Shown here: positions 1 to 64,000 of the stretch, piece by piece
Layout of the letters: each line of letters begins with the position of its first letter
Numbering within the stretch: the stretch's first letter is position 1
IMG/VR virus record: IMGVR_UViG_3300031576_000002
Coordinates: 1 to 64,000 of that record
Length of the DNA stretch: 64,000 nucleotides
Reading direction: 5' to 3' (one strand)
Notes under the pieces: model-generated
Seen by the model: only the letters and a program-made list of their open reading frames with translations
Databases searched by the model: none
What the model was told of the DNA's origin: nothing
Made by a program: the position numbers and the translations under genes

Positions 1-340
1 CGGTGGGGCTCACCCGCGCCGCAAATCGAGCGGTGCCCACGATCTCTGCCGTCTTCTGACGGTGCAGCCACACTTCAACGACAGGCGGCGGAGCTTGTGC
101 CGGGTTACCTGTCATGGACAGCCCCAGGCGCACCGCCATCGTGTCGAATACTCCGAGGAAGGTCTCGTAGCACATACGGCAGAAGCGCCCTGCCGTCGCC
201 GTGCCAAAAGGAGCCAGCGTGGGCTGCGGACCTCGCAGGCAACGGCTACACCGCGAGGATGTCTCGTAGGCCCACTCGGCGCCCATTACAACTGGGCTTT
301 GGTGATGGGGAGGACGCAGCGGCGTCCCCGGCACCCGCAT
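1..340 (-). CDS. Hypothetical protein with two CxxC pairs (runs off window edge)
   Basis: Manual translation from ATG at 340: open to the edge, contains CSRC and CRMC; starts 5 nt after the stop of 346-999. Confidence 0.4.
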   Translation of the reverse strand, partial: MRVPGTPLRPPHHQSPVVMGAEWAYETSSRCSRCLRGPQPTLAPFGTATAGRFCRMCYETFLGVFDTMAVRLGLSMTGNPAQAPPPVVEVWLHRQKTAEIVGTARFAARVSPT

Positions 341-345
341 CGGCT

Positions 346-999
346 TCAAGACACCGCCGGAAACAGTTTGAAGACCGACTCTTCCGTGTAGGAGACAGAT
401 CCGTCATGTGCAATGACTTCGGATCGAAATATCCGACCGTCTGCACGAACTACTTGGAATTCGTAATCACCGAAAGGGAAGATCCCGTCGAACGCTTTCC
501 CGTCTTGAGCCACGGGCAGCGCCGACGTAATCACTTCGCCACAACGGTAGATCTGTACCATCGTACCCACACCATTCAAAACGGTTTCCATCTCTCCGTC
601 TTGCAGGCGACCTGTCAGCCGTCCAATGGGCATGGCAACACACAAGTCCGTCTCCTCTCCTACATCGAACCGGACTTCGGTAGTTGCCGCGTACCAGCCT
701 TTCTTCAGAATGTGAATCTGGTAGTTACCCACCGGCGTAAAGCAGGGAACGACCTTGCGCCCCTCTTCCGTAACAGCAAAGTATCCGTCTCGCTGGTACT
801 CGCCCTTCTCGTCCGTCATCACGGTTCCGATCGGGCCAAACATGTCGTGAACGAACGTCATCTCCGCTCGATCAACAGGTCGCAAGAACTGATCCCGCAG
901 CGTACCCCGCAGAGAAAAGAGTTTCAGTTCCGCCGTCTTTGCGATTTCGATTTGCATTTCCGCCCCGTCCTTTATGGGTTCTCGCTCACACGAAACCAC
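346..999 (-). CDS. Hypothetical beta-rich protein, possibly carboxypeptidase-regulatory-like (prealbumin-like) repeats
   Basis: 'LRGTLRDQFLRPV...TDEKGEY...GNYQIHILKKGW' resembles this fold's pattern; a second degenerate repeat follows. Confidence 0.45.
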   Translation of the reverse strand: MVSCEREPIKDGAEMQIEIAKTAELKLFSLRGTLRDQFLRPVDRAEMTFVHDMFGPIGTVMTDEKGEYQRDGYFAVTEEGRKVVPCFTPVGNYQIHILKKGWYAATTEVRFDVGEETDLCVAMPIGRLTGRLQDGEMETVLNGVGTMVQIYRCGEVITSALPVAQDGKAFDGIFPFGDYEFQVVRADGRIFRSEVIAHDGSVSYTEESVFKLFPAVS

Positions 1000-1277
1000 G
1001 CTTTCCTGCGTTCGACTCGATCCCCTGGCACTGCCAGTTCCAGCACACGGTCAGGATTGTCTGCGACGTTCTGCCGTAGAAATCTTGGATCCCGCTTATC
1101 AATACGAATCCGAAAGTAGTTCGTTCCCGGAAACTGGCCCTGGAATGTTGCATGCGTCAGATCAAAGACCTGCGTGCCTAGATCGTCGAGAATCGCTACG
1201 ATCCGCACGGGAGCGCCAATGGGAAGACCCAGCGCTCTTCCGCGCAGTCTCCCACCCGACCAGGTTTCGGAGGCCAT
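972..1277 (-). CDS. Hypothetical protein
   Basis: ORF track; TAATG stop/start coupling with upstream ORF. Confidence 0.5.
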   Translation of the reverse strand: MASETWSGGRLRGRALGLPIGAPVRIVAILDDLGTQVFDLTHATFQGQFPGTNYFRIRIDKRDPRFLRQNVADNPDRVLELAVPGDRVERRKAWFRVSENP

Positions 1278-1906
1278 TATACCTGCACCCGCACTTCAAA
1301 TGTTTGATCTTTAAAGCTCGGAAGTAATCTCTGATTCAAACGCATGTACGTTTCGACCAAGGTTTCCAGACTTCCCGTGACACGGACTGCGTGCGAGACG
1401 TAGGCGTCCTGCAAAGTCTGCGTGGGTATCACGGGGAGGTCTGCTTCATGCCCTGTAACCTCGATCATTCCAATCGGTACGTCTTCATGTCGAAACGTGT
1501 AGGCTCGCTTCGTCTCGGCTTCCGCCCTGCCCTCGAACCGATTCAAGTGCGCGCGCAGTGCGTTCAGCATCACGCCAAGAAACCAGCAGCCGACCAGGCT
1601 CCAGTTCTCTGCCGGGCCGTCCTTCTCCAGCTCCGTCAAGATTTCTTCGGGCGCCAGAAAGTATCCGACTAGAGTTGCGCGCACTCTCACATCCGGCGCC
1701 CCCGTACAAAGGCGCAGAACGTGCAGCCAGCACCAGGGAGTTCCGGTAGAGGGATCCCAGAAAGCGGACTCCAGCCTCGGCGCCCAAGGAAGGCCAGTCC
1801 GCTCCGGAAGGACAATGCCTTCGGGCGGAGGCGGAAGCTCCAGCATCTTTTGTAGCTCTGCGCTCTCAATCATCAGGGATCTAGCCTCGCGTGGCAGTCT
1901 ACACAA
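1277..1906 (-). CDS. Hypothetical protein
   Basis: ORF track; tight packing in minus-strand operon. Confidence 0.55.
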   Translation of the reverse strand: MCRLPREARSLMIESAELQKMLELPPPPEGIVLPERTGLPWAPRLESAFWDPSTGTPWCWLHVLRLCTGAPDVRVRATLVGYFLAPEEILTELEKDGPAENWSLVGCWFLGVMLNALRAHLNRFEGRAEAETKRAYTFRHEDVPIGMIEVTGHEADLPVIPTQTLQDAYVSHAVRVTGSLETLVETYMRLNQRLLPSFKDQTFEVRVQV

Positions 1907-2060
1907 ATCGCGCCCGACAGGCCACAGCAGGTCCGACTCTCAATCTTCTCCGCATGGCTACAGAATTGCCGGATCTTCATCATCTCTGTCTGGTAATGCC
2001 CAAATGCAATCTTGTAGGACAGCGTTCGGCGCTCTGCTGCAAATGCGTCACGCGCCTTCT

Positions 2061-2492
2061 TTACGAATCCTTGGACTTCTTGGCGGCTTGCAGCCATTCG
2101 CGCTCTCGCTCTCGGGCTTCAGCAACGGGTACAAGTGCGATCTTATCCCGTCGAAACGGTTGCCCTTTTACGGATCGGTGCTGCGTCAACCGATAGGGAG
2201 ATCCGAGAGGGCCGGGGTAGCGCAGTCGTGCGACCGCCTCCACTACTGGACCAAAGTCCAGATAGGCTTTCAGTGATTCCTCCAGCCGCCTCTCCGAGAG
2301 GAGCTGCTTCCAGTCCGTCACGAACAGGTGCAGCGAAAATAGAAAAGCCCTCAAAGCCTGGACGCCGTCTTGAGTGCTGTAGGTATCCGTGAACGCAACA
2401 CGCTGCTCGACGCCCGCTTCTCCTGTAAAGCGTACATCCGCCAGGAGAGCGACCTCCGCGTTCGAGCGGTAGTCGGGGCGCACCCACAACAC
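2061..2492 (-). CDS. Hypothetical protein (likely GTG start at 2492)
   Basis: 3' part of track ORF 2061-2615; GTG directly follows the stop of 2494-2724. Confidence 0.45.
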   Translation of the reverse strand: MLWVRPDYRSNAEVALLADVRFTGEAGVEQRVAFTDTYSTQDGVQALRAFLFSLHLFVTDWKQLLSERRLEESLKAYLDFGPVVEAVARLRYPGPLGSPYRLTQHRSVKGQPFRRDKIALVPVAEAREREREWLQAAKKSKDS

Positions 2493-2493
2493 G

Positions 2494-2724
2494 TCATATT
2501 TTTGGGGGGTCAGCAGCAACGCCGGTGCCCTCCAAACGCTGCGCGAGCGCTTCGTAGATTTTCGGATCCGCTCCGGGCAGTTCACCCAGCGCGCGCAAGA
2601 TTCCGGCGTGTGCACGTAGGACGGCCGCTGCGCTTTCCTCCGGCCCCATTCCGTACTCTTGCCTCAGCGCCCAGAAGCTCGCCATCGTCACGGATGCCGC
2701 CTTGTTGATTAGCTCTCGCCTCAT
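2494..2724 (-). CDS. Hypothetical protein (MRRELINK...)
   Basis: ATG at 2724 immediately outside the TnpB cassette target duplication. Confidence 0.5.
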   Translation of the reverse strand: MRRELINKAASVTMASFWALRQEYGMGPEESAAAVLRAHAGILRALGELPGADPKIYEALAQRLEGTGVAADPPKI

Positions 2725-2733
2725 CGCTCCACC

Positions 2734-3959
2734 CATGCGTGACCGCTTAAGCCGCCACCTGAGCAGCACTTAAGCCATCCTCTCGCTTCACAGAGGACCT
2801 TACAAGCGTATCCTCTCCACGAAGGGACAGCAGAGCCCTGTCTAAGACATTCTTAGCAGCGTTGACATCTCTATCAAGAACCAGGTTGCAGTAAGGACAA
2901 CTGTGACTTCTTTCTCTCAAACTCTTCTTCACAGTCATTCCACATCCACTGCACTCTTGGCTGGTTCCTCTGGGATCTACTTTCACCACTATCCTACCAG
3001 CTTCTTCCGCTTTGTAGGACAGCATGTGAAGCAACATCCCCATTCCGACATCCTTGAAGCTACGTCTGAATCCACGGTTGAGCCCTTGACTCATCCCTTT
3101 CAGGTTCAGGTCTTCAACCGCAATCAGATCATAGTTCTGTACCAACTGCTTAGACACTCCGTCAAGAATGTATTTGCGGGTTCTTGTTACTTTCTGCCAA
3201 GCCTTAGCCAATACCTTGACTGCTTTTCTTCTACGGTTAGAGCCTTTCTTTCTTCTGGAAACCGTTCTCTGAGCATGCTTGAGCTTCTTCTCATTCCTGG
3301 CATAAACCCGTTGCCTCTCGATAAGGACTCCATCTGATGTAGCAACCAGAGCTTGCATGCCTAGATCAATGCCTATGACTTTGCCAGTCTTGGGGAGAGG
3401 TTCTGGAAGCGGTAGCTCACAGGATAAGACTGCGTACCAACCGTCAGCCTCTCTTTTGACTGTGACCTCTTTGACCTTAGCGTCTGGTGGAAGCTCTCGA
3501 TAAGGACTCCAACGGAAATGCCCCAGTTTGGATAGGTGAAGTCTCGGCCTATCAAACTTGAATCCAGTGCGGTTGTAGGTAAAGGAGTCGTACCGATCTC
3601 TGCTCTTGAATCTTGGAAAACCTGGCTTCTCTCCGCGCTTGACCCTTCTGAAGAAAGCCTTGTACGCTTTGTCCAGTTTCTGAAGGACTTGCTCAAGAAC
3701 TCTTGAATAGATTGTGTCATAGCCTTCTACCTGCTTGGAAACATGCTTAAGCTCCAGGCACTGATCGTAGTAGCTGAGAGTCCGCTTATGCTGCTTCCAC
3801 CCTAGGATTCGCTGTTCCAAGGCACAGTTGTAGAGGAAGCGGCATTGATCCAAGAGCCTCTGGAGGTTGATCTCCTGGGCTTTGGTCGGTTGAATCCGGA
3901 ACTTGTAGGAACGGCGCATAACTGCGGTATATCATAAATGGCTTAAGACGTCACACATG
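2734..3959 (-). mobile_element. Non-autonomous tnpB cassette with 20-bp terminal inverted repeats and 9-10-bp target-site duplication
   Basis: CATGCGTGACCGCTTAAGCC (2734-2753) vs GGCTTAAGACGTCACACATG (3940-3959): 17/20 complementary; flanks TCGCTCCACC (2724-2733) and CCGCTCCACC (3960-3969); no transposase inside. Confidence 0.8.
2747..3919 (-). CDS. tnpB: RNA-guided endonuclease TnpB (IS200/IS605 OrfB family)
   Basis: N-terminal HTH (YKFRIQPT), RuvC motifs GIDLG / VEDL / DRDVNAAKN, Zn finger CSGC...CPYC. Confidence 0.95.
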   Translation of the reverse strand: MRRSYKFRIQPTKAQEINLQRLLDQCRFLYNCALEQRILGWKQHKRTLSYYDQCLELKHVSKQVEGYDTIYSRVLEQVLQKLDKAYKAFFRRVKRGEKPGFPRFKSRDRYDSFTYNRTGFKFDRPRLHLSKLGHFRWSPYRELPPDAKVKEVTVKREADGWYAVLSCELPLPEPLPKTGKVIGIDLGMQALVATSDGVLIERQRVYARNEKKLKHAQRTVSRRKKGSNRRRKAVKVLAKAWQKVTRTRKYILDGVSKQLVQNYDLIAVEDLNLKGMSQGLNRGFRRSFKDVGMGMLLHMLSYKAEEAGRIVVKVDPRGTSQECSGCGMTVKKSLRERSHSCPYCNLVLDRDVNAAKNVLDRALLSLRGEDTLVRSSVKREDGLSAAQVAA

Positions 3960-4289
3960 CCGCTCCACCGGGAAGCGCCGGTCGATCTCTTCTGTCAACA
4001 GGCGCAGGCAAAGCACTTTCAGATTGTTTACAGCGATCGGAATGTCTCGATCGTGCGTCAGAAGGTAGAGCAGATAGCTCGTCTTAGATCGACGAATCGA
4101 CTCGATGAATTGCAGACCGAACTCTCTTGCTTTCTCGCGAGTCGTGCCCGGCGGGTAGACCGGCTCCGCTGCGAGAACTCGGTCTAGCTCTTGAATCGAG
4201 CGCTCAGACCAGCGCTCCTCTTCCGACTTCTCCGCTTCATTTCCCGTCATTGCTCTTTTCCTCGGGCTGCCGGAGTACATGGTTCGCAA
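3951..4289 (-). CDS. Hypothetical protein; stop codon lies inside the cassette TIR
   Basis: ORF track. Confidence 0.5.
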   Translation of the reverse strand: MRTMYSGSPRKRAMTGNEAEKSEEERWSERSIQELDRVLAAEPVYPPGTTREKAREFGLQFIESIRRSKTSYLLYLLTHDRDIPIAVNNLKVLCLRLLTEEIDRRFPVERHV

Positions 4290-4584
4290 GTCGTAGCAAA
4301 GGAGTCGGATCCCCTTCCAGCTTCAGATAGCGTGTCGCTCGATCCGGCCGTAGCTCCCCCTTCTCGACAGCCTCCAGCCACCCCTCCGGAATAGTCACCG
4401 TCAGCACTGGATCGTGGCTCGGAGGTTTGTCAAAGCGCAGCAATGGCACTTCTGCTAGATCGAGCGCGGCTGTCTCGGACCCGCATCGAAACAGCAAGGT
4501 CGCAGGCGCTGCCGCGACCCAGCCGTACGTCTCCACAAGGTCGCTCCAGAGGCGATTGAAGACGGTACGAAACGCCGCGGTCAC
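4237..4584 (-). CDS. SCP2 (sterol carrier protein-2)-like lipid-binding protein
   Basis: Size about 115 aa; 'LTVTIPEGWL...ELRP..A..YLKLEGDPTPLLRL' resembles the SCP2 C-terminal pattern. Confidence 0.5.
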   Translation of the reverse strand: MTAAFRTVFNRLWSDLVETYGWVAAAPATLLFRCGSETAALDLAEVPLLRFDKPPSHDPVLTVTIPEGWLEAVEKGELRPDRATRYLKLEGDPTPLLRLANHVLRQPEEKSNDGK

Positions 4585-4838
4585 GGGAACAGCGCTAGAG
4601 CCGCGTCCACAGCAACTTTGGCCGCCTGTGCAGCAGTAGTCGCTGTCATAATCTGCGTGAGCACGCCTGTCGGCAGCATCGTGGGCTGGAGGCCCTGAGC
4701 TGCCGTCTGGAGGCGTTGCAGGTCTACAAGCACGCCTGAATCCGCCGTAGAGTCTTGGAGCGCCTCCTGGACTTCCTGGAGGCGCTCCTTGATCTGAAGC
4801 GTAAAGTTGAGACTTTCCTGGCCATCCGTTTCAGCCAT
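4581..4838 (-). CDS. Hypothetical helical protein
   Basis: ORF track; overlapping stop/start with neighbour. Confidence 0.5.
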   Translation of the reverse strand: MAETDGQESLNFTLQIKERLQEVQEALQDSTADSGVLVDLQRLQTAAQGLQPTMLPTGVLTQIMTATTAAQAAKVAVDAALALFP

Positions 4839-4844
4839 GACAGC

Positions 4845-5036
4845 TCACCACTCACACGCCTGCTCAGCCTCTTCGAGCAGGAAGAGGACTTGGGAGCGAT
4901 CGTACTCGGTCGCCAGGATGCGTAGCAGAACCTTCTGCACTTCCTTGATCTGGCCGATGTTTACTTCCTTGAGCTTGCCTTCGGTCTCGGAAATCCGCTT
5001 CGCCAACACGTTCTGGTTGATCTTCGTGAAAGCCAT
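4845..5036 (-). CDS. Small hypothetical protein
   Basis: Strong SD AAGGAGGAG before ATG. Confidence 0.65.
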   Translation of the reverse strand: MAFTKINQNVLAKRISETEGKLKEVNIGQIKEVQKVLLRILATEYDRSQVLFLLEEAEQACEW

Positions 5037-5059
5037 TGGGTGCTCCTCCTTACTCCCTA

Positions 5060-5578
5060 CTATACACCGGCGCGCGAGCGCATCTCAGCAATGGCTTCGT
5101 GCGCCACCTTGATAAAGTCCTCGTCGCCCCGGCCTCGCGTCTCGTACAACGCCTCCGCGTACGCGACCTGCTTCCCAAAGGGTAGATTCGACGCGGCCAG
5201 CGTTGCGACCAGCCGCTTTCGCAACTGCGCCACTCGTGCAGTCGGCTTCACCGTAATCGTGGTACCGGGCTTGGACTGAGGCTCCACCGTAAGCGTACCA
5301 TCCGGGTTGGTCTTCTTGACCGTCCCCTTCTCTTTCGGGCCGGTCGGAGTCGTTGCAATCTCAACCGGCTTGCCCGCCAGTTCATCGGCTCTGCGTTCGT
5401 GTCCGCACATGCACTCATGCTCATCGGCATCGACATGGTGCTTGCACCGATGCTCTCCGGCACGGCAGAAGATGAACTCCGCTGAGGACGAGGTGTAGGG
5501 ATCTACAGCGGGGCAGGCATCTCGCTGCACGAACACGGTCTGCCCCTTGTCAAGAATGCGCGCCTGGATAGTTTGCAC
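5060..5578 (-). CDS. Hypothetical protein with Cys/His-rich segment and SH3-like segment
   Basis: SD GGAGGAA before GTG; CRAGEHRCKHH...HECMCGH. Confidence 0.55.
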   Translation of the reverse strand: MQTIQARILDKGQTVFVQRDACPAVDPYTSSSAEFIFCRAGEHRCKHHVDADEHECMCGHERRADELAGKPVEIATTPTGPKEKGTVKKTNPDGTLTVEPQSKPGTTITVKPTARVAQLRKRLVATLAASNLPFGKQVAYAEALYETRGRGDEDFIKVAHEAIAEMRSRAGV

Positions 5579-5591
5579 GGCTTCCTCCTCC

Positions 5592-6299
5592 TTACAATCC
5601 GGCTTCTGCCAGATCCCGCAGTGAGCGGAAATCGTCGAGCAGGTACGGAAGGTGTTCCTCTACGAGAGCTTCGACTCGATTCACATCCACCACGCCTGCC
5701 CGGATCAATGCTCGCACATCGGACTCGTCTGAATCAAATCCGCGCATCGCATCCAGCTTGAACAAGATCAGATACTCCGGTGAGACGACCCGGACCCCTC
5801 CACCTGGAAACTCCATCCTGGCTGCGTTTGAGATCGCCTCTTGCTGGTACGCTTTCAGCGCAAGCATGACATCAAGGTCCACGCCCGACGGACTCGCGTA
5901 CTTGATGAACTGATCTCCGCCAAGATCAACCAAACCGTCTGTCTCAAACCCAAGGTCGAGAATCCTTCGAGAAGCTTCGGAGTAGTCATCGCCGCGCAAG
6001 ATAACATCAATGTCGTCGGTAGTTCGCTGCTGCACGTAAGCGCGTACCCCGAGGCCTCCGATTACCGCGAACTCCACGCCGTCCAGTGCGCGCACGATAC
6101 GGGCAAAGGTGCTATCGAGCGGCTTGCTCTCCTGCGCTGAAAGGCTGCGAAGCGCGAGCGCTAAGGTGCTCCGCCCCGGACGATTCGCCAGGTTGAAAGC
6201 CAGACTCTCCAGAGTGCGCACCAATTCCTCGTCGTGCCGCATTTCTCGCAGCACAGCAGCAGCCTTTACCAGCCTAGCGCGAAGTCGTTCGCGATCCAT
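5592..6299 (-). CDS. Nucleotidyltransferase (Pol-beta superfamily, AbiEii/MenT/DUF6036-like) with N-terminal helical leader
   Basis: FAVIGG..V..Y...RTTDDID motif; VDLDV; 'VVSPEYLILFKLDA.R..D.SD'. Confidence 0.8.
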   Translation of the reverse strand: MDRERLRARLVKAAAVLREMRHDEELVRTLESLAFNLANRPGRSTLALALRSLSAQESKPLDSTFARIVRALDGVEFAVIGGLGVRAYVQQRTTDDIDVILRGDDYSEASRRILDLGFETDGLVDLGGDQFIKYASPSGVDLDVMLALKAYQQEAISNAARMEFPGGGVRVVSPEYLILFKLDAMRGFDSDESDVRALIRAGVVDVNRVEALVEEHLPYLLDDFRSLRDLAEAGL

Positions 6300-6300
6300 C

Positions 6301-6942
6301 TCAGCCGTTGCTTTCCAGTGCGGCGCACGGCTGCCGTGTCGTCAATCGTGGCGACAAGCAGCAGAGGCCACAGCCCGTACCGACACATTCCCCCCGCCAG
6401 GTATCGATCGGCAACAGCGGGATCTGACCGTCCGCATCTACTAATACAGTTCGCCCTGAGAGTTCGTCAGTCGCCACTTGGTAGCCTTGCTCTTGCACCA
6501 GACTGTCTACCTGACCCTGATCTATATAATACCCGCAGAGCGTACCTACGATCGCGCGCCACCTCCCGTCAGGGGATAGCACGATCGGCCACGCGATCCT
6601 CTGGCCGTCTGACGCGATGAATCCCGCCGGAAACGGCTCTCGGTTCTGCCCTCTGTACCAGGGACCGCAATGGTCCTCGGCCCAGCGCGCTTCGAGATCC
6701 GTGTGGATCGAGCACTTAAATCCGTTGGGATGGAACGCTCGAAGCCAGCGCTCCGTGCGCTCCAACATGTTCGCCTCGGCGGCGGTACGTTCACAGAAGC
6801 AGCGTGCGATCATTTTCTCACCTGGCGCAAAAAAGCCGGAGTCCGCGAGGACTCCGGCTGGAACTACCAGCGCAGCGAGCAACTGGCCGGGCAAAACCAT
6901 CGTACCTTCCGCCGGATCCTGTGTCAATCGCTCTCGGGCCAC
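6301..6942 (-). CDS. Hypothetical protein
   Basis: ORF track, sits between two nucleotidyltransferases. Confidence 0.5.
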   Translation of the reverse strand: MARERLTQDPAEGTMVLPGQLLAALVVPAGVLADSGFFAPGEKMIARCFCERTAAEANMLERTERWLRAFHPNGFKCSIHTDLEARWAEDHCGPWYRGQNREPFPAGFIASDGQRIAWPIVLSPDGRWRAIVGTLCGYYIDQGQVDSLVQEQGYQVATDELSGRTVLVDADGQIPLLPIDTWRGECVGTGCGLCCLSPRLTTRQPCAALESNG

Positions 6943-7607
6943 AAAGGTCTTCCCGCGTATCTCTCTAGCATCGAAATGGCGCGCTGAAGAGCCCCTACCT
7001 GCTGAATCTTCTCTGCGTAGCTCGCAGCCTTCCTGCGTGCGCGTAGGCGCTCTTTCGGGCTATCTGCGGGCACCGTGCTTCCCTGCCGCTGAAACTGCTG
7101 ATACCTCTCTACCAGCTTGTGCCGACTCAATATATCTGCAAGCAGATTCTTGTCGTGAGACTCCTCCAAGAGGAGGATCAGCTTGGCCCGATCCTTGGGG
7201 CGAAAGACTTTCAGGTAGATCGCGATTAGATACTCGATACGGAGTACCTTGGTCGGCACGCCGTAAGACGCGGAGACGGAGTTCTTCAGAGCCTCTTCTG
7301 TCATAGCGTCGTGAACCGGGATGAACTGCACGGGAACTCCAACAACGACTATGTTCCCATCTCGGTCAAAACTAGCAAACCCGAGATCCTGCAAGCGCTG
7401 GTAGATATGCCCGAGAATGTTTATCCCGCTCCCAGACACTTTGCAGTATACGTCCAGGTCGTAAGTCAGGACTGCTTCGGCATAGTAAATGGCTGCCATC
7501 CCGCCCGCAATGGCGTAATCTTGCACCAGCCCTTCCGCCACAAGACGGTTCAGAATCTCAACGGTCTTTTGCACTTTTAACCTCTCGGAAATTCGAGAGC
7601 ATTCCAC
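6924..7607 (-). CDS. Nucleotidyltransferase (same family) with C-terminal helical extension
   Basis: YAIAGGMA..YY.E..LTYDLD motif; 'EYLIAI.L...RPKD..K'. Confidence 0.8.
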   Translation of the reverse strand: MECSRISERLKVQKTVEILNRLVAEGLVQDYAIAGGMAAIYYAEAVLTYDLDVYCKVSGSGINILGHIYQRLQDLGFASFDRDGNIVVVGVPVQFIPVHDAMTEEALKNSVSASYGVPTKVLRIEYLIAIYLKVFRPKDRAKLILLLEESHDKNLLADILSRHKLVERYQQFQRQGSTVPADSPKERLRARRKAASYAEKIQQVGALQRAISMLERYAGRPLWPESD

Positions 7608-7966
7608 ACTTCATCAGGCAAGAATGTACAACGCTTCTTGCAAATCTCTTCCGCCAGCTCAGGCGGAGACACGATTCTCCGAATCGCTTCTTCCCGCAAC
7701 ACGACCCAGCCGCCGGTACGGTACGGGTTAGCCTGATTCCTCGATCGCTTCTCGTCCACCGAAATACAAATCACGCCCTGCGCCATCCACTCCTTGCACT
7801 TCTCGCAAGGCTCGCGGTTGACGCAAGTCCGCCGCGGTGCCTCTTCGTCGCCTTGAATCCGGCCGAAAAGGATGAGGGTTCCCTTGTCCTCGCCACAAAT
7901 GAAGCAAGTTTCGAGCGAGGGGTTAAGTCCATGCTTCGGTGAAACCAGAATGCTGTCCTTGTTCAT
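7577..7966 (-). CDS. Conserved phage Zn-binding hypothetical protein
   Basis: 'KHGLNPS...CFICG...EAPR...EPCEKC' pattern recalled from many phage hypotheticals. Confidence 0.65.
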   Translation of the reverse strand: MNKDSILVSPKHGLNPSLETCFICGEDKGTLILFGRIQGDEEAPRRTCVNREPCEKCKEWMAQGVICISVDEKRSRNQANPYRTGGWVVLREEAIRRIVSPPELAEEICKKRCTFLPDEVWNALEFPRG

Positions 7967-9762
7967 CGCGCATCCTTCCTGCTAACCACAGCACGGGCCA
8001 GCGCGGCCGAAAGCCTGCTCTCCATCTGATAGTGTTCGAGCGTTCCATCAGCGGTGTCGAAGATCAGGTGGGCCAACTCGTGCGCGAGCGAATTCAGGTT
8101 GTGGAGCACGAACTTCCGCAGGGTTACAGCACTCAGAGCCCCACGGGTATTCGCGGGCCACATCGCCGCGCGAGCAAACACGATAGTCCCTGTCTCCCTC
8201 ACCGCAGCCGCCAGCACGGGCACGTTCCGTTTGATCGTCTTCTCCCCCAGACGGGCCGTGAGTACCTTCCGGATCTTCCCCGAAGCGAGCTGGATCTTCC
8301 GGCCGAAGATCGGCTGGCAGACCTCGTCCCACGCAGGCTGGAGCTTGGTCAACGGCCGGGCGTCAATCTTGTCCTCGAACTGCACCACTTGCTCCCACTG
8401 ATTGATATGGGGGCACTTCTCGCGAACGATCCGGGTACGGACGGGATCGCTCACGATGTAGAGCGGGATGTGGTAGTAGCGGCACAGTCCCACCAACCGC
8501 TTGTGCTGCTCGACTGCCCACGCCTGCGTCCAGAACCCCGGCTGGAGGCCCTTCTCGGGCCGCTGGACGGACCGCCCAGGCGTTCCTTCGACGGGGCTAG
8601 CCGCCGGCACTGCCTGCCCCGCAGAAGCCTCCCTGAGCAGGTTCAGCGCGTTCTGGACCACGCCCACGCTCACGGCCCCGGTCGAGCCAGTCTGGCCACT
8701 GTCCGCCTGCCCTTCGCCCGCTCCCGTACTGCGAAACGCTGCCGCAAGCAGCCGGGGATCGACTCCGGCGAGCAGCGTAGCCGTCTGCGCCGCCTCCCGG
8801 ACAATCTTGAGATCGTCCTCGTACTCGATCCGATCGTCCTCGACCGACGCCTCATCGTCCGAACCTTCGAGACACTTCCACTCCAACGCCTCCTCCACCA
8901 CTTTCGGATCGACATAGGGCGCAAGCGCGTAACCCAGCCGTGCCAGATCGTTCTCGGAGAGTGCAGCCACGCAAGCGTTCGCCGCTTGAGTGACCTCCTT
9001 ACGGATCCGCTTGAGCGTGTCCTCCCACTTCTGATTGGGGATCACGTCCTTGCGGTCGGGTGCCCGCAGGGTGATTCCCTTGCTGACTTCGATCACGCCC
9101 CGCAGATGGGGCAGCGCTTCGATGGTGCGGACAATCCGACCACGGTGGAGCAGAACCGGGTGGGTATCCGACTGCTCGACGAAGGTGATAGATCCCGAGA
9201 AGTTCACGCCCGAGACCCGGTACTGCTCAACTTCTTCCGGCCTCACCTTGGGCAGTACGGCCTCGTTCAGCAGGACCTCTACGTTCGGGACGTAGAGCGC
9301 TTCCTTGCGGATTGCCTCCCGGATGGCGTCGGTATCGACGCCGACGGTAAGGCGAATCTCGACCTCGAAGCCCTTCGGCCGGTTCCCGGTTTGGACTTCG
9401 ACGTCCAAGACACCAGTCTCGATCGTGCGGTCCACGTCCCAGGTCGCGCTCCAGCCCTGCGACTGGACGTCGATGCGGGACGCCACCGGCAAGATTGAGA
9501 AGAAGCCCTCGCCAAAAGGGTTCTCGATTGCCGCAGTCTCGGCATCCCAGCCCGAACGGCTGAGGGTGAAGACCTCGGACGGGTCGGAGCATCCGACCCC
9601 GTCATCCTCGACCAACAGGTAGTCGCCTTCGAGCCAGAACGAAATGCGGGACGCCTTGGCCCGCTGGGCGTTCTGGATCAGCTCCGCCACGAAAGTCGTG
9701 GCATGGTAGCCGGCACTCCGCAGCTTGCGAAGGTGCCCGGCGAGATCAATGCCGATTTGCAT
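7963..9762 (-). CDS. GHKL (Hsp90/MutL-like) ATPase with C-terminal HEXXH zincin motif
   Basis: ELIQNA, EDDGVG, FGEGF Bergerat motifs; LAHELAH near C-terminus. Confidence 0.8.
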   Translation of the reverse strand: MQIGIDLAGHLRKLRSAGYHATTFVAELIQNAQRAKASRISFWLEGDYLLVEDDGVGCSDPSEVFTLSRSGWDAETAAIENPFGEGFFSILPVASRIDVQSQGWSATWDVDRTIETGVLDVEVQTGNRPKGFEVEIRLTVGVDTDAIREAIRKEALYVPNVEVLLNEAVLPKVRPEEVEQYRVSGVNFSGSITFVEQSDTHPVLLHRGRIVRTIEALPHLRGVIEVSKGITLRAPDRKDVIPNQKWEDTLKRIRKEVTQAANACVAALSENDLARLGYALAPYVDPKVVEEALEWKCLEGSDDEASVEDDRIEYEDDLKIVREAAQTATLLAGVDPRLLAAAFRSTGAGEGQADSGQTGSTGAVSVGVVQNALNLLREASAGQAVPAASPVEGTPGRSVQRPEKGLQPGFWTQAWAVEQHKRLVGLCRYYHIPLYIVSDPVRTRIVREKCPHINQWEQVVQFEDKIDARPLTKLQPAWDEVCQPIFGRKIQLASGKIRKVLTARLGEKTIKRNVPVLAAAVRETGTIVFARAAMWPANTRGALSAVTLRKFVLHNLNSLAHELAHLIFDTADGTLEHYQMESRLSAALARAVVSRKDAR

Positions 9763-9991
9763 TTAGCCTCCTCTGATTCTGAAAAATTGCCAGCCGATCC
9801 TGCGGCGGCAGACCTTCGTACTTGCGCACGCAAGAGGGACGAGCACACAGGTAGAATCCTGGTCCGTCGCCACCTCCACAAACTTCCCCATCAGTGCAAT
9901 AGCTATCGCCCGTAGGACGGCCGCAGCCGTCGCATCTCGGCCCGTTCCGGTACCGACCGGTACGACTGTTCCGCTCTTCCCAGCGCGCCAT
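9746..9991 (-). CDS. Small Cys-rich (Zn finger) protein
   Basis: CDGCG...C...C...CARPSC; ATG at 9991 just downstream of promoter. Confidence 0.55.
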   Translation of the reverse strand: MARWEERNSRTGRYRNGPRCDGCGRPTGDSYCTDGEVCGGGDGPGFYLCARPSCVRKYEGLPPQDRLAIFQNQRRLNANRH

Positions 9992-9998
9992 GGTTAGT

Positions 9999-10027
9999 AG
10001 TCTAATGAGACTGCATCCAAGTGTCAA
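9999..10027 (-). promoter_or_regulatory. Sigma70-type promoter with overlapping AGTCT-N4-AGACT palindrome
   Basis: TTGACA-17 nt-TAGACT on minus strand; palindrome 9999-10012. Confidence 0.8.
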
Positions 10028-10389
10028 GAGGGCAAACTAAGAATCCTGTCGCAGCCGTCACACCAGATTTCGTACCTACTGCCTGCCCGCGCCTTCCAGC
10101 CCTCTCCTTCCGTCTCCCCGTAGAGCGGCGCAATCGAGCGCAGGCCGCACAGCGTTCTCTGCGGTCGCCGCTCGTTCACGAGATGGCGCGCCCACATGTA
10201 GCCTTCCGCCTGCCGGATCAGGTAGCGCGCCGGCTGCTCGGGCAGGTCCACGACTCCGCACGTCGGGCACGGATACTGCGGGTCGGGCGGAAGGGATCCG
10301 ATAAAGCGAGTGCTACAGGCCAGGCAACGGAATGCCAGGAGTGGCAGGCCGCCTTCTCCAGTAACGCTCAGATCAGTCTCGCCGCGCAT
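10024..10389 (-). CDS. Hypothetical Zn-ribbon protein
   Basis: CLAC, CPTC, CDGC motifs. Confidence 0.55.
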   Translation of the reverse strand: MRGETDLSVTGEGGLPLLAFRCLACSTRFIGSLPPDPQYPCPTCGVVDLPEQPARYLIRQAEGYMWARHLVNERRPQRTLCGLRSIAPLYGETEGEGWKARAGSRYEIWCDGCDRILSLPS

Positions 10390-10400
10390 CTTCTCCCCTC

Positions 10401-10955
10401 CTAGCTACCACGCTGCTGAATAAACGCCCCGACTGCTTTGGCAACTGCAATGCTCTGTCTTGCCTTGAAGCTTACAGAATGCTCCCAAAGTGTGTTGTAC
10501 GCACCATCCCAGAAGGGGCTCAGATCCCGCACGACTTGCAAGTTTGCCCGCAGATAAGCGATCTCCTCCTCAATCTCGGCAATCCTATGCCGAGCGTTGG
10601 CTATTTCTTCTGCGAGGCTTCGCTCGGCCTGGGCGTACTGTGAGAACTTTTTCAGAAAAAAGCAGATCGCCTCAGCCGCCTCTGCCTCCTCGGGGTCCGC
10701 TTCTGCCGCTGCGGCTCGATACTCGGCACAGCGCGCACACAGGTCCCGGTGGAAATCTCCTACACTCTTTCTGTACTCGATTCCAGTCTCCGTTCGCCTC
10801 GCGTAGGCTTGCGTATATTTCCAAGACCTTACCCGTACCCACCCGGTCGAGCACGGTTCGCTCGACGAAGCCCGCCCAGACAGACGGCGGTACCGCACAC
10901 TTGTAGACTCTTCCAATGCTTTGAGCTTCTTATCTGTAATCGTCGTGTTTGCCAT
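10401..10955 (-). CDS. Hypothetical protein with coiled coil
   Basis: SD AGAGGAGAGG before ATG 10955. Confidence 0.55.
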   Translation of the reverse strand: MANTTITDKKLKALEESTSVRYRRLSGRASSSEPCSTGWVRVRSWKYTQAYARRTETGIEYRKSVGDFHRDLCARCAEYRAAAAEADPEEAEAAEAICFFLKKFSQYAQAERSLAEEIANARHRIAEIEEEIAYLRANLQVVRDLSPFWDGAYNTLWEHSVSFKARQSIAVAKAVGAFIQQRGS

Positions 10956-11136
10956 TAACACCCTCTCCTCTTTTTGTGCGCTCCTTCTGCACACGACCGT
11001 AAGCTGCTTCCGCTTGCTCCCGAGTCGTCTCGATCCCTTCTCGCGCCTGCGTAGAAATAATACAGCGGACCATCAGCTCCCGCCACTTCACGGAGTCTGC
11101 CAGAATTTCCTTGATCGAGAGACGTCTCATGCTCAC
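10930..11136 (-). CDS. Small hypothetical protein
   Basis: GTGA overlap with upstream frame. Confidence 0.5.
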   Translation of the reverse strand: MSMRRLSIKEILADSVKWRELMVRCIISTQAREGIETTREQAEAAYGRVQKERTKRGEGVNGKHDDYR

Positions 11137-11366
11137 TGTTTCCCCCCTTGCGCCACCTTCACTTTCAGGCGGCGCTTTGCGTCTTTCAAGGTGGCCCCGT
11201 ACACCACTCCTTTACTCCAAGCGCCAATCCACTTATTCGTACCGCGCAAGATCAGGACCTCTCGCGGCGATCTATGCACTTCCCCCACGAACTCTGTACG
11301 CCAGGTGCCATCCGACAGTCGTCGGTCGTAGGCGTAGTGGTACCGTCCTTCAGAGCAGCGGAACCA

Positions 11367-11840
11367 CTACAAGACAGTAGCATCCTGTTTAACTGCGTAG
11401 CCCTGGGCATTCACGATTCTTCTAGCCCGCACGATCTTCTCCTTTCTAGCGCAAGCGCTCACGCACACTCGCTTGCAACTGCGCACCGGCAAAGCGCGGA
11501 CATAGCGGGAGGTGCCCTGATGGACAAAGTTGGAGTAGTCACCGTTGAGGGCGACAAAGGCCGCCTCCGAGCCGCGCGATTCCGATGTCCAGGCCAGGAT
11601 TAGTTTTGGGGCAACTCTGGCAATCTTCTTGGCCTCCGCAAGCGTCGGAAGGCGCCAGTCAGTGTGACCACCTTCCCTGCAACCCGTGGCATAGTCCACA
11701 GCTTGCTGCCAGGTCAGATAGCGGCTTGCCCTAAGCGCCACCTGCAATGTACCGCCTCCCGTCTTCGCACCTCGCTGCTTCGTAGAGGACGTAGCGGCCT
11801 TCTCCTTCTTCCTGAGCGTATTCAAATCAATCTTTTTCAT
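11367..11840 (-). CDS. DUF1566 (Lcl C-terminal, C-type lectin fold) protein; putative DGR target 1
   Basis: TWQQAVDYA...GGHTDWRLPT..E...WTS...RALPVR motifs. Confidence 0.8.
   Translation of the reverse strand: MKKIDLNTLRKKEKAATSSTKQRGAKTGGGTLQVALRASRYLTWQQAVDYATGCREGGHTDWRLPTLAEAKKIARVAPKLILAWTSESRGSEAAFVALNGDYSNFVHQGTSRYVRALPVRSCKRVCVSACARKEKIVRARRIVNAQGYAVKQDATVL
11481..11591 (-). repeat. Putative DGR variable region VR1 (paralogous to 31776-31886)
   Basis: Identical 23-nt and 19-nt blocks shared with VR2; internal differences at codon positions 1/2 of NNY codons. Confidence 0.75.
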
Positions 11841-11957
11841 CGCTCTCCTCCGTCACTCCCTCGCCGCAGCACGGCGAAGCGGGTTCGAGTTGAATATCGT
11901 TGCCGCAGTAGCCGTGAACCTCGTAGCGTCCAATGCCGCCGTCTATTACTTCTCTTG

Positions 11958-14144
11958 TCAAACCACTGCCTCTAAGGCACAGAAACGAGAATTTCCCAGA
12001 ATGGTCAAGCGCTTCTTGGCTCGCGTCACTGCGATAAAGATCAGGTTCTTCTCCTGCTTGCGTTCCCACTCTTTCTTAGCCTTGGGGTGAGGCAACAGAC
12101 TGGGCTCCAGGATGTACACGCTATCAGCCTCAAGCCCCTTCCCGCGGTGGATACTGCTACAAATCACGCCCACGGCATCGTCCGAAAACACCTGCCCGAT
12201 CTTGTCTTCGAGATCGGCTAGTGTCATCGCACCATCCGACAACGCGATCAGGGTGTCCACCTTGTCGTCCAGAGCGTCGGTCGGGCGATCCAGCGCTTCC
12301 AGCTTGGCCGCCTCGCGCGTGTGATACTCGTTCAGCCGCGTCAAGAAGTCCACGATAGAGGTGCCGCCCAGCTTGCGAATCAGGGCGATCAGGCCAGCGC
12401 CAATATCCCTCCCCATAATCGTCGCCTTCTTACCCTGACGAATGAGGCCGAACGCGACCGAGACCAGGGGGGCATTGCACCGGCAGAGAACCATGTCCCC
12501 TGCTGCCAGCAGGTTCAGGGCCGCCTCAACTTTCGGCTCAATCCGCACCTCCCCTTCGGGAGCCGCCGCGCTGGCCTCGATCTCCGGTACAAACTGCCGG
12601 GCCAGGCGAACCACAGCTTGCGGGCACCGATACGAAATGCTAAGCGGCAGTACCTCTGCCTTCAGCTCGTTGATGAGCCGGTCCACCGCTTCCGCATCCG
12701 CTCCGCGGAACGAGTAGCATGCTTGATTCGCGTCGCCCACCGCAATGATGCGCCCATTCGGAGTCAGACTGCGCTGCAAGAGGCGGATCTGCGCCAAGTT
12801 GAGGTCTTGGCATTCGTCCACAAAGATCGTGTCATACTGCGCCACGGCCAGCTCCAGTGTCACCGGCAGCCATATCTGGTCGTCAAAATCCAGCTTCGTC
12901 GCCGTCTCAAAGTCCTTGCAGCGGTTGAGCACATCGGCCGCGATTACGATTGCCGCGTCTGCATCGCCATTCACGTCCAGTCCGTAGCGATCGATCAAAG
13001 AAATCGCTGCATCCCGCTCACGGAGGTCCGTCAAGGTCGCCTTTGCCAGAGATACCAGACGCTCCACAGAACGGGACAGCTCCTTGATCGCTTCCAAGCG
13101 CAGGTCAAGACCCCGCTCGCTCACAAGGATCTGCTTGATGAAGTCACGAATACGTCCGTTCGCGGTGTACTCGACCCGCTTCCCACCCAACGCCTTGTTG
13201 ACCGCGCCCCACCCCAGACTATTCAACGTCGAGATGTGGGCCGCCGAATCCGGGAGCCGCTTCTTGATCTCATTGGCAATCGACTTGTTAAAGGCGCAGA
13301 ATGCCACCCGTCCCTTCGCCAGCGGGAGAGCGCGCACCACGGTGGAGGTCTTGCCACTGCCGGCGGTGGCACGAATGACGACATTGCCGTGTCCATGCTC
13401 GACCGCTGCGAATACCCGCGCCTGATAGAGGCTCGGAGTGTACCCAGGCTTGCTGTACCGGGCCACCAGCTCCTCGTCCGTCAGAATGACCGGAGCCTCT
13501 TCCACCGGCTTAGCCTCGACCGAGGCCGGCGCGTTGACCTCCTCCTCGCGCACCTTCTCGATCCGGAGGCCGCCCTTGCCGGCCGCCTCGATCGCCTTGG
13601 GGTCGGTGGAGGGCGCCTTCTCGGTTGCGCGGCCCTTGCAGCCCGTGGCCTTCCACGCGGCGCAGGCGCGGAAGGTGCGCTCCGCGCCGGTCGCCTTGTC
13701 CTTGTACGCCTTGACGTAGATCGAGGCGCCACAGGTCGAGCAGGTACCGACCTCGTCCCGGATCCACTCGCGCAGGATGTTGCACTTGTCGCGCAAGCGG
13801 TCGAACAGCGCCGCCTTGGCCTGCGCCTCGTCGAGGCCGGCCGCAGCCGTCCGGTAGACACGGGGCTGCTTCTCGCGGAGGGGGACATCGTGGCGGGCGT
13901 CCACCACCACGATGCGGATGGCGTCCTCGCCGCAGTCGCGGCTAATGCCGGTACGAGCGTCGAGCGAGGAGTAGACCTTGACCTTGGCGGTCAGGATCTG
14001 CCGCTCGTAGACCAGCTCGTCACCCTGCTTGGGCGCGAGCACGAGCTTGGAGAAGGCCGCCTCGAACTCAGCCTTGGAGAAGGCAACGTAGGCCGCAGCC
14101 GGAGCATCCGGGGCGTCCTTCTTGGTAGCGCTCTTCTTCGCCAT
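11958..14144 (-). CDS. SF1 UvrD/PcrA-like helicase with N-terminal extension and Zn ribbon
   Basis: ATAGSGKT, FVDECQD, GDANQACYSFRGA, SYRCP, IHRGKGLE, FIAVTRAKK. Confidence 0.9.
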   Translation of the reverse strand: MAKKSATKKDAPDAPAAAYVAFSKAEFEAAFSKLVLAPKQGDELVYERQILTAKVKVYSSLDARTGISRDCGEDAIRIVVVDARHDVPLREKQPRVYRTAAAGLDEAQAKAALFDRLRDKCNILREWIRDEVGTCSTCGASIYVKAYKDKATGAERTFRACAAWKATGCKGRATEKAPSTDPKAIEAAGKGGLRIEKVREEEVNAPASVEAKPVEEAPVILTDEELVARYSKPGYTPSLYQARVFAAVEHGHGNVVIRATAGSGKTSTVVRALPLAKGRVAFCAFNKSIANEIKKRLPDSAAHISTLNSLGWGAVNKALGGKRVEYTANGRIRDFIKQILVSERGLDLRLEAIKELSRSVERLVSLAKATLTDLRERDAAISLIDRYGLDVNGDADAAIVIAADVLNRCKDFETATKLDFDDQIWLPVTLELAVAQYDTIFVDECQDLNLAQIRLLQRSLTPNGRIIAVGDANQACYSFRGADAEAVDRLINELKAEVLPLSISYRCPQAVVRLARQFVPEIEASAAAPEGEVRIEPKVEAALNLLAAGDMVLCRCNAPLVSVAFGLIRQGKKATIMGRDIGAGLIALIRKLGGTSIVDFLTRLNEYHTREAAKLEALDRPTDALDDKVDTLIALSDGAMTLADLEDKIGQVFSDDAVGVICSSIHRGKGLEADSVYILEPSLLPHPKAKKEWERKQEKNLIFIAVTRAKKRLTILGNSRFCALEAVV

Positions 14145-14167
14145 AATAGATTCTCCTTTCACTTAGT

Positions 14168-14196
14168 AATCTAATAAGACTGCACCCACCTGTCAA
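14168..14196 (-). promoter_or_regulatory. Sigma70-type promoter with degenerate AGTCT-N4-AGACT palindrome
   Basis: TTGACA-17 nt-TAGATT; AATCT-AATA-AGACT at 14168-14181. Confidence 0.75.
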
Positions 14197-14233
14197 GAGG
14201 CCCCCGCACTATTTTTCCGGCCCTGCCAAAATG

Positions 14234-14398
14234 TTAATAAATTCGGCCGACTAGGAAGGCCGCCAGCACAAGTAAGAATCCGGCAGTGATACCTGCTGCG
14301 ATCTGGATTCTACGATTCCGACGGCGACGCTCGACCGCCCGGACTACCGCCTGCTCTTCGGCGGCTAGATAGAACGCTACCCAGACAGGATCCATCAT
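14234..14398 (-). CDS. 54-aa membrane protein (not in ORF track)
   Basis: Manual translation MMDPVWVAFYLAAEEQAVVRAVERRRRNRRIQIAAGITAGFLLVLAAFLVGRIY; ATGA overlap with upstream small ORF. Confidence 0.5.
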   Translation of the reverse strand: MMDPVWVAFYLAAEEQAVVRAVERRRRNRRIQIAAGITAGFLLVLAAFLVGRIY

Positions 14399-14544
14399 CC
14401 GACTTTCCAATCCACTCCCTGCTCTACTGCTCCAAAAAAAATCTCACAGGACAAGCCGCCTGTCCAGGGCCACGCAAAAAACAGAGGAAGCGCTTGTACC
14501 CACTTCACTACTTCCAGTACCCAGTAGTAGTCCCCCATCAGCAT
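14395..14544 (-). CDS. 49-aa hydrophobic protein (not in ORF track)
   Basis: Manual translation MLMGDYYWVLEVVKWVQALPLFFAWPW... Confidence 0.3.
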   Translation of the reverse strand: MLMGDYYWVLEVVKWVQALPLFFAWPWTGGLSCEIFFGAVEQGVDWKVG

Positions 14545-14730
14545 CCCAGGAGACCTTACATGCTCTCGCAGATTTCTGTAAAAATCCTCTTCAAGATTAT
14601 CTGTCTCAGATCATACATAGCAGGCTTCTAAAATCTCAGTACACGATTCCTGCCGGTCCTCTATACGCCAGCCCTTCTCGATACTCTCCAGAAAACTTCT
14701 CTTCGTGGTGGGCTCAAAGCTGCCCATACC

Positions 14731-15054
14731 TCAAATCTCCAGCCGCAAGTAGCGCAGCCACTCCTCAATCACGTAAGCAGTTGCGACCGCGCCGAACCCG
14801 AATGCGATTGGCTCAACTAACGGTTGCAGCGTCCAGCTCCAAGGCATCCACGCCAGCCGAAGCGCGGCGGCAATCCAAAAGCTCAGGCACAGCTTGCACG
14901 ACCAGGGCTTCCGCTCCCAGATGATCGGAAGCTGGCCTAGCAGCCGCACCAACGGCGGCGGCTGATCGGTCGTCTTGGCCGTCAGGAACGGAAGGTACTG
15001 CTCCGTAAAGAGATGCGCTGCGCCGTAAGCCGACAGCAAAAATACAAGTTCCAC
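14731..15054 (-). CDS. Membrane protein, DUF1360-like
   Basis: Hydrophobic segments and CKLCLSFW motif. Confidence 0.6.
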   Translation of the reverse strand: MELVFLLSAYGAAHLFTEQYLPFLTAKTTDQPPPLVRLLGQLPIIWERKPWSCKLCLSFWIAAALRLAWMPWSWTLQPLVEPIAFGFGAVATAYVIEEWLRYLRLEI

Positions 15055-15056
15055 GG

Positions 15057-15704
15057 TTACGCCATCCGTTTGTCTTGCTGCGAGTTGACTTCTGCACCTT
15101 CTGTAAACCGTCGAATTATATTCGCCTCCATCTCAGGACTCCAGTCATGCAATGTCCGATTTCCAACCCCTGCGCCATTCGGCCATTCCAGATGTCCGTG
15201 CGTCAGCTTCACCCGCTCAAAATACTGCGGATCTCTCAACTGCCCGTAGACAGAGCCAATCATTATTGGCCGGAAATCAATCGTCTTCTCTGTCCCGTCG
15301 TCGAACATCATCTGGATCACTCCATGTCGTACAATGCGGTAATCCAGAATTTGATAGAATCTTGGTGCAGCAGCTTTCTTACGCGAACGCTTCTCGTACG
15401 GAGCAATCCTGTTTGGATGCTGTCCTACCGAGAGAAGTTCCCAATTTGCAAGTAGCTCACTCGCATGCTCTCTCGCCCATAACTGCACTTCCTTCTCCGC
15501 CTTGATAGCATCTTCTGTCAGCCTGAACGCCGAGGGAATCTCGTACACTGCGCTGGTTCCGTCTGTAAGCTCTGCGTGAAAGTGCGGTAAATGGTGAGGT
15601 TCATCAAACTCCGCATTCACGTAAACCCGGACATTCTTCCAACGTGATACTTCCGCCATCGCTGCTCGTCTAAGCTGCCGGGTAACTTTCTGGAGCCGTT
15701 TCAA
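15057..15704 (-). CDS. DUF4160 (HicA-like)-DUF2442 fusion protein
   Basis: EPHHLPHFHAE...EVQLWAREHASELLANW, then 'IQMMFDDG..KTIDF...L.DPQYF..VKL..G.LEWPNG'; start TTG 15704 or ATG 15659. Confidence 0.75.
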   Translation of the reverse strand: MKRLQKVTRQLRRAAMAEVSRWKNVRVYVNAEFDEPHHLPHFHAELTDGTSAVYEIPSAFRLTEDAIKAEKEVQLWAREHASELLANWELLSVGQHPNRIAPYEKRSRKKAAAPRFYQILDYRIVRHGVIQMMFDDGTEKTIDFRPIMIGSVYGQLRDPQYFERVKLTHGHLEWPNGAGVGNRTLHDWSPEMEANIIRRFTEGAEVNSQQDKRMA

Positions 15705-16570
15705 GATGCACCCACTCTCCGAAAAAGATTCCAATGCTCCTGCGCAAATCGTTCCCATGTCAGATGTTTGACCAATCGCCCCTCTTCATCACTGTCGCGC
15801 AATCTGTCGAGGTACAATGACTGCACGACCTCTACCAAACTGGTCAACGATCCACGATTGTAATGAATCGCGGGATAGCTCACGGCGTAGCCAATCGGCG
15901 GAATGATCGTCTGCACTCCGCATGCAAGCGCTTCGAGCAGCGGTACGGGACCACCCTCGATGTCGGACGTGCAAAGCAGGTAGTCGAGCCCGGCGTAGAA
16001 CGCAGGCAGTTTCTCGATCTGGAACGGTTCGGCCGAAAGCCCCCAGCCTTCCCCCATGATCCGCAAGACCACATGCTCTCGCACCCAGGGGTCGAACGCA
16101 AAGCGATGAAGAAGGTCGCGTCCCTTGCGCGTATCGAGGTTGTTTGTGGGCATATCATAGGTGCGGCCTACGACTCCAAGCACGAGGCGAGGCTTGTAGA
16201 TTGGGTCAACTCCAAGCTCGATTACGGTGATCTTCTCTTCTGGAATCCCGAAACGAAGAAGATCTTGCTTGGTGTACTCGGACATCGCCACGCAGAAGTC
16301 AACCCGCTTGGCTACGTCAATGAAGATCGGGCCGAGGACTTTCGCGGAGTAGTGACAGAAGAAAGCCCCGGACTTTTTTGCGCGCCCTGGGATCCTATCA
16401 AAATAGCCGTAGTTAATCGAAAATCTGATCTCTGCGTCCAGCCAGTAGTTCTCGTTCCAGCGCACTTCGTCTGGCGCTGCGTCCCGGATAACGCGGGCGC
16501 ACTTCGGCAGAATCCAGTTGCCGGGCTCGGAACAGAGATTAACTTGCATTCTGACCGGCCTTCTTAGCAC
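15701..16570 (-). CDS. Glycosyltransferase, GT-B (GT4-like)
   Basis: DYLLCTSDIEGGPVPLLEALACG motif; TWERFAQEH terminus. Confidence 0.85.
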   Translation of the reverse strand: MLRRPVRMQVNLCSEPGNWILPKCARVIRDAAPDEVRWNENYWLDAEIRFSINYGYFDRIPGRAKKSGAFFCHYSAKVLGPIFIDVAKRVDFCVAMSEYTKQDLLRFGIPEEKITVIELGVDPIYKPRLVLGVVGRTYDMPTNNLDTRKGRDLLHRFAFDPWVREHVVLRIMGEGWGLSAEPFQIEKLPAFYAGLDYLLCTSDIEGGPVPLLEALACGVQTIIPPIGYAVSYPAIHYNRGSLTSLVEVVQSLYLDRLRDSDEEGRLVKHLTWERFAQEHWNLFRRVGAS

Positions 16571-17312
16571 GATAGCGTCTTCCGTACGCCTTCACCCTCT
16601 CCGCAAACGCAGCATCATTTTTTATCCTATTCCGTATTCTCAGGTTTCGGCACGCTTTACATATCCGGCTAGTACGAAACTTGCCTCTATTGAGTAGTAG
16701 ATTGTCTCCATCTAACCTGTGCAATCCTTTTACGCAGACATTCAGACGACTGGATACCTGGCTTGGATGATTACCACGCCTTAAATTCTCTTGAGGAGTG
16801 ACAGGCTCTAAATGCGCAGGATTCACACAAGAGGTGTTTTTACACAGATGGTCCAGGTGCAACTCGGGCGGAATAGGCGTAAGAGCAATATGTTCGTACG
16901 CCCAGCGGTGGGCTCTTACAGAAGTCCCTTTATAGTAGAATACGCCATAACCGTCTAAATCCTTCCCGGTCTTCCACTCAAAGCAGCCGCTCGCAGTTAC
17001 GGTAACGCACCTGTTAAATCTCTCCAACGCCTTCACTTCATAGCGAGAAGCATAAGGTTCCAAATGAAGTGGCCCAACACAGCGCATATTACCGCAGATA
17101 GGTAGCAACCGGGCACTCCAGGGCAAAGGACCAATCATCCGCTTGTAGATCCAGTGAGACGCAGACTCTTGACGAGGCTTGCCGCCAGAAAAAAAGTGTC
17201 TATGACTCGACTGCCATATAAGGCACCAAGAAGAATTATCAGGTTCTACCTTAGCCAAAAATCTACTAAAAGGGTCTCCCCCGCTCCCCGCAGGTCTGCC
17301 TAATTTTTTCAT
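16539..17312 (-). CDS. Free-standing HNH homing endonuclease (two HNH-like repeats)
   Basis: CVGPLHLEP and HLDHLCKNTSCVNPAHLEPVTPQEN; C-terminal CVKGLH...CKAC; visibly lower GC than flanks. Confidence 0.85.
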   Translation of the reverse strand: MKKLGRPAGSGGDPFSRFLAKVEPDNSSWCLIWQSSHRHFFSGGKPRQESASHWIYKRMIGPLPWSARLLPICGNMRCVGPLHLEPYASRYEVKALERFNRCVTVTASGCFEWKTGKDLDGYGVFYYKGTSVRAHRWAYEHIALTPIPPELHLDHLCKNTSCVNPAHLEPVTPQENLRRGNHPSQVSSRLNVCVKGLHRLDGDNLLLNRGKFRTSRICKACRNLRIRNRIKNDAAFAERVKAYGRRYRAKKAGQNAS

Positions 17313-18094
17313 CTCTTTCCTGCCTCTCGTGCAGCTACCAACTTTTCTATCAACTCCCCGTGCCGCAGCTTGATCCACATCGAATTCTCATAGTAAAAAC
17401 TGTGCGTAGGCTTCCCATAACTACGACTACGCCAGTGCCAAATAGGATGTTCTCGCTGACAGACCACTCGCCAGCCCCGCTCTTGAACTTGCAGACACGC
17501 CTCACAGTCTTCCCAAGAATGCGGAAAAAATAGTTGGAAGCCGCCAATCTCCTCCCACAGACTACGAGGCATGAATAACCCACACCCAGTCACGCCCTCC
17601 ACATAAGCGCTCACCTGATACTCCGGCCGGTCATCCTCGAACTCGGCGATATGGTGCCAGCTTCCATCTGCCCGGTACTCCGTACCCACATGGCCCAACT
17701 TGCCCGTATCGGGAAACAGATGCTTCACCCCTATTATACCGGCGCGCTCAAAACGACTGAAGCAAGCTAGGGTTGCGCCTAGCCACTCAGGGTCTCGAAA
17801 CTCCAGATCCGTGTTCATGTGCGCGACGTAGGGCGTCGTCGCCATTGCGAACACACGATTGACTAGAACCGCGGACATTCCCGTTCTAGCAAAGCGCTCG
17901 TACTCGATCGGATAACTGACCTTCTTGCGAACGGCCTCGACCAGATCGTAGATAGGCTCGGTCGAGCCATCATCCACGATGACAGCGACAAAGTCGCGAT
18001 ACGTCGTCTGGTCGAGCGTTTCCAGCGCCACGCGCAGGAGCGCCGCCTGATTGTAAGTCGGGAAGACTAGAGTGACTGCGGCGGAGTAAACCAT
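17309..18094 (-). CDS. Glycosyltransferase family 2
   Basis: FPTYN, IVDDGS, MNTD, EIGGF, ED motifs. Confidence 0.9.
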   Translation of the reverse strand: MVYSAAVTLVFPTYNQAALLRVALETLDQTTYRDFVAVIVDDGSTEPIYDLVEAVRKKVSYPIEYERFARTGMSAVLVNRVFAMATTPYVAHMNTDLEFRDPEWLGATLACFSRFERAGIIGVKHLFPDTGKLGHVGTEYRADGSWHHIAEFEDDRPEYQVSAYVEGVTGCGLFMPRSLWEEIGGFQLFFPHSWEDCEACLQVQERGWRVVCQREHPIWHWRSRSYGKPTHSFYYENSMWIKLRHGELIEKLVAAREAGKR

Positions 18095-19206
18095 GTCTTG
18101 TGCGCCAGCTCGTCGTACATTTTTGAGAGGGCTTCTGCGGCTCGCGCCCAATCAAAGTTATCTTGCACGTACTTCTGCGACTCGTCAGTCAGTGGCGCTT
18201 CGACCGCATTCGAGATCGCGTCTGCGATCGAGGAGATCGAACTGGGCTCGCAGAGGAATGCACCTGGAAATTCCTCGAAGTAGGTCTGACTCGTCAGCAC
18301 AATCTTACAGCCCGCCAGCGCGGCTTCCAGGGCTACGTTAGGCATCGGGTCGAACGTAGACGCCAGCACCAGAATCCGGCTCTGCCTGTACAGGTCCGCC
18401 AGCTTCGCCCGGCTCAGGTTGCCGGCGTAGTTGAAGCGGTACTTTCGGCACTGCGACCAGTAGGCGGCATCCAGCACTGGACCCGCTAGAGTAGGAACGA
18501 TGCCATGACGTTCGCAGGCTTGCAGCACCAGCTCCTGATTCTTCCGGGGACTGATGCTGCCCGCGATCAGTACCTCGACGGGCCTGTCAGCGTCCAAGTC
18601 GCCCTGGAAGCTGGAATCGACGCCTTTCGTGAGGATTCGGAACTGCACTGCGCCGTCCAGCCCCGGGTACTCCGCCGTCAGAACTTGCCGCTCTCGGGCG
18701 GAGTAGACGAGAAGCGCGGTGGCTCTTTCCAGTACCGCCCTGACTTTGGAAGGCTCTGGGATTCGATGGATGAAGCGGGGGAAGTAGATTGGGGTGACGA
18801 GATAAGGGCGATCTCTCCGCCAGATTTCTACCGCCGCGCTCAGCGTCCAGGGCCATGCTGCATTGTAGAGATGGTAGATCGGAAACGTCGCCGCGCTACT
18901 AACCTCGGAAGCACACGGCGCTTGGATTCCTATTTTGTCGAGCGCGGTGCGGAACCCGTCCATCTCGACAAAGTCGCCGCCATCCCACGAGGATCGGTCT
19001 CGATTGACGAAGAGAACTTGGGCACCCGTTACCGTTTTGGCTGCAAGGTCTTTCCGCGAGAAGGGTTCCAACAGCATGCGGGAGCGGGAACGTGAAAACG
19101 CATGCGCAGCCCCACGTCGCGCCTCCTCCATGCGAAGCGCATGGATCTGGGCTCTACGAGTAGGAGGGGGTGCGAACGGCAGCTTGCCAACAGTGCGCGC
19201 CATCAC
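18067..19206 (-). CDS. Glycosyltransferase, GT4-like (true start probably near 19077-19131)
   Basis: GGD..EM, GSISPRKNQ, STFDPMPNVALEAALAG, FDWARAA. Confidence 0.85.
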   Translation of the reverse strand: MMARTVGKLPFAPPPTRRAQIHALRMEEARRGAAHAFSRSRSRMLLEPFSRKDLAAKTVTGAQVLFVNRDRSSWDGGDFVEMDGFRTALDKIGIQAPCASEVSSAATFPIYHLYNAAWPWTLSAAVEIWRRDRPYLVTPIYFPRFIHRIPEPSKVRAVLERATALLVYSARERQVLTAEYPGLDGAVQFRILTKGVDSSFQGDLDADRPVEVLIAGSISPRKNQELVLQACERHGIVPTLAGPVLDAAYWSQCRKYRFNYAGNLSRAKLADLYRQSRILVLASTFDPMPNVALEAALAGCKIVLTSQTYFEEFPGAFLCEPSSISSIADAISNAVEAPLTDESQKYVQDNFDWARAAEALSKMYDELAHKTWFTPPQSL

Positions 19207-19262
19207 TGCCCGCGCTCGGCAAGTTCTCTAGGGGGCACTGCTGCGATAACAACCATAGCAGT

Positions 19263-20423
19263 TCAGCCTCCCTTTTCCGCTAACTCATTAAGTCTGCCTA
19301 CAGGCGTAGGCAGCCCGCCAATAAGGGCATAGACACGTAATGCAGCACTGAACGCGGCCCCAGTGTAGACACCCCTGTGAATTGTTACACCTTTGCGGCC
19401 CATCATTTCAGCCAATGCCGCGATACCGTACTCAACATCCTGGGCTTTCACCTTGGAAAGAACATCTGCGGAGCCCACTGCCAGAGCAGCGCCCAGCTTG
19501 GCCTTCGAGAGATCGAAGCCCTCAGCCAGCATGCCACGCTCCATGTTTTTTCGGATCGCTTCCGACAACTTGGTCGCGGAAGGATCCTTCACGTCCATGG
19601 CGCCAAACATGACCGTACCGCTACCAAGCACAGTACCCAGGTCACGGCGATCGAACGCCATGTCCGCAGGCGTAGCTGCCAAAACCGTGAACGCTTGCAG
19701 CATCGACAGCACGGCCAGATTCGGCTTCTCCCACTTCATCGTCAAAGAAAGGTTCGGCCAAATCTTCGGTATCCGGTTGTTGTCCACGACAATGAGCGGC
19801 GTCAGCTCGCCGCGATCGACCTTATCGAAGAGTGTCGTCAGAACCCTGTGCGCGTTGCGGCAAACGCCGGGCTGCTCCGTCGTCTGTGGAATCGTCACGA
19901 TTGCGCCGATTCTCGGATAAGCCGGATCAGGCCGCTCCAAGGTCTCGGTGTAGCGCTTGACCGTGTCGAAGATGTTCTGCCGGCCTTCCTTTTCAATCAT
20001 CGCGCCAGAGCCACTGCCGCCACCAGAACCGCTCGCGCAGAGTACGACCTCCACGTTTGCGCCGAGGCTGGTATGCAGCAGGTCGAAGATCGCGTCGCGC
20101 GCTTCATGGATCAAGTCGAGGCCAACATCGGGATTCTTTCCTGCGCCTCCGGTGTCTCCCGCAAGCAGCTTGCGCTCTGCGGGAAGAGCCTTGAGCTGTT
20201 CGAGGTCGCCGGGCGCGGTATTGATCGCGCAGACACGTCGCCAGCCAAGTCGCCAAGCGGTCTCCGCTAGACGGCCGCCTGCCTGGCCGATTCCTACGAA
20301 TCCAATTCGCACCGCGGACTGGAACGTATCCTCGTGCGGATCGACAACGGTTTCGATCTCCGGCAGCTCGAAACTCGCCAGCGCGTCAAGTCCCGTCTTT
20401 GGCTCAGTCATCCCGTCCCCCAT
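19263..20423 (-). CDS. Tubulin/FtsZ-superfamily GTPase (PhuZ/TubZ/CetZ-like)
   Basis: GIGQAGG, INT, GAGKN, GSGGGSGSG signature, VDNN, D..D. Confidence 0.9.
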   Translation of the reverse strand: MGDGMTEPKTGLDALASFELPEIETVVDPHEDTFQSAVRIGFVGIGQAGGRLAETAWRLGWRRVCAINTAPGDLEQLKALPAERKLLAGDTGGAGKNPDVGLDLIHEARDAIFDLLHTSLGANVEVVLCASGSGGGSGSGAMIEKEGRQNIFDTVKRYTETLERPDPAYPRIGAIVTIPQTTEQPGVCRNAHRVLTTLFDKVDRGELTPLIVVDNNRIPKIWPNLSLTMKWEKPNLAVLSMLQAFTVLAATPADMAFDRRDLGTVLGSGTVMFGAMDVKDPSATKLSEAIRKNMERGMLAEGFDLSKAKLGAALAVGSADVLSKVKAQDVEYGIAALAEMMGRKGVTIHRGVYTGAAFSAALRVYALIGGLPTPVGRLNELAEKGG

Positions 20424-20424
20424 T

Positions 20425-21108
20425 TCAGGCTTCCGCGCCTTCTTCCATTTTGCGGTACGTGTAGTAGTAATCGCGCAGCTCTCTCCCTGAAAGATTTTTA
20501 ACCTTTTGTACTATCTCCGTCTTAGCCCGTTCAGGGTGCTGCTGCACAACCATACGAGTCAGGTGTTCCCGCAAGTTCTCTTCCTCGGAAGGCCCCCAGG
20601 TACGAGGCCATGCCCCGTACCTACGAAGATAGCGTACGAGAGCAGATCCCTTCAACAGGTAGGTAGGATGTTCTACACCTTCAGAGAAGTAATCTCCAGG
20701 CTCTGCCTGGGGGTACTCTTCCCGCTGATGTTCATAGCGTTCTGTCCCCTCTTCCGCATACTGCCAGCCTGGCACATCAGCTTCTCCGCCCTCCCCCGAC
20801 ATAACCGCCAACAACCCGTAAGCTCGAATCTGAGAATCGGTCACGGCATGCAGATCAGTCCCTAGACCATTCGCAATGCACGAGACCATCGCTGTCAGGG
20901 ATCTATCGACATCTCTCTTCTCGGCCGCAAAAACAAGTTCCGGCAGTTCTATTCCTGCCTCCTCGTACTCCTCGTAGGCGCCGCTTGCGTTCGGCCCTAC
21001 GCCGGGCAAAAGGCCAAACGCGCGAATGCTTTCCTCATGAAACGTACAAGTACCGTGCACCAAAGTCTTAGACGCCAAAAGACTTAGGGCACGCTGAATA
21101 GATTGCAA
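20425..21108 (-). CDS. Putative ADP-ribosyltransferase-fold protein
   Basis: LVHGT...SI...GLLP followed by LVFAA, typical of the H-x-T ART clade; downstream Y and E positions not verified. Confidence 0.45.
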   Translation of the reverse strand: MQSIQRALSLLASKTLVHGTCTFHEESIRAFGLLPGVGPNASGAYEEYEEAGIELPELVFAAEKRDVDRSLTAMVSCIANGLGTDLHAVTDSQIRAYGLLAVMSGEGGEADVPGWQYAEEGTERYEHQREEYPQAEPGDYFSEGVEHPTYLLKGSALVRYLRRYGAWPRTWGPSEEENLREHLTRMVVQQHPERAKTEIVQKVKNLSGRELRDYYYTYRKMEEGAEA

Positions 21109-21111
21109 GTC

Positions 21112-24100
21112 TTACTCCTCGCGACCACCCAGCAAGTCCTTCGACCCTATCGAGCCTTCCTCGGTTCCATGCAGCGACTTCTCAAGCTGTGCCTCGGCAT
21201 CTGCAAGAGCCGCCGCCTCTTCCGTAGCATCGGCGTCCGTGAGCACACCTTCAAGTGTCAGCACTTTCCGAATCGTAGCAATTTCCTCGTCGGTTCGCCC
21301 AAGGCTGACCAGCTCGGCGTCAATGTCGTCCCACTGCATCGACAGAATCTCGCCGCCCTCTGGAGCGCTTTTGAGCTGCGCCTTCTTCCCGAATTTCTTC
21401 CACTCAGGATGAGAGGTATCTCCCTCACGCAGGAGTTCCACAAGAGGTTCCACGTCTTCGTAGTGAACGCCGCAGAACTTGCCTTCTTTATCCCAGATCC
21501 TTGAAGAGATGTGATCGGACGCAACTGGAAAGCGGTAGGGATCGTGACCGTTGCCGCTCGACTTCTTGGAAGTCTTACGACTGGCCGTAGGCATTGGCGG
21601 AGCCCCCGGCAAGCCCTTCGGCCCTTCCTCGCCTTCCGCGAAGAGGTCGGGGTGCTTGTCCATGATCTCTTTCTTGTACTCCTTCTCCTCGACGATCTGG
21701 CGGCGTTCTGCGTCCAGATCGAGTCCTGCTCCGGTTGCCATCGTGCGTTCCGAAATGATTCCACGTTCCATGAGGTCCCGCCAGGTAGAGAGCAGCGCAT
21801 TGTCCTGCGTCGGCTCCAAGCGCTTGCGCCACCAAATGCGGGGAACGATGAGCTGGCTTTCCTTCTTCTGAATGCGAACGCGATGACTGAGTTCCGCCGG
21901 TGTTCGCCGGTAGAACTCGTTCATTTTCGCTATTGCGACGAAGATTTTGGGATTGATCCAGCGCCGCTCGAACATACGGCGGAAGGTTTGGAGGCGCTCA
22001 ACCATAGTCTGTAGACCTGCGACAGCACTGGCGTAGCTGGCCTCACCGAGGAGGAAAGATTTTGAAATGCCGAGACCTAAGAATTTAACGCGCTCGATGA
22101 AGTCCCATTCGCGACTGGCTGAGTTGTGGGATGAGATAAAATTCGCCAAATACAGGTGATTGCCGTCCGTTTCAAGATTATAGACATTCCCTTTGTAAGG
22201 TCTGGAAGACACATCCTTGACAGAATACTGTACCCAGTCCCCTACAACTTGATTCCCAGCACTTCTCTTAAAAGTCCCTGTATACTTTTTACCATTCAAG
22301 AGTCCGTAAAGTTTTCTAGCGCTCGCCTGCGTAAGCGTAATTGTGTGACGCTTAGGAGCGTTTACATGATTATTTCTACGATGGTACGCCTCTTCCCGGA
22401 TGCCTAAGCTAGGAGCGAACCCCGTAATCTGTAGCAGTCTTACCAACTGTGAAGCTAGCCAAGGCGAAGTAGTAGAGGCCATAAGAGAAAGACTTTCCCA
22501 CTTCATTACGTATTTGCGCGTCCAGCCATCTCCAAGAAAATAGCCTTTCAAAAGTTCAAGCTGGAGGTCTTCCTCCCAGCAAAAAATACTTCTATGCAGC
22601 CACTTCTCTTGTGAGTATTTATCGGCGTATTTAATCAAAAGCTCTGTCATCTTACGAGCGGGCTCTTTCGGGTAGCAGCCCCGGACGTGAACTCCGTTAC
22701 CATAGGCTTTGTAAACTGCGGGCTTTACTCCAAACTCTTTCCGCATAATGTCCATAATGTCTTTTATGATTGTCGTGTCGCTCTTATCCAGGGCAATAGA
22801 AATCCCAGCATCACGGTTCCTATTGACGGATACCGCACATCCATCTGCAAGATAGTATCCGATCAGACGAGCTACATCGGGCGATACAGGTCTAGTCTTT
22901 TTCCCTTTTATATGTCTCGGCGCGACGAGCAGGTCGCCCGCGCGGATTTCAGACGCGGGCGCCTCAGTCGGTACCGCACACGAAGAATATCGAAATTTTG
23001 AAAAAAATTTACCGCAATAGCCATTATGCTTTCTAGGCTTTGCCTTCTTACAAGGCTCCCCATTTTTATAGCAGGGCGGCCTTTTAATGACGAGCAGCCT
23101 GTGTTCAGCGGTCACGCAAACAGGCTCCGGCAAACCTTGTACGCACAGTGTTACCATAGTACCCTTGTATTTTAAGGGTTTCACATTCAACGCCTTTACC
23201 GGCGTACCAGAGCCTCCTTGTAGAATCGTATCAGGCTCCACAAATTCTATAGGGCACTGTGTTCCGTCCTCCAGCGTGATAAGCGTTCCAGCCGGATGAC
23301 ACAAAAGGCGATCACTTACACCAACAAGCTCCACACTCAATCCGTAATTATAAACGATTGCCGCGAATGGATCCGTCTCGGCAATCGCCAACATGTTAAG
23401 AAACGACTCTTCGTCGGACTTAGACGGTAAAAATCCCGTAGCGGGGTCTCCGAGTTTGAAGATTCTAAGAGGGGCGGCATTACGCTGCGCGACTGCCAGA
23501 TAGGCATTGATTAGGAAATCGCTGACCATCTGAATCTGGTATAGCCTTGACAACATGCTCGTGCCCAGATGGGTATACGGTGAAATCTTTCGAGCAATAT
23601 ATGTGGCATTCAAAGGATCCAGAGGTATTGGAATTCCTGCAATCGCGTAATGAATGATCTTGGGCGGCAATTTTGCCCTCGCCCTCACAAGCCTCGGATC
23701 TTGACTGGTCGCCAATGCTCGCAATTCTGGAGTCGGCTTCAAGTCAATAACAGGCTCGAAACCGGGTACTGGTACAGGAGTTACTGCAAGGTAGTCAGGA
23801 TTGTAAACCAGCAGGTTAGACCAATAATTCTTACGAGTGTCATAGATAAGATGAGGCACAACTTTTCCAGTAATCAGATACTCTCTTGCCAATTCCGGAA
23901 GCCAGCTTAAAAGATTGAGATCCGACATCATACTCTCATAAATCTCTTTGACTCGCGGATCATCTTCGAGCCCGAGAAGATCAAATTCCGAGAACGGAAG
24001 CTCGCTCCAGACGTCCAAGGCCGCCCCCACCGCAGGATCGCTGCGGTACATGTGCCGCCAAATTGCATTGGCCTGCACTTCACTACGGGGGTAGTAGAAC

Positions 24101-24423
24101 TTGTCTGGCGTCGAGTAGCGTGGATCGTAATAGATCGGCGTACTGATCTGCGCCGTAGACCTTCCCCCCGCGACCGTGCCCGACGTAAAGCCTGCATTCG
24201 TCGCAGACGCAGAACTCCCAAATCCTCCGAACGGGTCGGACTGCTGCGCGGTTCGGTGGAACCCGCGCCGGGTGTAGACCGCACCTGTTGCTCTAGGCTC
24301 GGAGGAGAATCCGCCTCGTGCCGACGTCTCATTGAAGAGACGCGACATGAAGTCACCTGACGCTTGATCGCGGTATTTTTTACCGTCGTTCGCCATTGTA
24401 TTTAACCGCCCCACATCCCACAC
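21112..24423 (-). CDS. Phage portal protein interrupted by an intein
   Basis: 'DPAVGAALDVWSELPFS', 'GTSM', 'RNAAPLRIFKLGD', 'LGLGISKSFLLGEASYASA' large-phage portal pattern; lies in the head/packaging region with TerL. Confidence 0.8.
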   Translation of the reverse strand: MWDVGRLNTMANDGKKYRDQASGDFMSRLFNETSARGGFSSEPRATGAVYTRRGFHRTAQQSDPFGGFGSSASATNAGFTSGTVAGGRSTAQISTPIYYDPRYSTPDKFYYPRSEVQANAIWRHMYRSDPAVGAALDVWSELPFSEFDLLGLEDDPRVKEIYESMMSDLNLLSWLPELAREYLITGKVVPHLIYDTRKNYWSNLLVYNPDYLAVTPVPVPGFEPVIDLKPTPELRALATSQDPRLVRARAKLPPKIIHYAIAGIPIPLDPLNATYIARKISPYTHLGTSMLSRLYQIQMVSDFLINAYLAVAQRNAAPLRIFKLGDPATGFLPSKSDEESFLNMLAIAETDPFAAIVYNYGLSVELVGVSDRLLCHPAGTLITLEDGTQCPIEFVEPDTILQGGSGTPVKALNVKPLKYKGTMVTLCVQGLPEPVCVTAEHRLLVIKRPPCYKNGEPCKKAKPRKHNGYCGKFFSKFRYSSCAVPTEAPASEIRAGDLLVAPRHIKGKKTRPVSPDVARLIGYYLADGCAVSVNRNRDAGISIALDKSDTTIIKDIMDIMRKEFGVKPAVYKAYGNGVHVRGCYPKEPARKMTELLIKYADKYSQEKWLHRSIFCWEEDLQLELLKGYFLGDGWTRKYVMKWESLSLMASTTSPWLASQLVRLLQITGFAPSLGIREEAYHRRNNHVNAPKRHTITLTQASARKLYGLLNGKKYTGTFKRSAGNQVVGDWVQYSVKDVSSRPYKGNVYNLETDGNHLYLANFISSHNSASREWDFIERVKFLGLGISKSFLLGEASYASAVAGLQTMVERLQTFRRMFERRWINPKIFVAIAKMNEFYRRTPAELSHRVRIQKKESQLIVPRIWWRKRLEPTQDNALLSTWRDLMERGIISERTMATGAGLDLDAERRQIVEEKEYKKEIMDKHPDLFAEGEEGPKGLPGAPPMPTASRKTSKKSSGNGHDPYRFPVASDHISSRIWDKEGKFCGVHYEDVEPLVELLREGDTSHPEWKKFGKKAQLKSAPEGGEILSMQWDDIDAELVSLGRTDEEIATIRKVLTLEGVLTDADATEEAAALADAEAQLEKSLHGTEEGSIGSKDLLGGREE
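22123..23301 (-). mobile_element. Intein with LAGLIDADG homing endonuclease (393 aa)
   Basis: Starts CHPAGTLI, ends VYNLET..NHLYLANFISSHN/S; LIGYYLADG and LLKGYFLGDG; lower GC. Confidence 0.92.
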
Positions 24424-24821
24424 TACCTAAAAATAGCCCAATCCTTAGACTCCTCAGCATCCGGAAAGTAAGCGATCCAGGCAGGTACAGGTATTCTCAG
24501 CAGGTACCCCACTTGTAGGCGATGATTGCCTTCAATCCCGTGAGGTCCGATAACAACAGGGCGCCGGAAGCCTACTTTTCTCACACTTTTCAGAAGACCT
24601 TCTAGTCTTTTCAGAGGCTCCGCTTGAAAAAAATCTCTCACCATATCTCCAGCCACGAACGGGTCTACCTGATCGCGCCGCCACACGATTATATCTTCTT
24701 CACTTACATCCAAAGTCGCTAATGCTTCATCTCTCACATTCGCTGGGAGTTCGGAAGTCTTCAAGTCAGCAGAGCTTCTCAGTGTACTTGCCACTTTTAG
24801 CAGACTATTCATTAGATTCAC
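24423..24821 (-). CDS. ParB/Srx-like domain protein
   Basis: LKSVRKVGFRRPVVI...IEGNHRL...IPVP. Confidence 0.75.
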   Translation of the reverse strand: MNLMNSLLKVASTLRSSADLKTSELPANVRDEALATLDVSEEDIIVWRRDQVDPFVAGDMVRDFFQAEPLKRLEGLLKSVRKVGFRRPVVIGPHGIEGNHRLQVGYLLRIPVPAWIAYFPDAEESKDWAIFR

Positions 24822-25129
24822 CGGAGAGCTTCAATCGCTGTCTTCAGTTTACCGAGCGAAGTCTCAATCTCATTCAAATTGGGCTGCATCAGTCGAATAG
24901 CCTGCACGATTTCACTTTCCATCCGGTCCAGCACTTCAGCCGGCGGGGCTCCGGGTGGCTTCTCCCTCCGCATTCGTTGCGTCTTTTCGAGTGCTTCCTT
25001 GAGCGCTCCTAGCGCTCTGGACACAGCAGTCGTCAAGCCGCTTGCTGTGGGCGAGGAGGAATACTGCAATCCACTGGATAGCAAATCGGGCGGAAGGAGT
25101 GATCCAGGTCTCAAGCTGTTGTCCGTCAC
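24818..25129 (-). CDS. Hypothetical helical protein (true start uncertain; overlaps next ORF)
   Basis: ORF track; ATGA-type coupling at 24818-24821. Confidence 0.4.
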   Translation of the reverse strand: MTDNSLRPGSLLPPDLLSSGLQYSSSPTASGLTTAVSRALGALKEALEKTQRMRREKPPGAPPAEVLDRMESEIVQAIRLMQPNLNEIETSLGKLKTAIEALR

Positions 25130-25556
25130 GGTTCATCCTCAGCATGCACCTATCGGACTTCTTCTCAAAGTACAGCGTAAGGTCAGCGTCAAGAAATCGT
25201 GTAACGGCCCCTTGCCCGCCAAAAGCTTCTGGAAGCGGTACCGGCTTTGGCCTCGGCACGAACACGGGTCGGAGCATCTTGTTCCATACCAGCGCGATCT
25301 TGAAGAGTCTATCACGGCAGCCGGGATACGTGCGATCTTTCGTGTTGTAGAGCGCACTCGGCCCGAACTGCGGTATGGCTCCGTCAAGGATCGAGAGCAA
25401 GATCGCGGGACGGTACCGCCGCATCCTGAGAAGCCGCTGGATCTTTTTCGGGAGGGTGCGTACCGGCGTATCCGATACAGGTAGCCCGTCCCTGCGCTGA
25501 ATGTGAATCCGGGAACGGGAGTAGTTCAGCGCGTGATCGTGATAGATCAGTTGCAC
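24936..25556 (-). CDS. Hypothetical protein
   Basis: ORF track. Confidence 0.45.
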   Translation of the reverse strand: MQLIYHDHALNYSRSRIHIQRRDGLPVSDTPVRTLPKKIQRLLRMRRYRPAILLSILDGAIPQFGPSALYNTKDRTYPGCRDRLFKIALVWNKMLRPVFVPRPKPVPLPEAFGGQGAVTRFLDADLTLYFEKKSDRCMLRMNRDGQQLETWITPSARFAIQWIAVFLLAHSKRLDDCCVQSARSAQGSTRKDATNAEGEATRSPAG

Positions 25557-25558
25557 TT

Positions 25559-26284
25559 TTACGTGTCGCCGTACTTGTCAGGTTCAGTCTCTAGCTTCTT
25601 GCAAGCTTCTTGGAGGAGCTGGAGAAACTTTTCAGTCAGCGCAGATCCATCTGGGTGTAGACTGATTACATGCAAGATATGCTTTTGCTCAGGCCCTTCT
25701 TCCATGACTTTCGGATTTCTGAGAATCGTTTTCCATACATCAACGTCATCCTGCGGCTCCCCTCTCAGCATCTTTGTAAGAATGGCAAAAGCTAGCGAAG
25801 GGCCTACTACCTGGACGCCGTGTGAAGTCGCTGGAATAGTTTCGCCTTCGTTCAGTGCGATCTCTAACGCCTCGGGTTTGTGCGTCACAAACTGGATCTT
25901 GACGCCACTTTCCCCATGCTTGAGTGTAATCCGATTCGGACGGAACGTACCCCCTGCTTCACGAATCTCGACTTCCCGAAATCTGTAACGGCTTGCGGCA
26001 TCTATTACTTTCGGCAAGGAGTGCGCGAAGATCATAAAATCGAGGTTTTCGGTCGCACGCACGTAGCCGTGAATTCCTAGCGCGGTCGCTCCGATCAGTA
26101 CGTAGGACACGCCCAGGTCGTCCAACATCCTGACTGCGTCACGCAGGGTAGCCCCAAAGTCGCCTGTACCCGCAGCACCTCGGTAGAGCAGCGCATCCCG
26201 CGCAAAACCTGTGCTCCACGCAAGCGTCCGATCCAAAGAGGGACGCCCATCAAGAAGGGCTGCGACTTCTTGCAGGGCCTGCAT
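25559..26284 (-). CDS. Nucleotidyltransferase-fold protein (same family as 5592), first catalytic Asp replaced by Asn
   Basis: YVLIGATAL.IHGY.RATENLD. Confidence 0.75.
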   Translation of the reverse strand: MQALQEVAALLDGRPSLDRTLAWSTGFARDALLYRGAAGTGDFGATLRDAVRMLDDLGVSYVLIGATALGIHGYVRATENLDFMIFAHSLPKVIDAASRYRFREVEIREAGGTFRPNRITLKHGESGVKIQFVTHKPEALEIALNEGETIPATSHGVQVVGPSLAFAILTKMLRGEPQDDVDVWKTILRNPKVMEEGPEQKHILHVISLHPDGSALTEKFLQLLQEACKKLETEPDKYGDT

Positions 26285-26290
26285 AGGAGG

Positions 26291-27094
26291 TCAGAGCTCG
26301 AAGCCTTGCGCCAGGATCTCACGGGTGGCTGCAAGGATCCGGTGGAAGCCTTTGATCTGCCGCCCAACGTCTTTTCGCTCGGAATCAGACGCGGCGGATA
26401 GCGACCAGCGGAATCCGGTCAGTCCGTTCTCGACTAGGCTGGCGATCTTCTGCGCCTCTTCCGCAACTTTCGCAGCGGCAACGATCAGGTCCTCGTCCTT
26501 CTCCGGCGCCTCGTCTCCAAGCACAAGCGAGATTTCCGACAGCGCCTCGACTGCTTCCGTATCTTCTGCCTGAGCCTGCGCCGTGCGCCGGACCCAGTCC
26601 AGATTGATCGGCGAGTTGAGATTGTGGAACGCCCTTCCCACGGCTTCATCTGCCTGAGTGTGCGTCAGGCCGTACTCGTGCTGGAGGCTGAGAGCGGTCT
26701 CGCCGATAGGACCGAGCGTGGTCATACGCTCGCCTTCCTCCGCCCGGGTATCGACCAGGGTGAAAATCTTGTAGGTCGAGTCGTAGTAGAGAAGCTGGCC
26801 GTACTGCTCGGGACTCGGCTCTCCCTGCGCCTTTTTGTGCAGAGAAGCTCCGACATCTACGGACTTCTTTTCAGGCTTCATGAACTCTTTGACGCACTCC
26901 CACCCGCACAACTCGGCGCCCATGGTCGGATTGTAGACCCAGCCTGGTTGCTTACCCGGACCAGGTGCCTTGTAACCGCATTGCTCGCAAGTCGTACCTG
27001 GACTAACGCTCTGTTCCCGCCAACCGCCAGGCTGGTGCTGAGCTTCCTTCGTGCTTTCAGTGGCTGACGGCAACATGGCTGGCCTCCTCGTCAA
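26291..27094 (-). CDS. Hypothetical protein (head region) with CEQC...CGWEC
   Basis: ORF track. Confidence 0.6.
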   Translation of the reverse strand: MTRRPAMLPSATESTKEAQHQPGGWREQSVSPGTTCEQCGYKAPGPGKQPGWVYNPTMGAELCGWECVKEFMKPEKKSVDVGASLHKKAQGEPSPEQYGQLLYYDSTYKIFTLVDTRAEEGERMTTLGPIGETALSLQHEYGLTHTQADEAVGRAFHNLNSPINLDWVRRTAQAQAEDTEAVEALSEISLVLGDEAPEKDEDLIVAAAKVAEEAQKIASLVENGLTGFRWSLSAASDSERKDVGRQIKGFHRILAATREILAQGFEL

Positions 27095-27269
27095 TCAATC
27101 GCAGCGCAGCTTTCACTTTCCCAAGATCCATCTCGAACGTCGTGTCCCCGATCTTGAACCATACAGGAGCAAAGTGCTCGGGAATGTTCGAGGGCGGACG
27201 AATGATTTCAACTTCGACCTGCCTCGCTTCTTTCGACTCTGGCTCGAAGTATTTTGCACGAACTCTCAT
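27057..27269 (-). CDS. Small hypothetical protein
   Basis: TAATG coupling with upstream ORF. Confidence 0.55.
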   Translation of the reverse strand: MRVRAKYFEPESKEARQVEVEIIRPPSNIPEHFAPVWFKIGDTTFEMDLGKVKAALRLIDEEASHVAVSH

Positions 27270-28792
27270 TAGACCTCCACCGCTGGCGTCTCGAACAGCT
27301 TGATGAGTTCCGCCATCTTCTTCTGGACGGCGTTCACGGTGGGATCAAGCCCTTCAAGGCGCCCCACGGCTTCGGCTAGATCCGACATGGGATCCCTGAA
27401 GAGTCGCTTGAGCTTGCCCACAACGTTGCCGATCTCCTCGATCAAGCGGCTGATGGGATTACTAGCCTGTGCCAGTCGGCGCATTGCAGGTCGCTGCATC
27501 TCCAACGACGGCGCGGGAGCTTCCTCGGGCACTCCCTGCTCCTGCTCACGTCGCTGGGTCTGCTTGACTTCCTTCGCGAGTCCGGGCGACCAGGGAAAGA
27601 TCGCCAGCAGCCGGTACAGGATGCGGCGCACGGGGCTGACAATCTTCTCCCGAACACGGTCCACCGCTGCCTCAATCTTGGCGTACTCACGGCTTTGCTC
27701 GCCGTAGATGTCCTTGAGTTCGTCGAGCACGGCCGCCAGCGTCTCCAGCCGGATCACGTCTTCGTCGGAGACATCGACCCGTTTCCCTTTCTTCATTGCA
27801 ATGATCCACTGTTCGTACTTGAAGTTCAGCTTCTCCGCAAGCTGAGAAGTACGGAAAATCTTGGTACTGTGCGCCGCCAGATGCGTTCCACCTGCCTCGG
27901 AAAAGTTGCTCGCGGATTCGGCCAGAGGAAGGAGATCGCTCAGCGCAGCATCCAACTTGGCGCCCAGCTCTTGCAGCTCCCGCTGGATCTCCTCGTGCTT
28001 CCGCCAGGTCTGCGACTTGTGCATCGCTTCCTGCGCCTTCTTCACGAGTTCCTTGCTCTCGGCCGCGAGCCCTTCCATGGAAGCCTTGACCTTGAGCGCA
28101 TTGTCGGTAAGCTTGGCGAGCTTCTTGTTGATCTGCTCCAGCTCAGTGAACTCCCGCTGAATGTCGATCTCGGGCGTCTTCTTCTTGAGACTGAGGTACT
28201 TATCCTCTTCCTCCTCTTCCACCGGCTGCGCCTGACACAAAATCGCGGCTACCCGTTCGATACGGGCCAGGGCTCGCGTCAGCAGCGTGAACTTGGGATC
28301 CAGGGACGCTGTCTTGATCCTCCCCTGCGTCCCGATCTCCCACTCGACCCAGACTGTAGAATCGGGACCTGGTGCGATCACTTCTCCGACGACACGCTTG
28401 CCTGCGGCCTCGGATCTCACGAGATCGCCTACCTCGAAATCGCGCGCGGTAGAGAGGCTGGCAACGTGCTCCCGCATGCCTTCCATGGCGGCTTTGACAG
28501 CGAAGGGGCGGTAGATCGTAGAAAGATCCTCGTGAATATCTTCGAGCGATCTTCCCAGCATCCACAACGCCACAGCGCGACTCTGGGCGTCTTCCTCTTT
28601 CTTCTTGGGCTGCGCAAGTCTTACTTCTGCGGCCTTGACCATAAGCCGCTCGCCCGTCGAGATAGAGGTCACGTATGCGACATCACCCGTGCGTCCTTCG
28701 TAGGTACCGATGTCGTCGCGCAACTCGACAGTCGCGCCAATGGGAATGTTACTCATCGAGAAGATCCTCCGCGCCGATATGCGTACCGACAT
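27269..28792 (-). CDS. Hypothetical protein with SH3-like and coiled-coil segments (probable virion protein)
   Basis: ORF track; strongly biased codon usage. Confidence 0.6.
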   Translation of the reverse strand: MSVRISARRIFSMSNIPIGATVELRDDIGTYEGRTGDVAYVTSISTGERLMVKAAEVRLAQPKKKEEDAQSRAVALWMLGRSLEDIHEDLSTIYRPFAVKAAMEGMREHVASLSTARDFEVGDLVRSEAAGKRVVGEVIAPGPDSTVWVEWEIGTQGRIKTASLDPKFTLLTRALARIERVAAILCQAQPVEEEEEDKYLSLKKKTPEIDIQREFTELEQINKKLAKLTDNALKVKASMEGLAAESKELVKKAQEAMHKSQTWRKHEEIQRELQELGAKLDAALSDLLPLAESASNFSEAGGTHLAAHSTKIFRTSQLAEKLNFKYEQWIIAMKKGKRVDVSDEDVIRLETLAAVLDELKDIYGEQSREYAKIEAAVDRVREKIVSPVRRILYRLLAIFPWSPGLAKEVKQTQRREQEQGVPEEAPAPSLEMQRPAMRRLAQASNPISRLIEEIGNVVGKLKRLFRDPMSDLAEAVGRLEGLDPTVNAVQKKMAELIKLFETPAVEV

Positions 28793-29531
28793 GTTCCCAG
28801 GCCCACAAATCCTCGGAAGGAATCTGGTGGGTCTCTTGCGTTCTCAGGTCGAGACTACAAACGCTGTCTTCCGTTGCTGCGATCACCTTGACCAGCGTGC
28901 GACCGTCCATACTGCGCAGCATGTCCCCTGCCGCAACAGACGCAGACATCGGGCGGGGATCGAACTCTTCTCCGAGGTCTTGGTAGTTCTGGCCCTCTTC
29001 CCACTGCGTTCGGAGTGGCTGCTCATCAAGCAGCAAGCTCGTCACTTCCGCACTTTTGCAGTGGGGGCAAGACAGATCCACGCTCTCGGTCGCTTGCATG
29101 CCAAAAAGAGTACCACACGCCGAGCAGCGAAAGCGAGAAGCGGCTGCCTCTTCCACCAGGTAGATCTTGTCCTGACTCTCTGCCACCTTCCGGTAGAGGC
29201 CCTTGGGAAGATCGCTACCCGTTGCACGCTGGTAGCGGATTCTTGCTTCGGGGTAGGACCAGCCATCTTCGACAAGGGCTTGCAAGATCACGGGATCGCC
29301 CGCAAGCATTTCACGGCCTCGGTGCTTGTTCATTTGTTCGCCTCTCCCTCGCGGATTCCAGGGACTCACAGGTGTCACGCCAAGGGTGGTGTCGCTGCGG
29401 TAGTCTACACCCTCTTCCCGGTAACGGTCGGCAGACCAACTGTAGTCCCGCGTCGTAGCGCCGGGATCCAGCCGGTCCCAGTCTCGCACACCCGTCGGCT
29501 GCTCCTTCTTCTTGATCCGTCGTCGGGGCAT
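28749..29531 (-). CDS. Hypothetical Zn-ribbon protein
   Basis: CSACG...CPHCKS. Confidence 0.6.
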   Translation of the reverse strand: MPRRRIKKKEQPTGVRDWDRLDPGATTRDYSWSADRYREEGVDYRSDTTLGVTPVSPWNPRGRGEQMNKHRGREMLAGDPVILQALVEDGWSYPEARIRYQRATGSDLPKGLYRKVAESQDKIYLVEEAAASRFRCSACGTLFGMQATESVDLSCPHCKSAEVTSLLLDEQPLRTQWEEGQNYQDLGEEFDPRPMSASVAAGDMLRSMDGRTLVKVIAATEDSVCSLDLRTQETHQIPSEDLWAWEHVGTHIGAEDLLDE

Positions 29532-30463
29532 CAGTCCTCGTCCTCTTCTTCGATGGTATCGCGCAGATCATCGACATTTTCATCCGTGATTTCTACGTCT
29601 TTGAACTCAGAGTACAAACGCTTGAGAAGCGTCACGTACTGCCAGCGTTCCAGCAGCTTGGACACGATATTGGCCGGAGCCAGGTTAGCACTTTCACCAG
29701 GTCCTACCGGACAATCTTCGCCCGGACACTTGTCCAAGTAGGTCGAAAAGACTTCGGCACGTTCCCTGTCGAACGTATCGTAGCTCGCAAGCACGGTCTC
29801 TACGTCATCATCCAGTTCCTGTATCTTACCGTCGATCCGTCGCATGACCGCAGCGCGCACGTCAAGAGGTACTTTGCGCAATGCTGCACGCAAAAAGTCG
29901 AGGTCGCGCAAATCGCGCTCGGTCTCGCCCAGTTCCAGATCGAGCTTTCGCGCCCAGCTCACGGCACGCGCGTAGACGTCCTCCTCAAGCTGCTCAGGAT
30001 CTTCAATGAGCGGGGCTGGGTCGTAGTCGAACCAAACTTCTTTCATCACGTCGTAGACGTTATCGAGAACGCCAATCCGCTTCGGCCATTCTTCTCGGGT
30101 CGCAATGAAAAAGTTCACAGGATGCTCGGCCACTTGGTAGCGGCCATTCAAGTCAGGCAGGATTTTTTTGATCTCGTCTCGCCTTCCTTCGTCTACGTCC
30201 AGGACAACGCCGATGTCGAGATCCGCCGCCGGTGCCCAGTTCTTTGACGTGATCGAGCCGGAAAGGAACACGCCTTCAAGAGCGTCTTCACTGAGCCCCG
30301 ACTCATCTAGTAGGTCGGACAGTCCATCACCGATTGCCTGGCGGGTCTCCTCACGGAGTCGAGGCGGATCCTCGGAAAGATCCCAGACAGTCTCGTCGAG
30401 CTGATCCAGTGGATAATCCAGCGGACCTGCCAGCAGAGCAATGGCGTTTTGAAGAAAGCTCAT
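29531..30463 (-). CDS. Nucleotidyltransferase (Pol-beta fold, GS...DxD)
   Basis: FLSGSIT..NW...ADLDI...HPVNFF; followed by helical domain. Confidence 0.8.
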   Translation of the reverse strand: MSFLQNAIALLAGPLDYPLDQLDETVWDLSEDPPRLREETRQAIGDGLSDLLDESGLSEDALEGVFLSGSITSKNWAPAADLDIGVVLDVDEGRRDEIKKILPDLNGRYQVAEHPVNFFIATREEWPKRIGVLDNVYDVMKEVWFDYDPAPLIEDPEQLEEDVYARAVSWARKLDLELGETERDLRDLDFLRAALRKVPLDVRAAVMRRIDGKIQELDDDVETVLASYDTFDRERAEVFSTYLDKCPGEDCPVGPGESANLAPANIVSKLLERWQYVTLLKRLYSEFKDVEITDENVDDLRDTIEEEDED

Positions 30464-31005
30464 GCACGCTCTCGTAGGCTGATCTCGATTCGCACGGCTC
30501 TCGATTCAGGCGTGACTCTTACTTCGACCCTGGAGGTATCAAGCGCTGCATCAAGCACTAACCGGGCTCTCCACCGTCTTGCCTCTCGATCATCGTCCCG
30601 CATCTGAAAGGTTTCATCTGGCTTCGGTATTCTACGTTTCCGCTTTCGTAGCCCCAGATCCAGTTCAGTCTGCTCGGTCGTACTTCGCGGACGTTCTGCA
30701 CGGTACAGGATTTCTTCTGCCAGTGGAGAAGCAGCTTTCAAAAAAGTCTGCCGTATGTACGGAAGCTGTCTCTCTGTCCACGCTGCGGATTCTACAGGTT
30801 TGCCTGAAGGGATGATGACTACGATACGGGCTCGGTCTCGTGGATGAAGTGTACCTTTCGGGTTCAGAAACTCTTTTGCCGCGTGTGCTACGGCAGCGCC
30901 TACTAACTGAAGATTTCTGAATTCTACTTTCGACAGTCCTTTATCATCCAGCGGAAGTTCCTGCTGACCCTTCAAGATACAGACCACGCGCCGAAGATGG
31001 ATCAT
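30460..31005 (-). CDS. Hypothetical protein
   Basis: ORF track; ATGA coupling. Confidence 0.5.
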   Translation of the reverse strand: MIHLRRVVCILKGQQELPLDDKGLSKVEFRNLQLVGAAVAHAAKEFLNPKGTLHPRDRARIVVIIPSGKPVESAAWTERQLPYIRQTFLKAASPLAEEILYRAERPRSTTEQTELDLGLRKRKRRIPKPDETFQMRDDDREARRWRARLVLDAALDTSRVEVRVTPESRAVRIEISLRERA

Positions 31006-32807
31006 CGTTCGCGCCGAAAGACGCGGTGAAACTCGCCCGGCGGCTGTTGGTGGAGCTGCACTTGATCGGCTTCATCCACGCCGTAGGGTGGCAGGCGACC
31101 CTGGTTCCAGCGGCGAATCTTGGGGCGTGCTTTGAGGCTCGGCATGATCGGGCCTAGACCACGGGCACGGTCCATGCGCTCCATCTCTTCCAGGTCGCCT
31201 ACCGTTAGAAAGCGACGCCGCTTGTGCGGAACGATCAGCGTTTGGTCCCGGTCTCTTTTCGCATACCCCCCACCCATGCCGGGGTAGTGATAGAGTTCGG
31301 GATCGACGTATTCGTCCGGCTCCAGAGATGTCCAGCGCGGTTGGTACTCCGCCGCCTCGTGAACAGTAACGCGATCCCCGACACCAATACGGCTTGTCCG
31401 GCAGAATCCGCCCGCAGTCTCCAGCACTCCCCCCACACTCGCACAATGGTAGAGGTCATGATCGCCTGGCTGGACGTTGTGGACGATGCGAGCTACCTGG
31501 TAGCCACTACCGGCGTGACGCAGGAACACCATGTCAATCGGGAACGGGACCGTGGACATGTGAAAGGTAACGGACGCGGGAACGTGGTAGGGAAAGAGCA
31601 TGGCTTGGTCACGCTCCAAGCTAGAGTGCTTTGAAAGTCCAATACGCTTTTCGCTATCGGAATCGGCAACGTGTGCCCGGAGCTGGACTTTCCCTAGCCT
31701 TAAAATTACTTCTCGCATTGCGGTTCCCCTTTTCTCCTTCTTACCCTCTAGCCCATCTTCACCGAACTTGCGAAGGCGCACCGGCAAAGCGCGGGAGAAG
31801 TGGGAGTAGCCCTGGGCGCCGAAGTTGGAGTTGCCATTGAAGAGGTAGACGTAAGCCGCCTCCGAGCCGCGCGATTCGGAGGTCCAAATCCATACGGGCT
31901 CTTTGTACAAGCCCGTCTCGTAAATCCTCTTCGCCTCTTCTGCCGTAGGAAGTCTCCAATCTGTGAATCCTCCCTCTCGATAGTTTCTGGCGTAGGTTGT
32001 GGCATCCTTCCAGTTGATGTCTTTTCCGTTGTGACCTTCGGCAACTTGAAGATTACCCAGCGGCTTGAGCCGCTTCTCTAGCTCTTCTGGATGACTGAAA
32101 AGCCACGCCTTTTCAAATTCTTCCGCCTTTACCTTTCCTAGCCCGATCTCATCCAAGATTGGAGCTATTTCTTTCGACACTCTCAGGTTTATTCTTTTAC
32201 CATCTACATCTTTCAACTGCCCACTTTCAGGATGAGCTAAGACGTAAGGCTCGCCACCCTTGAAAATCATATACAACGGTCCCTGCTCACTGTACTCCTT
32301 TGCTCTCTCTGGGTATCTAACACACCATCCTTGTGCGTCGTAGTCCTCGCATATACGCATGATTGCGGCTGGAGTCGTGGTCTTAACTACGGCGTAGGCT
32401 CCATCATCGTATATCTTCTGCTGTCCTTCCTTCTCCTCAATCTGCTTCTTATGTTCTTTGGACTCCTGACCTTTTGACTCTCGAATAACTTGGGCTAGAT
32501 CAGAAAAGGAACGGTACTGATTGATGTCTTTTGGACTTGTGAATCTCGGACTACTCTTTAGCTTGTCAAAGGTTATGAGAATGTCGTGAATCTTCTCAGA
32601 GTCCTCTGGAATTATAATGTCTTGCTTTTTGAGAAGTCGTAGGATCCACCCCAGATACTTCTTCTCGGTAGTAGGATCGGCTTCGGCAGCATCTCGTATC
32701 TTGGCTTCCTCGAACTGAGGAAACAGTTGGAGAAGCTTGGAAAGCCTTTCCTCCAAGCCTCCTCCCAGCAGCCAAACCGCAGAATGGAGCGTACCTGCCC
32801 TATTCAC
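31002..32807 (-). CDS. Multidomain protein: DPT..KY..W/KDINQY/WC phage domain + DUF1566 C-type lectin (putative DGR target 2) + DUF192
   Basis: INWKDATTYA...GGFTDWRLPT...WTSES...RALPVR; then 'VADS..EKRIGLS...MLFPY....FHM..VPFPIDMVFL...VLETAGG' (DUF192). Confidence 0.8.
   Translation of the reverse strand: MNRAGTLHSAVWLLGGGLEERLSKLLQLFPQFEEAKIRDAAEADPTTEKKYLGWILRLLKKQDIIIPEDSEKIHDILITFDKLKSSPRFTSPKDINQYRSFSDLAQVIRESKGQESKEHKKQIEEKEGQQKIYDDGAYAVVKTTTPAAIMRICEDYDAQGWCVRYPERAKEYSEQGPLYMIFKGGEPYVLAHPESGQLKDVDGKRINLRVSKEIAPILDEIGLGKVKAEEFEKAWLFSHPEELEKRLKPLGNLQVAEGHNGKDINWKDATTYARNYREGGFTDWRLPTAEEAKRIYETGLYKEPVWIWTSESRGSEAAYVYLFNGNSNFGAQGYSHFSRALPVRLRKFGEDGLEGKKEKRGTAMREVILRLGKVQLRAHVADSDSEKRIGLSKHSSLERDQAMLFPYHVPASVTFHMSTVPFPIDMVFLRHAGSGYQVARIVHNVQPGDHDLYHCASVGGVLETAGGFCRTSRIGVGDRVTVHEAAEYQPRWTSLEPDEYVDPELYHYPGMGGGYAKRDRDQTLIVPHKRRRFLTVGDLEEMERMDRARGLGPIMPSLKARPKIRRWNQGRLPPYGVDEADQVQLHQQPPGEFHRVFRRER
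31776..31886 (-). repeat. Putative DGR variable region VR2
   Basis: Same length as VR1 (37 codons), no indels, identical flanking blocks. Confidence 0.75.
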
Positions 32808-33133
32808 AGGATCACCGCGTTCTTGCCGTCAAAGTTTTCCCACGCGCAACCTATCGTGCTACACGACCACTTGATCGTATACCCCTCAATCCAGACTCGG
32901 AGAGTCTTCAGACAGTTGGGACAAAGAGGCTCCGGCCACTGGCCTTTTCTGTGCAACTCGTGCTGCGTATTGATAAGGACTTCATTCAAGAGTTGTAGGA
33001 TCGTAGTCACCAGGACAATGTTACCCGGATCCTTCCGAGCAAGGTCGAACAGGTTCGATAGCAGCGCAAGCGTATGGTCAAAGTTCAGCGCTCGCGGCTG
33101 CTGAATTCTCTCTTCCACGCCTACGACATTCAT
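32804..33133 (-). CDS. Hypothetical Zn-ribbon protein
   Basis: CPNC...CSTIGC. Confidence 0.55.
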   Translation of the reverse strand: MNVVGVEERIQQPRALNFDHTLALLSNLFDLARKDPGNIVLVTTILQLLNEVLINTQHELHRKGQWPEPLCPNCLKTLRVWIEGYTIKWSCSTIGCAWENFDGKNAVIL

Positions 33134-33354
33134 TCGAGTCCTCGTGGAATCTCGCCCATCGCAAGGTAGTAAGCCTGCTCGATCTTGCCCTGAGCCGCTG
33201 GATTGGGATTTGGGGAACGCTGAAGTTTGCGAATGAGTTCCGTGTAGCGCGCTCGAAGCTCGTCTTTCGAGGCGCCCGGAGGAAGTCCTAGCAGCTTGTG
33301 AGCATCTGCCAGCTCCATCGCTAGCAGAGCAATGATTGCTTGGAGCCTATGCAC
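33130..33354 (-). CDS. Truncated J-domain (DnaJ-like) protein lacking HPD
   Basis: AHKLLGLPPGASKDELRARYTELIRKL...IEQAY; HPD replaced by QRSPN. Confidence 0.6.
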   Translation of the reverse strand: MHRLQAIIALLAMELADAHKLLGLPPGASKDELRARYTELIRKLQRSPNPNPAAQGKIEQAYYLAMGEIPRGLE

Positions 33355-33364
33355 AAGCGCCTCC

Positions 33365-34045
33365 TCAAACTTCTACAATCAGGCTACTAACGTGGTGAGA
33401 CGGATAGCTATCCCCGGCAGGACCGGCAAGTCTGGCCCACGCCGCCATCGTGTAGCACGCATGCACGCTGTACACGCCCTGCGCGACACCATTCGCCGTC
33501 AAATACTTCTCGCTGGCTGGCGCTGGACGGTTCCAGCTTCCAATAACCAGTCGCGCTTTTTCACAGTTCATTCCTGACTTTTTAACTCTTACTGCAAACT
33601 TCACAAAGTCATCTGCGAGCAAATTACGAAAACCTTGCCACGCTACTTCTTGGCTCGACTTGGAATAGACTACGACACCTCTAGGTAGTGGATACACATA
33701 CTTTCGCGTATCATGTGGATAACGTGGATCACGCGGTAGGTCACGATACAAGTAGAAATACTCTCCGTCTGGAATTGGAACTACTTCTACCCTATCCCGA
33801 TAGCCTAGAATCTCCCGAGGCAGGGTTCCAACCGCGAGCGTAAAATCTACACAATCGGCACAACTCGTGTATGGAGAAGGGTGTCGCATCCAGCAGGGCT
33901 CTGCCGACACACCTACATAGGCCACCCCCCCCCGAGATAGCGGCCTAGCTGTTGGAGGTGCCTCTGCGAACACTTCCACGGAGGGTAGCGCAAGAACAGT
34001 CACGCCTGCCAGAACGCTCTTCCCGAAAGTACGGCGATCTATCAT
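33365..34045 (-). CDS. Hypothetical protein with twin-arginine (Tat)-like signal peptide
   Basis: DRRTFGK + hydrophobic stretch + VFA/E cleavage-like site. Confidence 0.55.
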   Translation of the reverse strand: MIDRRTFGKSVLAGVTVLALPSVEVFAEAPPTARPLSRGGVAYVGVSAEPCWMRHPSPYTSCADCVDFTLAVGTLPREILGYRDRVEVVPIPDGEYFYLYRDLPRDPRYPHDTRKYVYPLPRGVVVYSKSSQEVAWQGFRNLLADDFVKFAVRVKKSGMNCEKARLVIGSWNRPAPASEKYLTANGVAQGVYSVHACYTMAAWARLAGPAGDSYPSHHVSSLIVEV

Positions 34046-34662
34046 TCAGCCCTCCAACCCGTCGCATCTTCGACTGGCGCGAGCGAGTAGCGATTGACAC
34101 GCACGCCCTCGATCATGTGCTGAATCCCGACCAGGTCGCGGTCCACTTCAACGACCTTTCCTCGGCAGCGCAATCTCTCATTGACCACGGTCTGCCCGAT
34201 CCGAAACTCTTGCCGGGCAAGCAGACTCTTGACCTCCTGCGAGACTTCTTCCTGATACTTGGTCCCAGGCTTTGTCTTGGGCTTGCGATTCTGCTTCTCC
34301 GCCCACACTGCTAGGTGCTCCCGTACTTCAGGCTCAACGCCATCGGTCAGGATGTCAAAGGCTTCCCGATCAATCCCACCTTCTCGCTCGTCCAAGAGTT
34401 CGAGAAGCTGGCGGCGCCTCATGTAGTCGCGCAGCGCTCGCCCCTTCACGGAGCCTTCTGCCAGCAACGGTTCTGGATAGCGCACTTTAACTCCTTGGGC
34501 CGCAAGACCCAGCGCAAAAGTCTGCTTCTCTTCTTCGCCCAGCTTGGATGCGAGCACTTCGTAGAGCCCGGACTCCAACTCTTTCCGATCGTTCGTAGCC
34601 GCAAGCGCATGCTCCAGCGCTTCGTCAATAGTAAGCGAAAGAACTTTGTCGAGGGCATCCAT
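34042..34662 (-). CDS. Hypothetical protein
   Basis: ORF track. Confidence 0.55.
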   Translation of the reverse strand: MDALDKVLSLTIDEALEHALAATNDRKELESGLYEVLASKLGEEEKQTFALGLAAQGVKVRYPEPLLAEGSVKGRALRDYMRRRQLLELLDEREGGIDREAFDILTDGVEPEVREHLAVWAEKQNRKPKTKPGTKYQEEVSQEVKSLLARQEFRIGQTVVNERLRCRGKVVEVDRDLVGIQHMIEGVRVNRYSLAPVEDATGWRAE

Positions 34663-34664
34663 GT

Positions 34665-36680
34665 CTACAGACTCCTTCGGAATCGAATGACGCCGCCAAA
34701 CTTCTCCCTGGCTGGAAGTTGAGCGTACCGGGAAATGTGGACGCCTGCGTTAGCGACGATTTCGTTCCTACGGCGCCGCATGTCCTTGGCGTCCTCGAAA
34801 ATGTCTTGCGTCGCTAAACGGTGGACGCCGACAAAGCAGATTGCAAGGTCGCTGCTCCCGCCCCGGGGATGGTCCACCCGCTTCTCATTGGCACGCTCTA
34901 GCTGCCTCAGCTCGTAGTACGCCTTCGTCGCCGGTGCGTCTCGAAGCGCGGGGTCGTACTGAGGGCGTTCAGGCGCGGGCAGCTCGATCCGTCTTCCAAT
35001 TGCGTCGGCCGCAAAACGGTCGTAGTCATCTACATTGATGTTGTGCTCGTCTACTTTCAAGCCCGCTGCACGTAGCTGCTGGATCAAATAGACCGAGTTC
35101 CAGTGGTCGTAAGTTATTTGCGCAATGTTAATGTGCTTGCGCAGGTCCTGGAGAAACTTGAGCGTAGACGGAAAATGAACTTCCCTTACAGGCGCTACTA
35201 CACCGCGCGGTGGACGCAACGGGCGAAACTCAATGCACGCATCGTAGACCACGTGGTAGTGGGGAAGTTTCCCTTCTAGGTGCCCAATCACGATTCCGAA
35301 ACTGTCCGACCTATAACCAGGGTCGCAGTGGATCCAGCGCGGAATCACGCGATCCGTCCTGCACTTGTCAAGTACCATCCGAACATACGGATGATCGGCC
35401 TCCTCAAAAAATTCTTCCCTGCAAGTCAGCAGCGGTTTCCGCATTGTCGTGATTGCTTCCACAGCCCCTTCTGGAAGAAGGCGGGGACGAATCCCAAGTG
35501 GCTTCGCCATGAAGTCCCGCTCGGCACCTACAGGATCCGCTTCAAGAGCGGCGGCAAAGTCCTCCTGCGTAAACTCCGGATTCATCTCTGGCGTCGTGTA
35601 GTGACGGAAGAAAATTTTGAGACCTGGAAATTGACGGGCGTTACGCCCCAGGCGCATGATCTTATCTTCGTCGTGAATCGGCGAGGAGATCGAAAACATC
35701 ATCGGCTTACAGGGGGGAAGGACTCCGCGGCGCAGTAAGAACTTGTAACGCCCTTGCAACGTCTTGAGAGAGTGCGAAAGCACTCGGTAAACTTCGTCCG
35801 CACTGATCTTGGAGTCGCCCAGGCCGAAGCGGGCTAGCTCGTCAAGGTAGCAAGCAAGTCGGGTACTTCCCGCTAGCCCAGAAGAGTTGCTATTCCGGCT
35901 CACGCAGACAAATCCTTTTTCTATAAAGTCGATACGACTCTCGGCTTCATCGTCGAACAGGGCCTTACCTGTCTCCATTTCCCTTCGACGCAAGTCTGAA
36001 AGGTAGATTTGAAACCATGGACTACCGTAAAGAAATTGCTTGAAGTTGGCCCAAATCGTGTCTTTCGTCTGTAGTGCGGTACTCGCTACAAATGCAATCT
36101 CGATTGGAGGCCCTGACATCAAACCAAAGGCTTTTCGTACTGTAGAAGGAAGCCCTAGTAGACGGTGGACAAGATAAGATCCATCCCTGCCTGCGTAAAA
36201 GCTCTTACCCGCACGCATACCCGAGATAAGTACAAACTCCTCGTAGTCCGTTAAACGCTCCGCTCGTAGACAGTCCAAGCGGGTAATCCCGCACTCTAGG
36301 CATACGTCATTCTTGAAAATGATCTGCTTTGAAAAATCCTGCTGGTCTAACGGAATACGACGAATAGCTTCTACATCCTGGCAGTAGGGACACAGTAATT
36401 CGTAAAAATCGCGGAAAATTTCGTGGCTTCTCGGGTAGAGCGCTGGACCCGCGCTCAACTCTTCTCCCGTGTACAAAAACCCGGGAGTCTCGATCCAGTC
36501 GATGACGTTGGTAGCCTGCCTGGCAGCAGGCGACGCCGTGGGCGCGGTATTGGCATTGCTCGGATCGAGCCGAGCAATCTCGTCTAGGATCGGACTTGTC
36601 CGCCGCTCTAGCGAGTCAGACTTGCCCGTCTGCTGGCTTTTCGTCCTGCGGCGCGATTTTGACGGGCCACCGAGGCTCAA
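34665..36680 (-). CDS. terL: Terminase large subunit
   Basis: Walker A GMRAGKS, Walker B CYLDE, nuclease IHCDPG, C-terminal DHPRGGSSD. Confidence 0.9.
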   Translation of the reverse strand: MSLGGPSKSRRRTKSQQTGKSDSLERRTSPILDEIARLDPSNANTAPTASPAARQATNVIDWIETPGFLYTGEELSAGPALYPRSHEIFRDFYELLCPYCQDVEAIRRIPLDQQDFSKQIIFKNDVCLECGITRLDCLRAERLTDYEEFVLISGMRAGKSFYAGRDGSYLVHRLLGLPSTVRKAFGLMSGPPIEIAFVASTALQTKDTIWANFKQFLYGSPWFQIYLSDLRRREMETGKALFDDEAESRIDFIEKGFVCVSRNSNSSGLAGSTRLACYLDELARFGLGDSKISADEVYRVLSHSLKTLQGRYKFLLRRGVLPPCKPMMFSISSPIHDEDKIMRLGRNARQFPGLKIFFRHYTTPEMNPEFTQEDFAAALEADPVGAERDFMAKPLGIRPRLLPEGAVEAITTMRKPLLTCREEFFEEADHPYVRMVLDKCRTDRVIPRWIHCDPGYRSDSFGIVIGHLEGKLPHYHVVYDACIEFRPLRPPRGVVAPVREVHFPSTLKFLQDLRKHINIAQITYDHWNSVYLIQQLRAAGLKVDEHNINVDDYDRFAADAIGRRIELPAPERPQYDPALRDAPATKAYYELRQLERANEKRVDHPRGGSSDLAICFVGVHRLATQDIFEDAKDMRRRRNEIVANAGVHISRYAQLPAREKFGGVIRFRRSL

Positions 36681-37068
36681 AGGAATTTCCTTCCTGAAGG
36701 GTCGTCAGTCGGTCCAGCTCGAACATCCGCGTCGCCTGCTTGTTCCGGCAGAAGGCATACAGGACGAGCTTACCACCCATCTCGCGCAATTCGTAGGGCT
36801 CGATCATGCGCGTGGACTCGTTCCCGCCTCGGTCCCGGTACTTGACTCGCAACGTCTTGCGGTTGACCGCTGCCGCCCGGATTGCGTCCAGGGTGACTTC
36901 CATCGAAGAAAGGCCCATCTCAGGACTGTCTCCTTCCAAGGGCTGATTGATGAAGAGTTGGGGGCGGAAAGGACTTACCGCCTTGGGCTTTGGAGCACGC
37001 TTCCCTTTGGGAGGGGACGGCTTAAACCCGGCTGGAACTGATCCTTGTGGAAGCCGATGGTACGCCAC
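36616..37068 (-). CDS. Stand-alone WYL-domain protein
   Basis: AAVNRKTLRVKYRD..G..S.R.IEPY.L......LYAFC..KQA.RMF.LDR. Confidence 0.85.
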   Translation of the reverse strand: MAYHRLPQGSVPAGFKPSPPKGKRAPKPKAVSPFRPQLFINQPLEGDSPEMGLSSMEVTLDAIRAAAVNRKTLRVKYRDRGGNESTRMIEPYELREMGGKLVLYAFCRNKQATRMFELDRLTTLQEGNSFEPRWPVKIAPQDEKPADGQV

Positions 37069-37070
37069 AC

Positions 37071-37847
37071 CTATGCGGCCTTCATTTTCGAGCCGAGGAT
37101 GCGATCGACCTCGATGTTGAGCGCGGTCAGATCGTCCGTATCCAGCCCGCTTGCAAGCGCGGCCAGGAACTTCACCTTGATCTTCGTCCGCAGGTTGGGC
37201 ATCCGTACCAGCACTTTGACGAGCGCCAGCATCTCTTCCTCGTCAAAGCCTTCGATCACATGTGAGACGAAGTCAACGCCCAGAATGCCTTGGCCTAGGC
37301 GAGAGGCCAGTAGATCAAGGAAACGGGCTATCTCTTCATTGCTGCGCGCTACCAGCGCCTCCACCATCTCGACTGCGACATCTCTGCCTGACGCCTTGCC
37401 CTCCCCGAAAGTGGGCTTCTCTTCCTCTTCAGGAGAGGCGCTGGACTCTTTCTTCGTGCCGTACTTCTCCAAGAACTGTGGCTTGGACAGCTTCTTCGCG
37501 TCGCTGAGGATGCGATCTTTGTTCTTGGGGTTGATGACCTTCCTGGCCTGATAGATCAACTCAGGGTTGACACCGTCGAGTTCTTCCTGGATCGCGCCGG
37601 ACTTAGTGACTGCGTGCCGCCACGCCTGCATCAGCTTCGTACAACGCGCGGGATCCATCCCCTCCCGCAACAGCCACTCTTTCAGGGTAGCGGCCCCCTC
37701 GATACAAAAGAGTTGCTCCTCTGCCGCCTTCCAGAGCCACTTGCCCAGCTTGAAGCCGTTCATGCCGATCTCGGCGTGAATAGCTCGGATCTCGTTCAGT
37801 ATCTTTTCAGCGTAGTCCTTCTTGACCGGCTTGTCGCTTGCGCTCAT
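37071..37847 (-). CDS. Hypothetical helical, probably DNA-binding protein
   Basis: 'LGKWLWKA.EEQLF...LKEWL' pattern reminiscent of DUF3102-like phage proteins. Confidence 0.5.
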   Translation of the reverse strand: MSASDKPVKKDYAEKILNEIRAIHAEIGMNGFKLGKWLWKAAEEQLFCIEGAATLKEWLLREGMDPARCTKLMQAWRHAVTKSGAIQEELDGVNPELIYQARKVINPKNKDRILSDAKKLSKPQFLEKYGTKKESSASPEEEEKPTFGEGKASGRDVAVEMVEALVARSNEEIARFLDLLASRLGQGILGVDFVSHVIEGFDEEEMLALVKVLVRMPNLRTKIKVKFLAALASGLDTDDLTALNIEVDRILGSKMKAA

Positions 37848-37890
37848 GTCGCTCCCCGTCCTCGTTGTTAAACCCGTCCCTGCCCATACT

Positions 37891-39127
37891 ACTGGCTTTG
37901 CCTCAGAGTTCAGTAGGAGTTTAGCCGTGCTAAACCGCTACCCTTTCCTGAGTTGCAGCTTCCTCTCTACAAGCAAGATCCGCGTATGGTTGAAAGCCAG
38001 CAACCCTACCAAGATCACGAATGTTCTTGGCAGCGATGGTATCCGCAGGACCAGCATATCCGCAGCGGATACACTTGAACCAACCCCTTTCAGGACGGTT
38101 CTTCTTGTCAATACAGCCGCATTCAGTACAAGTTCTGGAAGTGTTCCTGGGATCGACCAAGACCACAGGAACTCCACATCTTCTTCCCTTGTACTGAATG
38201 AAGCTCCTCAACTGGTAGAAGCTCCAAGAGTGATGTTGACGCCGCTGAGCCTTTCTCACAGTTACTCTCTCCGTGATTCCAGTAAGGTCTTCCAAAGCAA
38301 CGGCACGGAGAGTGTCCTTGGCTTTCGTCACCACCTTCTTAGAGGTGCAGTGATTCACGTCTCTACCAAATCTGGACTCTTTACTTCTCCTCTTTCTGAG
38401 GAGCCTTTTTGCTGACTTGGTCCCTTTGGCTTGCAATTTTGCTCTTAGCTTGGAATGCCGATGTCTAAGCCCATTCACACGATCACCGGAGTAGGTGTCT
38501 CCGTCGGAATCGGCAAGGATATTCTTGACACCAAGATCGCAACCAAGAACATCTTGAGTCTGGATGAGAGGGGCCTCTGGAATGTCAAGAACTTGGTGGA
38601 TGTAGAAACGACCATCTCTGAATACCAAAGTTCCGTCTAGCTTACTGGAAAGATCGACTTGGAAAGGATTATGGAATCGGTAACGGCTTCCGTAGATGAG
38701 AATGGTTCCATCCCTCTTGCAGCTATGCCTGTGAACTGGAATCGCAGAATGTGGGCGGAACTTGACCTGTTTAAGGGCTCTCGGTCTGAAACTCTTGCCG
38801 TGCTTTTTCTTGAGCCTTTGGTTGGTAGACCTGAGCTTGGTTCTGGCTGTCTTGTAAGCAAAGGCAACTCTACGAGCTACTCTTTGTGCCTGGACTCCGG
38901 TAAGGTCGAAAAGTTCCTTGATCTCTCTATAGACCAAGTTGTTGAGAACAACCCACTGAAAAGTCTTTTCTTGGAGCGCAACCGCAGAGACATAGTTACA
39001 GGCTTGGTTGAAGACTTCCACCCTGGAGAGGAGTCCAGAAGTATCTGAAAGCGGGATCTGGAAGGTCAGGTGCATGGCACTAGATTAAACTACCTCAAAT
39101 TTTGAGGCAAGCCCTCATGTACTATAC
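37891..39127 (-). mobile_element. Solo tnpB element (IS200/IS605-related, no tnpA) with hairpin-bearing ends; boundaries approximate
   Basis: Hairpins CCTCAAAATTTGAGG upstream and GTTTAGC-ACG-GCTAAAC downstream; end segments recur at 61537-61578. Confidence 0.6.
37930..39075 (-). CDS. tnpB: RNA-guided endonuclease TnpB (second, divergent clade)
   Basis: GCDLG, LEDL, WSFYQL..FIQYK, TSRTCTECG...CIRCG...ADTIAAKNI. Confidence 0.93.
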   Translation of the reverse strand: MHLTFQIPLSDTSGLLSRVEVFNQACNYVSAVALQEKTFQWVVLNNLVYREIKELFDLTGVQAQRVARRVAFAYKTARTKLRSTNQRLKKKHGKSFRPRALKQVKFRPHSAIPVHRHSCKRDGTILIYGSRYRFHNPFQVDLSSKLDGTLVFRDGRFYIHQVLDIPEAPLIQTQDVLGCDLGVKNILADSDGDTYSGDRVNGLRHRHSKLRAKLQAKGTKSAKRLLRKRRSKESRFGRDVNHCTSKKVVTKAKDTLRAVALEDLTGITERVTVRKAQRRQHHSWSFYQLRSFIQYKGRRCGVPVVLVDPRNTSRTCTECGCIDKKNRPERGWFKCIRCGYAGPADTIAAKNIRDLGRVAGFQPYADLACREEAATQERVAV

Positions 39128-39137
39128 AACAGCAAAA

Positions 39138-39509
39138 TCAGGTTGCCGCGCCCTGGTTCAAGTGGAAGACGGCAGCACAGCGGAAAACGCTAGTAGAGCC
39201 ACTATCATTGGTGATCCGCGCGGCTACCCGGAACCCATTGGGGTGCAGCTTCGGCACGTTGGTATTCGCGGGAAAGACCCCCGGCACCTCGAACACTTTG
39301 ACATTCGGCGGGGGCGTCACCACTGTCGTCGAGATCACTTGATCGGCGTACAGGATCTCCACGGTAAAAGCAAGTCCTCCCATGGAGTGAATCGTGAAGG
39401 TAACGCCGTAGAACTCGGTGTCGCAAAGGACGGGTACTACATCGCTCTCAGCGGGTCCAAGCGTCAGCGTCTTGGGAATCGTGTTGGTCGTGGCACCGGC
39501 AAATGGCAT
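39138..39509 (-). CDS. Hypothetical beta-rich protein (probably structural)
   Basis: ORF track; SD GAGGAGG. Confidence 0.55.
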   Translation of the reverse strand: MPFAGATTNTIPKTLTLGPAESDVVPVLCDTEFYGVTFTIHSMGGLAFTVEILYADQVISTTVVTPPPNVKVFEVPGVFPANTNVPKLHPNGFRVAARITNDSGSTSVFRCAAVFHLNQGAAT

Positions 39510-39519
39510 AGCAACCTCC

Positions 39520-40338
39520 TCAACGGAAAAATTGCGAGTACACCGCGGCCAAGTGCTTGCAAAGCACTGAGCGGCCCTTCAGTTTGTAGCGAGTCCGTCT
39601 CCGCCTGCTGGGGTCCATAGGAGCATAGGTTCGCTGCGGCGCTGGTACTTGCTCCTTGTCGGCGGGCATGACCTTCATCTGCTGCGCTTTCCACCAAGCG
39701 CCCGAATACAAGAAATCAGGGCACCCGCAAAAAATTCTTACATCTGCCTGATGCAACTCCGGCGACGCCTTGGCGCGCACCTCGTCAAAGTCAATCGGAC
39801 GGGGGGTAGGCTTGGGTCTGCGCGGAGGTTTCGGTGGAGCCTTCTTGGGCGCAGGCTTGGGCGCTGTAGGCGCAGGAGCAGGCTTCGCAGGCGTCGGCTT
39901 GGACGGCGCTGGTTTTGGAGTCGGTGTCTTAGGCTTGAGCACTGGAGTAACAGGCTTGGACACACTCGGAACATCTGGAATCTTAGGAATCGTCTGCGAC
40001 ATCTTGAAGCGCTTGAGAAGATCTTCTTTCCGCTTAAGCTCATCGGGAGTCGTAGGCGCTGTAGGCTGCGCCTCTTCCATCTCAGACGGCTCCGGTCGCG
40101 GCCCTTGCAAGACAATCTTCTTCAGCGCGGGCCAGCTCACAATCTCGACAACTTGCTGCCAGGCGCCATGCTGGGAACCTGGACAAGTCGTATTCAGAAC
40201 TAGAACACCATCCTTGTCGTCAAAATCAATTAGATTGGCAAAGCACCCGCTCGATCTTCTTCGACGGCCTTCCGCTTGATCGTAGAGGCGGCGAAACGTC
40301 GCCGCTTCAATATGAAATTCAGAAGCTGTCAGTTCCAC
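39520..40338 (-). CDS. SWIM-type Zn finger protein with Pro/Lys-rich linker
   Basis: FCGCPDF...CKHL; KPAP repeats. Confidence 0.65.
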   Translation of the reverse strand: MELTASEFHIEAATFRRLYDQAEGRRRRSSGCFANLIDFDDKDGVLVLNTTCPGSQHGAWQQVVEIVSWPALKKIVLQGPRPEPSEMEEAQPTAPTTPDELKRKEDLLKRFKMSQTIPKIPDVPSVSKPVTPVLKPKTPTPKPAPSKPTPAKPAPAPTAPKPAPKKAPPKPPRRPKPTPRPIDFDEVRAKASPELHQADVRIFCGCPDFLYSGAWWKAQQMKVMPADKEQVPAPQRTYAPMDPSRRRRTRYKLKGRSVLCKHLAAVYSQFFR

Positions 40339-40341
40339 GGA

Positions 40342-41097
40342 TCACCAATTCGAAAGGAGAATCTGAATGCGTTCCTGAAACTGCTTGGCGCAAGCGTCAA
40401 ACCGCTGGTGGAAGTCCTTGCCGTGCTCTCTTACGAGTTCCACTGCGGCACTGCGTTCCTTCTCACCTGGAAGTTCCTGCTTGAGCGCCATGACCAGTTC
40501 TCGGATCGTCGTCGTGTAGAGCGCTGCCACCTCGCCCGTGTACGACTGAAAGATACCGTCAAGAAAAAGGTCCACCATCACCTTCGGATTCGCAATCTTG
40601 TGGATCGACTGCGCAAGATGATCGAGACGATCTACGGCAAGTAGGAAGGGCTCGACCTCGCCCTTCCGAAAGGGGGCGGGTTGCTTCTGCCGCTCGGCAA
40701 GATCTCGCGCGAGCCGCTCAAGGAGAGACCGAACCCCCTGCAAGCCTACATCCAGCTCTTGCGTCAATCCTGCGATCTTAGAATGGGTAAAGTAGCGTTC
40801 CGCGTTCTCGAACACTTCCTCGCTCGCGCTCGGCGTATGGTTGCGCTGAACACTCTGGAGCGCGTAGGCAACCCGTTGCTCTTCCGGTGCGTGACGGGAA
40901 AAGTGAATCGAAAAGTTACGGGGCGAGAATGGGCGAATGTCCAGGCCGCGAGTAGCGATAATTTCGTTGAGTGCGTTGCAGATGTCAAAGAGACTCGCTT
41001 CATCCTCAAAGCGCATACGTCCGGCAAGAGCTTTCAGCTCTTCCGGTAGATTACAGATTTTGCAGCGAGGCTCGTGCCGCAGACTTTGGTCAGACAC
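40342..41097 (-). CDS. Hypothetical protein, candidate terminase small subunit/DNA-binding
   Basis: CKIC...HTH-like...HFSRH N-terminus then helical region; near TerL. Confidence 0.4.
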   Translation of the reverse strand: MSDQSLRHEPRCKICNLPEELKALAGRMRFEDEASLFDICNALNEIIATRGLDIRPFSPRNFSIHFSRHAPEEQRVAYALQSVQRNHTPSASEEVFENAERYFTHSKIAGLTQELDVGLQGVRSLLERLARDLAERQKQPAPFRKGEVEPFLLAVDRLDHLAQSIHKIANPKVMVDLFLDGIFQSYTGEVAALYTTTIRELVMALKQELPGEKERSAAVELVREHGKDFHQRFDACAKQFQERIQILLSNW

Positions 41098-41117
41098 GGG
41101 GCGCTCCCCCGGCGCCC

Positions 41118-42329
41118 TCAGTAAAGGCGAGAACCGCCGTAAGCGGGCTCTCCGGGCAACATCAACGGAACCTTGCGCGTAGAGTCGTAAGGACCGCGGA
41201 CGTTGGTGTCCTGAAAGTTCATCATCGAGGGAATGCCATAGGGGCGGTAGTTGCGTGGCCTGGAAGCCAGCCGGTAGGAACCCGTGATCTTCGCTACCGT
41301 GTCACGATCGAGCGCGTGAACCTTTCCAGCCGACAGAAAGTACACAGGCTCCTGCACTTTCCCGTTCTCGACCGGCACGGGCACGATCCACTCCAGCACG
41401 GGACCAAGCTGAGTCGGAACTCGCACCTGCACACGGGCCTGAGCGCGCTTCACAGTTCCGTCCGCTGCGTGCTCGACCTTGGAGAAGCCGATGAACCGCA
41501 GCTTGGGCTGGTACACGAAATCAGCCCGTTGAAGTGCCGCATCAGCCGCCTGCATCACTCGTGAGCCAAGCTGGTGCATCGACACCTGGCTCTCGGTCAC
41601 GGAGTCGCGCTGCTGACTCTTCAAGCTGAAATTGAGCTTCTTGGTCGCCTCGACCAGCTTGGCCTTCTTGTTCTCCGGCTTGGCCTGGGCTGTCTTCATC
41701 AACTCGCCCGCAGGCTTCTCGCTGACTTCCCAGTGCGACCACGCCACCAAGAAGTTCTTGGAGTCAGGGAAATAGTCCACAATCTGCCCTGCCCTGCCCG
41801 TCTGACGATCGATCACCTTGTCCATCAGGTTGAAAGCCGCCGCGCCAAACTTGCGAAGCTTCCCGAGCAGTGCCTTCCGAACAGCCAGCGTCTGCTCGCC
41901 TGCCAGAATCTTACGCAGCTCGCCGCGTTCCGCAAGCTGGCGCAGGTGGTCAAACGTAGCAGCCGCCTTGTGAAGACCCTGCATCTTGGCGCGCGCCTGG
42001 AATTGCTCCAGGTCCCGCAGCGTGATCTGGCCTACCGGGTCGAGTTCCTGGCGGTTCCTGGCGGCCACCAGGAACCCGCGCAGCTCGGGCTGAGTCGGCA
42101 CCGCGTACTCCAGCAGCGCCCGGAGCATGGCTGTGCTCAGAACCTCGGGACTGGTAGATGCCTTCTTGGCTCGTCGCGCGTTCCTGGGGTCCAAAACCCT
42201 GCGATAGGGATTGGTTTTGGCCGATGCCTGCGCCTGCTGCCGCGCACGGAACTCGGGCGCAAACTGCTCGAAGTAGCCTCCCAGCGGGGAGGACTCGCGA
42301 AAAGACCGGCTCAGCACAGGCGTGTTCAC
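41118..42329 (-). CDS. Hypothetical protein (probable head/virion protein)
   Basis: ORF track; strongly biased codon usage. Confidence 0.6.
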   Translation of the reverse strand: MNTPVLSRSFRESSPLGGYFEQFAPEFRARQQAQASAKTNPYRRVLDPRNARRAKKASTSPEVLSTAMLRALLEYAVPTQPELRGFLVAARNRQELDPVGQITLRDLEQFQARAKMQGLHKAAATFDHLRQLAERGELRKILAGEQTLAVRKALLGKLRKFGAAAFNLMDKVIDRQTGRAGQIVDYFPDSKNFLVAWSHWEVSEKPAGELMKTAQAKPENKKAKLVEATKKLNFSLKSQQRDSVTESQVSMHQLGSRVMQAADAALQRADFVYQPKLRFIGFSKVEHAADGTVKRAQARVQVRVPTQLGPVLEWIVPVPVENGKVQEPVYFLSAGKVHALDRDTVAKITGSYRLASRPRNYRPYGIPSMMNFQDTNVRGPYDSTRKVPLMLPGEPAYGGSRLY

Positions 42330-42339
42330 GGGATCCCCC

Positions 42340-43182
42340 TTACTCCGCGCGCTTTCGGCCCTGCTCTTCCTTCACCAGAGCTTCCGCATAAGCGCGATCA
42401 CCGAACGCCTGCGTGTAGTAGTCCACGAGGTAGCTCTCTTCCTTCTCCTGAGAGTAGCCGCGCGGCTCCTCCGACTGATCGGGTGGGAACCCGGGATCCT
42501 TGCCGGGATGAACCGGAATCACCTGCGCGGTACGGAACACGAAACGGTGTCCGTCCAGGTCCACGATCGGGTTGCCGCGCCGGTCATAGCTCACCAGATG
42601 ACCGGTCCCCTCGGGAGTCCGTACCTTGGCGCCCACTTTCAGCCTGGCGGCCTCCTTGGGGCGGCTGTCCACGACCTCGACAGAGATCGGCTCGACACTC
42701 TCGGTCTCCTTGCGAACCAGCGCGTAGGCCCCGCTATCGTCCTTTTCCAGAGCCCAGATGCGATGGTCGTCGCCACCGGACTTGCGGAAGAGGCCCGTAC
42801 CGATGCGGACAAAACCAGGCGGAACGCTCGTCGAACTGCGCAGCGGAATCCGCTCTTCCTTGGTCTGGATCCCGACGCGAAGGCAGTTGTTCGCCGTACG
42901 TTCGATGTTGGCCCACACGATCTCCTTGGAGGGAAGCTCGTGTGCCAGGAACGCCGTCAAGTGGGCCGCAGGCGGAACGTCCAGCTCCGGCACAAACTTG
43001 ATGTCCACGTACTCCCCGCCGTCGTAGCGGTAGGGGGCGCTTCCGATCTTGAGATCGGTACGGTGGCCGCGCTTACGCATTCCAGCGGCCAAGCCGGCAA
43101 AGAAATTGTCGGCACCCACCGAGTAGCGATTCGCGGGATTCCCGAACTCCCGACTCAGATTGCGCGCTCGCATCGAAAACAT
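42340..43182 (-). CDS. Hypothetical protein (probable head/virion protein)
   Basis: ORF track; strongly biased codon usage. Confidence 0.6.
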   Translation of the reverse strand: MFSMRARNLSREFGNPANRYSVGADNFFAGLAAGMRKRGHRTDLKIGSAPYRYDGGEYVDIKFVPELDVPPAAHLTAFLAHELPSKEIVWANIERTANNCLRVGIQTKEERIPLRSSTSVPPGFVRIGTGLFRKSGGDDHRIWALEKDDSGAYALVRKETESVEPISVEVVDSRPKEAARLKVGAKVRTPEGTGHLVSYDRRGNPIVDLDGHRFVFRTAQVIPVHPGKDPGFPPDQSEEPRGYSQEKEESYLVDYYTQAFGDRAYAEALVKEEQGRKRAE

Positions 43183-43285
43183 GTTTACCCCTCCCCCATG
43201 CGCTTCCGCAGAACCCCTCGAAGACCCTTAATCCAGATTAACATCTCAAGGTCGAGTGTCAGTGTTGCTACCACGTCCAGGCTCT

Positions 43286-43747
43286 TCATGAGGCCGTTGA
43301 CGACTGTGCGAACGTAGGACTGCTGCCAGACGCTTGCTTCGCACGCAAAGCCCTCTTGCGGCCCGTCGTACTCAGGTAGCGTTTCTTTCTTTGCCCCGCT
43401 GAGTGCTCCTGCATGAACGTCGAAAGATCCGTCTTGAAGTATCGCTTTATCATCGTATACAGGTACGGAATCGAAACTCCCAGCGCTGCGCACTGCGCTT
43501 GCAGTGTCCCGAACTGTTGAGAGGTCTCGACCAGAATGTCTTTGATGTCGCGTCGAACCCGTCCGCTGAATTTCCATTCGATCCACACTACTTTCGGCGG
43601 CTTCCAACGGTAGCACTCAAAACTGCACCAGAGCATGCCCTTCTTGACCCGACTGGGAAACAGATGCTTCGTGACAGGTCCCCCGCATGCAATGCAGGTA
43701 TATCTCCCTTTCGGGGTTGAAGCTCTCGTTGGCGCAGCTTGGTCCAC
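43286..43747 (-). CDS. Zn finger + HTH putative regulator
   Basis: CIACG...WCSFEC; AALGVSIPYLYTMIKR. Confidence 0.6.
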   Translation of the reverse strand: MDQAAPTRASTPKGRYTCIACGGPVTKHLFPSRVKKGMLWCSFECYRWKPPKVVWIEWKFSGRVRRDIKDILVETSQQFGTLQAQCAALGVSIPYLYTMIKRYFKTDLSTFMQEHSAGQRKKRYLSTTGRKRALRAKQASGSSPTFAQSSTAS

Positions 43748-43817
43748 AGCCTCAAGGGTACGTGCCTAGTCCAACGCTACCTAAAGTGCTATTGCAACCG
43801 CAACGCCCACAGTCCCG

Positions 43818-44174
43818 TCAAAGCGGCGTTTTTCTGGCTGCACGACCTTCCACCCCAAAGTTGTCGGGATTCCTTAGAACATGGGTGCGGTACTTCGCCA
43901 TCGCATTCATCAGGTCGCGTTCTATCGTCGCCAGCGGGTACCCCAGCAGAGAAGCGATCTCGGCAGGGCTATGGTCGCGGTCGGGATCATTCCAGTCACA
44001 GTGCGTCGGAAGCTTTCGGTTGAAATGGTCACATCTTGAAAAAGTGCAGTCTCGGTCGCCTACTCCGACCCTCCAGCGCCAGCATGGAAACCGTCGCGTC
44101 AGGTCTTCCTTGCTCACCGAGAGAAGCCAGGCTCGACAGGAGCCCCGGGTAAGTCTATGAAAAACCGCGTCCAA
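43818..44174 (-). CDS. Sigma region-4-like HTH protein with Cys cluster
   Basis: HSPAEIASLLGYPLATIERDLMNAMAK. Confidence 0.6.
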   Translation of the reverse strand: MDAVFHRLTRGSCRAWLLSVSKEDLTRRFPCWRWRVGVGDRDCTFSRCDHFNRKLPTHCDWNDPDRDHSPAEIASLLGYPLATIERDLMNAMAKYRTHVLRNPDNFGVEGRAARKTPL

Positions 44175-44410
44175 CAGCCTGCACGCGCAGCAGCCTTACT
44201 CCACAGAACGCGAATCGCTGCCAAAGTAGATCCGCCTTGTCCGATCACACGGCCGTAGTCCTTTTGATCCACCATGATCTCCAGGACCAGCGTGTGACCG
44301 CCTGCAATCTTGACCACGCTCACTTTTTCTGGAGCCTCGACAATGAGGCGAATACACGCCTCCAAGGTGAGGCGTAGCGATTCAGCAGGGTCGAAAGTAA
44401 CGGAATCCAT
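44114..44410 (-). CDS. khpA: KH-domain RNA-binding protein (KhpA-like)
   Basis: LIVEAPEKVSV...LEIMVDQKDYGRVIGQGG.TL.AIR. Confidence 0.8.
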   Translation of the reverse strand: MDSVTFDPAESLRLTLEACIRLIVEAPEKVSVVKIAGGHTLVLEIMVDQKDYGRVIGQGGSTLAAIRVLWSKAAARAGCWTRFFIDLPGAPVEPGFSR

Positions 44411-46473
44411 CAGGCAGCGGCGCGGCTCTGCCCGATAATGTCGCCCACCTCGACGGGATCTGTCAAGAGCTTCGTGATCCCGCCCTCCTTTCGCGCGATC
44501 CAGACCTGGTCGAACACGTCGAGCGGAATGGACTCTGGATCCGCATTGGTGGTCACGATCACAGTCTTGGACTCGTCTCGAATCGTTCGCAGCACTTCGA
44601 GGATCTGGGCGTGTCCCAGCGTATCTACATCGCGCAGGATTTCGTCGAACCCTACAAAGTTGAAAGACTTGGAAACTGTCTCGGCCAGTCTCCAGAGAGC
44701 AAAGAGCACCGCCACGGTCACTCGCTTGCGCTCCCCGCCCGACCACGCTGCGATAGGAAGCGCTCCCTTCACGGGATCTTCTACGGTCAGGTCGAGAACT
44801 TCCCCCTTGCCTTTGGTTTTGAAGCTGAAGGCGGCAGATACCTTGCCCTCGGTCAGAATCGCCAAGTAACGCGCTACTTCGGCGTTCAACGTGTCCAAAA
44901 GGGCTCGAATCTTGGCCGCACGAATCTGCGGAAATACATCTTTCTCCGCAACCCTGAAAACGTCCAGACGCGCCTGCGCCTCTTCCTGCTCTTTCTTCAG
45001 CGTCTCCAGTTGCGCCTGCGCCTGTGCATGGCGTTCCTCGATTTCGCCAATATGCTTCATCTTCTCCGTCAGGCGCCCTACTTCTGCCTCTGCCTGCCGC
45101 AGTACATCCTCTGCGATGGCAAGATCATTCTCTATTTTTCGACGACTTGTCTCCAGCTTCTTTAGATCCTCTTCCCCTACATCTTGCTCGACAGGATCGA
45201 TCTCTTCATCTTCTCCTCCCGGCCTGTACCCCGCAATCTCGTGCGTGAGCCGTTGATACTCCGCTATACGTTTCTTGATCTTCTCGGCCTTTTGCTGCTT
45301 GGTCTCGTACTTGACCAACTTCTCCGCAAGAGCTTCCTTTTGGCTTTCAAGACTCGTAACCAGCTCTTCCCTATCGTGCTCGTCTAGCGGGCGCAAGCAG
45401 GTAGGACACTTCGCACCCTCAACCGCCTGTAGGACTTCGACGCCTTCTGTGAGTTCCCCAAGCTTGCTCTCGGTCGTAGCGACCCGATTGCAAATCTGCC
45501 GGTAGCGATCCTCGAACGCTTGGGAATCCGTTAGATGATCGCCCAGCTTCCCTTCCAACTCTTCAAGTTGTGCCTGCTTCTTCGTGACTTCATCTCGGAC
45601 CCGCTGCTGCCGTTCGACCTGCCGCATCCGTTCATTCTTGCGGGCTAGTTCCTCTCTCCCTCTCGTAATACGGGTGTCCAAGCTCTTCCTTCGATTCTGC
45701 AAATCTGCGACTTGCACATCGACACGGTCTAGCTTCTCGCGCTCTGTCCGAAGCTGCATGACGATCAAGTCCGCATCGTCGAGCGCTTCCGCGCTTTCCA
45801 GAAGTGTCTCCGCCGTTTCGATCTGCCCTGCGATTCGTTCGACCGCCATCTCAGCCGAGCGGATATAGCCTCTAGCCGTCTCTTGACAGTCCCGCCAAAG
45901 ATCGAATCCAAACAGCTTCGAGAAAAATCCTTGTCGGGCCAGGTTGGTGCCAAATACGAACTCGTGAAGATCGTCCTGACCGATCAGGACAGCGCCGCGG
46001 AACACGTCGTAGGACACTCCAAGCAACTTCTCAATCTGCGACCCGACTGGACCCTTCTGCGTCAGATCCGCCCATTCATCGGCGCCGTCAAAAAGCCGGT
46101 AGGAGTTCTGATGAACGGGATGTCCCCTTGTGAGACGAACCCGGTAGGGGTGCCCTGCAACTTCAAAGTCGAGTTCGATCTTCGCGCCCTGCTCCTGCTG
46201 AACGGTATTGATGATCGCATCGTGCCCGATACCTCGGGACGTTTTCTCGTAGAGGGCGTAGCTAATCATATCTAGCAAACTGGATTTTCCTGATCCGTTA
46301 CTTCCCCCGAGATCATGATTTTGGCCTAGAAGTAGAACCAAACCCTGTCCGTCAAGATCCACTTCTACGGACCCCAGAGATAAAAAGTTCTCGGCACGAG
46401 CTTTCAAGAGCTTAATCACAGGTACTCCGTCCACTCGATGAGAGCGCGAATTTCCGCACGGGGGCACGGCCAA
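44410..46473 (-). CDS. sbcC: SbcC/Rad50/gp46-like SMC ATPase
   Basis: NFLS, GSNGSGKS, Zn hook CPTC, WSGGE signature, FDE. Confidence 0.92.
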   Translation of the reverse strand: MAVPPCGNSRSHRVDGVPVIKLLKARAENFLSLGSVEVDLDGQGLVLLLGQNHDLGGSNGSGKSSLLDMISYALYEKTSRGIGHDAIINTVQQEQGAKIELDFEVAGHPYRVRLTRGHPVHQNSYRLFDGADEWADLTQKGPVGSQIEKLLGVSYDVFRGAVLIGQDDLHEFVFGTNLARQGFFSKLFGFDLWRDCQETARGYIRSAEMAVERIAGQIETAETLLESAEALDDADLIVMQLRTEREKLDRVDVQVADLQNRRKSLDTRITRGREELARKNERMRQVERQQRVRDEVTKKQAQLEELEGKLGDHLTDSQAFEDRYRQICNRVATTESKLGELTEGVEVLQAVEGAKCPTCLRPLDEHDREELVTSLESQKEALAEKLVKYETKQQKAEKIKKRIAEYQRLTHEIAGYRPGGEDEEIDPVEQDVGEEDLKKLETSRRKIENDLAIAEDVLRQAEAEVGRLTEKMKHIGEIEERHAQAQAQLETLKKEQEEAQARLDVFRVAEKDVFPQIRAAKIRALLDTLNAEVARYLAILTEGKVSAAFSFKTKGKGEVLDLTVEDPVKGALPIAAWSGGERKRVTVAVLFALWRLAETVSKSFNFVGFDEILRDVDTLGHAQILEVLRTIRDESKTVIVTTNADPESIPLDVFDQVWIARKEGGITKLLTDPVEVGDIIGQSRAAA

Positions 46474-46700
46474 GTCTTTCGGCCGCCTTCATCCCGGTAG
46501 TGACGCCCATCGCTAAGGATTTTTGCAGGAAAATCAGGATCGTCGCAGTCGGTGCAAGATACAGCTTGCGCTGCTTCCTCTAACGCATTGACACGACTGA
46601 TCTCCACCGCATCTTCCACGACTTCGTTAATGTGATCGCACTCTGCGCAATGGGGAGTTCGGCGCGGATAGCATCCATTGCAGGTTAACTCTAAAGCCAC
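46416..46700 (-). CDS. Small Cys-rich protein
   Basis: CNGC, CAEC, CTDC. Confidence 0.5.
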   Translation of the reverse strand: MALELTCNGCYPRRTPHCAECDHINEVVEDAVEISRVNALEEAAQAVSCTDCDDPDFPAKILSDGRHYRDEGGRKTWPCPRAEIRALIEWTEYL

Positions 46701-46990
46701 GGATTCATCACCGCCCGCAAAAGCCCTTCACTCTTCATCATTTCCAAAAGCGGCAAGGCTCTACATGAATCCGCGCCGTGAATGGCTCCACTAAATGGAT
46801 TTTTTCCCCGGCAGTCCCGGCATACCACCCAGCAGGCATCTTCCAGCGCCACCTGTCGCGCAGCTCCCGACTCCGCGTACCGGGCGTCGATGCTACTAGG
46901 CTTGAGCGCTTCTGCCCGCCAACACGGCTCGATTGTGTTCGAGTGGGTGTCCCTGCAAATCGGACACTCGTCATACTCAGAAAGGCTCAT
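46691..46990 (-). CDS. Small Cys-rich protein
   Basis: CPIC, CRDC. Confidence 0.5.
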   Translation of the reverse strand: MSLSEYDECPICRDTHSNTIEPCWRAEALKPSSIDARYAESGAARQVALEDACWVVCRDCRGKNPFSGAIHGADSCRALPLLEMMKSEGLLRAVMNPWL

Positions 46991-48093
46991 ATTGCCCTAG
47001 CTGTCTCTCGTATCAGCGCCAAACACTGCTCCTTCAAGTCGTCCACCGGCACCGACCAATCCTTGCGCGAGGCGAGAAACGCGATCAACTCTTCTTCCGG
47101 AGACTTGCCTAGCTGCGACAGCACCGCCCCTTGGATCTCTACTTTGCCAGGCTGTGAGCTTTCTACGAATCGCTTCTCAACCAGCAGCGTAACTTCCCGC
47201 TTGGCCGCGCTGGCCCGCAAGGCAGGAATATCCAGAGCCCGCAGTTCCGCCGGAGTGTCGCTGACCGTCAGCTTGAGGATAGTTCGCGGTACACAAGTTT
47301 GTACCGCACCCTTGACTTCGTCCGCTTGAACCGTCGCCGCCGCAAGACGGTACGGCTTCTCCAACAAGATCGGCCTTGTCTTCACGCCTTGCGACATGAT
47401 CGTAACTAAGATCCCGCCGCTATCCTCGTAGGCTTCCCCAAAGTCCTTCTGCACGAGACTGCCGGAGTAGTAAGCAGGAGTCTCGCACTTGATCCGCTGG
47501 CGCTTGTGAATGTCACCGGCCGCGACATAGTCCACGTCCAGCTTGTCGAGAATCCTTGGATCGAGTCCTTTGTCTGCGGGCATGCCTCTGTACGCAGCAC
47601 CTTGGAAGGTCTCGTGCAGCATGAGAATGATGGGCTTCTCGATCTTCTCCGGGTGAAAACCTGGCCAGTTTCGCGGCTGAAATCGCTCAGGTCCACCGTA
47701 GGGCGGGATCACAACCAGAACGAACGTCTCGAACTCCTCGACCGCTAGCGTATCGAAGACACGAAGGTGGTGGAACCTGCCCTCTACAATCTGGAGCGTC
47801 TTGAGGGTGTGGTAGCCATTCAGCTCCCGGTTCAGGTAGTCGTGGTTCCCCGGCATGACAAGCACTGGAATTTCCAACTTGTCTACTCGATCGAACCAGG
47901 CAAGCAGCGCGTCCTTCTCCTGCTGGTGCGGATGAGGGTGCTCGAAGATGTCGCCCGCTAGCAGGATCGCCTCGACGGTTTCCCGTCTCGCAACCTCGAC
48001 GATCTCATCGAGCGCGAGCATCTGCCGTTCGAGGCTTCCTGGCAGCTTGCGCTGCGCCCCGATCTGCAAATCAGCAATATGCACAAACCTCAT
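46987..48093 (-). CDS. sbcD: SbcD/Mre11/gp47-like metallophosphoesterase nuclease
   Basis: HIADLQ, AGDIF, PGNHD, AGDIH, YSGS..Q.DFGE. Confidence 0.92.
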   Translation of the reverse strand: MRFVHIADLQIGAQRKLPGSLERQMLALDEIVEVARRETVEAILLAGDIFEHPHPHQQEKDALLAWFDRVDKLEIPVLVMPGNHDYLNRELNGYHTLKTLQIVEGRFHHLRVFDTLAVEEFETFVLVVIPPYGGPERFQPRNWPGFHPEKIEKPIILMLHETFQGAAYRGMPADKGLDPRILDKLDVDYVAAGDIHKRQRIKCETPAYYSGSLVQKDFGEAYEDSGGILVTIMSQGVKTRPILLEKPYRLAAATVQADEVKGAVQTCVPRTILKLTVSDTPAELRALDIPALRASAAKREVTLLVEKRFVESSQPGKVEIQGAVLSQLGKSPEEELIAFLASRKDWSVPVDDLKEQCLALIRETARAI

Positions 48094-48095
48094 AG

Positions 48096-48329
48096 CTACG
48101 CGACTCCAATTCTCAACAGCTCGCGAAATACGGGAGACACAAACTCCTCCCCCATCGTCTCGGGTTCAAGCCAAGACTCTCCTTTACGGCACGCAGCGAT
48201 TCTGTTCAAGACCGCGCGAATCTCTTTCGCCTGGGTAGGCTCTCCTAGCAATTCCAACTGCTTCGCCAAGTCCTCTATGTACTCGGCTGCCTGATCCCAA
48301 GTCTGAAGCTGAAAGTCCCGACCTGCCAT
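48096..48329 (-). CDS. Hypothetical protein
   Basis: ORF track. Confidence 0.5.
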   Translation of the reverse strand: MAGRDFQLQTWDQAAEYIEDLAKQLELLGEPTQAKEIRAVLNRIAACRKGESWLEPETMGEEFVSPVFRELLRIGVA

Positions 48330-48340
48330 AAGGTTCCAAG

Positions 48341-48362
48341 CGGGGCCGGAAGACCGGCCCCG
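48341..48362. other. Perfect 9-bp GC hairpin after the SSB-like gene (mRNA stabiliser or weak terminator)
   Basis: CGGGGCCGG-AAGA-CCGGCCCCG; no clear U-tract on the minus strand. Confidence 0.5.
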
Positions 48363-48377
48363 TTTGCCTCTGTACGC

Positions 48378-49007
48378 TCAGTCGTCGTCCAGTTCGACCG
48401 AATCCATATCGGAGAATTCCTCGTCGTCGTCATCCGCGGACTTCGCGGCTTTCTTCTTGGGCGCAGGCTCGTCTTCCTCCACCTTGCGCTTGGGAGGCTC
48501 GTCCTCCTCCACCCGCCTCTTCTTGACCGCGGGTTCCCTGTAGTCCACCGGCGCAGCTCGCTTCTTGGGGGCCGCCTCTTCCACCTTGCGCTTGGGGGCG
48601 GGCTCGCCGTCCTCGACCGGGCTCTTCTTCTTCTTGATCCGCCAAAGCTTGTCCACATTCGCCCAAGAGTTCCCCTTCGTGTCTTCGGTCACTTCCACAT
48701 TGATTCGCACGCGCGTTCCGATGTAGGCACGCAGATCGTCGTCGTCCAGCCCTTGGCCAAAGTCGATGTCCACGCTCAGCGCGTCCATGACCGCATCGAG
48801 CTTGCCCTTTCCCGTACCGGAGAACTTCGTGTTTGTAATCATGGACACGACGCAGCCATCGTACTCGCCGCCATCCTTGATCTCGAACATCCACCGGATG
48901 CTGGGGCCAAACTTCGGCTTCTCGACTTCCTTGATGTCCTTGAGCACGGCTTCGTACACGTCCGGCTCTGGAATCTTGATCTCTTCCTTGACCACTCTGA
49001 GTGCCAT
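48378..49007 (-). CDS. Probable single-stranded DNA-binding protein (OB-fold, acidic tail)
   Basis: YEAVLKDI...FGPSIRW.FEI...GTRVRINV...NSWANV; ends DSVELDDD; neighbours RecA and SbcCD. Confidence 0.65.
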   Translation of the reverse strand: MALRVVKEEIKIPEPDVYEAVLKDIKEVEKPKFGPSIRWMFEIKDGGEYDGCVVSMITNTKFSGTGKGKLDAVMDALSVDIDFGQGLDDDDLRAYIGTRVRINVEVTEDTKGNSWANVDKLWRIKKKKSPVEDGEPAPKRKVEEAAPKKRAAPVDYREPAVKKRRVEEDEPPKRKVEEDEPAPKKKAAKSADDDDEEFSDMDSVELDDD

Positions 49008-49054
49008 TTTGCTGCCTCCCCTTTTATCGACTCACGGTCGATTTGAGTTCTTAG

Positions 49055-49666
49055 CTACGCTCGCATCGAGCGCTTGATGTGAATTCCGCCGGTCTCGCCT
49101 CGCGAAATTTCTCCCAGGTCTGCCTGCATCTGAACCACGGTGATTTGACGGCTCACCGACTGAAACGCCTGGTCTAGGTTGTCCAGAATGAGCCCGACCT
49201 GCCGGTCGTACAAAGTTGCATGTGCAACTCCTTGCCGAACAAGGCGGCGCAATTTCCTGAGCGTACCTGGAACCAGTTGGTTCGCCGCCGCCAGCCTGAG
49301 TGTCTGGTTGGACTGGCTGTGAACCTCGGGACGGTTGAGCATTGCCATGTTGACGTGGTGCTCGACTTCCTCCCCTACATCAGACTCCAAGCTCTTCCAG
49401 AGATGGTGGGCCGCGACCGCCTCCGTCTTCGCTACCACGGTACGATCACGGTAGGATTGGATCCGCTCGATCTGATGACTCACTTCAGAGAGCGGAAGCG
49501 ACGACGGATCTTTCGACAGGTTCACGGTGTAGCCACGCAACTCTTGCATCGTCGCTATGTAGTCGGGCTGCGCCTGCACAAGCTTCTCGTACTTCCTGGC
49601 GAGCTTCTTCGCCTGGGCTACGCGCTCTTGACTTGGAACGCTTTCGTCACGATTCTCTGAATCCAT
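49055..49666 (-). CDS. Hypothetical helical protein (possible recombination mediator)
   Basis: ORF track; lies between RecA and SSB. Confidence 0.5.
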   Translation of the reverse strand: MDSENRDESVPSQERVAQAKKLARKYEKLVQAQPDYIATMQELRGYTVNLSKDPSSLPLSEVSHQIERIQSYRDRTVVAKTEAVAAHHLWKSLESDVGEEVEHHVNMAMLNRPEVHSQSNQTLRLAAANQLVPGTLRKLRRLVRQGVAHATLYDRQVGLILDNLDQAFQSVSRQITVVQMQADLGEISRGETGGIHIKRSMRA

Positions 49667-49854
49667 GGATCTCGCTTCCCAGACGCACGTATGTCTTCGT
49701 CGATCAGATTTTCGATCTGCCTGTGCAGGTCCGCGCTGACTTGTTCAAGGTCTTCACCATCAGCGACAGTCGTTGTGATACTGGTGGAGAATTCGACGGA
49801 CTGGTAGTCAGCCGACACTCTCTTGACTACGCCCTTGCTCAGCTTCAACGGCAT
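49618..49854 (-). CDS. Small hypothetical protein
   Basis: 'SADYQSVEFSTSIT' pattern; ORF track. Confidence 0.5.
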   Translation of the reverse strand: MPLKLSKGVVKRVSADYQSVEFSTSITTTVADGEDLEQVSADLHRQIENLIDEDIRASGKRDPWIQRIVTKAFQVKSA

Positions 49855-51688
49855 GGGGTTTCTCGCGCAGGGCTCGCCGGACCTCTTTCAAAAACTCGGG
49901 ATCTTCGCTGAGCGCCTGCTTTAGCTTTTCGCGACCGATGTAGCTTCTCCCCAGCAGCGTGAGTTTTCTACGGTCGCCTTCTACTATACCGCGTGAGATT
50001 GCGGCGCGAAGAACGCCGGAAACCACGTCGATTCCAGTTTTGTAATTGAGGATGACCTCGGCCTCTCCGCCTGGAGGGGCAAACTTGTTTTTCACTACTT
50101 TGATCTTGACCGTGTGCGCGTCTGGAATTTTATCTCCGCCGGCACGACTTACCCGCACGCTGAGCGCCTTCCAGTGTTTCAGCGCTCTCCCGCCGGGCTG
50201 ATCTTCGGGACTGCCCCACATGACATTCACTTTGCTACGGAGCTGGTTGATGAATACCAACACGGTACTCGTCTTGTTAAGACGGGGAGCGATCTTCGCA
50301 AGTCCGTGCTGGACAAGGCGTGCTTGCAGGCCGGGAATCTCTTTGTCCTCGACATCTCCCGCAACGACCCGGGCAGGCGTCACGACTGCGATCGAGTCCA
50401 CCACGATCACGGCGTAGCGATCCTGGTCGATCAGCGCGTAGAGCAGATCGAAGAAGCGTTCGCCACTGGGAACGCCGTCTGAATTCTCGGGAAGGCCCTT
50501 GACCCGCACCAACCGCTTGCGCTGAATTCCAAGCGTCCGCATCCAAGTAGGAGGAGTTGCCTGCTCCAGATCGCAGTAGACACACGGTTTCTTCAAGTCC
50601 TTTTGAATAGAGCCAATCATGTGAAGCATGAGCGCCGACTTCCCTGAATTGTGAACAACGAAACCATTTGCTACATAATTGTTGAACGGGCTTGCCACCC
50701 TCAAGTCGTATGTTCGGCATTTGCCCGCTTTACGAATGACAGAAATGTGATCCTCTACTGCCACAAAACGTAGATTGTTGTGCCGTTCAAGTGCATGCTC
50801 CCTTCCATGCGCGCTGGGCGACATTACAACAAGATTTTCTAATGCGTCATTTTTACAGTCTTCGTCTAGGTGGTGTACGTGCTCTGCTTGAGATAAGAAC
50901 TTTAACCCTTCAAGCCGCCCGTCGTTAAGAAGCCGAACATACTCCTTAAACGATAGTCCGTTCAAAGCAGCTTCCACGACAGCCCTGGAACGCCTTAGCC
51001 TGCGGTAGGTGTAGCATTTGCCCGCTGTGCCAGGCACTCTCTTAGTAGGGGCGTTGGGATGGAACTTCACAAAAATGTCAATTCGACTAATAGCTGGAGT
51101 ACGCTCGCGCACACGGTACGGAGTACGATTGTGGATATAAACTGAGTCACCTACTACCAAATCGGCCAAAGCTGTATAGCACTCACCTGTCCAGAATTTG
51201 TGCTCAGGTGTAGCTTTTAGACGGTACCCCTTAAACGTCTCAACTTCTAGGCATTGCCGCACACCCGTCGAGATTACATCCACAACTCTATTTTGAAAAA
51301 TACGCCCCTCTTCGTTCACGCAAGAAGTAAAAAAGTATGAATCGACTATAGCAGAGCGCTTATACATCCCTAGTCCTGACATCGGAATCCCGTGAAAACG
51401 GTTGTACAGCCGCTCAACCGTCCCCCCTTTGCAGCTTTGACGCCGCCCTTCTGGGGTTCGCGTGCCATAGCGTATAAAAGTGCTAGCCTCCACGCAGGAT
51501 TCCGGACCCCAGGCTTCCACAATCTTGCCTTGGGGAAGGCCCCCAATTCCAGTAGCTACATCAAAATCCTCGATGCCAGTCGAGTAGACGCGGGTGTACT
51601 GATCGTCTGCCTCAAATCCTCGTCCGATGCAGGGACCGAATTTGGCCACCAGTCCGTCTAACTCGTTCTTTTTCTTTTCTTCTTTCAT
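49808..51688 (-). CDS. recA: RecA-like recombinase with an intein in the P-loop
   Basis: GIGGLPQGKIVE.WGPES/SGKS, VVDS, QARL, FINQLR, PGGRALK, KNKFAPP. Confidence 0.95.
   Translation of the reverse strand: MKEEKKKNELDGLVAKFGPCIGRGFEADDQYTRVYSTGIEDFDVATGIGGLPQGKIVEAWGPESCVEASTFIRYGTRTPEGRRQSCKGGTVERLYNRFHGIPMSGLGMYKRSAIVDSYFFTSCVNEEGRIFQNRVVDVISTGVRQCLEVETFKGYRLKATPEHKFWTGECYTALADLVVGDSVYIHNRTPYRVRERTPAISRIDIFVKFHPNAPTKRVPGTAGKCYTYRRLRRSRAVVEAALNGLSFKEYVRLLNDGRLEGLKFLSQAEHVHHLDEDCKNDALENLVVMSPSAHGREHALERHNNLRFVAVEDHISVIRKAGKCRTYDLRVASPFNNYVANGFVVHNSGKSALMLHMIGSIQKDLKKPCVYCDLEQATPPTWMRTLGIQRKRLVRVKGLPENSDGVPSGERFFDLLYALIDQDRYAVIVVDSIAVVTPARVVAGDVEDKEIPGLQARLVQHGLAKIAPRLNKTSTVLVFINQLRSKVNVMWGSPEDQPGGRALKHWKALSVRVSRAGGDKIPDAHTVKIKVVKNKFAPPGGEAEVILNYKTGIDVVSGVLRAAISRGIVEGDRRKLTLLGRSYIGREKLKQALSEDPEFLKEVRRALREKPHAVEAEQGRSQESVG
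50648..51496 (-). mobile_element. Intein with HNH endonuclease (283 aa)
   Basis: Starts CVEASTFI, ends TYDL.V...NNYVANGFVVHN/S; internal HVHHLDEDCKNDALENL. Confidence 0.92.
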
Positions 51689-54450
51689 GCAGCCTCCACA
51701 AGCTTAGGAAATAGATCGGCGTGAGCTTCGAAAAACTTCTCCGGCTTCATCATCTCGCTCAGGCTGAACCCTACTTCCATCTCAACCGGCATGGAAATAT
51801 CGAACGTCGGGTGCAGCATTCCGCGTACCTTGCTGCAAACCTTCATCGCTTTCGGTAGATCCTGGACTGCGACTTCGGAGAGGATCGCGTCGTGAATGTG
51901 CAGGCAGATCCTCGCATCAAGTTTCGTCTTTTTGTATGCCCTGAGCAGGTTCACCGCACGAGTTGTGTTCTCATCGTGACAGGCACCCTGAATGGGGGAG
52001 TTGGAGGCTTCTCGATCTTGCTTCGTCACCCAGTCTACTTTCCGGCCTCGAATGCCCCGAATGACGCGGATACGTCCGTGAAGGGAGCGAACGAACCCGG
52101 TCGTCCTCGCAAAAGCACGGACGTTCGCTACGAACTGGTGCGCCTGCCGGTAACGACCCCAGAAGGCTTCCTGGATCTTCTTCGCCACTTCCAGTGGGAT
52201 CCCTACCTGCATGGCTAGAGTTTCTGGCCCCCCGCCATAGATCGTCTCGAACACGCCGGTCTTGGCTTTCTCCCGTAGATCGCCGCCTGTCTCTTTGTCT
52301 TTCTGGATTTCCTCTTCTGTCTTCTCAAATGCAACCGAGGCAACGTAGCGGTGAACATCGAACCCGGTGCGAATGTCTTCCTTCATTATCTCGTCATTGG
52401 CGTAGATTGCCAGCAGCCGAAACTCGGCTTGCGCGTAGTCCTCTTTGATGAAGGCATAGCCCGGCCTAGCCCTGAATATCGATTTGATCTCTTTGGCCCT
52501 TGGGCCACGATTGGGAATGTTCTGGAGATTGATGGGACGCTTCGAGGACCATCTTCCCGTCTCCGTGCCGATGACGAAGTATTCGGCGCGTAGCATTCCA
52601 TCCTTGCCGATATTTTTGAGAACGCTATTTTTGAGATACGAGATGTAAGAGAGGAGCTGGCGAGTACGCGACAGCTCGTTCACAACGGGATGATCGTATT
52701 TTTCCAAGACCTTCTTGCCGGTCGCTCGCGACCCTTTCTTCGTCATGTGTAGAACAGGAAGCTCCAGAATATCGAACAGCAGCGTGTGCATGTGCTTGGT
52801 GGAGCGGCAGTTGAACGTGACAGGCCGCAGCGGCTTTCGTGGCTGAAAGGGTTTCTTTCCCTGCGCCTCGCGCTGAGCCTCGGTCTTCGCGTCGCGCCTT
52901 TCCGTCTCGATCGTGCCAACTCTGCGAATTTCTTCTAGCTCGAAGAGCTTCGAATTTACCTGCGTGACTTCTTTCTGGTACTGGTCGATCAGATCGAGAA
53001 CTCGGTCTTTGTCGATGTAGACCCCGCCCTCCATCATGTGATCGGCGAGTTGAAGGACGGGCGCCATGATCTGAAAATAGAACTCTTCCAGGCCGAGACC
53101 TACGGGGCTGGGAACTCTGATGTCAAAGTTGCGGATCCGTCCGAGCAGGCTATCGACGACTCGCCACTCCGCGTCCGCATCGGCTGCGGCGTAGCGGTAC
53201 AGGGTTTCTTCGGGCAGCAGCGCATAGCTACTTCCTCGGATCAGCTTGGACTTTGCGCGATCGAGCGGCTCTTCGTAGTTTCCAAGCTCGGTCCAGTGGA
53301 AGCTGAGTTCCTTGAGGCCGTGCCCTCCCTCTTGGTCGATCAAGTGAGAGAGAACCATGCCGTCGATATGAAAGCCCTTGACTCTGATGCCGAGGTCGTG
53401 GCGAAGGATGCGGCAATCGAACAGGCGGGCATTGTGCCCGATCTTCTTGATCGTGGGGTCTTCCAGGAGTCTCTTGAGGGTGCCGTGCAAAACTGCTTCT
53501 TGCGCAGGAGTCCAAAACGGCTGCAAGGCTTGCCCAGGAGTCGCAACCTGGTGCCGCCAGGGAATCGTCGCGGCTTTGCCTTTGGCCCAGCAAAAGCTGA
53601 TGCAGAGAATCTTATCTTCGCGTGCAACGGGATAGCCACGCCGCAAGGCCGTATCTGGCGGCGAGGTTTCCAAGTCGAACGAGATCGTGTCGCAGCCTTC
53701 CAGGAGTTCGAGGAGATTCTTTGCGGCTTTGAATGTGTCCGCGATGCGATAGTCCGGTAGAGCACTGGGGACTTCGATGCCGGCGTAGCTTGCCATCATC
53801 CGAATCGCGTTCGTAAAGCTGATGGGATCCAGCCATTCCAGCGGATCCTGCTTCTCTCGCCTCAGGTAGGCAGCGGGGTGATATGCCGGAATCAGGTAGG
53901 GGCCTCCTCCCTGCCATTGGCGTTTTCGATCGGAAAGGAACACGTCTCCGACTACGTCCTGCATCACGACCTGCTTTTTGAATCCGAACATCCGCAGCAC
54001 TTCACGAGTTGCAGTTCCGCCGAGAAGGCCAATCACACGAGGACGGTAGCGAGCAATATCTTTCCAGAGGTAGTCGAGGCAGGGCTCGTAGATTGCTCGG
54101 TTAGGTACACGGTTGAGGGGAAGCTTGCAGCGAATCGTGTTGGCAACCCAGACCTGCTTGGCTAGACCGAGCTGGTCGAGGTGCTGATTCAGGAACTGTC
54201 CGGCTGGACCTACGAACGGGGTATCGAGCGCTACTTCGTAGTCGCCGGGAGCTTCTCCCACGAGCATGATGGGGTTGCGAGGATCGCCACGGTTTCCCAC
54301 GAGAGTACGGCGGACGACTTTTGGCTCTCCTCCATCCTCGGCACACTTTACGAGCGAGGTCTCCCACAGGGAGCACTTCGTACAGCGGACCTTCTCACCC
54401 GGCACAGCTTGAGCGAGAAGATCTTCGAGAAAGCCAACTTGGTCGTTCAC
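51685..54450 (-). CDS. polA: Family A DNA polymerase with N-terminal family-4 uracil-DNA glycosylase domain and 3'-5' exonuclease
   Basis: CTKC...GEAPG..E...PFVG.AG...RC...HP; FDLET, GHN..FD, YAAADA; QNIP, DYAQAEFR, KT..F..IYG, IHD. Confidence 0.95.
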   Translation of the reverse strand: MNDQVGFLEDLLAQAVPGEKVRCTKCSLWETSLVKCAEDGGEPKVVRRTLVGNRGDPRNPIMLVGEAPGDYEVALDTPFVGPAGQFLNQHLDQLGLAKQVWVANTIRCKLPLNRVPNRAIYEPCLDYLWKDIARYRPRVIGLLGGTATREVLRMFGFKKQVVMQDVVGDVFLSDRKRQWQGGGPYLIPAYHPAAYLRREKQDPLEWLDPISFTNAIRMMASYAGIEVPSALPDYRIADTFKAAKNLLELLEGCDTISFDLETSPPDTALRRGYPVAREDKILCISFCWAKGKAATIPWRHQVATPGQALQPFWTPAQEAVLHGTLKRLLEDPTIKKIGHNARLFDCRILRHDLGIRVKGFHIDGMVLSHLIDQEGGHGLKELSFHWTELGNYEEPLDRAKSKLIRGSSYALLPEETLYRYAAADADAEWRVVDSLLGRIRNFDIRVPSPVGLGLEEFYFQIMAPVLQLADHMMEGGVYIDKDRVLDLIDQYQKEVTQVNSKLFELEEIRRVGTIETERRDAKTEAQREAQGKKPFQPRKPLRPVTFNCRSTKHMHTLLFDILELPVLHMTKKGSRATGKKVLEKYDHPVVNELSRTRQLLSYISYLKNSVLKNIGKDGMLRAEYFVIGTETGRWSSKRPINLQNIPNRGPRAKEIKSIFRARPGYAFIKEDYAQAEFRLLAIYANDEIMKEDIRTGFDVHRYVASVAFEKTEEEIQKDKETGGDLREKAKTGVFETIYGGGPETLAMQVGIPLEVAKKIQEAFWGRYRQAHQFVANVRAFARTTGFVRSLHGRIRVIRGIRGRKVDWVTKQDREASNSPIQGACHDENTTRAVNLLRAYKKTKLDARICLHIHDAILSEVAVQDLPKAMKVCSKVRGMLHPTFDISMPVEMEVGFSLSEMMKPEKFFEAHADLFPKLVEAA

Positions 54451-54953
54451 GAGTCTTGATCGTCGCTTTTTTCGGCAGGAGCTACATGGAACATGTCGCC
54501 CTTCTCTACAATACCCCGAGTCCGGACGAGGTGTGAGAGAGCCAGCTTGAGACGGACATTCAGGATCTTGTGAGCAGACTCAGGAAGCTTCGCTCCAAAG
54601 ACTCCGAACAGGTCGGAGAAGCTCCGCGGCTTGCTTGAGATGGATTCGAGCACTGAAGTGCGGAACACCTCTGGATCTGAAAGATCATCTTTTGCGACTA
54701 CCGGCCTATCAACCTTTTCCGAAGGAGTCGAAACGACCTTGGACGTCTTGACTGGCTTAGGTAGTGAAGCCGCAGTCTCGTCCTTGATGAGAGGAATCAG
54801 AGGGTAGGTACCTGGCACGAGAACTTCGTTCTCCGTGTGTAGATTCAAGACGGCTGTCTTAGAACCTTCCTGTCGAAGCACCTTCAACTCTTTCCCATAC
54901 TTTGAGAGGTAGTAGCTACCTACCTGAGCATTTTTTGCAAGCACCTCCGCCAT
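54447..54953 (-). CDS. Hypothetical protein with C-terminal winged-helix-like region
   Basis: SD GGAGG before ATG 54953. Confidence 0.55.
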   Translation of the reverse strand: MAEVLAKNAQVGSYYLSKYGKELKVLRQEGSKTAVLNLHTENEVLVPGTYPLIPLIKDETAASLPKPVKTSKVVSTPSEKVDRPVVAKDDLSDPEVFRTSVLESISSKPRSFSDLFGVFGAKLPESAHKILNVRLKLALSHLVRTRGIVEKGDMFHVAPAEKSDDQDS

Positions 54954-54986
54954 GTCCGATCCTCCAATAGCCAGGGTTATCTGACC

Positions 54987-55028
54987 TAGTTGTGGTACCA
55001 CAACTAGCTAGCATTATACTACCTATCT
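54987..55028 (-). promoter_or_regulatory. 42-bp promoter+palindrome element, copy 1
   Basis: Minus strand AGATAGGTAGTATAAT then palindrome; 36/42 identical to 61621-61662. Confidence 0.8.
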
Positions 55029-55045
55029 AACGGTTTTCTCATTGC

Positions 55046-55059
55046 AGTCTTATAAGACT
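55046..55059. promoter_or_regulatory. AGTCT-TATA-AGACT operator-like palindrome
   Basis: Perfect match to the motif at 9999, 56324 and 56383. Confidence 0.6.
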
Positions 55060-55400
55060 TCCGATATTTTCTTTGTACCTACCACTTTTCTTACACATCT
55101 CTGTAAGATCAAAAGCATTTAAGCTTATGGACACTGGTCAAGTGTCCCTCTTGGAGATCCTATTACGTGCCGTACAAGAAGGCAAGAGTAAGGCGGACTC
55201 GAAAAGAAGCTCGCAAAAAGAATCACCATCAACCAGGTCGAGTAAAGGGGGATCATTAAAGGGCCGAGCATATCTTAGCTCTAGCCGGAGATACTATGAC
55301 CTACTTGTTACGTAGTGGCGCGACGTTTAGATGGACGACTTTACGTGCCCCACTTGTTGACTCGACTTTTATTGTACCACGGAAGATCGACCACACACTT

Positions 55401-55562
55401 AAAGCTGCGTTGAAAAAAGGGCCAGAATCGGCAAGTTTTTGCATTAACAGACGTTTTTCAACTTAAACTCCCGTTGGAAAAACAGCCTGTTTCTGCGTAG
55501 GTCCACGTAAAACTGCCGTTGGATTCGTGAACTGTCGTTGCAGATTTGATAAACTGGCGTTG
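55401..55562. repeat. Iteron-like 12-bp direct repeats (plus strand, consensus near AAACTGnCGTTG)
   Basis: 55401 AAAGCTGCGTTG, 55465 AAACTCCCGTTG, 55510 AAACTGCCGTTG, 55529 GAACTGTCGTTG, 55551 AAACTGGCGTTG. Confidence 0.55.
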
Positions 55563-55620
55563 GAATTCTATCAAGCCTTGTTGGACGAGCAAGCGCTCGC
55601 AAAGGCTCGACGAGATGCCC

Positions 55621-55654
55621 AAAAAAGAAGGGAGCCGCCTTTCAGTGGCTCCCT
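55621..55654 (-). terminator. Rho-independent terminator after the sigma factor gene
   Basis: Minus strand GGGAGCC-actgaaaggc-GGCTCCC followed by TTCTTTTTT. Confidence 0.8.
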
Positions 55655-55678
55655 AAAACTACTAATACAGATTGATAT

Positions 55679-56290
55679 TTACTGGCTGACCGAAGCGCGC
55701 ATCTTTGCGAATACCCGCTCCTCGAACCTCTGGCACGTCTCACTGTGGATTCCCAGGCGGCGGGCGATACGAAGGGTCGTACCATCCTCCTCGACCCACG
55801 CCTCCACAAAACTACGCTCGGTCGGTGTGAGCACTGCCAGCGCGTGCTGGACAAGCTCCCGCCGTTCTGCGCCTGCGAAGGCGGTAGCGGGCGTGCTCAG
55901 GTGCAGCGAGTGATGCTCGGGAGCAGGTCCAAAGTCGTGCGGGATTTCCCGCCCTGCGCCCCTTTTGAAAGACTTGTACCGGTTGCTCAGAATGTTCTTG
56001 GTCTTGAGCTTGAGCGCGGTGGCAGGCTCGAAGCCGTACGGTTGCGCGCCCTTCTTCTGGAACATCGCCCAGAGGCCCAGCAGGCACTCCTGGGAGAGAT
56101 CCTCCCAGTCTTCAGGACGACCGCTGCCGTGAGAGGACTTCCACGAAGCGGTCTTGGTGTACTTCTCGAAGCTCTTGAAGAGAGCTTCTGCCGCTACCTT
56201 CTTGACTCGTATACGACCCTTCTTCTTGATCGACGGAACGAACGCCTGCGCTGCGAGTGCCGAGATCCTCTCGGCGTGAGCTGCTGCCAT
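55679..56290 (-). CDS. RNA polymerase sigma factor (sigma70/ECF-like)
   Basis: Region 2 'WEDLSQECLLGLW'; region 4 'LTPTER...LRIARRLGIHSETC'. Confidence 0.8.
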   Translation of the reverse strand: MAAAHAERISALAAQAFVPSIKKKGRIRVKKVAAEALFKSFEKYTKTASWKSSHGSGRPEDWEDLSQECLLGLWAMFQKKGAQPYGFEPATALKLKTKNILSNRYKSFKRGAGREIPHDFGPAPEHHSLHLSTPATAFAGAERRELVQHALAVLTPTERSFVEAWVEEDGTTLRIARRLGIHSETCQRFEERVFAKMRASVSQ

Positions 56291-56318
56291 GCGATTCCCC
56301 TTTCAGCGGAAGGCCCGC

Positions 56319-56411
56319 ATAGTAGTCTTATCAGACTTGCTTGTCAAGCCCCTGGCTCGACGAGCTGTTCGCCTTGGGGTACAGTCTAATGAGACTGTAG
56401 TAGTCTGTCAA
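56319..56411 (-). promoter_or_regulatory. Tandem sigma70 promoters, each with an AGTCT-N4-AGACT palindrome
   Basis: TTGACA-17-TACTAT (56319-56347, palindrome 56324-56337) and TTGACA-17-TAGACT (56383-56411, palindrome 56383-56396). Confidence 0.8.
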
Positions 56412-56427
56412 GTACTGAGCGCTGCGC

Positions 56428-56895
56428 CTACAGCCGCTCCAGCTCGCGCAGAAGCGCCTTCCGCCCCTGCTCCAGCAGCGCTACCGTCCGGTACGACGGA
56501 GCTGGAAGGCTAAGCCAGCGCTGGTCTAGACGGTCCCAGAGACGGTCTCTTTCCTGCACGGATAACGTCGATTTCCCGACCAGGAGGCTCAGGCGCTTCC
56601 AGAGGGCATCACAGTCCTTCCGGAGCGCCTGAGCCCGTAAGTAGGCCGCAGAACGCTCTATATCGAGGTCGGATACGGTATCCTCACCACCTTCAAGAAT
56701 GTCGATCAGGCGGGCTCTAGGACCGCCCCGCTGGCAGGAGAAGCAGTGCCACAGGCCCTCATCAGGCCGGAAGCTGAAGCTGGGATGCTCGTCCTTGTGG
56801 AAGGGGCAGCGGCCAAGCAGGTGGCCGTCCGACAGGTGGGAGACAACCTCGATCCCCAGCCGGGCCAGGAAGGCTTCTGCGCGCTCAGGATCCAT
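56428..56895 (-). CDS. Stand-alone CHC2 primase zinc-binding domain protein
   Basis: CPFHKDEHPSF...WHCFSC..GG; no TOPRIM domain. Confidence 0.85.
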   Translation of the reverse strand: MDPERAEAFLARLGIEVVSHLSDGHLLGRCPFHKDEHPSFSFRPDEGLWHCFSCQRGGPRARLIDILEGGEDTVSDLDIERSAAYLRAQALRKDCDALWKRLSLLVGKSTLSVQERDRLWDRLDQRWLSLPAPSYRTVALLEQGRKALLRELERL

Positions 56896-58267
56896 GCTGC
56901 GACTTCTTCCCCTTCATTTTTATCTTCCAGTCGCCGACGTAGCTCCAAGCTGGAGCAAAGCAGACGTAGCTGAACACGAACCTGCGACCGAAGCGATCCT
57001 TCTCGATAATCATTTTGAGCTTGCTATGCAGCGCGTCTTCCTTGGACTGGCGAAGGTGGACGATGGTCTCGCAGTGGGGGGCGATGTAATGGCTGAGCCC
57101 GATCGAGTCTACGGTCTCGGCCGTATCCCCCTTCTTCTTATTTGCCTCTCTTGATTCCTGGACAGCGGTAATGGCAGGGATAGCGGTTCGTCGCGTGAAG
57201 TTGTGAAGCTCCTGAAAGAGTAGATCGTACTTCTCACTGCGGCCGTCCCTGAACTTTCGCACCGGCATCATGATCCCGGCGTAGTCGATCACGACCACGT
57301 CTGGAAACGCCCCCGTTCTCGTGCGGAAGATTTCGACTTCGCGGTAGAGGTCGGTTACCGTCGCCTGATCTGGTAGATCGACCATGTAGAAGGGCGGCTT
57401 GATCTTCTTCTGAGCTTTGAGTAACGCCTTGTACTTGTCCCTTTCCGCGTCGGAGAGCTTTGCATTCCGAATCAGGGCGGAATCGAGCATGCCTGCGCGG
57501 GCATCGTAGCAGTGCTTGAGTTCCGTGTGCGACATCTCCAGGCTCAGGTAGAGGACGGACTTGCCTTGCTGCGCGACATTGTACGCAATCGAGATCATCG
57601 TCCGGCTCTTTCCACCGGACGTACCTGAGTAGAGGCAGGTGAGGGATCCCGGAGCGATCCCGCCCGTGGACTGATCGAGAAACTCGATCCCGAACGGGAT
57701 GGCCCGAACTACGGCCTCGCCACGTGCTTTGGCGTTGTACTCGCGCCAGCGTTCGGACACATCGTCAGAGACAAACCCACGCCACTGAACATTGTCCTGC
57801 GCGCCACCTTCTTGCAGGAGGCGGGCTAGGATGTCGGAACGGAGCTTCTTGTAGTCTCTTCCGCTGCCAAGACCTTCCTGGATGGAGCGCCCAACGGTAA
57901 GAAGCTGCCGTCCTTCCCAGAGATCCGCCAAGCGATTGCGGTAGAAGTCGATATTGGCGGTGTCATGTTCGACTTTGGAGATCCGGCTATAGGCTGTGAG
58001 GAGCTTCGCTTTCTTATCCGCGTCGCGGGCGTGCTGATCGAGAAAGGTGTAGAATACTTCGGGCGCGGGATAGCCTTGATGCGCTTTCCGAAAAGCTCGA
58101 AAAGCTGCCAGCAAATCTTTGTGGCTAGTCCTTGTGAAAAGCTCGGGAGGTATGGATTCTACTTGCGGACCAGTCTCACGACTTATCAGGCAGGCAAGGA
58201 GGGCCGCTTCGGCCTCGACGTCGGCCAGGATGAGGAGAGGCTCCTCTTTTTTGACCTTCAGCGCCAT
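56885..58267 (-). CDS. dnaB: DnaB-like replicative helicase
   Basis: SGTSGGKS, YLSLEM, VVIDY, TAVQ, SIGLSH, KDRFG. Confidence 0.9.
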   Translation of the reverse strand: MALKVKKEEPLLILADVEAEAALLACLISRETGPQVESIPPELFTRTSHKDLLAAFRAFRKAHQGYPAPEVFYTFLDQHARDADKKAKLLTAYSRISKVEHDTANIDFYRNRLADLWEGRQLLTVGRSIQEGLGSGRDYKKLRSDILARLLQEGGAQDNVQWRGFVSDDVSERWREYNAKARGEAVVRAIPFGIEFLDQSTGGIAPGSLTCLYSGTSGGKSRTMISIAYNVAQQGKSVLYLSLEMSHTELKHCYDARAGMLDSALIRNAKLSDAERDKYKALLKAQKKIKPPFYMVDLPDQATVTDLYREVEIFRTRTGAFPDVVVIDYAGIMMPVRKFRDGRSEKYDLLFQELHNFTRRTAIPAITAVQESREANKKKGDTAETVDSIGLSHYIAPHCETIVHLRQSKEDALHSKLKMIIEKDRFGRRFVFSYVCFAPAWSYVGDWKIKMKGKKSQHGS

Positions 58268-59007
58268 CGCTCGTGCTCGCGGAAACTCTCGCCTTCCAAG
58301 GTGACGGGTACGAGGCTCCGGAGCCGATCGACGATATGGTCAGGGAATAGATCGCTGAGTGTCTGCACTCCTCTCGACTTTTCAGCGGGGGGGACTTCAA
58401 TGGGGCAGTTCGCGGTCGCGATCAAGGCACAGTCGTTGTCGTAGACCTCAGACATCAACTCCTGAATCGCCTCGTTCCGCATCTTGCCGGGAACGCTCTC
58501 GTCCATGAGCACCGCAACCTTGTCGATCTCTTCCAGAGCTAGCAGCCGGGAGCGCAGGATCCGCTCAACCCGATTGCGCTTCGCCATGTCGCGGAGCGAT
58601 TCGATCCGCAGGTTCACTAGGGCGGAGAGACGGATCACGTAGGCGCTGTAGTTCCGCTCGCAGGCTTCTCGAATCAGGAGCGCCGTGATGGCACTTTTGG
58701 CGACTCCTGGAGGCCCTTGGATGTAGAGGCCGCCTCCGGTGCGGATTCTCTGATCGAGCGTATCAACGAAGTCCTCGACCTTTGCAAGCTGCTTCTGATT
58801 GACGGCGCGGAACTCCCCGTGGAGGCTCTTCCAACCAAAGCCGCGGTAGCGCCGTTTGACATTGGCGCGGTCTAGTCGGTACTCCAGCACCGCCTTGGCC
58901 GCGCAGCTACACGACCTGAACTCTCCCGACTCTGGATCCAGAGTCACACCCATGCCGGAGCAGACCCGGCAGGGAATAGGAGATCTAGCGGGCTTACCCG
59001 TTTGCAC
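58258..59007 (-). CDS. DnaC/IstB-like AAA+ helicase loader
   Basis: CRVC...CSC Zn site, GPPGVAKS, LALEEID, ATAN, DRL. Confidence 0.85.
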   Translation of the reverse strand: MQTGKPARSPIPCRVCSGMGVTLDPESGEFRSCSCAAKAVLEYRLDRANVKRRYRGFGWKSLHGEFRAVNQKQLAKVEDFVDTLDQRIRTGGGLYIQGPPGVAKSAITALLIREACERNYSAYVIRLSALVNLRIESLRDMAKRNRVERILRSRLLALEEIDKVAVLMDESVPGKMRNEAIQELMSEVYDNDCALIATANCPIEVPPAEKSRGVQTLSDLFPDHIVDRLRSLVPVTLEGESFREHERWR

Positions 59008-59030
59008 TGCGACTCTCGACTAGGGCGCGC

Positions 59031-59597
59031 TTAGTGGATCGGATGCGCAGCTTCATCCCTACGACGTACAATACCCCAGTCGATCGCAGCTTTTCGGGTG
59101 GGCGCCATCGACTTCGAGGGCATCCGGGTCGTGAGCTGGAACATCTTCTCACTTGTGATGTGCCCAAGCATGGGAACGAATCGAGCGCTGTAAAAACGCT
59201 CGAAGCAGGCGTCCACGAACTCCTTGTACTCAATGGGAGACCAGCGGTGCTGGTCTTGAAAGCATGCGATCCGCGCCGTAAGCGCCGGAACCTCTCGCCT
59301 GGAGACGGAAAGTGGACGGTTGTAGCAGCGGTAATACCGTTGGGTGAAATAGTGTAAAATGTCTTTCGACGTCCAAGCTGCGTATTCCTTTTCCGTCAGT
59401 TTTTTCGGTTCTTTCGCGCTCTTGAGGTTTTGGTTCTCTTCGAGTGCGGCTGCGTACCTATCCCGCAGGATTTGCAGTTTCTTGCACAGCTTTGCGTTCT
59501 TCCGCTGTAGCTCCCGGTAGGACTGTAAGACGTCGAGTTCGACGGGATCTCTTCGTGGGTCTGAGACGTTCTGCCGGCCCGATTTGCCCGCTGCCAT
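59031..59597 (-). CDS. Hypothetical protein, possible replication initiator/loader partner
   Basis: Immediately upstream of the DnaC-like gene; overlaps the SF2 helicase end. Confidence 0.4.
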   Translation of the reverse strand: MAAGKSGRQNVSDPRRDPVELDVLQSYRELQRKNAKLCKKLQILRDRYAAALEENQNLKSAKEPKKLTEKEYAAWTSKDILHYFTQRYYRCYNRPLSVSRREVPALTARIACFQDQHRWSPIEYKEFVDACFERFYSARFVPMLGHITSEKMFQLTTRMPSKSMAPTRKAAIDWGIVRRRDEAAHPIH

Positions 59598-61029
59598 AGA
59601 TCCTCCGACGGAATACGCGGAACGGAGGTTGCTCGCTGCGTAAAAACTTGACCGTCCGTTCTGCGTGATTTTTTAGGTGGACTACATCTGGCTGAAAAAA
59701 GACGGCGGTTGCCCGCTTCTTTCCCTCCGACACGGTCATCGACCGCAAACGCTGGAAGGCTTTGATCGCGGACTTCTTGACATCTGCTACGACAATCGCG
59801 TCGAGGGTGGGGAGATCCACGGCTTCGTCGATCAGCGTGGAGATGAGACAGACCCCGTCTTGCTCTTCGATGTGCCGCAAGCCGGCACGACGTTCGCCTG
59901 GAGAACTCTTGCCCGACACGAATAGGCTGCGCGGGATGGCGCGTTCGAGCTGCTGACCGTGTGGAACGTGTCCGACGATAACAGCGACTGTCTTCCCGCG
60001 GCGGCGTAGGTATTCTACGATGTGTGCAACAGTTCTGTGGTAGCGGTCGTTGTCCACCAGCGCGGTCTTGTAGACCTGCTGGTAGCCGCCCCGAGTATCA
60101 AGGTCTTCGGCAGGAAGCTGGAACACGGTCACGTCCAGAGGGAGTATGATACCCCGCTCGACCGCCTCCTCGTAGCTCATGTGGTAGAGGATCGGCCCCG
60201 TGACTGCTTCAATGCCGATGTCGGAAGCGTCTTCTCTCCACGGCGTTGCCGTGAGTCCGACCACATAAGCAGCTTTGTGGAACTCCTGCGCAAGTAGCTG
60301 AGCAATGTCGCTGCTGGTATGGTGCGCTTCGTCCCAAACTACAACTTTGGAGTCCCGGCAGATTCTTTGTACGGGCGCGTGCCTTAGAAGGGGCAGAATT
60401 CTTTCCTTCTTCATTCCTTTGGGGCAGTCCTTCCTCTTGACCTTCAGCCCGAATGCGGAGGCAAGAGACTGGAATGTAACAACTAGAATATCACCATCTA
60501 GGTCTGCCTTGCCGTCCGCGATGACGCCTACCTTGGCCCCTGGCAGCAATTTTCGGAATTTATTCGCAGCTTGGTGTGCAACCTCCGCCTGCCAGACAAT
60601 GTATAGAAATGGGCTCAGCGAAGTTCTACGAAACAGCTCTACTGCGAGAATAGTTTTTCCGCTCCTTGGAGGAGCCGATACAATTCCTCGCCGGTATCGC
60701 TGAACCTGCTCCAGAACATCGGGCTGAAAAGAGCGCAGGGGAAAGGCAGGACAGAACTCTTCTTCGGGGTACTCCGGCCGCAGGTCTTCGACGATCCGGT
60801 AGGGCTCCTCGATAGAGTCGAGGTACTGACATGCGCGCGGCAAGAGCCCGGTAAGGAACCTACCACCTTTGTGCAAAAAGCTCTTTCTGCCGTCCCATCC
60901 GTGGGCGTAGGCCCTCGTAAAAACGTAGCCCGGAATGGAGTAGCTCAGCGCGAACCGAAGCTCTTCGGTGAGCTTTTCACTGAGCCCGGCGACACGGGTA
61001 GTAGCGGAATCAACGTAGATCTGAAGCAT
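59458..61029 (-). CDS. SF2 helicase (UvsW/XPB/Res-like)
   Basis: PPRSGKT, DEAHH, GLTATP.R.D, DEAVDLP, FQRLR. Confidence 0.9.
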   Translation of the reverse strand: MLQIYVDSATTRVAGLSEKLTEELRFALSYSIPGYVFTRAYAHGWDGRKSFLHKGGRFLTGLLPRACQYLDSIEEPYRIVEDLRPEYPEEEFCPAFPLRSFQPDVLEQVQRYRRGIVSAPPRSGKTILAVELFRRTSLSPFLYIVWQAEVAHQAANKFRKLLPGAKVGVIADGKADLDGDILVVTFQSLASAFGLKVKRKDCPKGMKKERILPLLRHAPVQRICRDSKVVVWDEAHHTSSDIAQLLAQEFHKAAYVVGLTATPWREDASDIGIEAVTGPILYHMSYEEAVERGIILPLDVTVFQLPAEDLDTRGGYQQVYKTALVDNDRYHRTVAHIVEYLRRRGKTVAVIVGHVPHGQQLERAIPRSLFVSGKSSPGERRAGLRHIEEQDGVCLISTLIDEAVDLPTLDAIVVADVKKSAIKAFQRLRSMTVSEGKKRATAVFFQPDVVHLKNHAERTVKFLRSEQPPFRVFRRRIYGSGQIGPAERLRPTKRSRRTRRLTVLPGATAEERKAVQETANPAG

Positions 61030-61034
61030 GGGGG

Positions 61035-61535
61035 CTAGCCAGCAAAATTCAGGCGTATCTGTTCGGGCTTGACAGCGGCTAGAAAATCATCTAGCCGCAC
61101 AACTGCGACACGGGGCTTGCGGAGAATGAGGGTTGTTCCGCTGCGTCCTGATTTCCAGCCCAGAAGAATAAGATCGCTACGGCGCAGCATGACGAAGCTA
61201 CAGGTGAAGTTTCCCTTGAAGATGAGGAGCCCCAGAGAAGCCGGCGTCTTCTCCCGCTGCAACTGCTCCCAGAAGCGGAACAGCTTCGGCCCTCGGGTAT
61301 CGGATTCCAGAAGCAGCTTCCACGACCACGCCTTCGTGTTCTTACATTCCACGGTGATTGGGAAGGGGGCCGCTTCCGGTTTCACAACTCCTATGTCGCC
61401 GTGGCCGGTGTTGGAGAAGCGGGCGTGGCTGCCAGAGCCGCTAGTACGCCAGAGCGCATGGCGGTCTCCACACCACCATCCGCCTAGAAGGCGTGCGATT
61501 TCGCGCTCATACTGAGAGCCCTTGGCACTCGACAT
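61035..61535 (-). CDS. Holliday junction resolvase (Hjc-like PD-(D/E)xK)
   Basis: KGSQYEREIA...RTSGSG...GDI...VECKN. Confidence 0.85.
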   Translation of the reverse strand: MSSAKGSQYEREIARLLGGWWCGDRHALWRTSGSGSHARFSNTGHGDIGVVKPEAAPFPITVECKNTKAWSWKLLLESDTRGPKLFRFWEQLQREKTPASLGLLIFKGNFTCSFVMLRRSDLILLGWKSGRSGTTLILRKPRVAVVRLDDFLAAVKPEQIRLNFAG

Positions 61536-61536
61536 G

Positions 61537-61578
61537 ACTGGCTTTGCCTCAGAGAGTCTCGAATTTTGAGGCAAGCCC
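61537..61578 (-). mobile_element. 42-bp hairpin mini-element made of the two ends of the second tnpB element
   Basis: 61537-61554 identical to 37891-37908; 61558-61578 20/21 identical to 39094-39114. Confidence 0.65.
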
Positions 61579-61620
61579 GACTATACGATACCGCTTGAGA
61601 TTAGGTAAGCTCAGCCTACC

Positions 61621-61662
61621 GAGTTGTGGCAGAACAACTAGGTAGGATTATACTACCTATCT
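61621..61662 (-). promoter_or_regulatory. 42-bp promoter+palindrome element, copy 2
   Basis: 36/42 identical to 54987-55028. Confidence 0.8.
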
Positions 61663-62757
61663 GGCAGCCGCCATCGGAACCCGGGTGCCGGGATGGCTGA
61701 GCGGCATGGACACCTGGCTCTTGGAAAGTGTGAAATAGCGCTTGGTCTCTTTCGGAGACCGTGCACACACTTCCTCGATTGCGGTTTTCCACAGTTTGTA
61801 GTTTTCGTGAATGTTATACTTTTGGACGACCTCTTCCCGCGCATTCGCGACAAGCTGCTCAGCAAAGGCAGGATCTCCAAGCAGCCTGCGAATCTGCGAA
61901 AGCCACTCTGAATCGTCCGCAATCAAGAGTCCAGTTCTCTCGTGCTCGATGGCTGCCGTGTAGGGTCCGACGGCAGAAGCGATCGTGGGCGTTCCCACCA
62001 AGCTCATCTCAAAAATCTTGATATTCGACTTTGACTGATTAAAGACATGGTCTGCCAAAGGAGCTAGGCCGATGTCAAAATCGCAAAGGGCTAGGGTCGT
62101 GTAATAGTCCACCCACTGAACCCAGTGAACCTGGTAGGCGCCTTTGAAGTCGGGAAACTGGAAGAGCTTGATCGCGGCCTCTCCCGAGTCTCGAAGCGTT
62201 TCTAGCGCGGGCTGTACTCGCGCAAAATCCATCTTGTGCGTACCGCTGCCTGTCCATCCTACGACAGGCTTGCGGTTGTTGCGAGGTCGCTGGGGAATCT
62301 GGTCGGGATCGAACGAGTTGGGTAGTACATAGACATGCTTGTTGTGCTGACCGTACACCTTGGCTAGATGCTCGGTCGATACGAAGATCGCGTCGCACTC
62401 TTCCAGGAAGTAGGTAAAGTTCTGCCGAATGTCGGGGTGAGTGAAAAGTTCGTGGCTTGGATTCCACTCCGGCAAACTGAAGAAGTCATCATCCGCTTCG
62501 TAGATCACGCGCGTCTTGGCGTTCTTGCGCCCAGTCAGGGCGTTGGCGAAGCTGCGGCCGTCTACCTGCCTTTGGAGGATGATGGCGCGACTTGCTTCGA
62601 TGTCCTCGGGCTTCATCTGGTACGTGATCTTGATTCGATACTGGTCGGGATGATGGGTTGCGATTGCGTTAAGGGGGAAGAAAAGCCGGTAGCCGTAGCA
62701 AGCTCCAAAATCGGCCTGATACGCCGTGATCCGAATGGGCTTAGCTTTTGTGTTCAT
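61657..62757 (-). CDS. Glycosyltransferase, GT-B (phage type)
   Basis: GACYGYRL..P, IILQRQ, YEADDD, GWTGS.TH..D, DIGLAPL..H.FNQSKSNIK.FE. Confidence 0.85.
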   Translation of the reverse strand: MNTKAKPIRITAYQADFGACYGYRLFFPLNAIATHHPDQYRIKITYQMKPEDIEASRAIILQRQVDGRSFANALTGRKNAKTRVIYEADDDFFSLPEWNPSHELFTHPDIRQNFTYFLEECDAIFVSTEHLAKVYGQHNKHVYVLPNSFDPDQIPQRPRNNRKPVVGWTGSGTHKMDFARVQPALETLRDSGEAAIKLFQFPDFKGAYQVHWVQWVDYYTTLALCDFDIGLAPLADHVFNQSKSNIKIFEMSLVGTPTIASAVGPYTAAIEHERTGLLIADDSEWLSQIRRLLGDPAFAEQLVANAREEVVQKYNIHENYKLWKTAIEEVCARSPKETKRYFTLSKSQVSMPLSHPGTRVPMAAAR

Positions 62758-63143
62758 GTAGGCCCAGGCTTTCCGACTAGCAGGGGGATCGGCTCTTCGG
62801 GAAGGATGGGCAGCTCTTCCGGGAATAGAATGGGTGTAAGAACACGAATCTGTTCGACAGTTGTGATGACTTTTTTGCTAAAAAGAATGTCAACAAGAGT
62901 ACGGAACGCCCCTAGCAGACCAGCATCAGCATCTTCGAGGGCAGAGATTCGCCCTTCATGGTCAAGTAGAGTAGGATCGACGTAGGTCGATCGCCACTCT
63001 TCTAGTATAGCGACCCGTGTCTGAAGGTCAGCGACATCGGCTTGGAGTGCAGTAATCGCGTTCTCGGCCGTAGTCATGCGATCTCCAAGATCGTTGATCT
63101 GATCTTGAAGATCGTCGCAAGTAGTCTGGTCGCAAGCAGCCAT
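62754..63143 (-). CDS. Coiled-coil protein (fibritin/fibre-like)
   Basis: Heptads DLQDQINDL...ITALQADVADLQTRVAILE...RISALE. Confidence 0.55.
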   Translation of the reverse strand: MAACDQTTCDDLQDQINDLGDRMTTAENAITALQADVADLQTRVAILEEWRSTYVDPTLLDHEGRISALEDADAGLLGAFRTLVDILFSKKVITTVEQIRVLTPILFPEELPILPEEPIPLLVGKPGPT

Positions 63144-63149
63144 AGACTT

Positions 63150-63983
63150 TTACTTCAGCAGGTTGAGCACTTCCTGTAGCATGTCCGCCGTCTCCATCGG
63201 AGACCGCTCTTCGTCGCAGCTTTGCGCCAGTTCGTTCAAGCGCTGCTCTGTCTTGGACTTGTCCCGGTGGAACTCCCGGGGGTAGACAAAGATGAGAACG
63301 GATTCTCCAGGAGAAGGAACCTGAGTTTGTGTCACTGTATACTCCCCAAAAACTTCCCCAAACGGGCCAAAACTTATAATAATTGGTATTGTAGCTACTA
63401 TCGTAGTTCCTGATTCTGTGTTTGTGAGGAACGTAGATAGCGGACGATCTGCAACAGTTGGGTCGCCAGGAGCCGTTCCCGCCATGAACTTGTTCTGGCT
63501 GATGGTAAAGCCGTTCAAACTCTCCGATTCAATGACAAAAAAGTAGTAAAGGTGGTGGGTATCAATGAAAAATGGAAGGCGCTGCGATCTCATGAACTCT
63601 ACTACATTTGAGACCGGATGCCCGATCGAGCCTCCCCCGTTAATTATAATCTCGTTAGAGAGGTGCGCGAGAAGTTCATCGGGTAGCAGAACCTCGGGAT
63701 TCGTCCTCAAGTCGATCGGTGTCACAGCCTGGTATGGATAGGTCTTGCTGTCTGGTGCTTCCGGATCTCGGGTAAAAGGCCGCAAGACCCGAAGCTCTTG
63801 CAGGTACAGAAGCAGTTCTCGATTAGGCACAAGAAGAAGCCAGACTGGAAAATCTTCTTCTAGTACCTCATTCTGAATACGCGGAATATCAGTCAGAGGC
63901 ACGGCTTCTGGAAAGCGCCGCTCAAAGATCGCGGTACGCTCTTTCCTGCCGTCAGGAATTGGCTTTTCAGGGTCATACCACAA
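63150..63983 (-). CDS. Hypothetical protein
   Basis: ORF track. Confidence 0.55.
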   Translation of the reverse strand: MWYDPEKPIPDGRKERTAIFERRFPEAVPLTDIPRIQNEVLEEDFPVWLLLVPNRELLLYLQELRVLRPFTRDPEAPDSKTYPYQAVTPIDLRTNPEVLLPDELLAHLSNEIIINGGGSIGHPVSNVVEFMRSQRLPFFIDTHHLYYFFVIESESLNGFTISQNKFMAGTAPGDPTVADRPLSTFLTNTESGTTIVATIPIIISFGPFGEVFGEYTVTQTQVPSPGESVLIFVYPREFHRDKSKTEQRLNELAQSCDEERSPMETADMLQEVLNLLK

Positions 63984-64000
63984 ATAGCGCCCCTGTTGAT

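What the first reader, a model, noticed from the sequence alone, without database searches (positions are those of the whole stretch)
2724..3969. Solo TnpB packaged in an IS4/IS231-like TIR + target-duplication cassette
Seen: intact tnpB (RuvC D/E/D present) bounded by 20-bp inverted repeats (17/20), with the tnpB stop codon inside the TIR's CTTAAG, an extra subterminal CTTAAGCC at 2769-2776, and a direct repeat CGCTCCACC (10 bp with one mismatch) on both sides. Removing the cassette restores an ordinary ATGA overlap between the flanking genes (...GTGGAGCGATGAGG...). Established: IS200/IS605 Y1 elements have neither TIRs nor target duplications; those are DDE features. From memory the IS231A TIR is CATGCCCATCAACTTAAGAA, the same CATGC-N7-CTTAAG layout, and IS231 makes 10-12-bp duplications and passenger-carrying MIC cassettes; this recall needs checking. 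Inference: a TnpB mobilised in trans by an IS4-type transposase, paralleling the Fanzor/DDE associations seen in eukaryotes.
Basis: partly seen in the sequence, partly recalled or inferred. Interest (0 to 1): 0.85.

Follow-up and report, generated by a model that had tools for sequence, protein, structure and literature searches.

The report
TnpB cassette with IS4-type ends
A phage genome carries an RNA-guided nuclease gene (tnpB) packaged between the inverted ends of an IS4-family insertion sequence and flanked by a 10-bp target duplication, so this TnpB lineage has apparently swapped its usual single-strand transposase for a borrowed cut-and-paste one.

Summary
A 1,226-bp element (2734-3959) holds only an intact tnpB. 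It is bounded by 20-bp inverted repeats (17/20) and by a 10-bp direct repeat (9/10).

The window is the start of a 205-kb phage contig. That contig holds two more copies (about 90% aa identity) at other sites, with the same ends and their own 8-10/10 direct repeats. A 54%-identical relative (L021) has homologous ends and a perfect 10-bp duplication.

The same terminal 20-mer ends three insertion sequences in bacterial MAGs whose transposases score as IS4 family (NF033592, 214-223 bits) and carry the YREK motif. ISHvo12 of Haloferax has near-identical ends and a perfect 10-bp duplication. The cassette encodes no transposase, and none was found in the window.

TnpB is under purifying selection (dN/dS about 0.1). 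The inner part of the right inverted repeat forms the last hairpin of an omegaRNA-like structure. More distant TnpB relatives sit beside Y1 TnpA genes, so this clade switched transposase type.

The ends fit the ISH8/ISHvo12 type better than IS231. TnpB in DDE elements is already published, so this is a new variant rather than a new kind. Trans-mobilisation and TnpB's role are inferred.

The parts
3960..3969 (-). Upstream copy of the 10-bp target duplication (GGTGGAGCGG on the - strand); it encodes the last residues of the upstream phage gene
   Evidence: 9/10 identical to 2724-2733
3940..3959 (-). Left terminal inverted repeat (CATGTGTGACGTCTTAAGCC on the - strand); it supplies the TGA stop (3951-3953) of the upstream phage gene
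2747..3919 (-). tnpB, 390 aa, intact RuvC D185/E269/D351 and C4 zinc finger
   Evidence: dN/dS 0.10-0.14 between the three copies
2734..2923 (-). omegaRNA-like structured region overlapping the 3' end of tnpB. It has a conserved core at 2782-2838 and a terminal hairpin (about 2741-2781) whose 3' arm is the inner part of the right inverted repeat, followed by 7 unpaired nt (ACGCAUG) at the element end
   Evidence: 14 of 32 pairs with compensatory changes; terminal hairpin z = -2.1 to -3.7 in five elements
2734..2753 (-). Right terminal inverted repeat (CATGCGTGACCGCTTAAGCC on the + strand), containing the tnpB stop codon; 19/20 identical to the end of an IS4-family IS (L140)
2724..2733 (-). Downstream copy of the 10-bp target duplication (GGTGGAGCGA on the - strand); it holds the Shine-Dalgarno-like GGAG and the A of the ATG of the downstream gene, and would be the first 10 nt of the TnpB guide
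3951..4289 (-). Upstream phage gene (112 aa, no known family), lengthened by two codons by the insertion
2494..2724 (-). Downstream phage gene (76 aa from the ATG at 2724, no known family)

Best explanation
The element at 2734-3959 is a non-autonomous insertion cassette. It has two IS4-family terminal inverted repeats of the ISHvo12/ISH8 type (consensus CATGCGTGATCGCTTAAGCC). These enclose nothing but a functional tnpB and its omegaRNA.

Shown by sequence comparison:
- It was inserted at a staggered cut about 10 bp wide, which is the signature of IS4-family DDE transposition.
- The site lies exactly at the ATGA junction of two phage genes.
- The duplicated 10 bp keeps both genes usable.
- The phage carries three diverged copies at different sites.
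- The TnpB lineage descends from Y1 (IS605-type) associated TnpBs.
- The last hairpin of its guide-RNA scaffold is now built from the inner 13 nt of the right inverted repeat.

Inferred:
- An IS4-family transposase encoded elsewhere, most likely in the host, binds the repeats and cuts and pastes the cassette in trans.
- The omegaRNA runs out of the right end, so the guide is the 10-bp duplication plus the adjoining flank (for this copy GGTGGAGCGATGAGG...).
- TnpB would then cut genomes that have the uninterrupted site, for example co-infecting phages or a site left after excision. Recombinational repair from an occupied copy would then spread or retain the cassette.
For: 1. Boundaries. Alignment of the three copies in the 205-kb contig shows homology starting at CATG and ending at CATG, with unrelated flanks.

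2. Duplications. The flanking 10-mers match 9/10 (copy A), 8/10 (B), 9/10 (C) and 10/10 (L021). The joint chance probability is about 3e-19.

3. IS4 ends.
- A scan of 185,579 genomes for the end motif gave 55 loci. About 40 are an unrelated conserved gene.
- Three loci (L140, L147, L164) place the motif at the outer end of IS elements of about 1.46-1.48 kb. Their ORFs hit DDE_Tnp_1 (up to 2.7e-23) and NCBIfam transpos_IS4_1 at 223 and 214 bits against a cut-off of 115. They carry Y-x2-R-x3-E-x6-K.
- L147 has 17/20 inverted repeats and a 9/10 duplication.

4. ISHvo12. It was found through transposase similarity alone (about 41% identity). Its ends are CATCCGTGTTCGGTTAAGCG and CATTGGTGTTCGGTTAAGCA, with a perfect 10-bp duplication. 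One end is 18/20 identical to the L021 cassette end.

5. Published IS4 table: subgroup ISH8 has ends CAT-----------T----- and 10-bp repeats; IS231 has CAT-------AA--TAA--- and 10-12 bp (PMC2266710).

6. No transposase in the cassette. No IS4-like hit in the window or the other fetched phage stretches (best tblastn E = 0.9) or in viral contigs.

7. TnpB is functional: intact domains and catalytic residues, and dN/dS 0.10-0.14 at dS 0.45-0.60.

8. Guide RNA: conserved structured RNA with compensatory pairs. The terminal hairpin uses the repeat in both subfamilies, despite different sequences.

9. Ancestry: the ten closest TnpBs form one clade (support 100) with no Y1 gene nearby. Among the other 89 TnpBs, 29 have a Y1 gene within 1.5 kb, and 9 of 10 tested upstream ORFs are Y1_Tnp.
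Against: - No IS4 transposase with these ends was found in the phage parts I could read. The host is unknown, so no partner is identified and no transposition is demonstrated.
- No empty site exists in any database. The flanking genes have no homologues, so the duplication is inferred from the repeats alone.
- The duplications are imperfect in all three phage copies. The copies are old (dS about 0.5), so they may no longer move.
- Six other members of the TnpB clade keep the CAT(G/C)CG right terminus but have no detectable left repeat or duplication.
- The bases just upstream of the four duplicated targets share no motif (TTCCC, CCTAT, CTTCA, ATTCA). This sits uneasily with a homing role that needs a fixed TAM.
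- No Rfam family matches the RNA. Its ends are not mapped.
Confidence: 0.8

Rival explanations
1. The cassettes are old, now immobile remnants of IS4-type insertions. The phage keeps tnpB for a job of its own (for example cutting competing phages or host DNA, or as an RNA-guided regulator), not for the element's spread.
For: - The copies differ by 12-14% in DNA with dS 0.45-0.60, yet dN/dS is only 0.10-0.14.
- The duplications are imperfect.
- No transposase partner was found.
- Six clade members lack a left repeat.
- There is no shared TAM-like motif next to the targets.
- The whole clade sits in phage-like contigs.
Against: - The inverted repeats are far better kept (15-18/20 within each copy; up to 18/20 between ends of different copies) than neutral DNA would be at this divergence.
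- The catalytic residues are intact, so a regulator-only role is not indicated.
- The left repeat has no known role in the RNA, yet it is conserved in all three copies.
Confidence: 0.3
2. It is an ordinary IS200/IS605 (IS1341-type) solo tnpB moved by a Y1 TnpA. The inverted and direct repeats are coincidental or are the usual subterminal hairpins.
For: - The TnpB protein belongs to the family, and its more distant relatives (40-47% identity) are next to Y1 TnpA genes.
- The right end can form a hairpin.
Against: - Four independent insertions each have their own 8-10/10 flanking repeat (joint p about 3e-19).
- There is no common 4-5 nt motif on the left flank.
- Both ends are inverted copies of one 20-mer that also ends IS4-family elements.
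- No Y1 gene lies within 1.5 kb in any of the ten clade members.
Confidence: 0.02
3. The cassette belongs to another duplication-making system (another DDE family such as IS5/ISL2, IS630, ISAs1 or IS256, or a Cas1-type integrase), not IS4.
For: - Published DDE-TnpB associations involve ISL2, IS630 and IS1031 (PMC13565253).
- Pfam DDE_Tnp_1 alone does not separate IS4 from IS5.
Against: - The transposases that share the ends score as IS4 family well above the curated cut-off and carry YREK.
- Duplications of 2-4 bp are expected for IS630 and the IS5 groups, against about 10 bp here. The figure for those families rests on my own knowledge and on PMC13565253 for IS630.
- CAT ends with 10-bp repeats fit the IS4 table.
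Confidence: 0.03
4. The flanking repeats were made by TnpB itself. Its staggered cut at a guide-matched site was filled in around an inserted copy, so no transposase was involved.
For: - The apparent duplication length varies (8-10 bp), with odd bases next to the left end in copies A, B and L147.
- Cas12-type nucleases leave 5' overhangs (my own knowledge).
Against: - L147 and ISHvo12 have no tnpB at all, yet show the same ends and 9-10 bp repeats.
- The model does not explain why both ends are inverted copies of an IS4 terminus.
Confidence: 0.02

Closest known systems
DDE-transposase-associated TnpB branches of prokaryotes (Altae-Tran et al. 2023, PMC10691335; summarised in PMC13565253)
   Same: TnpB sits inside elements with inverted terminal repeats instead of IS605-type asymmetric ends. 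The tnpB 3' end lies close to the element end. Solo TnpBs bounded by the same ends as transposase-bearing elements are reported, implying trans-mobilisation.
   Different: The DDE partners named there are IS630, ISL2 and IS1031. I found no mention of IS4-family ends or of about 10-bp duplications, but the supplementary tables were not readable. No element holding both this TnpB and a transposase was found here.
Fanzor1 in IS4-type elements of Ectocarpus siliculosus virus 1 (Bao & Jurka 2013, PMC3627910), and Fanzor guide RNAs that embed the repeats (PMC10711439)
   Same: A TnpB-family nuclease rides in an IS4-type element with 18-bp inverted repeats and 8-bp duplications, in a large DNA virus. 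In Fanzors the inverted repeat is part of the guide-RNA scaffold, as predicted here.
   Different: Those are eukaryotic-virus elements of another IS4 subgroup, with divergent Fanzor1 proteins, and some carry the transposase as well. Here a standard 390-aa bacterial-type TnpB sits in a phage, with no transposase and a variable 10-bp duplication that cannot be part of a fixed scaffold.
MIC231 / IS231 mobile insertion cassettes (IS4 family; cited in PMC2266710)
   Same: IS4-family ends flank passenger DNA without a transposase and are moved in trans. The ends start CAT and share TAA at positions 15-17. Duplications span about one helix turn.
   Different: The IS231 consensus AA at positions 11-12 is not met. 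IS231 is almost confined to the Bacillus cereus group and has a target preference. The transposases sharing these ends are closest to haloarchaeal ISHvo12-type enzymes. The cargo here is an RNA-guided nuclease.
ISHvo12 (Haloferax volcanii pHV1) and related IS4-family elements found here (L140, L147, L164)
   Same: Near-identical 20-bp ends (up to 19/20), 9-10 bp duplications and a size of about 1.4-1.5 kb.
   Different: They encode a YREK DDE transposase of about 430-480 aa and no tnpB. The cassette encodes tnpB and no transposase.
IS200/IS605 family, IS1341-type solo tnpB
   Same: The TnpB protein domains, catalytic residues and size match. An omegaRNA-like structure overlaps the 3' end of the gene. 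The phylogenetic neighbours are Y1-associated.
   Different: That family has no inverted repeats, no duplication and a fixed left-flank motif (PMC13565253). All three features fail here.

Membership tests
TnpB (OrfB_IS605 / Cas12f1-like RNA-guided nuclease) | HTH, OrfB_IS605 and TNB zinc-ribbon domains, with RuvC D-E-D | tested here: met
   Pfam hits at 4e-12, 1.4e-22 and 7.4e-23. D185, E269, D351 and four Cys are invariant.
TnpB (OrfB_IS605 / Cas12f1-like RNA-guided nuclease) | Guide RNA (omegaRNA) encoded at the 3' end of the gene and running out of the right end | tested here: inconclusive
   There is a conserved structured region with compensatory pairs and a terminal hairpin. No Rfam match and no RNA data.
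IS200/IS605 element (IS1341-type) | No terminal inverted repeats; asymmetric ends with subterminal hairpins | tested here: not met
   20-bp inverted repeats sit at the exact ends of all three copies and of L021.
IS200/IS605 element (IS1341-type) | No target duplication; insertion 3' of a fixed 4-5 nt motif | tested here: not met
   Flanking repeats match 8-10 of 10 bp at four insertions. The left flanks share no motif.
IS200/IS605 element (IS1341-type) | Y1 (HUH) TnpA in the element or genome | tested here: not met
   An HMM built from nine Y1 proteins finds none within 1.5 kb of any of the ten clade members. The rest of the phage genome and the host were not searchable.
IS4 family, non-autonomous derivative (mobile insertion cassette) | Ends homologous to those of IS4-family elements | tested here: met
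   The window's right end is 19/20 identical to the L140 end and 18/20 to L147 and L164. The L021 end is 18/20 identical to ISHvo12. Those elements' transposases hit NF033592 at 214-223 bits.
IS4 family, non-autonomous derivative (mobile insertion cassette) | Target duplication of about one helix turn (8-13 bp) | tested here: met
   9/10, 8/10, 9/10 and 10/10. L147 gives 9/10 and ISHvo12 10/10. The table is in PMC2266710.
IS4 family, non-autonomous derivative (mobile insertion cassette) | No transposase inside; passenger gene only | tested here: met
   tnpB fills 1,173 of the 1,226 bp.
IS4 family, non-autonomous derivative (mobile insertion cassette) | A cognate DDE/YREK transposase available in trans that moves it | not testable with these tools
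   None in the window or fetched phage stretches and none in viral contigs by two peptide patterns. The host is unknown.
IS231 subgroup of IS4 | End consensus CAT-------AA--TAA--- and 10-12 bp repeats | tested here: inconclusive
   CAT and TAA (positions 15-17) are present, but AA at positions 11-12 is absent in all six ends. The repeats are about 10 bp.
ISH8 subgroup of IS4 | End consensus CAT-----------T-----, 10-bp repeats, no target preference | tested here: met
   All ends start CAT, and position 15 is T in 14 of 15 ends. Repeats are 10 bp and the targets are unrelated. ISfinder's subgroup listing of ISHvo12 could not be consulted.

The most novel reading that the evidence does not exclude
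A phage-borne clade of ordinary bacterial-type TnpB has left its Y1 (IS605) transposase, taken up IS4-family ends, and rebuilt the last hairpin of its guide RNA out of the DDE inverted repeat. The guide then starts in the freshly made 10-bp target duplication. This would be the prokaryotic counterpart of the Fanzor1/IS4 arrangement. In this reading TnpB works as a homing drive that converts cassette-free co-infecting phage genomes.
Probability: 0.35. Interest if true: 0.75.

Novelty: new variant of a known kind. Interest (0 to 1): 0.6.

Why it matters
TnpB is the ancestor of Cas12 and a compact genome-editing nuclease. Its biology is understood almost only in the IS605 and IS607 setting, where the transposase leaves a scarless empty site that TnpB re-cuts.

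A natural, multi-copy, selectively maintained TnpB inside a cut-and-paste IS4 cassette poses a concrete question. How does a guide that begins in a random 10-bp duplication find a usable TAM, and what does the nuclease gain for an element whose excision already leaves a break?

The case also gives a clean prokaryotic example of a transposase switch with co-adaptation of the guide-RNA scaffold to the new ends. That step has been postulated on the road from TnpB to eukaryotic Fanzors.

Because the carrier is a large phage, TnpB may act as a homing-type drive among phage genomes. The parts are small (a 1.2-kb cassette and 20-bp ends) and easy to test in laboratory E. coli.

Tried and rejected
- Empty sites. 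The flanking genes were searched in viral contigs, by exact-protein look-up and in the 5.8-billion-protein set. Only the phage itself was found, so no uninterrupted allele could be compared.
- Second assembly. An ENA assembly of the same phage (205,093 bp, circularly permuted) carries the same copy at the same site, so no polymorphism was seen.
- End motif in viral contigs: only this contig.
- IS4 transposase in viral contigs, searched with an alignment of three enzymes: nothing confirmed.
- Rfam scan of the element: no family.
- Phage GenBank records. DNA search gave one weak hit. Protein search gave TnpBs of at most 42% identity.
- Metagenome scan with the clade alignment. None shows the repeat-plus-duplication signature, apart from one likely chance case, L058.
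- The two TnpBs in L022 are unrelated to each other, so they did not help define the ends.
- Left repeats for L020, L022, L023, L108, L109 and L110: none above the shuffled background. An 8-bp repeat near L023 lies inside a neighbouring gene and is judged chance.
- Promoter and terminator scan. The only hit of interest is a weak sigma-70-like match at 2877-2849(-), just upstream of the RNA core, and it is no better than chance.
- Most of the 55 genome hits for the end motif are a conserved coding sequence of Lachnospiraceae and others. L122, L125 and L150 are chance hits in unrelated genes.
Full report
**Observation**

On the minus strand an ORF of 390 codons (2747-3919) encodes a TnpB. It has the three Pfam domains of the family and the RuvC residues D185, E269 and D351, plus a four-cysteine zinc finger.

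The ORF lies in a 1,226-bp block (2734-3959) whose two ends are inverted copies of one 20-mer, matching 17/20. These are the only two matches to that motif in the 64-kb window, even with three mismatches allowed, against 0.06 expected by chance. The tnpB stop codon lies inside the CTTAAG of the right repeat, and a second CTTAAGCC lies 16 nt further in.

Immediately outside the block the 10-mers 2724-2733 and 3960-3969 agree at 9 of 10 positions. The block has 47-50% G+C, against about 60% around it.

Removing the block and one repeat copy in a script gives GGTGGAGCGATGAGG. In that junction the upstream ORF ends ...PVER* and its stop overlaps the ATG of the downstream ORF. With the block present, the upstream ORF reads two codons into the left repeat and stops at a TGA there. 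The downstream ORF keeps the GGAG-containing repeat copy in front of its ATG.

**Context**

The window is bases 1-64000 of a 205,227-bp IMG/VR contig. It has portal, large terminase, DNA polymerase, helicases, an SbcC-like protein and a RecA/UvsX-like recombinase, so it is a large tailed phage. An ENA assembly of 205,093 bp is the same genome, circularly permuted.

**Three copies define the element**

The contig holds two more copies outside the window (L002, L003), about 90% identical in protein. In a three-way DNA alignment, similarity begins at the first CATG and stops at the last CATG, and the flanks are unrelated. Each copy has its own flanking 10-mers:

| Copy | Left flank | Right flank | Match |
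|---|---|---|---|
| A (window) | GGTGGAGCGG | GGTGGAGCGA | 9/10 |
| B (L002) | CCCGTCGAGC | CCCGTCGAAT | 8/10 |
| C (L003) | CTAACTACTA | CTGACTACTA | 9/10 |

**Relatives**

A 54%-identical TnpB on an unrelated metagenome contig (L021) has ends CATCCGTAATCGGT... and CATCCGTGATCGGT..., with a perfect 10-bp repeat GATCAGGATT on both sides. Its stop codon also lies inside the right repeat. The joint chance probability of these four flanking matches is about 3e-19.

I scanned about 100 TnpB loci the same way. Only these four, plus one weak and probably chance case, show the signature.

**Whose ends are these?**

A scan of one genome per species (185,579 genomes) for CATGCGTGAYNNCTTAAGCC returned 55 loci.

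- About 40 are one conserved coding sequence, mostly in Lachnospiraceae, and are irrelevant.
- Three more (L122, L125, L150) are chance hits in unrelated genes.
- In three MAGs from different phyla (L140, L147, L164) the motif is the outer end of an element of about 1.46-1.48 kb. It sits 10-17 nt beyond the end of a long ORF that matches DDE_Tnp_1.
- NCBIfam assigns these ORFs to transpos_IS4_1, with 223 and 214 bits against a cut-off of 115. The two halves of the interrupted L147 gene also hit it.
- The L140 and L164 ORFs carry the Y-x2-R-x3-E-x6-K signature of the IS4 family (sequences printed; definition in PMC2266710).
- L147 has 17/20 inverted repeats and flanking 10-mers CGTGATCGCA and CGTGATCGCG.
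- One further identical 45-nt end occurs at three contig ends with different flanks, as expected of a multi-copy IS.

Independently of the motif, the closest annotated relatives of the L140 transposase are haloarchaeal IS4 elements. One of them, ISHvo12 on Haloferax volcanii pHV1, has ends CATCCGTGTTCGGTTAAGCG and CATTGGTGTTCGGTTAAGCA and a perfect 10-bp duplication CTCTCCAGAG.

- The window's right end is 19/20 identical to the L140 end.
- The L021 right end is 18/20 identical to the ISHvo12 left end.
- The consensus of all 15 ends is CATGCGTGATCGCTTAAGCC.

The published table of IS4 subgroups gives ISH8 the ends CAT-----------T-----, 10-bp repeats and no target preference. It gives IS231 the ends CAT-------AA--TAA--- and 10-12 bp repeats. 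The cassette meets the first fully and the second in part.

**No transposase in cis**

The cassette has no room for another gene. tblastn with the IS4 enzymes finds nothing in the window or in the other stretches of the phage I could read (best E = 0.9). A viral-contig scan with an alignment of three such enzymes confirmed none. Whatever moved the cassettes therefore acted in trans. The host genome is the likely source, but that is an inference.

**The cargo is alive**

Between the three copies dS is 0.45-0.60 and dN/dS is 0.10-0.14, so TnpB is under purifying selection.

The last 190 nt of the gene and the right end are conserved across the clade at the DNA level. The pattern is that of a structured RNA: 32 predicted pairs, 14 of them with compensatory changes.

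I folded the last 51-71 nt of five elements separately. Each gives a hairpin whose 3' arm is positions 8-20 of the right inverted repeat, leaving exactly 7 unpaired nt before the element end. The z-scores are -2.1 to -3.7. The two subfamilies achieve this with different sequences: GCUUAAG/CUUAAGC in the phage copies and UCGGCCAAGC/GCUUGACCGA in L021.

The IS4 end is therefore part of the predicted guide-RNA scaffold, as described for Fanzor RNAs in eukaryotic DDE transposons (PMC10711439).

**Origin**

In a tree of 99 TnpBs from the fetched loci, the phage copies, L021 and six others form one clade with full support and no Y1 gene nearby. Y1 TnpA genes lie within 1.5 kb of 29 of the other 89 TnpBs, spread over all other branches. 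Nine of ten upstream ORFs tested are Y1_Tnp. The lineage thus comes from IS605-type ancestors and changed its means of transport. The clade members whose neighbours could be read lie in phage-like contigs.

**Most likely mechanism**

An IS4-family transposase binds the two 20-bp ends, excises the cassette and joins it to a target cut with a stagger of about 10 bp. Repair duplicates the 10 bp. Copy A survived because it landed on the stop/start overlap of two genes, where the duplication restores both.

The omegaRNA is made from the 3' part of tnpB and continues past the right end, so its guide would be the duplication plus the next bases. With a suitable TAM, TnpB would cut only the uninterrupted site and recombination would copy the cassette in.

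The architecture, the IS4 kinship of the ends, the duplications and the selection on TnpB are shown. The trans-acting enzyme, the RNA ends, the TAM and the homing role are inferred.

**What is known, and novelty**

- IS200/IS605 and IS607 elements have neither inverted repeats nor duplications (PMC13565253).
- Altae-Tran et al. described six TnpB branches associated with DDE transposases, all with inverted terminal repeats, and solo TnpBs with the same ends (PMC10691335). The partners named are IS630, ISL2 and IS1031.
- Bao and Jurka found Fanzor1 in IS4-type elements of an algal virus, with 18-bp repeats and 8-bp duplications (PMC3627910).
- I found no description of bacterial-type TnpB in IS4-family cassettes, or of such cassettes in phages. 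The PNAS supplementary tables could not be read.

The finding is therefore a new variant of a known kind.

**Open points**

- In copies A and B and in L147, the mismatches between the repeat copies lie next to the left end. The duplication may really be 8-10 bp and variable, or this may be chance.
- The bases upstream of the four targets share no motif.
- Six clade members have the right terminus but no left repeat.
- No empty site exists in the databases.

Noticed in passing
window 37930-39075 (-): A second, divergent TnpB homologue (381 aa; Cas12f1-like_TNB 9e-19 and OrfB_IS605; 29% identical to the cassette TnpB over 207 aa). No inverted repeats bound it. It is a different kind of TnpB locus in the same phage.
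   Followed up: partly
L002:1658-2284 (+) (contig about 157.7-158.4 kb): Another distant TnpB-like stretch (30% identity over 217 aa), about 1.7 kb upstream of cassette copy B.
   Followed up: no
window 49808-51688 (-): The RecA/UvsX-like recombinase gene (626 aa) is interrupted by an intein (Intein_splicing, 3.6e-09) with an HNH endonuclease-like part.
   Followed up: partly
tnpB nt 630-720 and 810-900 (window about 3290-3200 and 3110-3020) versus L002: Copies A and B differ by 0-1 bases per 90 nt in these two stretches, against 7-21 elsewhere. This suggests gene conversion between cassette copies within the phage genome.
   Followed up: no
window 2849-2877 (-): A weak sigma-70-like match (TTGATA, 17 nt, AAGAAT; 9/12) ends just upstream of the conserved RNA core. 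It could be an internal promoter for the omegaRNA, but the score is no better than chance for the region.
   Followed up: no
L111-L165 (genome scan): The 20-mer CATGCGTGAYNNCTTAAGCC also occurs in a conserved protein-coding sequence of about 40 genomes, mostly Lachnospiraceae. This is unrelated to insertion-sequence ends and is a caution for motif scans.
   Followed up: partly
L139:2051-2189, L149:1-139, L163:1-87: An identical 45-nt IS end starting with the same 20-mer sits at three contig ends in two MAGs, with different outside flanks. It is probably a multi-copy IS4-type element that broke the assemblies. Its interior was not available.
   Followed up: no
L022 (JGI 3300009031 contig): A phage-like contig with two unrelated tnpB genes 1.8 kb apart and a PARP-domain gene between them.
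   Followed up: no

What the first reader, a model, noticed from the sequence alone, without database searches (positions are those of the whole stretch)
9999..56411. Phage regulon: AGTCT-N4-AGACT palindrome built into near-consensus sigma70 promoters
Five copies (9999, 14168 degenerate, 55046, 56324, 56383). Four overlap the -10/spacer of TTGACA-N17 promoters driving the GHKL operon, the helicase operon and, in tandem, the phage sigma factor. The fifth is upstream of the polymerase operon. The motif does not match the LexA boxes I recall. Inference: one repressor gates early genes and the sigma cascade, suggesting a controlled lytic switch or carrier state. Candidate regulators are the HTH proteins at 43286 and 43818, or a gene outside the window.
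Basis: partly seen in the sequence, partly recalled or inferred. Interest (0 to 1): 0.65.

Follow-up and report, generated by a model that had tools for sequence, protein, structure and literature searches.

The report
Palindromic operator inside phage early promoters
An orphan 205-kb phage from a cave metagenome carries a 14-bp palindrome inside its few host-type promoters, including two ahead of its own sigma-factor gene; this looks like a repressor binding site that switches early genes off, an ordinary kind of phage control with a new sequence and an unidentified binding protein.

Summary
AGTCT-N4-AGACT occurs 4 times exactly (0.07 expected) and once with one mismatch. All copies are intergenic and lie in the first 64 kb of a 205-kb virus record. 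On the coding (minus) strand, four copies sit inside TTGACA-N17-TAnnnT promoters. These promoters precede an ECF-like sigma gene (two in tandem, monocistronic, own terminator), a UvrD-helicase operon and a GHKL-like ATPase operon. In three promoters the right half-site is part of the -10 hexamer. In the fourth the palindrome is shifted 5 bp. The fifth copy stands alone, about 46 bp upstream of a TATAAT promoter with a poor -35 ahead of the PolA operon.

The dyad symmetry, fixed spacing, conserved centre (nATn), variable flanks and shifted or isolated copies favour a dimeric repressor's operator over a promoter-intrinsic feature.

A second promoter class (GTGyGkAAw-N16-GGTATAGTA, 9-13 copies at 121-197 kb) lacks the palindrome and is probably read by the phage sigma.

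The binding protein is unknown. The only Pfam-significant Cro/CI-type HTH gene lies at 121 kb in a class-II unit, which suggests feedback shut-off. The genome has no integrase and no S24 repressor, and no host regulon was found, so the "lytic switch or carrier state" reading is unsupported. No relatives exist for footprinting. This is a new member of a known kind, of moderate interest.

The parts
9999..10012 (.). Operator copy O1 (minus strand AGTCTcatTAGACT). Its right half is part of the -10 hexamer of P1.
9999..10027 (-). Promoter P1: TTGACA-N17-TAGACT. An ATG lies 7 nt after the -10, at 9991, so the transcript may be leaderless. The stop codon of the upstream gene lies inside the -35.
9746..9991 (-). 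Doubtful 81-aa Cys-rich ORF directly behind P1. If it is not coding, this stretch is a 229-nt leader of the GHKL-like gene.
   Evidence: coding score about 0; no family hit
7963..9762 (-). 599-aa GHKL-like ATPase gene with Bergerat-fold motifs and the Shine-Dalgarno sequence AGAGGAGG.
   Evidence: (sacsin/Hsp90-like ATP-binding domain, E 6e-7, below cut-off)
14168..14181 (.). Operator copy O2 with one mismatch (minus strand AGTCTtatTAGATT). The mismatch keeps the -10 as TAnnnT.
14168..14196 (-). Promoter P2: TTGACA-N17-TAGATT, followed by the Shine-Dalgarno sequence AAGGAG and an ATG at 14144.
11958..14144 (-). UvrD-type helicase gene (728 aa) with an N-terminal zinc-finger extension.
56383..56396 (.). 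Operator copy O5. It extends to an 18-bp dyad, ACAGTCTcattAGACTGT. A third half-site, AGACT, abuts the -35.
56383..56411 (-). Promoter P5: TTGACA-N17-TAGACT, the distal promoter of the sigma gene.
56324..56337 (.). Operator copy O4 (minus strand AGTCTgatAAGACT). Relative to the -35 it is shifted 5 bp upstream and ends at the first base of the -10.
56319..56347 (-). Promoter P4: TTGACA-N17-TACTAT, the proximal promoter of the sigma gene.
55679..56290 (-). Divergent ECF-like sigma factor gene (203 aa).
55621..55653 (-). Intrinsic terminator after the sigma gene: GGGAGCC/GGCTCCC hairpin plus a U-run. It makes the sigma gene a monocistronic unit.
55046..55059 (.). Isolated operator copy O3 (AGTCTtataAGACT) with no -35 of its own. 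Its centre lies about 46 bp upstream of the start predicted for the promoter below.
55013..55042 (-). Candidate promoter of the PolA operon: ATGAGA-N18-TATAAT, with a poor -35.
51685..54953 (-). 168-aa gene (54447-54953) and the UDG-exonuclease-PolA gene (51685-54450), the first genes of the polymerase operon.

Best explanation
The palindrome (consensus rcAGTCTyATwAGACTry, 14-18 bp) is most likely the operator of a dimeric helix-turn-helix repressor, probably encoded by the phage. It is embedded in the phage's few promoters of the host sigma-70 type.

Proposed mechanism (inferred):
- On infection, host RNA polymerase reads P1, P2, P4 and P5. It transcribes the GHKL-like operon, the helicase operon and the phage's own ECF-like sigma gene.
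- The phage sigma then reads a second promoter class (GTGyGkAAw-N16-GGTATAGTA) at 121-197 kb.
- A repressor bound to the palindrome covers about -20 to -7 in P1, P2 and P5, and about -25 to -12 in P4. This blocks polymerase and shuts off early transcription, the sigma gene included.
- The isolated copy, centred about 46 bp upstream of a TATAAT promoter with a poor -35 ahead of the PolA operon, may instead help or tune that promoter.

Shown here: the motif, its statistics, its position in the promoters, the two promoter classes, and the sigma gene with its terminator.

Inferred: that a protein binds, that it represses, and the timing.

The best single candidate, held with low confidence, is the 80-aa Cro/CI-type HTH protein at about 121 kb. 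It lies in a class-II transcription unit, which would make a negative feedback loop.
For: Statistics:
- 4 exact copies against 0.07 expected.
- Only spacing N4 is enriched.
- All copies are intergenic.
- It is one of only two enriched inverted repeats in the 205 kb.

Anatomy:
- 4 of the 5 strong TTGACA-N17-TAnnnT promoters on the coding strand carry it, and the fifth carries a degenerate copy.
- The spacer between the -35 and the palindrome varies (cttggatgc, ggtgggtgc, gactactac), while both half-sites and the central AT are kept.
- P5 and P1 share only the palindrome plus one base, 15 nt in all.
- The left half is the exact reverse complement of the -10 part. RNA polymerase contacts give no reason for that symmetry.
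- In P4 the palindrome is shifted 5 bp relative to the -35, and at 55046 it has no -35 at all.
- Half-site centres are 9 bp apart, as in Cro/CI-type 14-bp operators (my knowledge).

Wider setting:
- The second promoter class has no palindrome. GTATAGTA occurs 15 times on the minus strand against 1 on the plus strand; box plus -10 occurs 9 against 0.
- The sigma identity rests on several weak but concordant hits.
- No phage RNA polymerase was found.
- An XRE HTH gene passes Pfam (E 7e-10). Its best NCBIfam match is the phage RstR repressor family. It sits behind a class-II-type -10 and downstream of a full class-II promoter at 122433.
Against: - No binding data exist, and no expression data: no RNA run holds the phage.
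- No relatives are close enough for footprinting. The best polymerase match is 41% identical on an 8-kb contig, whose syntenic intergenic regions lack the motif.
- There are only five or six sites, and P1 and P2 are 87% identical over 38 nt, so they may be duplicates.
- The XRE gene has no palindrome near it, so nothing links it specifically to the motif.
- Several other HTH proteins exist: a MarR-like gene at about 120.6 kb, and faint HTH hits at 43.9, 186.0 and 193.3 kb.
- The host is unknown, so a host repressor cannot be excluded.
Confidence: 0.5

Rival explanations
1. A host-encoded repressor binds the palindrome and keeps the early genes and the sigma gene silent until a host signal arrives. 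That would give a dormant or carrier state.
For: - The operators sit on exactly the promoters that host polymerase would read first, and doubly on the sigma gene.
- Phages are known that borrow host LexA for such control, such as GIL01 and CTX-phi (my knowledge).
- A TubZ/PhuZ-like tubulin is present, and some plasmid prophages use such proteins for partition (my knowledge).
Against: - The 205 kb have no integrase and no S24 peptidase.
- The motif has 0 hits in 10 genomes of seven phyla and 0 in 151 Deinococcota genomes. It has single hits in 3 of 151 Actinomycetota genomes, no more than the control pattern.
- The motif matches no LexA box or other global-regulator box known to me.
- The true host is unknown, so this test is incomplete.
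Confidence: 0.15
2. There is no dedicated binding protein. The conserved block is simply part of a duplicated or optimised early-promoter module, and the dyad symmetry is incidental to the -10 sequence TAGACT.
For: - The right half-site is the -10 itself in three promoters.
- P1 and P2 are 87% identical over 38 nt, which is consistent with duplication.
- Early promoters of large phages such as T4 are often conserved well beyond the two hexamers (my knowledge).
Against: - The left half lies at -20 to -16, where sigma-70 polymerase makes no base-specific contacts that I know of, and no TG extended -10 is present.
- The same 14-mer is shifted by 5 bp in P4 and occurs without a -35 at 55046.
- P5 shares only the palindrome with P1.
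- An exact reverse-complement relation of two pentamers in 4 sites at a single spacing is not expected by chance.
Confidence: 0.12
3. The protein that binds the dyad has two functions. It represses P1, P2, P4 and P5, and it activates the PolA-operon promoter with the poor -35 from the upstream copy at 55046. This would switch the phage from early to replication genes, in the manner of phi29 p4 or lambda CI at PRM. This is a sub-variant of the best explanation.
For: - The isolated copy is centred about 46 bp upstream of the start predicted for ATGAGA-N18-TATAAT.
- The sigma gene ends in a terminator, so the PolA operon needs its own promoter.
Against: - It rests on a single site, and the promoter and its start are only predicted.
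- A centre near -46 is not a classical activator position.
- The same TATAAT lies in the 5' arm of a conserved hairpin element that recurs elsewhere without a palindrome.
Confidence: 0.15
4. The palindrome serves another DNA transaction: a hairpin promoter for a virion RNA polymerase as in N4, or a nuclease, methylase or recombination site.
For: - A 5-bp stem with a 4-nt loop could extrude as a small hairpin.
- Copies cluster near replication genes and near a candidate origin with three iterons.
Against: - No T7/N4-type or multisubunit RNA polymerase was detected.
- Co-occurrence with perfect TTGACA-N17-TAnnnT promoters is explained better by host polymerase.
- There are only five sites in 205 kb and none in coding DNA.
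Confidence: 0.04

Closest known systems
Cro/CI-type operators of lambdoid phages (for example the 14-bp operators of phage 434)
   Same: - A 14-18 bp dyad with half-site centres about 9 bp apart.
- Several copies overlapping the -10 or spacer of early promoters.
- A small HTH_3 protein is encoded by the phage.
   Different: - There is no divergent repressor/cro gene pair at the operators, no tripartite OR/OL arrangement, no S24 autocleavage domain and no integrase.
- The sequence is unrelated.
- The candidate HTH gene lies about 65 kb away.
SPO1-type temporal cascade: host sigma-A early promoters, then a phage sigma (gp28), then new promoter classes
   Same: - Early promoters have the host consensus.
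- The phage sigma gene is itself an early gene.
- A distinct phage-specific promoter class sits elsewhere in the genome.
   Different: - To my knowledge SPO1 early promoters carry no embedded dyad operator, and early shut-off there uses other proteins.
- Here the sigma is a small ECF-like orphan with only 2 weak relatives among 1.8 billion representatives.
C-boxes of restriction-modification controller (C) proteins, which are about 80-aa XRE HTH proteins
   Same: - The same tetranucleotides, GACT and AGTC, are used.
- The operators overlap a promoter.
- The regulator is about 80 aa and of the XRE type (PMC2647307).
   Different: - The C-box is GACT-N3-AGTC, twice, joined by TGTA. Here the order is AGTC...GACT with 6 bp between the tetranucleotides, as a single dyad.
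- There is no adjacent restriction-modification gene pair.
phi29 p4 and lambda CI at PRM: one protein represses early promoters and activates another
   Same: Operator copies overlap core promoters, and one copy lies upstream of a promoter with a poor -35.
   Different: The activating role rests on a single, predicted site, and there is no sequence or protein homology.
LexA/SOS boxes used by phages such as GIL01, CTX-phi and coliphage 186
   Same: A 5-4-5 dyad geometry like the Gram-positive CGAAC-N4-GTTCG box, overlapping phage promoters.
   Different: - The sequence does not match any LexA box known to me.
- The motif is at background level in 312 sampled genomes.

Membership tests
Sigma-70 (housekeeping) type promoter | -35 TTGACA, a 16-18 bp spacer and -10 TAnnnT, on the coding strand just upstream of a gene | tested here: met
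   P1, P2, P4 and P5 each have 6 of 6 in the -35, a 17-bp spacer and a TAnnnT -10. In 54400-56900 there are 5 such sites against 0.7 expected.
Sigma-70 (housekeeping) type promoter | Transcription starts 6-8 nt after the -10 and depends on the host holoenzyme | not testable with these tools
   No RNA run holds the phage, and the host is unknown.
Repressor operator of the Cro/CI (HTH dimer) kind | Dyad symmetry with fixed spacing, repeated at several promoters, beyond chance | tested here: met
Repressor operator of the Cro/CI (HTH dimer) kind | Overlap with the core promoter, so that a bound protein excludes polymerase | tested here: met
   The dyad spans about -20 to -7 in P1, P2 and P5, and about -25 to -12 in P4.
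Repressor operator of the Cro/CI (HTH dimer) kind | A cognate DNA-binding protein that binds the site | not testable with these tools
   Candidates exist: an XRE protein with E 7e-10, a MarR-like protein and others. The complex predictor was unavailable and in any case does not model DNA.
Repressor operator of the Cro/CI (HTH dimer) kind | Conservation of the site in related genomes (phylogenetic footprint) | tested here: inconclusive
   No close relatives were found. The one syntenic 8-kb fragment, at 41% polymerase identity, lacks the motif.
Temperate switch (lysogeny module) | An integrase or other maintenance gene together with a CI-type (S24) repressor | tested here: not met
   There is no Phage_integrase match and no Peptidase_S24 match in the 205 kb. 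Serine recombinases and ParAB were not searched.
LexA/SOS box or other host global-regulator box | The same motif enriched at promoters in the host genome | tested here: inconclusive
   There are 0 hits in 10 genomes of seven phyla, 0 in 151 Deinococcota genomes, and single hits in 3 of 151 Actinomycetota genomes, no more than the control pattern. The true host is unknown.
C-box of restriction-modification controller proteins | GACT-N3-AGTC, twice, separated by a conserved 4-bp spacer, upstream of a C gene | tested here: not met
   The consensus comes from PMC2647307. Here the arrangement is AGTCT-N4-AGACT, and no spacing other than N4 is enriched.
N4-type hairpin promoter | A phage-encoded virion RNA polymerase, and hairpin promoters without host consensus hexamers | tested here: not met
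   No RNA_pol (PF00940) match was found, though the controls for that family did not ring either. The sites do have perfect host-type hexamers.
Phage sigma cascade (SPO1-like) | A phage-encoded sigma factor | tested here: met
   All hits are below curated cut-offs but agree:
- Sigma70_r4, E 1e-4.
- phrog_1740, E 2e-5.
- Sigma70_r2, E 6e-3.
- TIGR02937 sigma70-ECF, E 3e-7 over residues 35-198.
- ESM Atlas neighbours are ECF sigma clusters, score 0.97, with r2-like and r4-like halves.
Phage sigma cascade (SPO1-like) | A distinct promoter class read by the phage sigma | tested here: inconclusive
   The class exists and is strand-specific. That the phage sigma reads it is an inference.

The most novel reading that the evidence does not exclude
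An orphan jumbo phage runs a closed feedback circuit. Host polymerase reads five operator-bearing promoters, one product of which is a phage ECF-like sigma. That sigma switches on a Cro-like repressor from a phage-specific promoter class. The repressor then shuts the sigma gene and the other early operons through the AGTCT-N4-AGACT dyad, and helps the polymerase operon from an upstream copy next to a candidate iteron origin. An alternative, equally unexcluded novel reading is that a host factor holds these promoters shut, so that a jumbo phage without an integrase can stay dormant.
Probability: 0.2. Interest if true: 0.55.

Novelty: new member of a known kind. Interest (0 to 1): 0.38.

Why it matters
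Regulatory circuits of uncultured jumbo phages are almost unknown. Here the sequence alone yields a small, testable wiring diagram:
- five host-type promoters, each carrying an operator;
- a phage sigma gene under double control;
- a second promoter class of at least 9 copies.

If the repressor is identified, the pair of an 18-bp operator and a small HTH protein would be a compact orthogonal switch. It would also show how a phage that depends on a sigma factor times its early shut-off. The mechanism itself (a repressor over the -10, a sigma cascade) is classical, so the value lies in annotating an orphan lineage rather than in a new principle.

Tried and rejected
Searches for relatives, for footprinting:
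- No DNA match among 50,697 phage records.
- No close relative in IMG/VR by sigma, polymerase or MarR-like protein. The XRE protein found only a 31% identical match.
- The 5.8-billion-protein search gave polymerase relatives at 41% and 30% identity on contigs of 8 kb or less, and none for sigma.
- A full HMMER scan of 1.8 billion representatives gave 2 weak sigma hits.
- The syntenic 8-kb contig L005 has distant homologues of the sigma-like gene and the 168-aa gene, but no AGTCT dyad.

Pattern scan of IMG/VR with promoter plus dyad: 8 hits in unrelated low-GC phages, which I take to be about chance level.

Host inference:
- TnpB homologues reach at most 49% identity and are spread over many phyla, so the host stays unresolved.

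Host-regulon scans were negative or at control level.

Other checks:
- A literature search by motif words returned noise, apart from the C-box paper. The C-box was rejected because its arrangement differs.
- Rfam found nothing in the window.
- RNA evidence: no RNA run holds the phage.

Considered and rejected:
- An RNA hairpin role for the dyad. In P1, P2 and P5 it lies upstream of the predicted start, and the stem has only 5 bp.
- A MerR-type activator site. The spacers are the optimal 17 bp, not 19-20.
- Divergent promoters. There are no plus-strand genes.
- An extended -10. There is no TG at -15/-14.

Full report
What the window is. The 64-kb window is the first third of a 205,227-bp IMG/VR virus record assembled from a cave metagenome. 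The two ends of the record overlap by 227 bp with one mismatch. The genome is therefore probably complete and circularly permuted or terminally redundant, although it is flagged linear. By a simple codon-usage gene call, almost every gene lies on the minus strand.

Gene content of the window:
- a UDG-exonuclease-PolA fusion, a DnaB-like helicase, a primase zinc ribbon and a UvrD helicase;
- a RecA with an intein;
- Rad50- and Mre11-like genes, a TubZ/PhuZ-like tubulin and a LAGLIDADG intein protein;
- glycosyltransferases and a TnpB.

The phage is an orphan. It has no DNA match among 50,697 phage records. The best polymerase relatives are 41% and 30% identical, on contigs of 8 kb or less. The sigma-like protein has only two weak relatives among 1.8 billion representatives.

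Check of the observation.
- AGTCT-N4-AGACT occurs exactly at 9999, 55046, 56324 and 56383. Shuffles expect 0.07, and none of 100 reached 4.
- The copy at 14168 has one mismatch.
- There are no further exact copies in the 205 kb.
- Spacers of 0-12 bp between the two pentamers give 4 hits at N4 and 0-1 at every other spacing, with about 0.16 expected.
- All copies are intergenic.
- A genome-wide scan for inverted repeats finds only two enriched families. This is one; the other is an unrelated long hairpin.

Anatomy on the coding strand.
- P1: TTGACA-N17-TAGACT, 10027-9999.
- P2: TTGACA-N17-TAGATT, 14196-14168.
- P5: TTGACA-N17-TAGACT, 56411-56383.
- P4: TTGACA-N17-TACTAT, 56347-56319.

In P1, P2 and P5 the right half-site AGACT (AGATT in P2) is the last five bases of the -10 hexamer. 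The left half-site then lies in the spacer at about -20 to -16. In P4 the same 14-mer sits 5 bp further upstream and ends at the first T of the -10.

Allowing one mismatch in the -35, only nine such promoters exist in intergenic DNA on the coding strand. The five with a perfect TTGACA and a 17-bp spacer are P1, P2, P4, P5 and one at record position 154,982. That last one carries a degenerate dyad (AGGCGcataAGACT) in the P4 position.

What is conserved, and what is not:
- The nine bases between the -35 and the dyad differ among P1, P2 and P5.
- Both half-sites and the central AT (nATn) are kept.
- One or two flanking bases extend the symmetry. In P5 the dyad is ACAGTCT-N4-AGACTGT.
- P5 and P1 share only 15 nt, the dyad plus one base. 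P1 and P2 are 87% identical over 38 nt.

Genes controlled.
- P5 and P4 stand in tandem before a 203-aa gene (55679-56290). Several weak but concordant results mark it as a divergent ECF-like sigma:
  - Sigma70_r4, E 1e-4;
  - phrog_1740, E 2e-5;
  - Sigma70_r2, E 6e-3;
  - a faint match to M. tuberculosis SigK in the PDB, E 0.31;
  - TIGR02937 sigma70-ECF, E 3e-7 over residues 35-198;
  - ESM Atlas neighbours that are ECF sigma clusters, score 0.97, with r2-like and r4-like structural halves.
- The sigma gene is followed by a hairpin of -17.7 kcal/mol and a U-run. It is therefore a monocistronic unit under two operator-bearing promoters.
- P2 precedes the UvrD helicase.
- P1 precedes a doubtful 81-aa Cys-rich ORF that would be leaderless (coding score about 0). 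Next comes a 599-aa protein with Bergerat-fold motifs and a subthreshold sacsin/Hsp90-type ATP-binding domain.
- The fifth copy (55046-55059) lies in a 725-bp, 45% GC gap without convincing ORFs, between the sigma terminator and the PolA operon. It has no -35 of its own. It ends 27 bp upstream of a perfect TATAAT whose -35 is poor (ATGAGA, N18). Its centre is therefore near -46.

A second promoter class. Searching intergenic k-mers turned up GTATAGTA, with 15 copies on the minus strand and 1 on the plus strand. In 9 cases it is preceded at about 16 bp by a box GTGyGkAAw; the plus strand has none. These sites lie at 121-197 kb, often directly before an ATG (leaderless starts), and none has the dyad. 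No T7-type or multisubunit RNA polymerase was detected. The simplest reading is a cascade: host polymerase reads the TTGACA/TAGACT promoters, and the phage sigma reads the second class. That assignment is an inference.

Why an operator rather than just a promoter.
- RNA polymerase has no known need for AGTCT at -20 to -16, and there is no TG extended -10.
- The conserved spacer block is the exact reverse complement of the -10 part.
- The spacing is unique.
- The block moves by half a helical turn in P4 and occurs without a promoter at 55046.
- A 14-18 bp dyad with half-site centres 9 bp apart is the usual target of an HTH dimer (my knowledge).
- A protein sitting there would cover the -10 and spacer, and so repress.
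- The spacers are 17 bp, so MerR-type activation is unlikely.

Who binds is not known.
- The 205 kb contain one HTH gene that passes Pfam's threshold. It encodes an 80-aa XRE protein at about 121 kb: HTH_3, E 7e-10, with a best NCBIfam match to the phage RstR repressor family, E 3e-6.
- That gene sits directly behind a class-II-type -10 and 1.3 kb downstream of a full class-II promoter. A MarR-like winged-helix gene follows it.
- If this protein binds the dyad, the circuit is a negative feedback loop: early promoters, then sigma, then repressor, which shuts the early promoters. Nothing links this protein specifically to the motif. I put about 0.2 on it.
- Other faint HTH hits lie at 43.9, 85.4, 186.0 and 193.3 kb.
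ORF 43818-44174 has only a faint r4-like HTH.

Lytic switch or carrier state. No tyrosine integrase and no S24 peptidase is present. Serine recombinases and partition genes were not searched. A host regulator was tested as far as possible without knowing the host:
- TnpB homologues do not resolve the host.
- AGTCTnATnAGACT has 0 hits in 10 genomes of seven phyla.
- It has 0 hits in 151 Deinococcota genomes.
- It has single hits in 3 of 151 Actinomycetota genomes, no more than the control pattern.

This does not exclude a host factor. It gives no support for one either.

Comparison with known systems.
- The design works like Cro/CI operators over early promoters. The two promoter classes resemble the SPO1 cascade.
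- The dyad is not a C-box of restriction-modification controller proteins. That consensus is GACT-N3-AGTC, twice, joined by TGTA (PMC2647307). The tetranucleotides are the same but the arrangement is different.
- It is not a LexA box known to me.
- It is not an N4-type hairpin promoter.

Comparative support could not be obtained. The one syntenic relative, L005, has primase, a sigma-like gene, a homologue of the 168-aa gene, polymerase and RecA. Its intergenic regions hold other inverted repeats, not this dyad. An IMG/VR scan for promoter plus dyad found only unrelated low-GC phages, which I take to be about chance level.

Verdict. The operator-in-promoter reading is the best explanation (about 0.5). 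A phage-encoded repressor for early shut-off is more likely than a host-controlled dormancy switch. It is a new sequence instance of a classical mechanism in an orphan jumbo phage.

Noticed in passing
Record positions 121,195-197,117 (outside the window). Weaker copies lie in the window at 5065, 39127, 49989 and 61586.: A second, strand-specific promoter class: GTGyGkAAw-N16-GGTATAGTA. GTATAGTA occurs 15 times on the minus strand and once on the plus strand. The box plus -10 occurs 9 times against 0. Many copies lie 5-7 nt before an ATG, so the mRNAs would be leaderless. The phage sigma probably reads this class.
   Followed up: partly
window 54961-55032 and 61595-61666; record 126281-126352, about 156823-156895 and 201281-201352: Five copies of a long hairpin of about 65 nt: GATAGG..CCTAGTTGTGG-loop-CCACAACTAGG..CCTATC. 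The middle stems differ between copies but stay paired. Fold energies range from -20 to -44 kcal/mol. Most copies lie in 5' leaders just before a ribosome site. The element may be an RNase III-type processing site or a translational operator. One copy lies 14 bp from the dyad at 55046.
   Followed up: partly
window 55464-55565: Three direct repeats, TCCAACGssAGTTT on the minus strand, spaced 41-45 bp apart and found nowhere else in the 205 kb. They lie in a 725-bp, 45% GC non-coding gap between the sigma/primase/helicase genes and the polymerase operon. They are candidate origin iterons.
   Followed up: partly
window 2747-3919 (minus strand); record about 146.7-147.9 kb and 160,088-161,260 (plus strand): Three paralogous IS605-type TnpB (OrfB, Cas12f-like) genes in one phage genome. 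The best bacterial homologues are at most 49% identical and spread over many phyla.
   Followed up: partly
window 49808-51688 and 21112-24396: The RecA gene is interrupted by an intein with an HNH-like segment. A 1094-aa protein of unknown family carries a LAGLIDADG intein.
   Followed up: no
window 19263-20423: A tubulin/FtsZ-family GTPase with a TubZ-like C-terminal domain, so a PhuZ/TubZ-like protein. No phage RNA polymerase was found. The phage is therefore probably not a nucleus-forming chimallivirus.
   Followed up: no
record 1-227 and 205,001-205,227: The two ends of the record overlap by 227 bp with one mismatch. The genome is probably complete and circular or terminally redundant, although it is classed as linear and 85% complete.
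   Followed up: yes
window 43185-43747: Coding potential switches frame near 43500 between two overlapping ORFs, 43286-43747 and 43185-43616. This could be a frameshift, a sequencing error or two short overlapping genes.
   Followed up: partly
window 39098-39114 and 61562-61578; also 37891-37908 and 61537-61554: Short conserved blocks follow a GTATAGT box (GGGCTTGCCTCAAAATT.. and CTCTGAGGCAAAGCCAGT) and form a small hairpin. They may be a shared leader or a small RNA.
   Followed up: no
record 104,529-104,630: A 12-bp tandem repeat of about 8 units (GGAAGAGTCCAT) inside a coding region.
   Followed up: no
window 47714-47794: ARAGORN calls an 81-nt tRNA-Arg(TCG) here, but Rfam finds no tRNA at its gathering score.
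   Followed up: no
   Followed up: no

What the first reader, a model, noticed from the sequence alone, without database searches (positions are those of the whole stretch)
11481..31886. Two remote DUF1566 segments look like variable regions of one diversity-generating retroelement
Seen: 11481-11591 and 31776-31886 are each 37 codons with no indels. They share identical blocks GAATCGCGCGGCTCGGAGGCGGC (23 nt) and CCGCGCTTTGCCGGTGCGC (19 nt, GC-rich, IMH-like), while the WRLPT region just upstream has diverged at synonymous sites. All 12 non-synonymous codon pairs differ at position 1 and/or 2 and both members end in C or T (gcc/tac, aac/ttc, ggt/aat, acc/tac, gtc/tcc...), as expected from AAY template codons. 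A 7-bp-stem hairpin (11451-11476) starts 4 nt past VR1. Established: DUF1566/CLec is a common DGR target fold, and adenine-specific mutagenesis yields NNY codons. Inference: a multi-target DGR acts in trans over at least 20 kb on two proteins that are not tail fibres. RT, Avd and template repeat are not in this window.
Basis: partly seen in the sequence, partly recalled or inferred. Interest (0 to 1): 0.9.

Follow-up and report, generated by a model that had tools for sequence, protein, structure and literature searches.

The report
Orphan DGR variable regions, jumbo phage
Three small lectin-fold genes scattered around a complete 205-kb phage genome carry the mutation pattern left by retroelement-driven hypermutation, but the genome holds no reverse transcriptase or template, so the diversifying machine was either lost or sits on another replicon.

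Summary
The two 111-nt segments lie on the minus strand. A third copy (VR3) lies outside the window on the same contig, IMGVR_UViG_3300031576_000002.

- **Sharp tract boundary.** VR2 and VR3 differ at 18 first or second codon positions and at 0 of 37 third positions. Just upstream, 35 of 52 third positions differ.
- **Codon signature.** All 39 variable codons are NNY (P about 8e-12).
- **Fold.** The domain is a C-type-lectin-like Lcl_C/DUF1566 fold. The variable codons align with the AAC codons of a verified DGR template of the same class.
- **Internal control.** A fourth paralog diverges in the ordinary way.

This is DGR-type writing, not ordinary paralogy.

The DGR itself is missing. The contig is a closed 205,000-bp circle in two assemblies. 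I read all of it and found no reverse transcriptase (RT), no Avd and no template repeat (TR). No template turned up in JGI metagenome contigs, including this sample, or in GTDB genomes.

Best reading: orphan targets of a recently lost DGR. The more novel rival is a DGR acting from another replicon. VR1 carries 7 third-position differences that one shared template cannot explain. The hairpin is not significant.

The parts
11481..11591 (-). VR1: 37-codon variable tract (protein WTSESRGSEAAF...RALPVR) at the end of the lectin-like domain of P1
11367..11840 (-). P1: 157-aa protein with a basic N-terminus, an Lcl_C/DUF1566-like domain, VR1 and a 37-aa tail. It lies just downstream of a UvrD-like helicase.
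   Evidence: (Lcl_C E 1.6e-7, 32.1 bits against a cut-off of 34.9)
11472..11480 (-). Nine more bases (AGTTGCAAG) downstream of VR1. They are identical in VR3 but not in VR2, and mark the 3' edge of the shared tract.
   Evidence: VR1/VR3 longest exact run 28 nt
11450..11477 (-). It is not better than shuffles and is not conserved at VR2 or VR3, so it is probably not part of the feature.
31776..31886 (-). VR2: 37-codon variable tract. It is internal to P2, with about 255 codons following it.
31002..32756 (-). P2: 584-aa protein as called by JGI (the longest ORF starts at 32807). It has an unknown N-terminal region of about 240 aa, an Lcl_C/DUF1566-like domain with VR2, then DUF192 with no stop codon between.
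31365..31679 (-). DUF192 domain fused downstream of VR2. An AAGGAG motif plus an ATG near 31720 could also allow a separate start.
   Evidence: DUF192 E 1e-19

Best explanation
The tracts are variable regions written by a diversity-generating retroelement (DGR). An error-prone RT copies an AAY-rich template RNA, misreads adenines, and the cDNA replaces the last roughly 111 nt of a C-type-lectin-like (Lcl_C/DUF1566, 'CLec2'-class) domain.

The targets are three small, non-structural proteins of a 205-kb myovirus-like jumbo phage:
- P1 at 11.4 kb.
- P2 at 31-33 kb.
- P3 at 182.7-183.2 kb of the contig.
- A fourth tandem paralog, P4, was never a target, or stopped being one long ago.

Shown: the mutational signature, the fold, and the absence of RT, Avd and TR from the complete circular genome.

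Inferred: the DGR cassette was lost from this lineage recently, leaving three frozen 'orphan' variants. VR2 and VR3 were last rewritten from the same template version. VR1 was written earlier or from a slightly different template. The proteins most likely act as intracellular or released binding modules whose ligand-binding face was being varied.
For: 1. Tract boundary. P2 and P3 differ at 35 of 52 third codon positions upstream and at 0 of 37 inside the tract (Fisher P 3e-12). Inside the tract they differ at 18 first or second positions in 11 codons.
2. Codon signature. All 39 instances of the 13 amino-acid-variable codons are NNY, against 52% NNY genome-wide (P 8e-12).
3. Adenine distribution. 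A makes up 33% of bases at variable position-1/2 sites and 7% at constant sites (P 3e-7).
4. Internal control. In P4 the equivalent region differs at 19-24 of 36 third positions and uses NNR codons.
5. Fold. The AlphaFold model has pLDDT 88.8. Its best PDB match is the Legionella Lcl C-terminal domain (TM 0.74, E 1.5e-4), followed by C-type-lectin-like folds. Pfam Lcl_C scores E 1e-7 to 1e-8.
6. Positional match to a real DGR. Six of the 7 AAC codons in the TR of a verified DGR of the same fold class (L013: TR, two VRs, RT) align with variable codons here. Three of 7 foreign viral loci encoding relatives carry a DGR RT or its remnant. L009 has a tandem pair with the same position-1/2-only pattern.
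7. DUF1566/CLec2 is an established DGR target class, and half of its members are short single-domain proteins (PMC5758913).
8. Absence of the machine. The genome is a 205,000-bp circle: the JGI contig has a 227-nt terminal overlap, and the ENA contig is a circular permutation of it with the same period. The whole contig was read in overlapping pieces.
   - No RVT Pfam hit.
   - tblastn and a DGR-RT HMM over all six frames give nothing below E 3, while the positive controls score 1e-243 and 1e-39.
   - Sensitive blastn with the VRs finds only the VRs and P4.
9. Decay is plausible. L010 and L011 show a DUF1566 target next to a truncated RT.
10. Clonality. Logan k=31 contigs run unbroken through the variable codons of VR1 and VR2 and break only at the 41-nt repeat that VR2 and VR3 share exactly. 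This suggests a clonal state in the sample.
Against: - Without a TR, adenine specificity cannot be shown directly.
- Six adenines at constant sites (ACN, GAA, GAG, AAC/NAC, CAG) are retained in all three VRs. That requires selection, or a template shorter than the shared tract.
- VR1 has 7 third-position differences from VR2 and VR3, which a single template cannot produce.
- VR2 is internal rather than C-terminal.
- No conserved hairpin or cruciform follows the VRs.
- Zero synonymous drift between VR2 and VR3 means any loss must be very recent. That coincidence makes an active DGR elsewhere a serious alternative.
- All three assemblies compared match base for base over VR2 and at the VR1 and VR3 proteins and appear to derive from one sample (not verified), so population variability was not measured.
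Confidence: 0.55

Rival explanations
1. An active DGR on another replicon (host chromosome, prophage, plasmid, satellite or co-infecting phage) supplies RT, Avd and template RNA in trans. It rewrites the three phage-borne VRs during infection.
For: VR2 and VR3 are identical at all 81 constant sites and all third positions, although their genes are saturated elsewhere. This fits ongoing or very recent homing. The avd-TR-brt unit works in trans from a plasmid, and DGRs can reach targets more than 100 kb away (PMC5758913). All three VRs keep the same 3' block.
Against: - No template with the 20- or 23-nt block was found in JGI metagenome contigs, including the phage's own sample. Of 51 hits, 48 were unrelated ORFs and 3 were the VRs themselves.
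- None was found in GTDB genomes by DNA or by peptide pattern.
- Logan contigs pass through the variable codons unbroken, so no obvious heterogeneity exists in the sample.
- No precedent is known to me for a cellular DGR targeting a lytic phage genome (my own knowledge).
Confidence: 0.2
2. Ordinary paralogy: a recent gene conversion copied about 115 nt among the paralogs, and diversifying selection then changed the ligand-binding codons by point mutation.
For: The four paralogs are a diverging gene family. The motifs SE(S/T)RGSEAA and RALPVR are conserved at protein level in distant relatives, so part of the block identity reflects protein constraint.
Against: - There are 18 changes at positions 1-2 and none at position 3 between VR2 and VR3. 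Seven of the 11 changed codons differ at both positions.
- All 39 variable codons are NNY (P 8e-12).
- P4 shows what ordinary divergence looks like in the same region.
Confidence: 0.07
3. The phage encodes an unrecognised diversifier: a polymerase outside known RT families, with a template that is not a collinear DNA copy.
For: Many ORFs of 250-500 aa have no family assignment.
Against: Any templated mechanism needs the constant blocks. Word-7 blastn over the whole genome finds none beyond the VRs. No RT-like motif scores in six frames.
Confidence: 0.05
4. Assembly artefact: the cassette exists in the real genome but was dropped where TR and VR repeats collapse.
For: The k=31 Logan assembly does break at the VR2/VR3 repeat.
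Against: - Two large-k assemblies give the same 205,000-bp circle with different linearisation points.
- The longest exact VR-VR repeat is 41 nt, well below those k values.
- A dropped cassette would remain as a separate contig carrying the block, and none exists.
Confidence: 0.05

Closest known systems
Legionella pneumophila DGR and its target LdtA (CLec2 / DUF1566 class, category 'd' of Wu et al. 2018, PMC5758913)
   Same: Same target fold class: the best structural match is the Legionella Lcl C-terminal domain. The variable codons lie in the last strands of the domain and are of NNY type. Short single-domain targets are common in this class.
   Different: LdtA is a surface lipoprotein with an adjacent RT/Avd/TR cassette. 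Here the proteins show no obvious N-terminal signal sequence by eye (not tested with a predictor), sit among phage replication and early-type genes, and have no cassette in the genome.
Bordetella phage BPP-1 DGR (Mtd tail-fibre target)
   Same: It is phage-borne and uses AAY-templated adenine mutagenesis of a C-type-lectin fold. The VR length is about 110-135 nt, with a constant GC-rich 3' end.
   Different: BPP-1 has one structural target with avd-TR-brt immediately downstream and a functional hairpin after the IMH. Here there are three dispersed non-structural targets, no cassette and no conserved hairpin.
Multi-target DGRs with remote targets (Treponema denticola, cyanobacteria; PMC5758913)
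   Same: One template serves several paralogous targets tens of kilobases apart or more.
   Different: Those are cellular, and the RT and TR are in the same genome. Wu et al. argue that remote targets are not expected for phage DGRs.
L013 (IMGVR_UViG_2835097387_000001; RT 100% identical to an Arenimonas caeni protein): verified DGR with two DUF1566 targets
   Same: Same domain family, and the variable positions are homologous.
   Different: Its TR and RT are present within 6 kb of both VRs, and every TR-VR mismatch lies at a TR adenine.
Decayed DGRs (L010/L011 here; inactive DGRs are reported in some phage lineages, e.g. PMC6199706, which was listed by a search but not read in detail)
   Same: A target gene is retained while the RT is truncated or lost.
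   Different: In L010 and L011 an RT remnant is still adjacent. In this phage nothing remains.

Membership tests
Diversity-generating retroelement (complete system) | DGR-clade reverse transcriptase encoded in the same genome | tested here: not met
   The whole 205-kb circle was read. There is no RVT_1 hit. tblastn gives a best E of 3.2 and the six-frame DGR-RT HMM a best E of 3.4, while controls score 1e-243 and 1e-39.
Diversity-generating retroelement (complete system) | Template repeat: a near-copy of the VR with adenines at the variable sites | tested here: not met
   The exact 23-mer and two degenerate VR patterns occur only 3 times in IMG/VR, and all three are VRs. Word-7 blastn over the whole genome finds only the VRs and P4. 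My TR/VR script finds the L013 control but nothing here.
Diversity-generating retroelement (complete system) | Accessory protein Avd or equivalent next to the RT | tested here: not met
   No Avd-type Pfam family appears in any precomputed or own annotation of the genome. Small ORFs were not all scanned individually.
DGR target / variable region | TR-VR mismatches restricted to template adenines | not testable with these tools
   There is no TR to compare with. Indirect evidence: VR-VR differences lie only at codon positions 1-2 (VR2 against VR3), A is enriched at variable sites (33% against 7%), and all variable codons are NNY.
DGR target / variable region | Variable codons compatible with AAY template codons, with no stop or NNR codons | tested here: met
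   39 of 39 are NNY (P 8e-12).
DGR target / variable region | Homogenised tract with sharp boundaries inside otherwise diverged paralogs | tested here: met
   0 of 37 third-position differences inside against 35 of 52 outside (P 3e-12). VR1 is less clean, at 7 of 37.
DGR target / variable region | IMH plus downstream hairpin/cruciform | tested here: inconclusive
   A constant GC-rich 19-nt 3' block is shared. The hairpin occurs only after VR1 and is not better than shuffles. IMH cannot be defined without IMH*.
DGR target / variable region | Within-population hypervariability at the variable sites | not testable with these tools
   No read data are available. The three assemblies compared match base for base over VR2 and at the VR1 and VR3 proteins. 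Logan unitigs pass VR1 and VR2 unbroken.
Lcl_C / DUF1566 (PF07603), C-type-lectin-like fold | Pfam model match | tested here: inconclusive
   E is 2.5e-8 to 3.2e-7, but 31.1-34.6 bits falls just under the 34.9-bit gathering score. JGI's precomputed hits list PF07603. Relatives P0003-5 pass at 51-61 bits.
Lcl_C / DUF1566 (PF07603), C-type-lectin-like fold | Three-dimensional fold | tested here: met
   The model has pLDDT 88.8 and pTM 0.81. The top PDB hit is 8q4e (Legionella Lcl C-terminal domain; TM 0.74, E 1.5e-4), followed by 8oks, snake-venom C-type-lectin-like proteins and intimin/invasin C-terminal lectin-like domains.

The most novel reading that the evidence does not exclude
A DGR encoded outside the phage (host chromosome, resident prophage, plasmid or satellite) rewrites three dispersed, non-structural lectin-fold genes of an infecting jumbo phage. 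That would be cross-replicon mutagenic retrohoming, with the phage carrying only the targets and borrowing the diversifier.
Probability: 0.17. Interest if true: 0.8.

Novelty: new member of a known kind. Interest (0 to 1): 0.45.

Why it matters
DGR surveys start from the reverse transcriptase, so target sets that have lost their RT, or never carried one, go uncounted. This case shows that VR-VR comparison alone can recognise DGR-written genes: position-1/2-only differences, NNY codons and sharp tract edges.

It also places DGR targets in small non-structural proteins of a jumbo phage, rather than in tail fibres. That points to a varied intracellular or secreted binding function, possibly aimed at a variable host factor.

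If the diversifier proves to be on another replicon, it would be a new form of phage-host or phage-element interplay. If it was lost, this is a dated snapshot of DGR decay, with three frozen variants and an internal non-target control.

Tried and rejected
**Template in the window or genome.** The exact blocks with up to 3 mismatches, degenerate patterns with N at the variable sites, two IMG/VR pattern scans and word-7 blastn over every piece found only the three VRs and P4. One 46-nt blastn hit (L099:11665-11710, E 0.006) was read and is a chance match inside an unrelated ORF.

**RT.** I ran Pfam on all long ORFs, used JGI's precomputed Pfam along about 115 kb, and ran tblastn and an HMM built from 40 DGR RTs. 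Nothing scored.

**Template elsewhere.**
- The 20-mer in JGI metagenome contigs gave 48 chance hits in GC-rich ORFs encoding SRGSEAA, plus the three VRs.
- The 23-mer in GTDB genomes gave none.
- The peptide-pattern scan of GTDB gave none.

**Other searches.**
- GenBank phages gave no DNA or protein relative.
- The protein database gave only 5 hits: the protein itself, P3 and three distant ones. There are no near-identical variants from other samples to test population variability.
- PDB by sequence gave nothing meaningful.
- Rfam gave no hit in the window or the VR3 locus.

**Hypotheses dropped.**
- The hairpin as a DGR cruciform: not significant and not conserved.
- The Logan contig break inside VR2 as a sign of hypervariability: it is explained by the 41-nt exact repeat shared with VR3, which is longer than k=31.
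- VR1 or P4 acting as the template: neither has adenines at the variable sites.
Full report
**1. The observation**

Both segments are real and lie in frame on the minus strand.
- VR1 (11481-11591) is in a 157-aa ORF, 11367-11840.
- VR2 (31776-31886) is in a 584-601-aa ORF, 31002-32756/32807.

The 23-nt and 19-nt blocks each occur exactly twice in the window. No dinucleotide-preserving shuffle gave two matches, even with up to 3 mismatches allowed. The repeat finder reports a single 120-nt family at 77% identity, spaced 20,295 nt.

A codon alignment shows 37 codons with no indel. Twelve codon pairs are non-synonymous, all changed at position 1 and/or 2, and all are NNY. Upstream, 35 of 52 third positions differ.

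**2. Source and a third copy**

The 23-mer occurs three times in all of IMG/VR, all on IMGVR_UViG_3300031576_000002 (205,227 bp). The window is positions 1-64,000 of that contig.
- The third copy, VR3, is at contig 182,956-183,066 (L001:4942-5052, minus strand), inside a 190-aa protein, P3.
- A fourth paralog, P4 (102 aa, L001:4355-4663), lies immediately downstream.
- A profile search of all six frames of the genome finds exactly these four paralogs.

**3. The substitution pattern**

*VR2 against VR3.* They differ at 18 nucleotides in 11 codons, all at positions 1 or 2. None of the 37 third positions differs. In the 52 codons just upstream, 35 third positions differ (Fisher P 3e-12).

*Across the three VRs.* Thirteen codons vary in amino acid. 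All 39 codon instances are NNY, against 52% NNY in long genes of the window (P 8e-12). Adenine makes up 33% of bases at the 23 variable position-1/2 sites and 7% at the 81 constant sites.

*P4 as internal control.* Its equivalent region differs from the others at 19-24 of 36 third positions and uses NNR codons.

Point mutation with selection cannot give many double changes per codon with no silent change at all. Gene conversion alone would erase the differences. Templated adenine mutagenesis from AAY codons fits this combination far better than the rivals considered.

*The anomaly.* VR1 differs from VR2 and VR3 at 7 third positions, five of them C/T, while VR2 equals VR3 at all of them. VR1 was therefore written from an earlier or different template version, or it has drifted since its last homing event. 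Non-A differences are known in 23% of DGRs, with up to 11 in one target (PMC5758913).

**4. Fold and family**

All four paralogs hit Pfam Lcl_C (formerly DUF1566) at E 1e-7 to 1e-8, just under the gathering score. Distant relatives pass it.

An AlphaFold model of the P3 domain (pLDDT 88.8) matches the Legionella Lcl C-terminal domain best (TM 0.74). C-type-lectin-like folds follow.

Wu et al. class DUF1566 VRs as 'CLec2', typified by the Legionella DGR, with half of the targets being short single-domain proteins.

My TR/VR script found a textbook DGR in locus L013, a relative fetched by protein pattern. That locus has a TR, two VRs whose every mismatch lies at a TR adenine, and an RT. In the protein alignment, 6 of its 7 AAC codons fall on codons that vary in this phage.

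L010 and L011 carry a relative next to a truncated RT. L009 has a tandem pair showing the same position-1/2-only pattern.

**5. Is the machine in the genome?**

*Completeness.* The contig ends repeat its start: 227 nt, 226 identical. An independent ENA assembly (205,093 bp) is a circular permutation with a period of exactly 205,000 bp. The genome is therefore complete.

*Coverage.* I fetched all of it in overlapping pieces without joining them:
- window
- L090, and L092 through L102
- L007
- L005

*RT.* No RVT family appears in JGI's precomputed Pfam or in my own scans. tblastn with the L013 RT gives a best E of 3.2. An HMM built from 40 DGR RTs gives a best E of 3.4 over 4,986 six-frame fragments. 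The controls score 1e-243 and 1e-39.

*Template.* Two degenerate VR patterns with N at the variable sites match only the three VRs in IMG/VR. Word-7 blastn finds only the VRs and P4.

**6. Is the machine elsewhere?**

The 20-nt core of the 5' block was scanned against JGI metagenome contigs, including the source sample. It returned 51 loci. Three are the VRs, and 48 are unrelated ORFs.

GTDB species genomes hold no copy of the 23-mer and no gene encoding the constant peptide. GenBank phages and the protein database hold no close relative.

The three assemblies compared (JGI, ENA, Logan) match base for base over VR2 and at the VR1 and VR3 proteins, so they give no population data. Logan k=31 contigs run through all variable codons of VR1 and VR2. 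They break only where VR2 and VR3 share 41 identical bases. This is weak evidence that the VRs are clonal in this sample.

**7. Interpretation**

The VRs were written by a DGR; I put that at about 0.85. The DGR core is absent from the complete genome, and that is shown.

- **Recent loss (0.55).** This is the most economical reading. It leaves three frozen variants.
- **Active DGR on another replicon (0.2).** The perfect identity of VR2 and VR3 at all constant and silent sites keeps this alive.
- **Ordinary paralogy, a hidden in-genome mechanism, or misassembly.** Each is unlikely.

Function is inference only. The proteins show no obvious N-terminal signal sequence by eye (not tested with a predictor). 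They sit among replication and early-type genes: a UvrD helicase next to P1, and a methylase, NYN and Thg1-like genes near P3/P4. They are not near the tail module at 64-95 kb. I therefore favour varied binding modules aimed at a host factor over receptor-binding proteins.

**8. Points against the DGR reading**

- Six constant adenines are retained in all VRs.
- VR2 is internal to its protein. Wu et al. note one such CLec2 case.
- The hairpin after VR1 is no better than shuffles and is absent at VR2 and VR3.
- Adenine specificity cannot be verified without a TR.

Noticed in passing
window 49808-51688(-); 21112-24423(-); contig about 96.9-98.8 kb (L094:1451-3292): Three intein-bearing genes. 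One is a RecA-like gene with an Intein_splicing plus HNH insert. One is a 1103-aa protein with a LAGLIDADG intein whose host protein I did not identify. One is a 613-aa intein-containing gene.
   Followed up: no
window 2747-3919(-), 37930-39075(-); contig about 146.7-147.9 kb and about 160.1-161.3 kb: At least four TnpB / IS605 OrfB (Cas12f-like TNB) genes are scattered in the phage genome.
   Followed up: no
window 47714-47794(-): ARAGORN calls an 81-nt tRNA-Arg(tcg) inside the Mre11/SbcD-like ORF 46987-48093. Rfam gives no tRNA hit at gathering score, so it is probably a false positive.
   Followed up: partly
window 51685-54450(-); 19263-20423(-): The family A DNA polymerase carries an N-terminal uracil-DNA-glycosylase domain. 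A TubZ/PhuZ-like tubulin is also present. Both are typical jumbo-phage features.
   Followed up: no
window 54984-55028 / 61618-61662 and 39094-39127 / 61558-61591: Intergenic direct repeats of 45 nt (87% identical) and 34 nt (82% identical) that share an ATTATACTACCTATCT-type core. They may be phage promoter or operator motifs.
   Followed up: no
window 31680-31775(-): There is no stop codon between the DUF1566 domain with VR2 and the DUF192 domain. An AAGGAG motif followed by an ATG suggests DUF192 might also be translated on its own.
   Followed up: partly
L010:5667-6617 and L011:10017-10967: Two viral contigs encode a DUF1566 relative followed by an ORF in which only the C-terminal ~94 aa resemble a DGR RT, then an integrase. 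These look like decaying DGR cassettes.
   Followed up: partly
L014 (IMGVR_UViG_3300035190_000444) and L015 (372-kb IMGVR_UViG_3300042367_000228): These AT-rich large phage contigs carry arrays of many small DUF1566-like genes. Each sits behind a near-identical promoter-like repeat (TTTGCTATAATAT...). This is expansion by paralogy rather than by DGR.
   Followed up: no
L009:9588-9700 and 10188-10300: Tandem DUF1566 genes whose last roughly 110 nt differ almost only at codon positions 1-2 in NNC codons. This is a second VR-VR pair with no RT in the 20 kb fetched.
   Followed up: partly
P0003, P0004, P0005 (other metagenomes): Distant relatives share the SE(S/T)RGSEAA and RALPVR motifs, with an N/G/Y-rich stretch between them. 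The constant blocks are therefore partly a protein-level feature of a DUF1566 subfamily that may generally be DGR-targeted.
   Followed up: no
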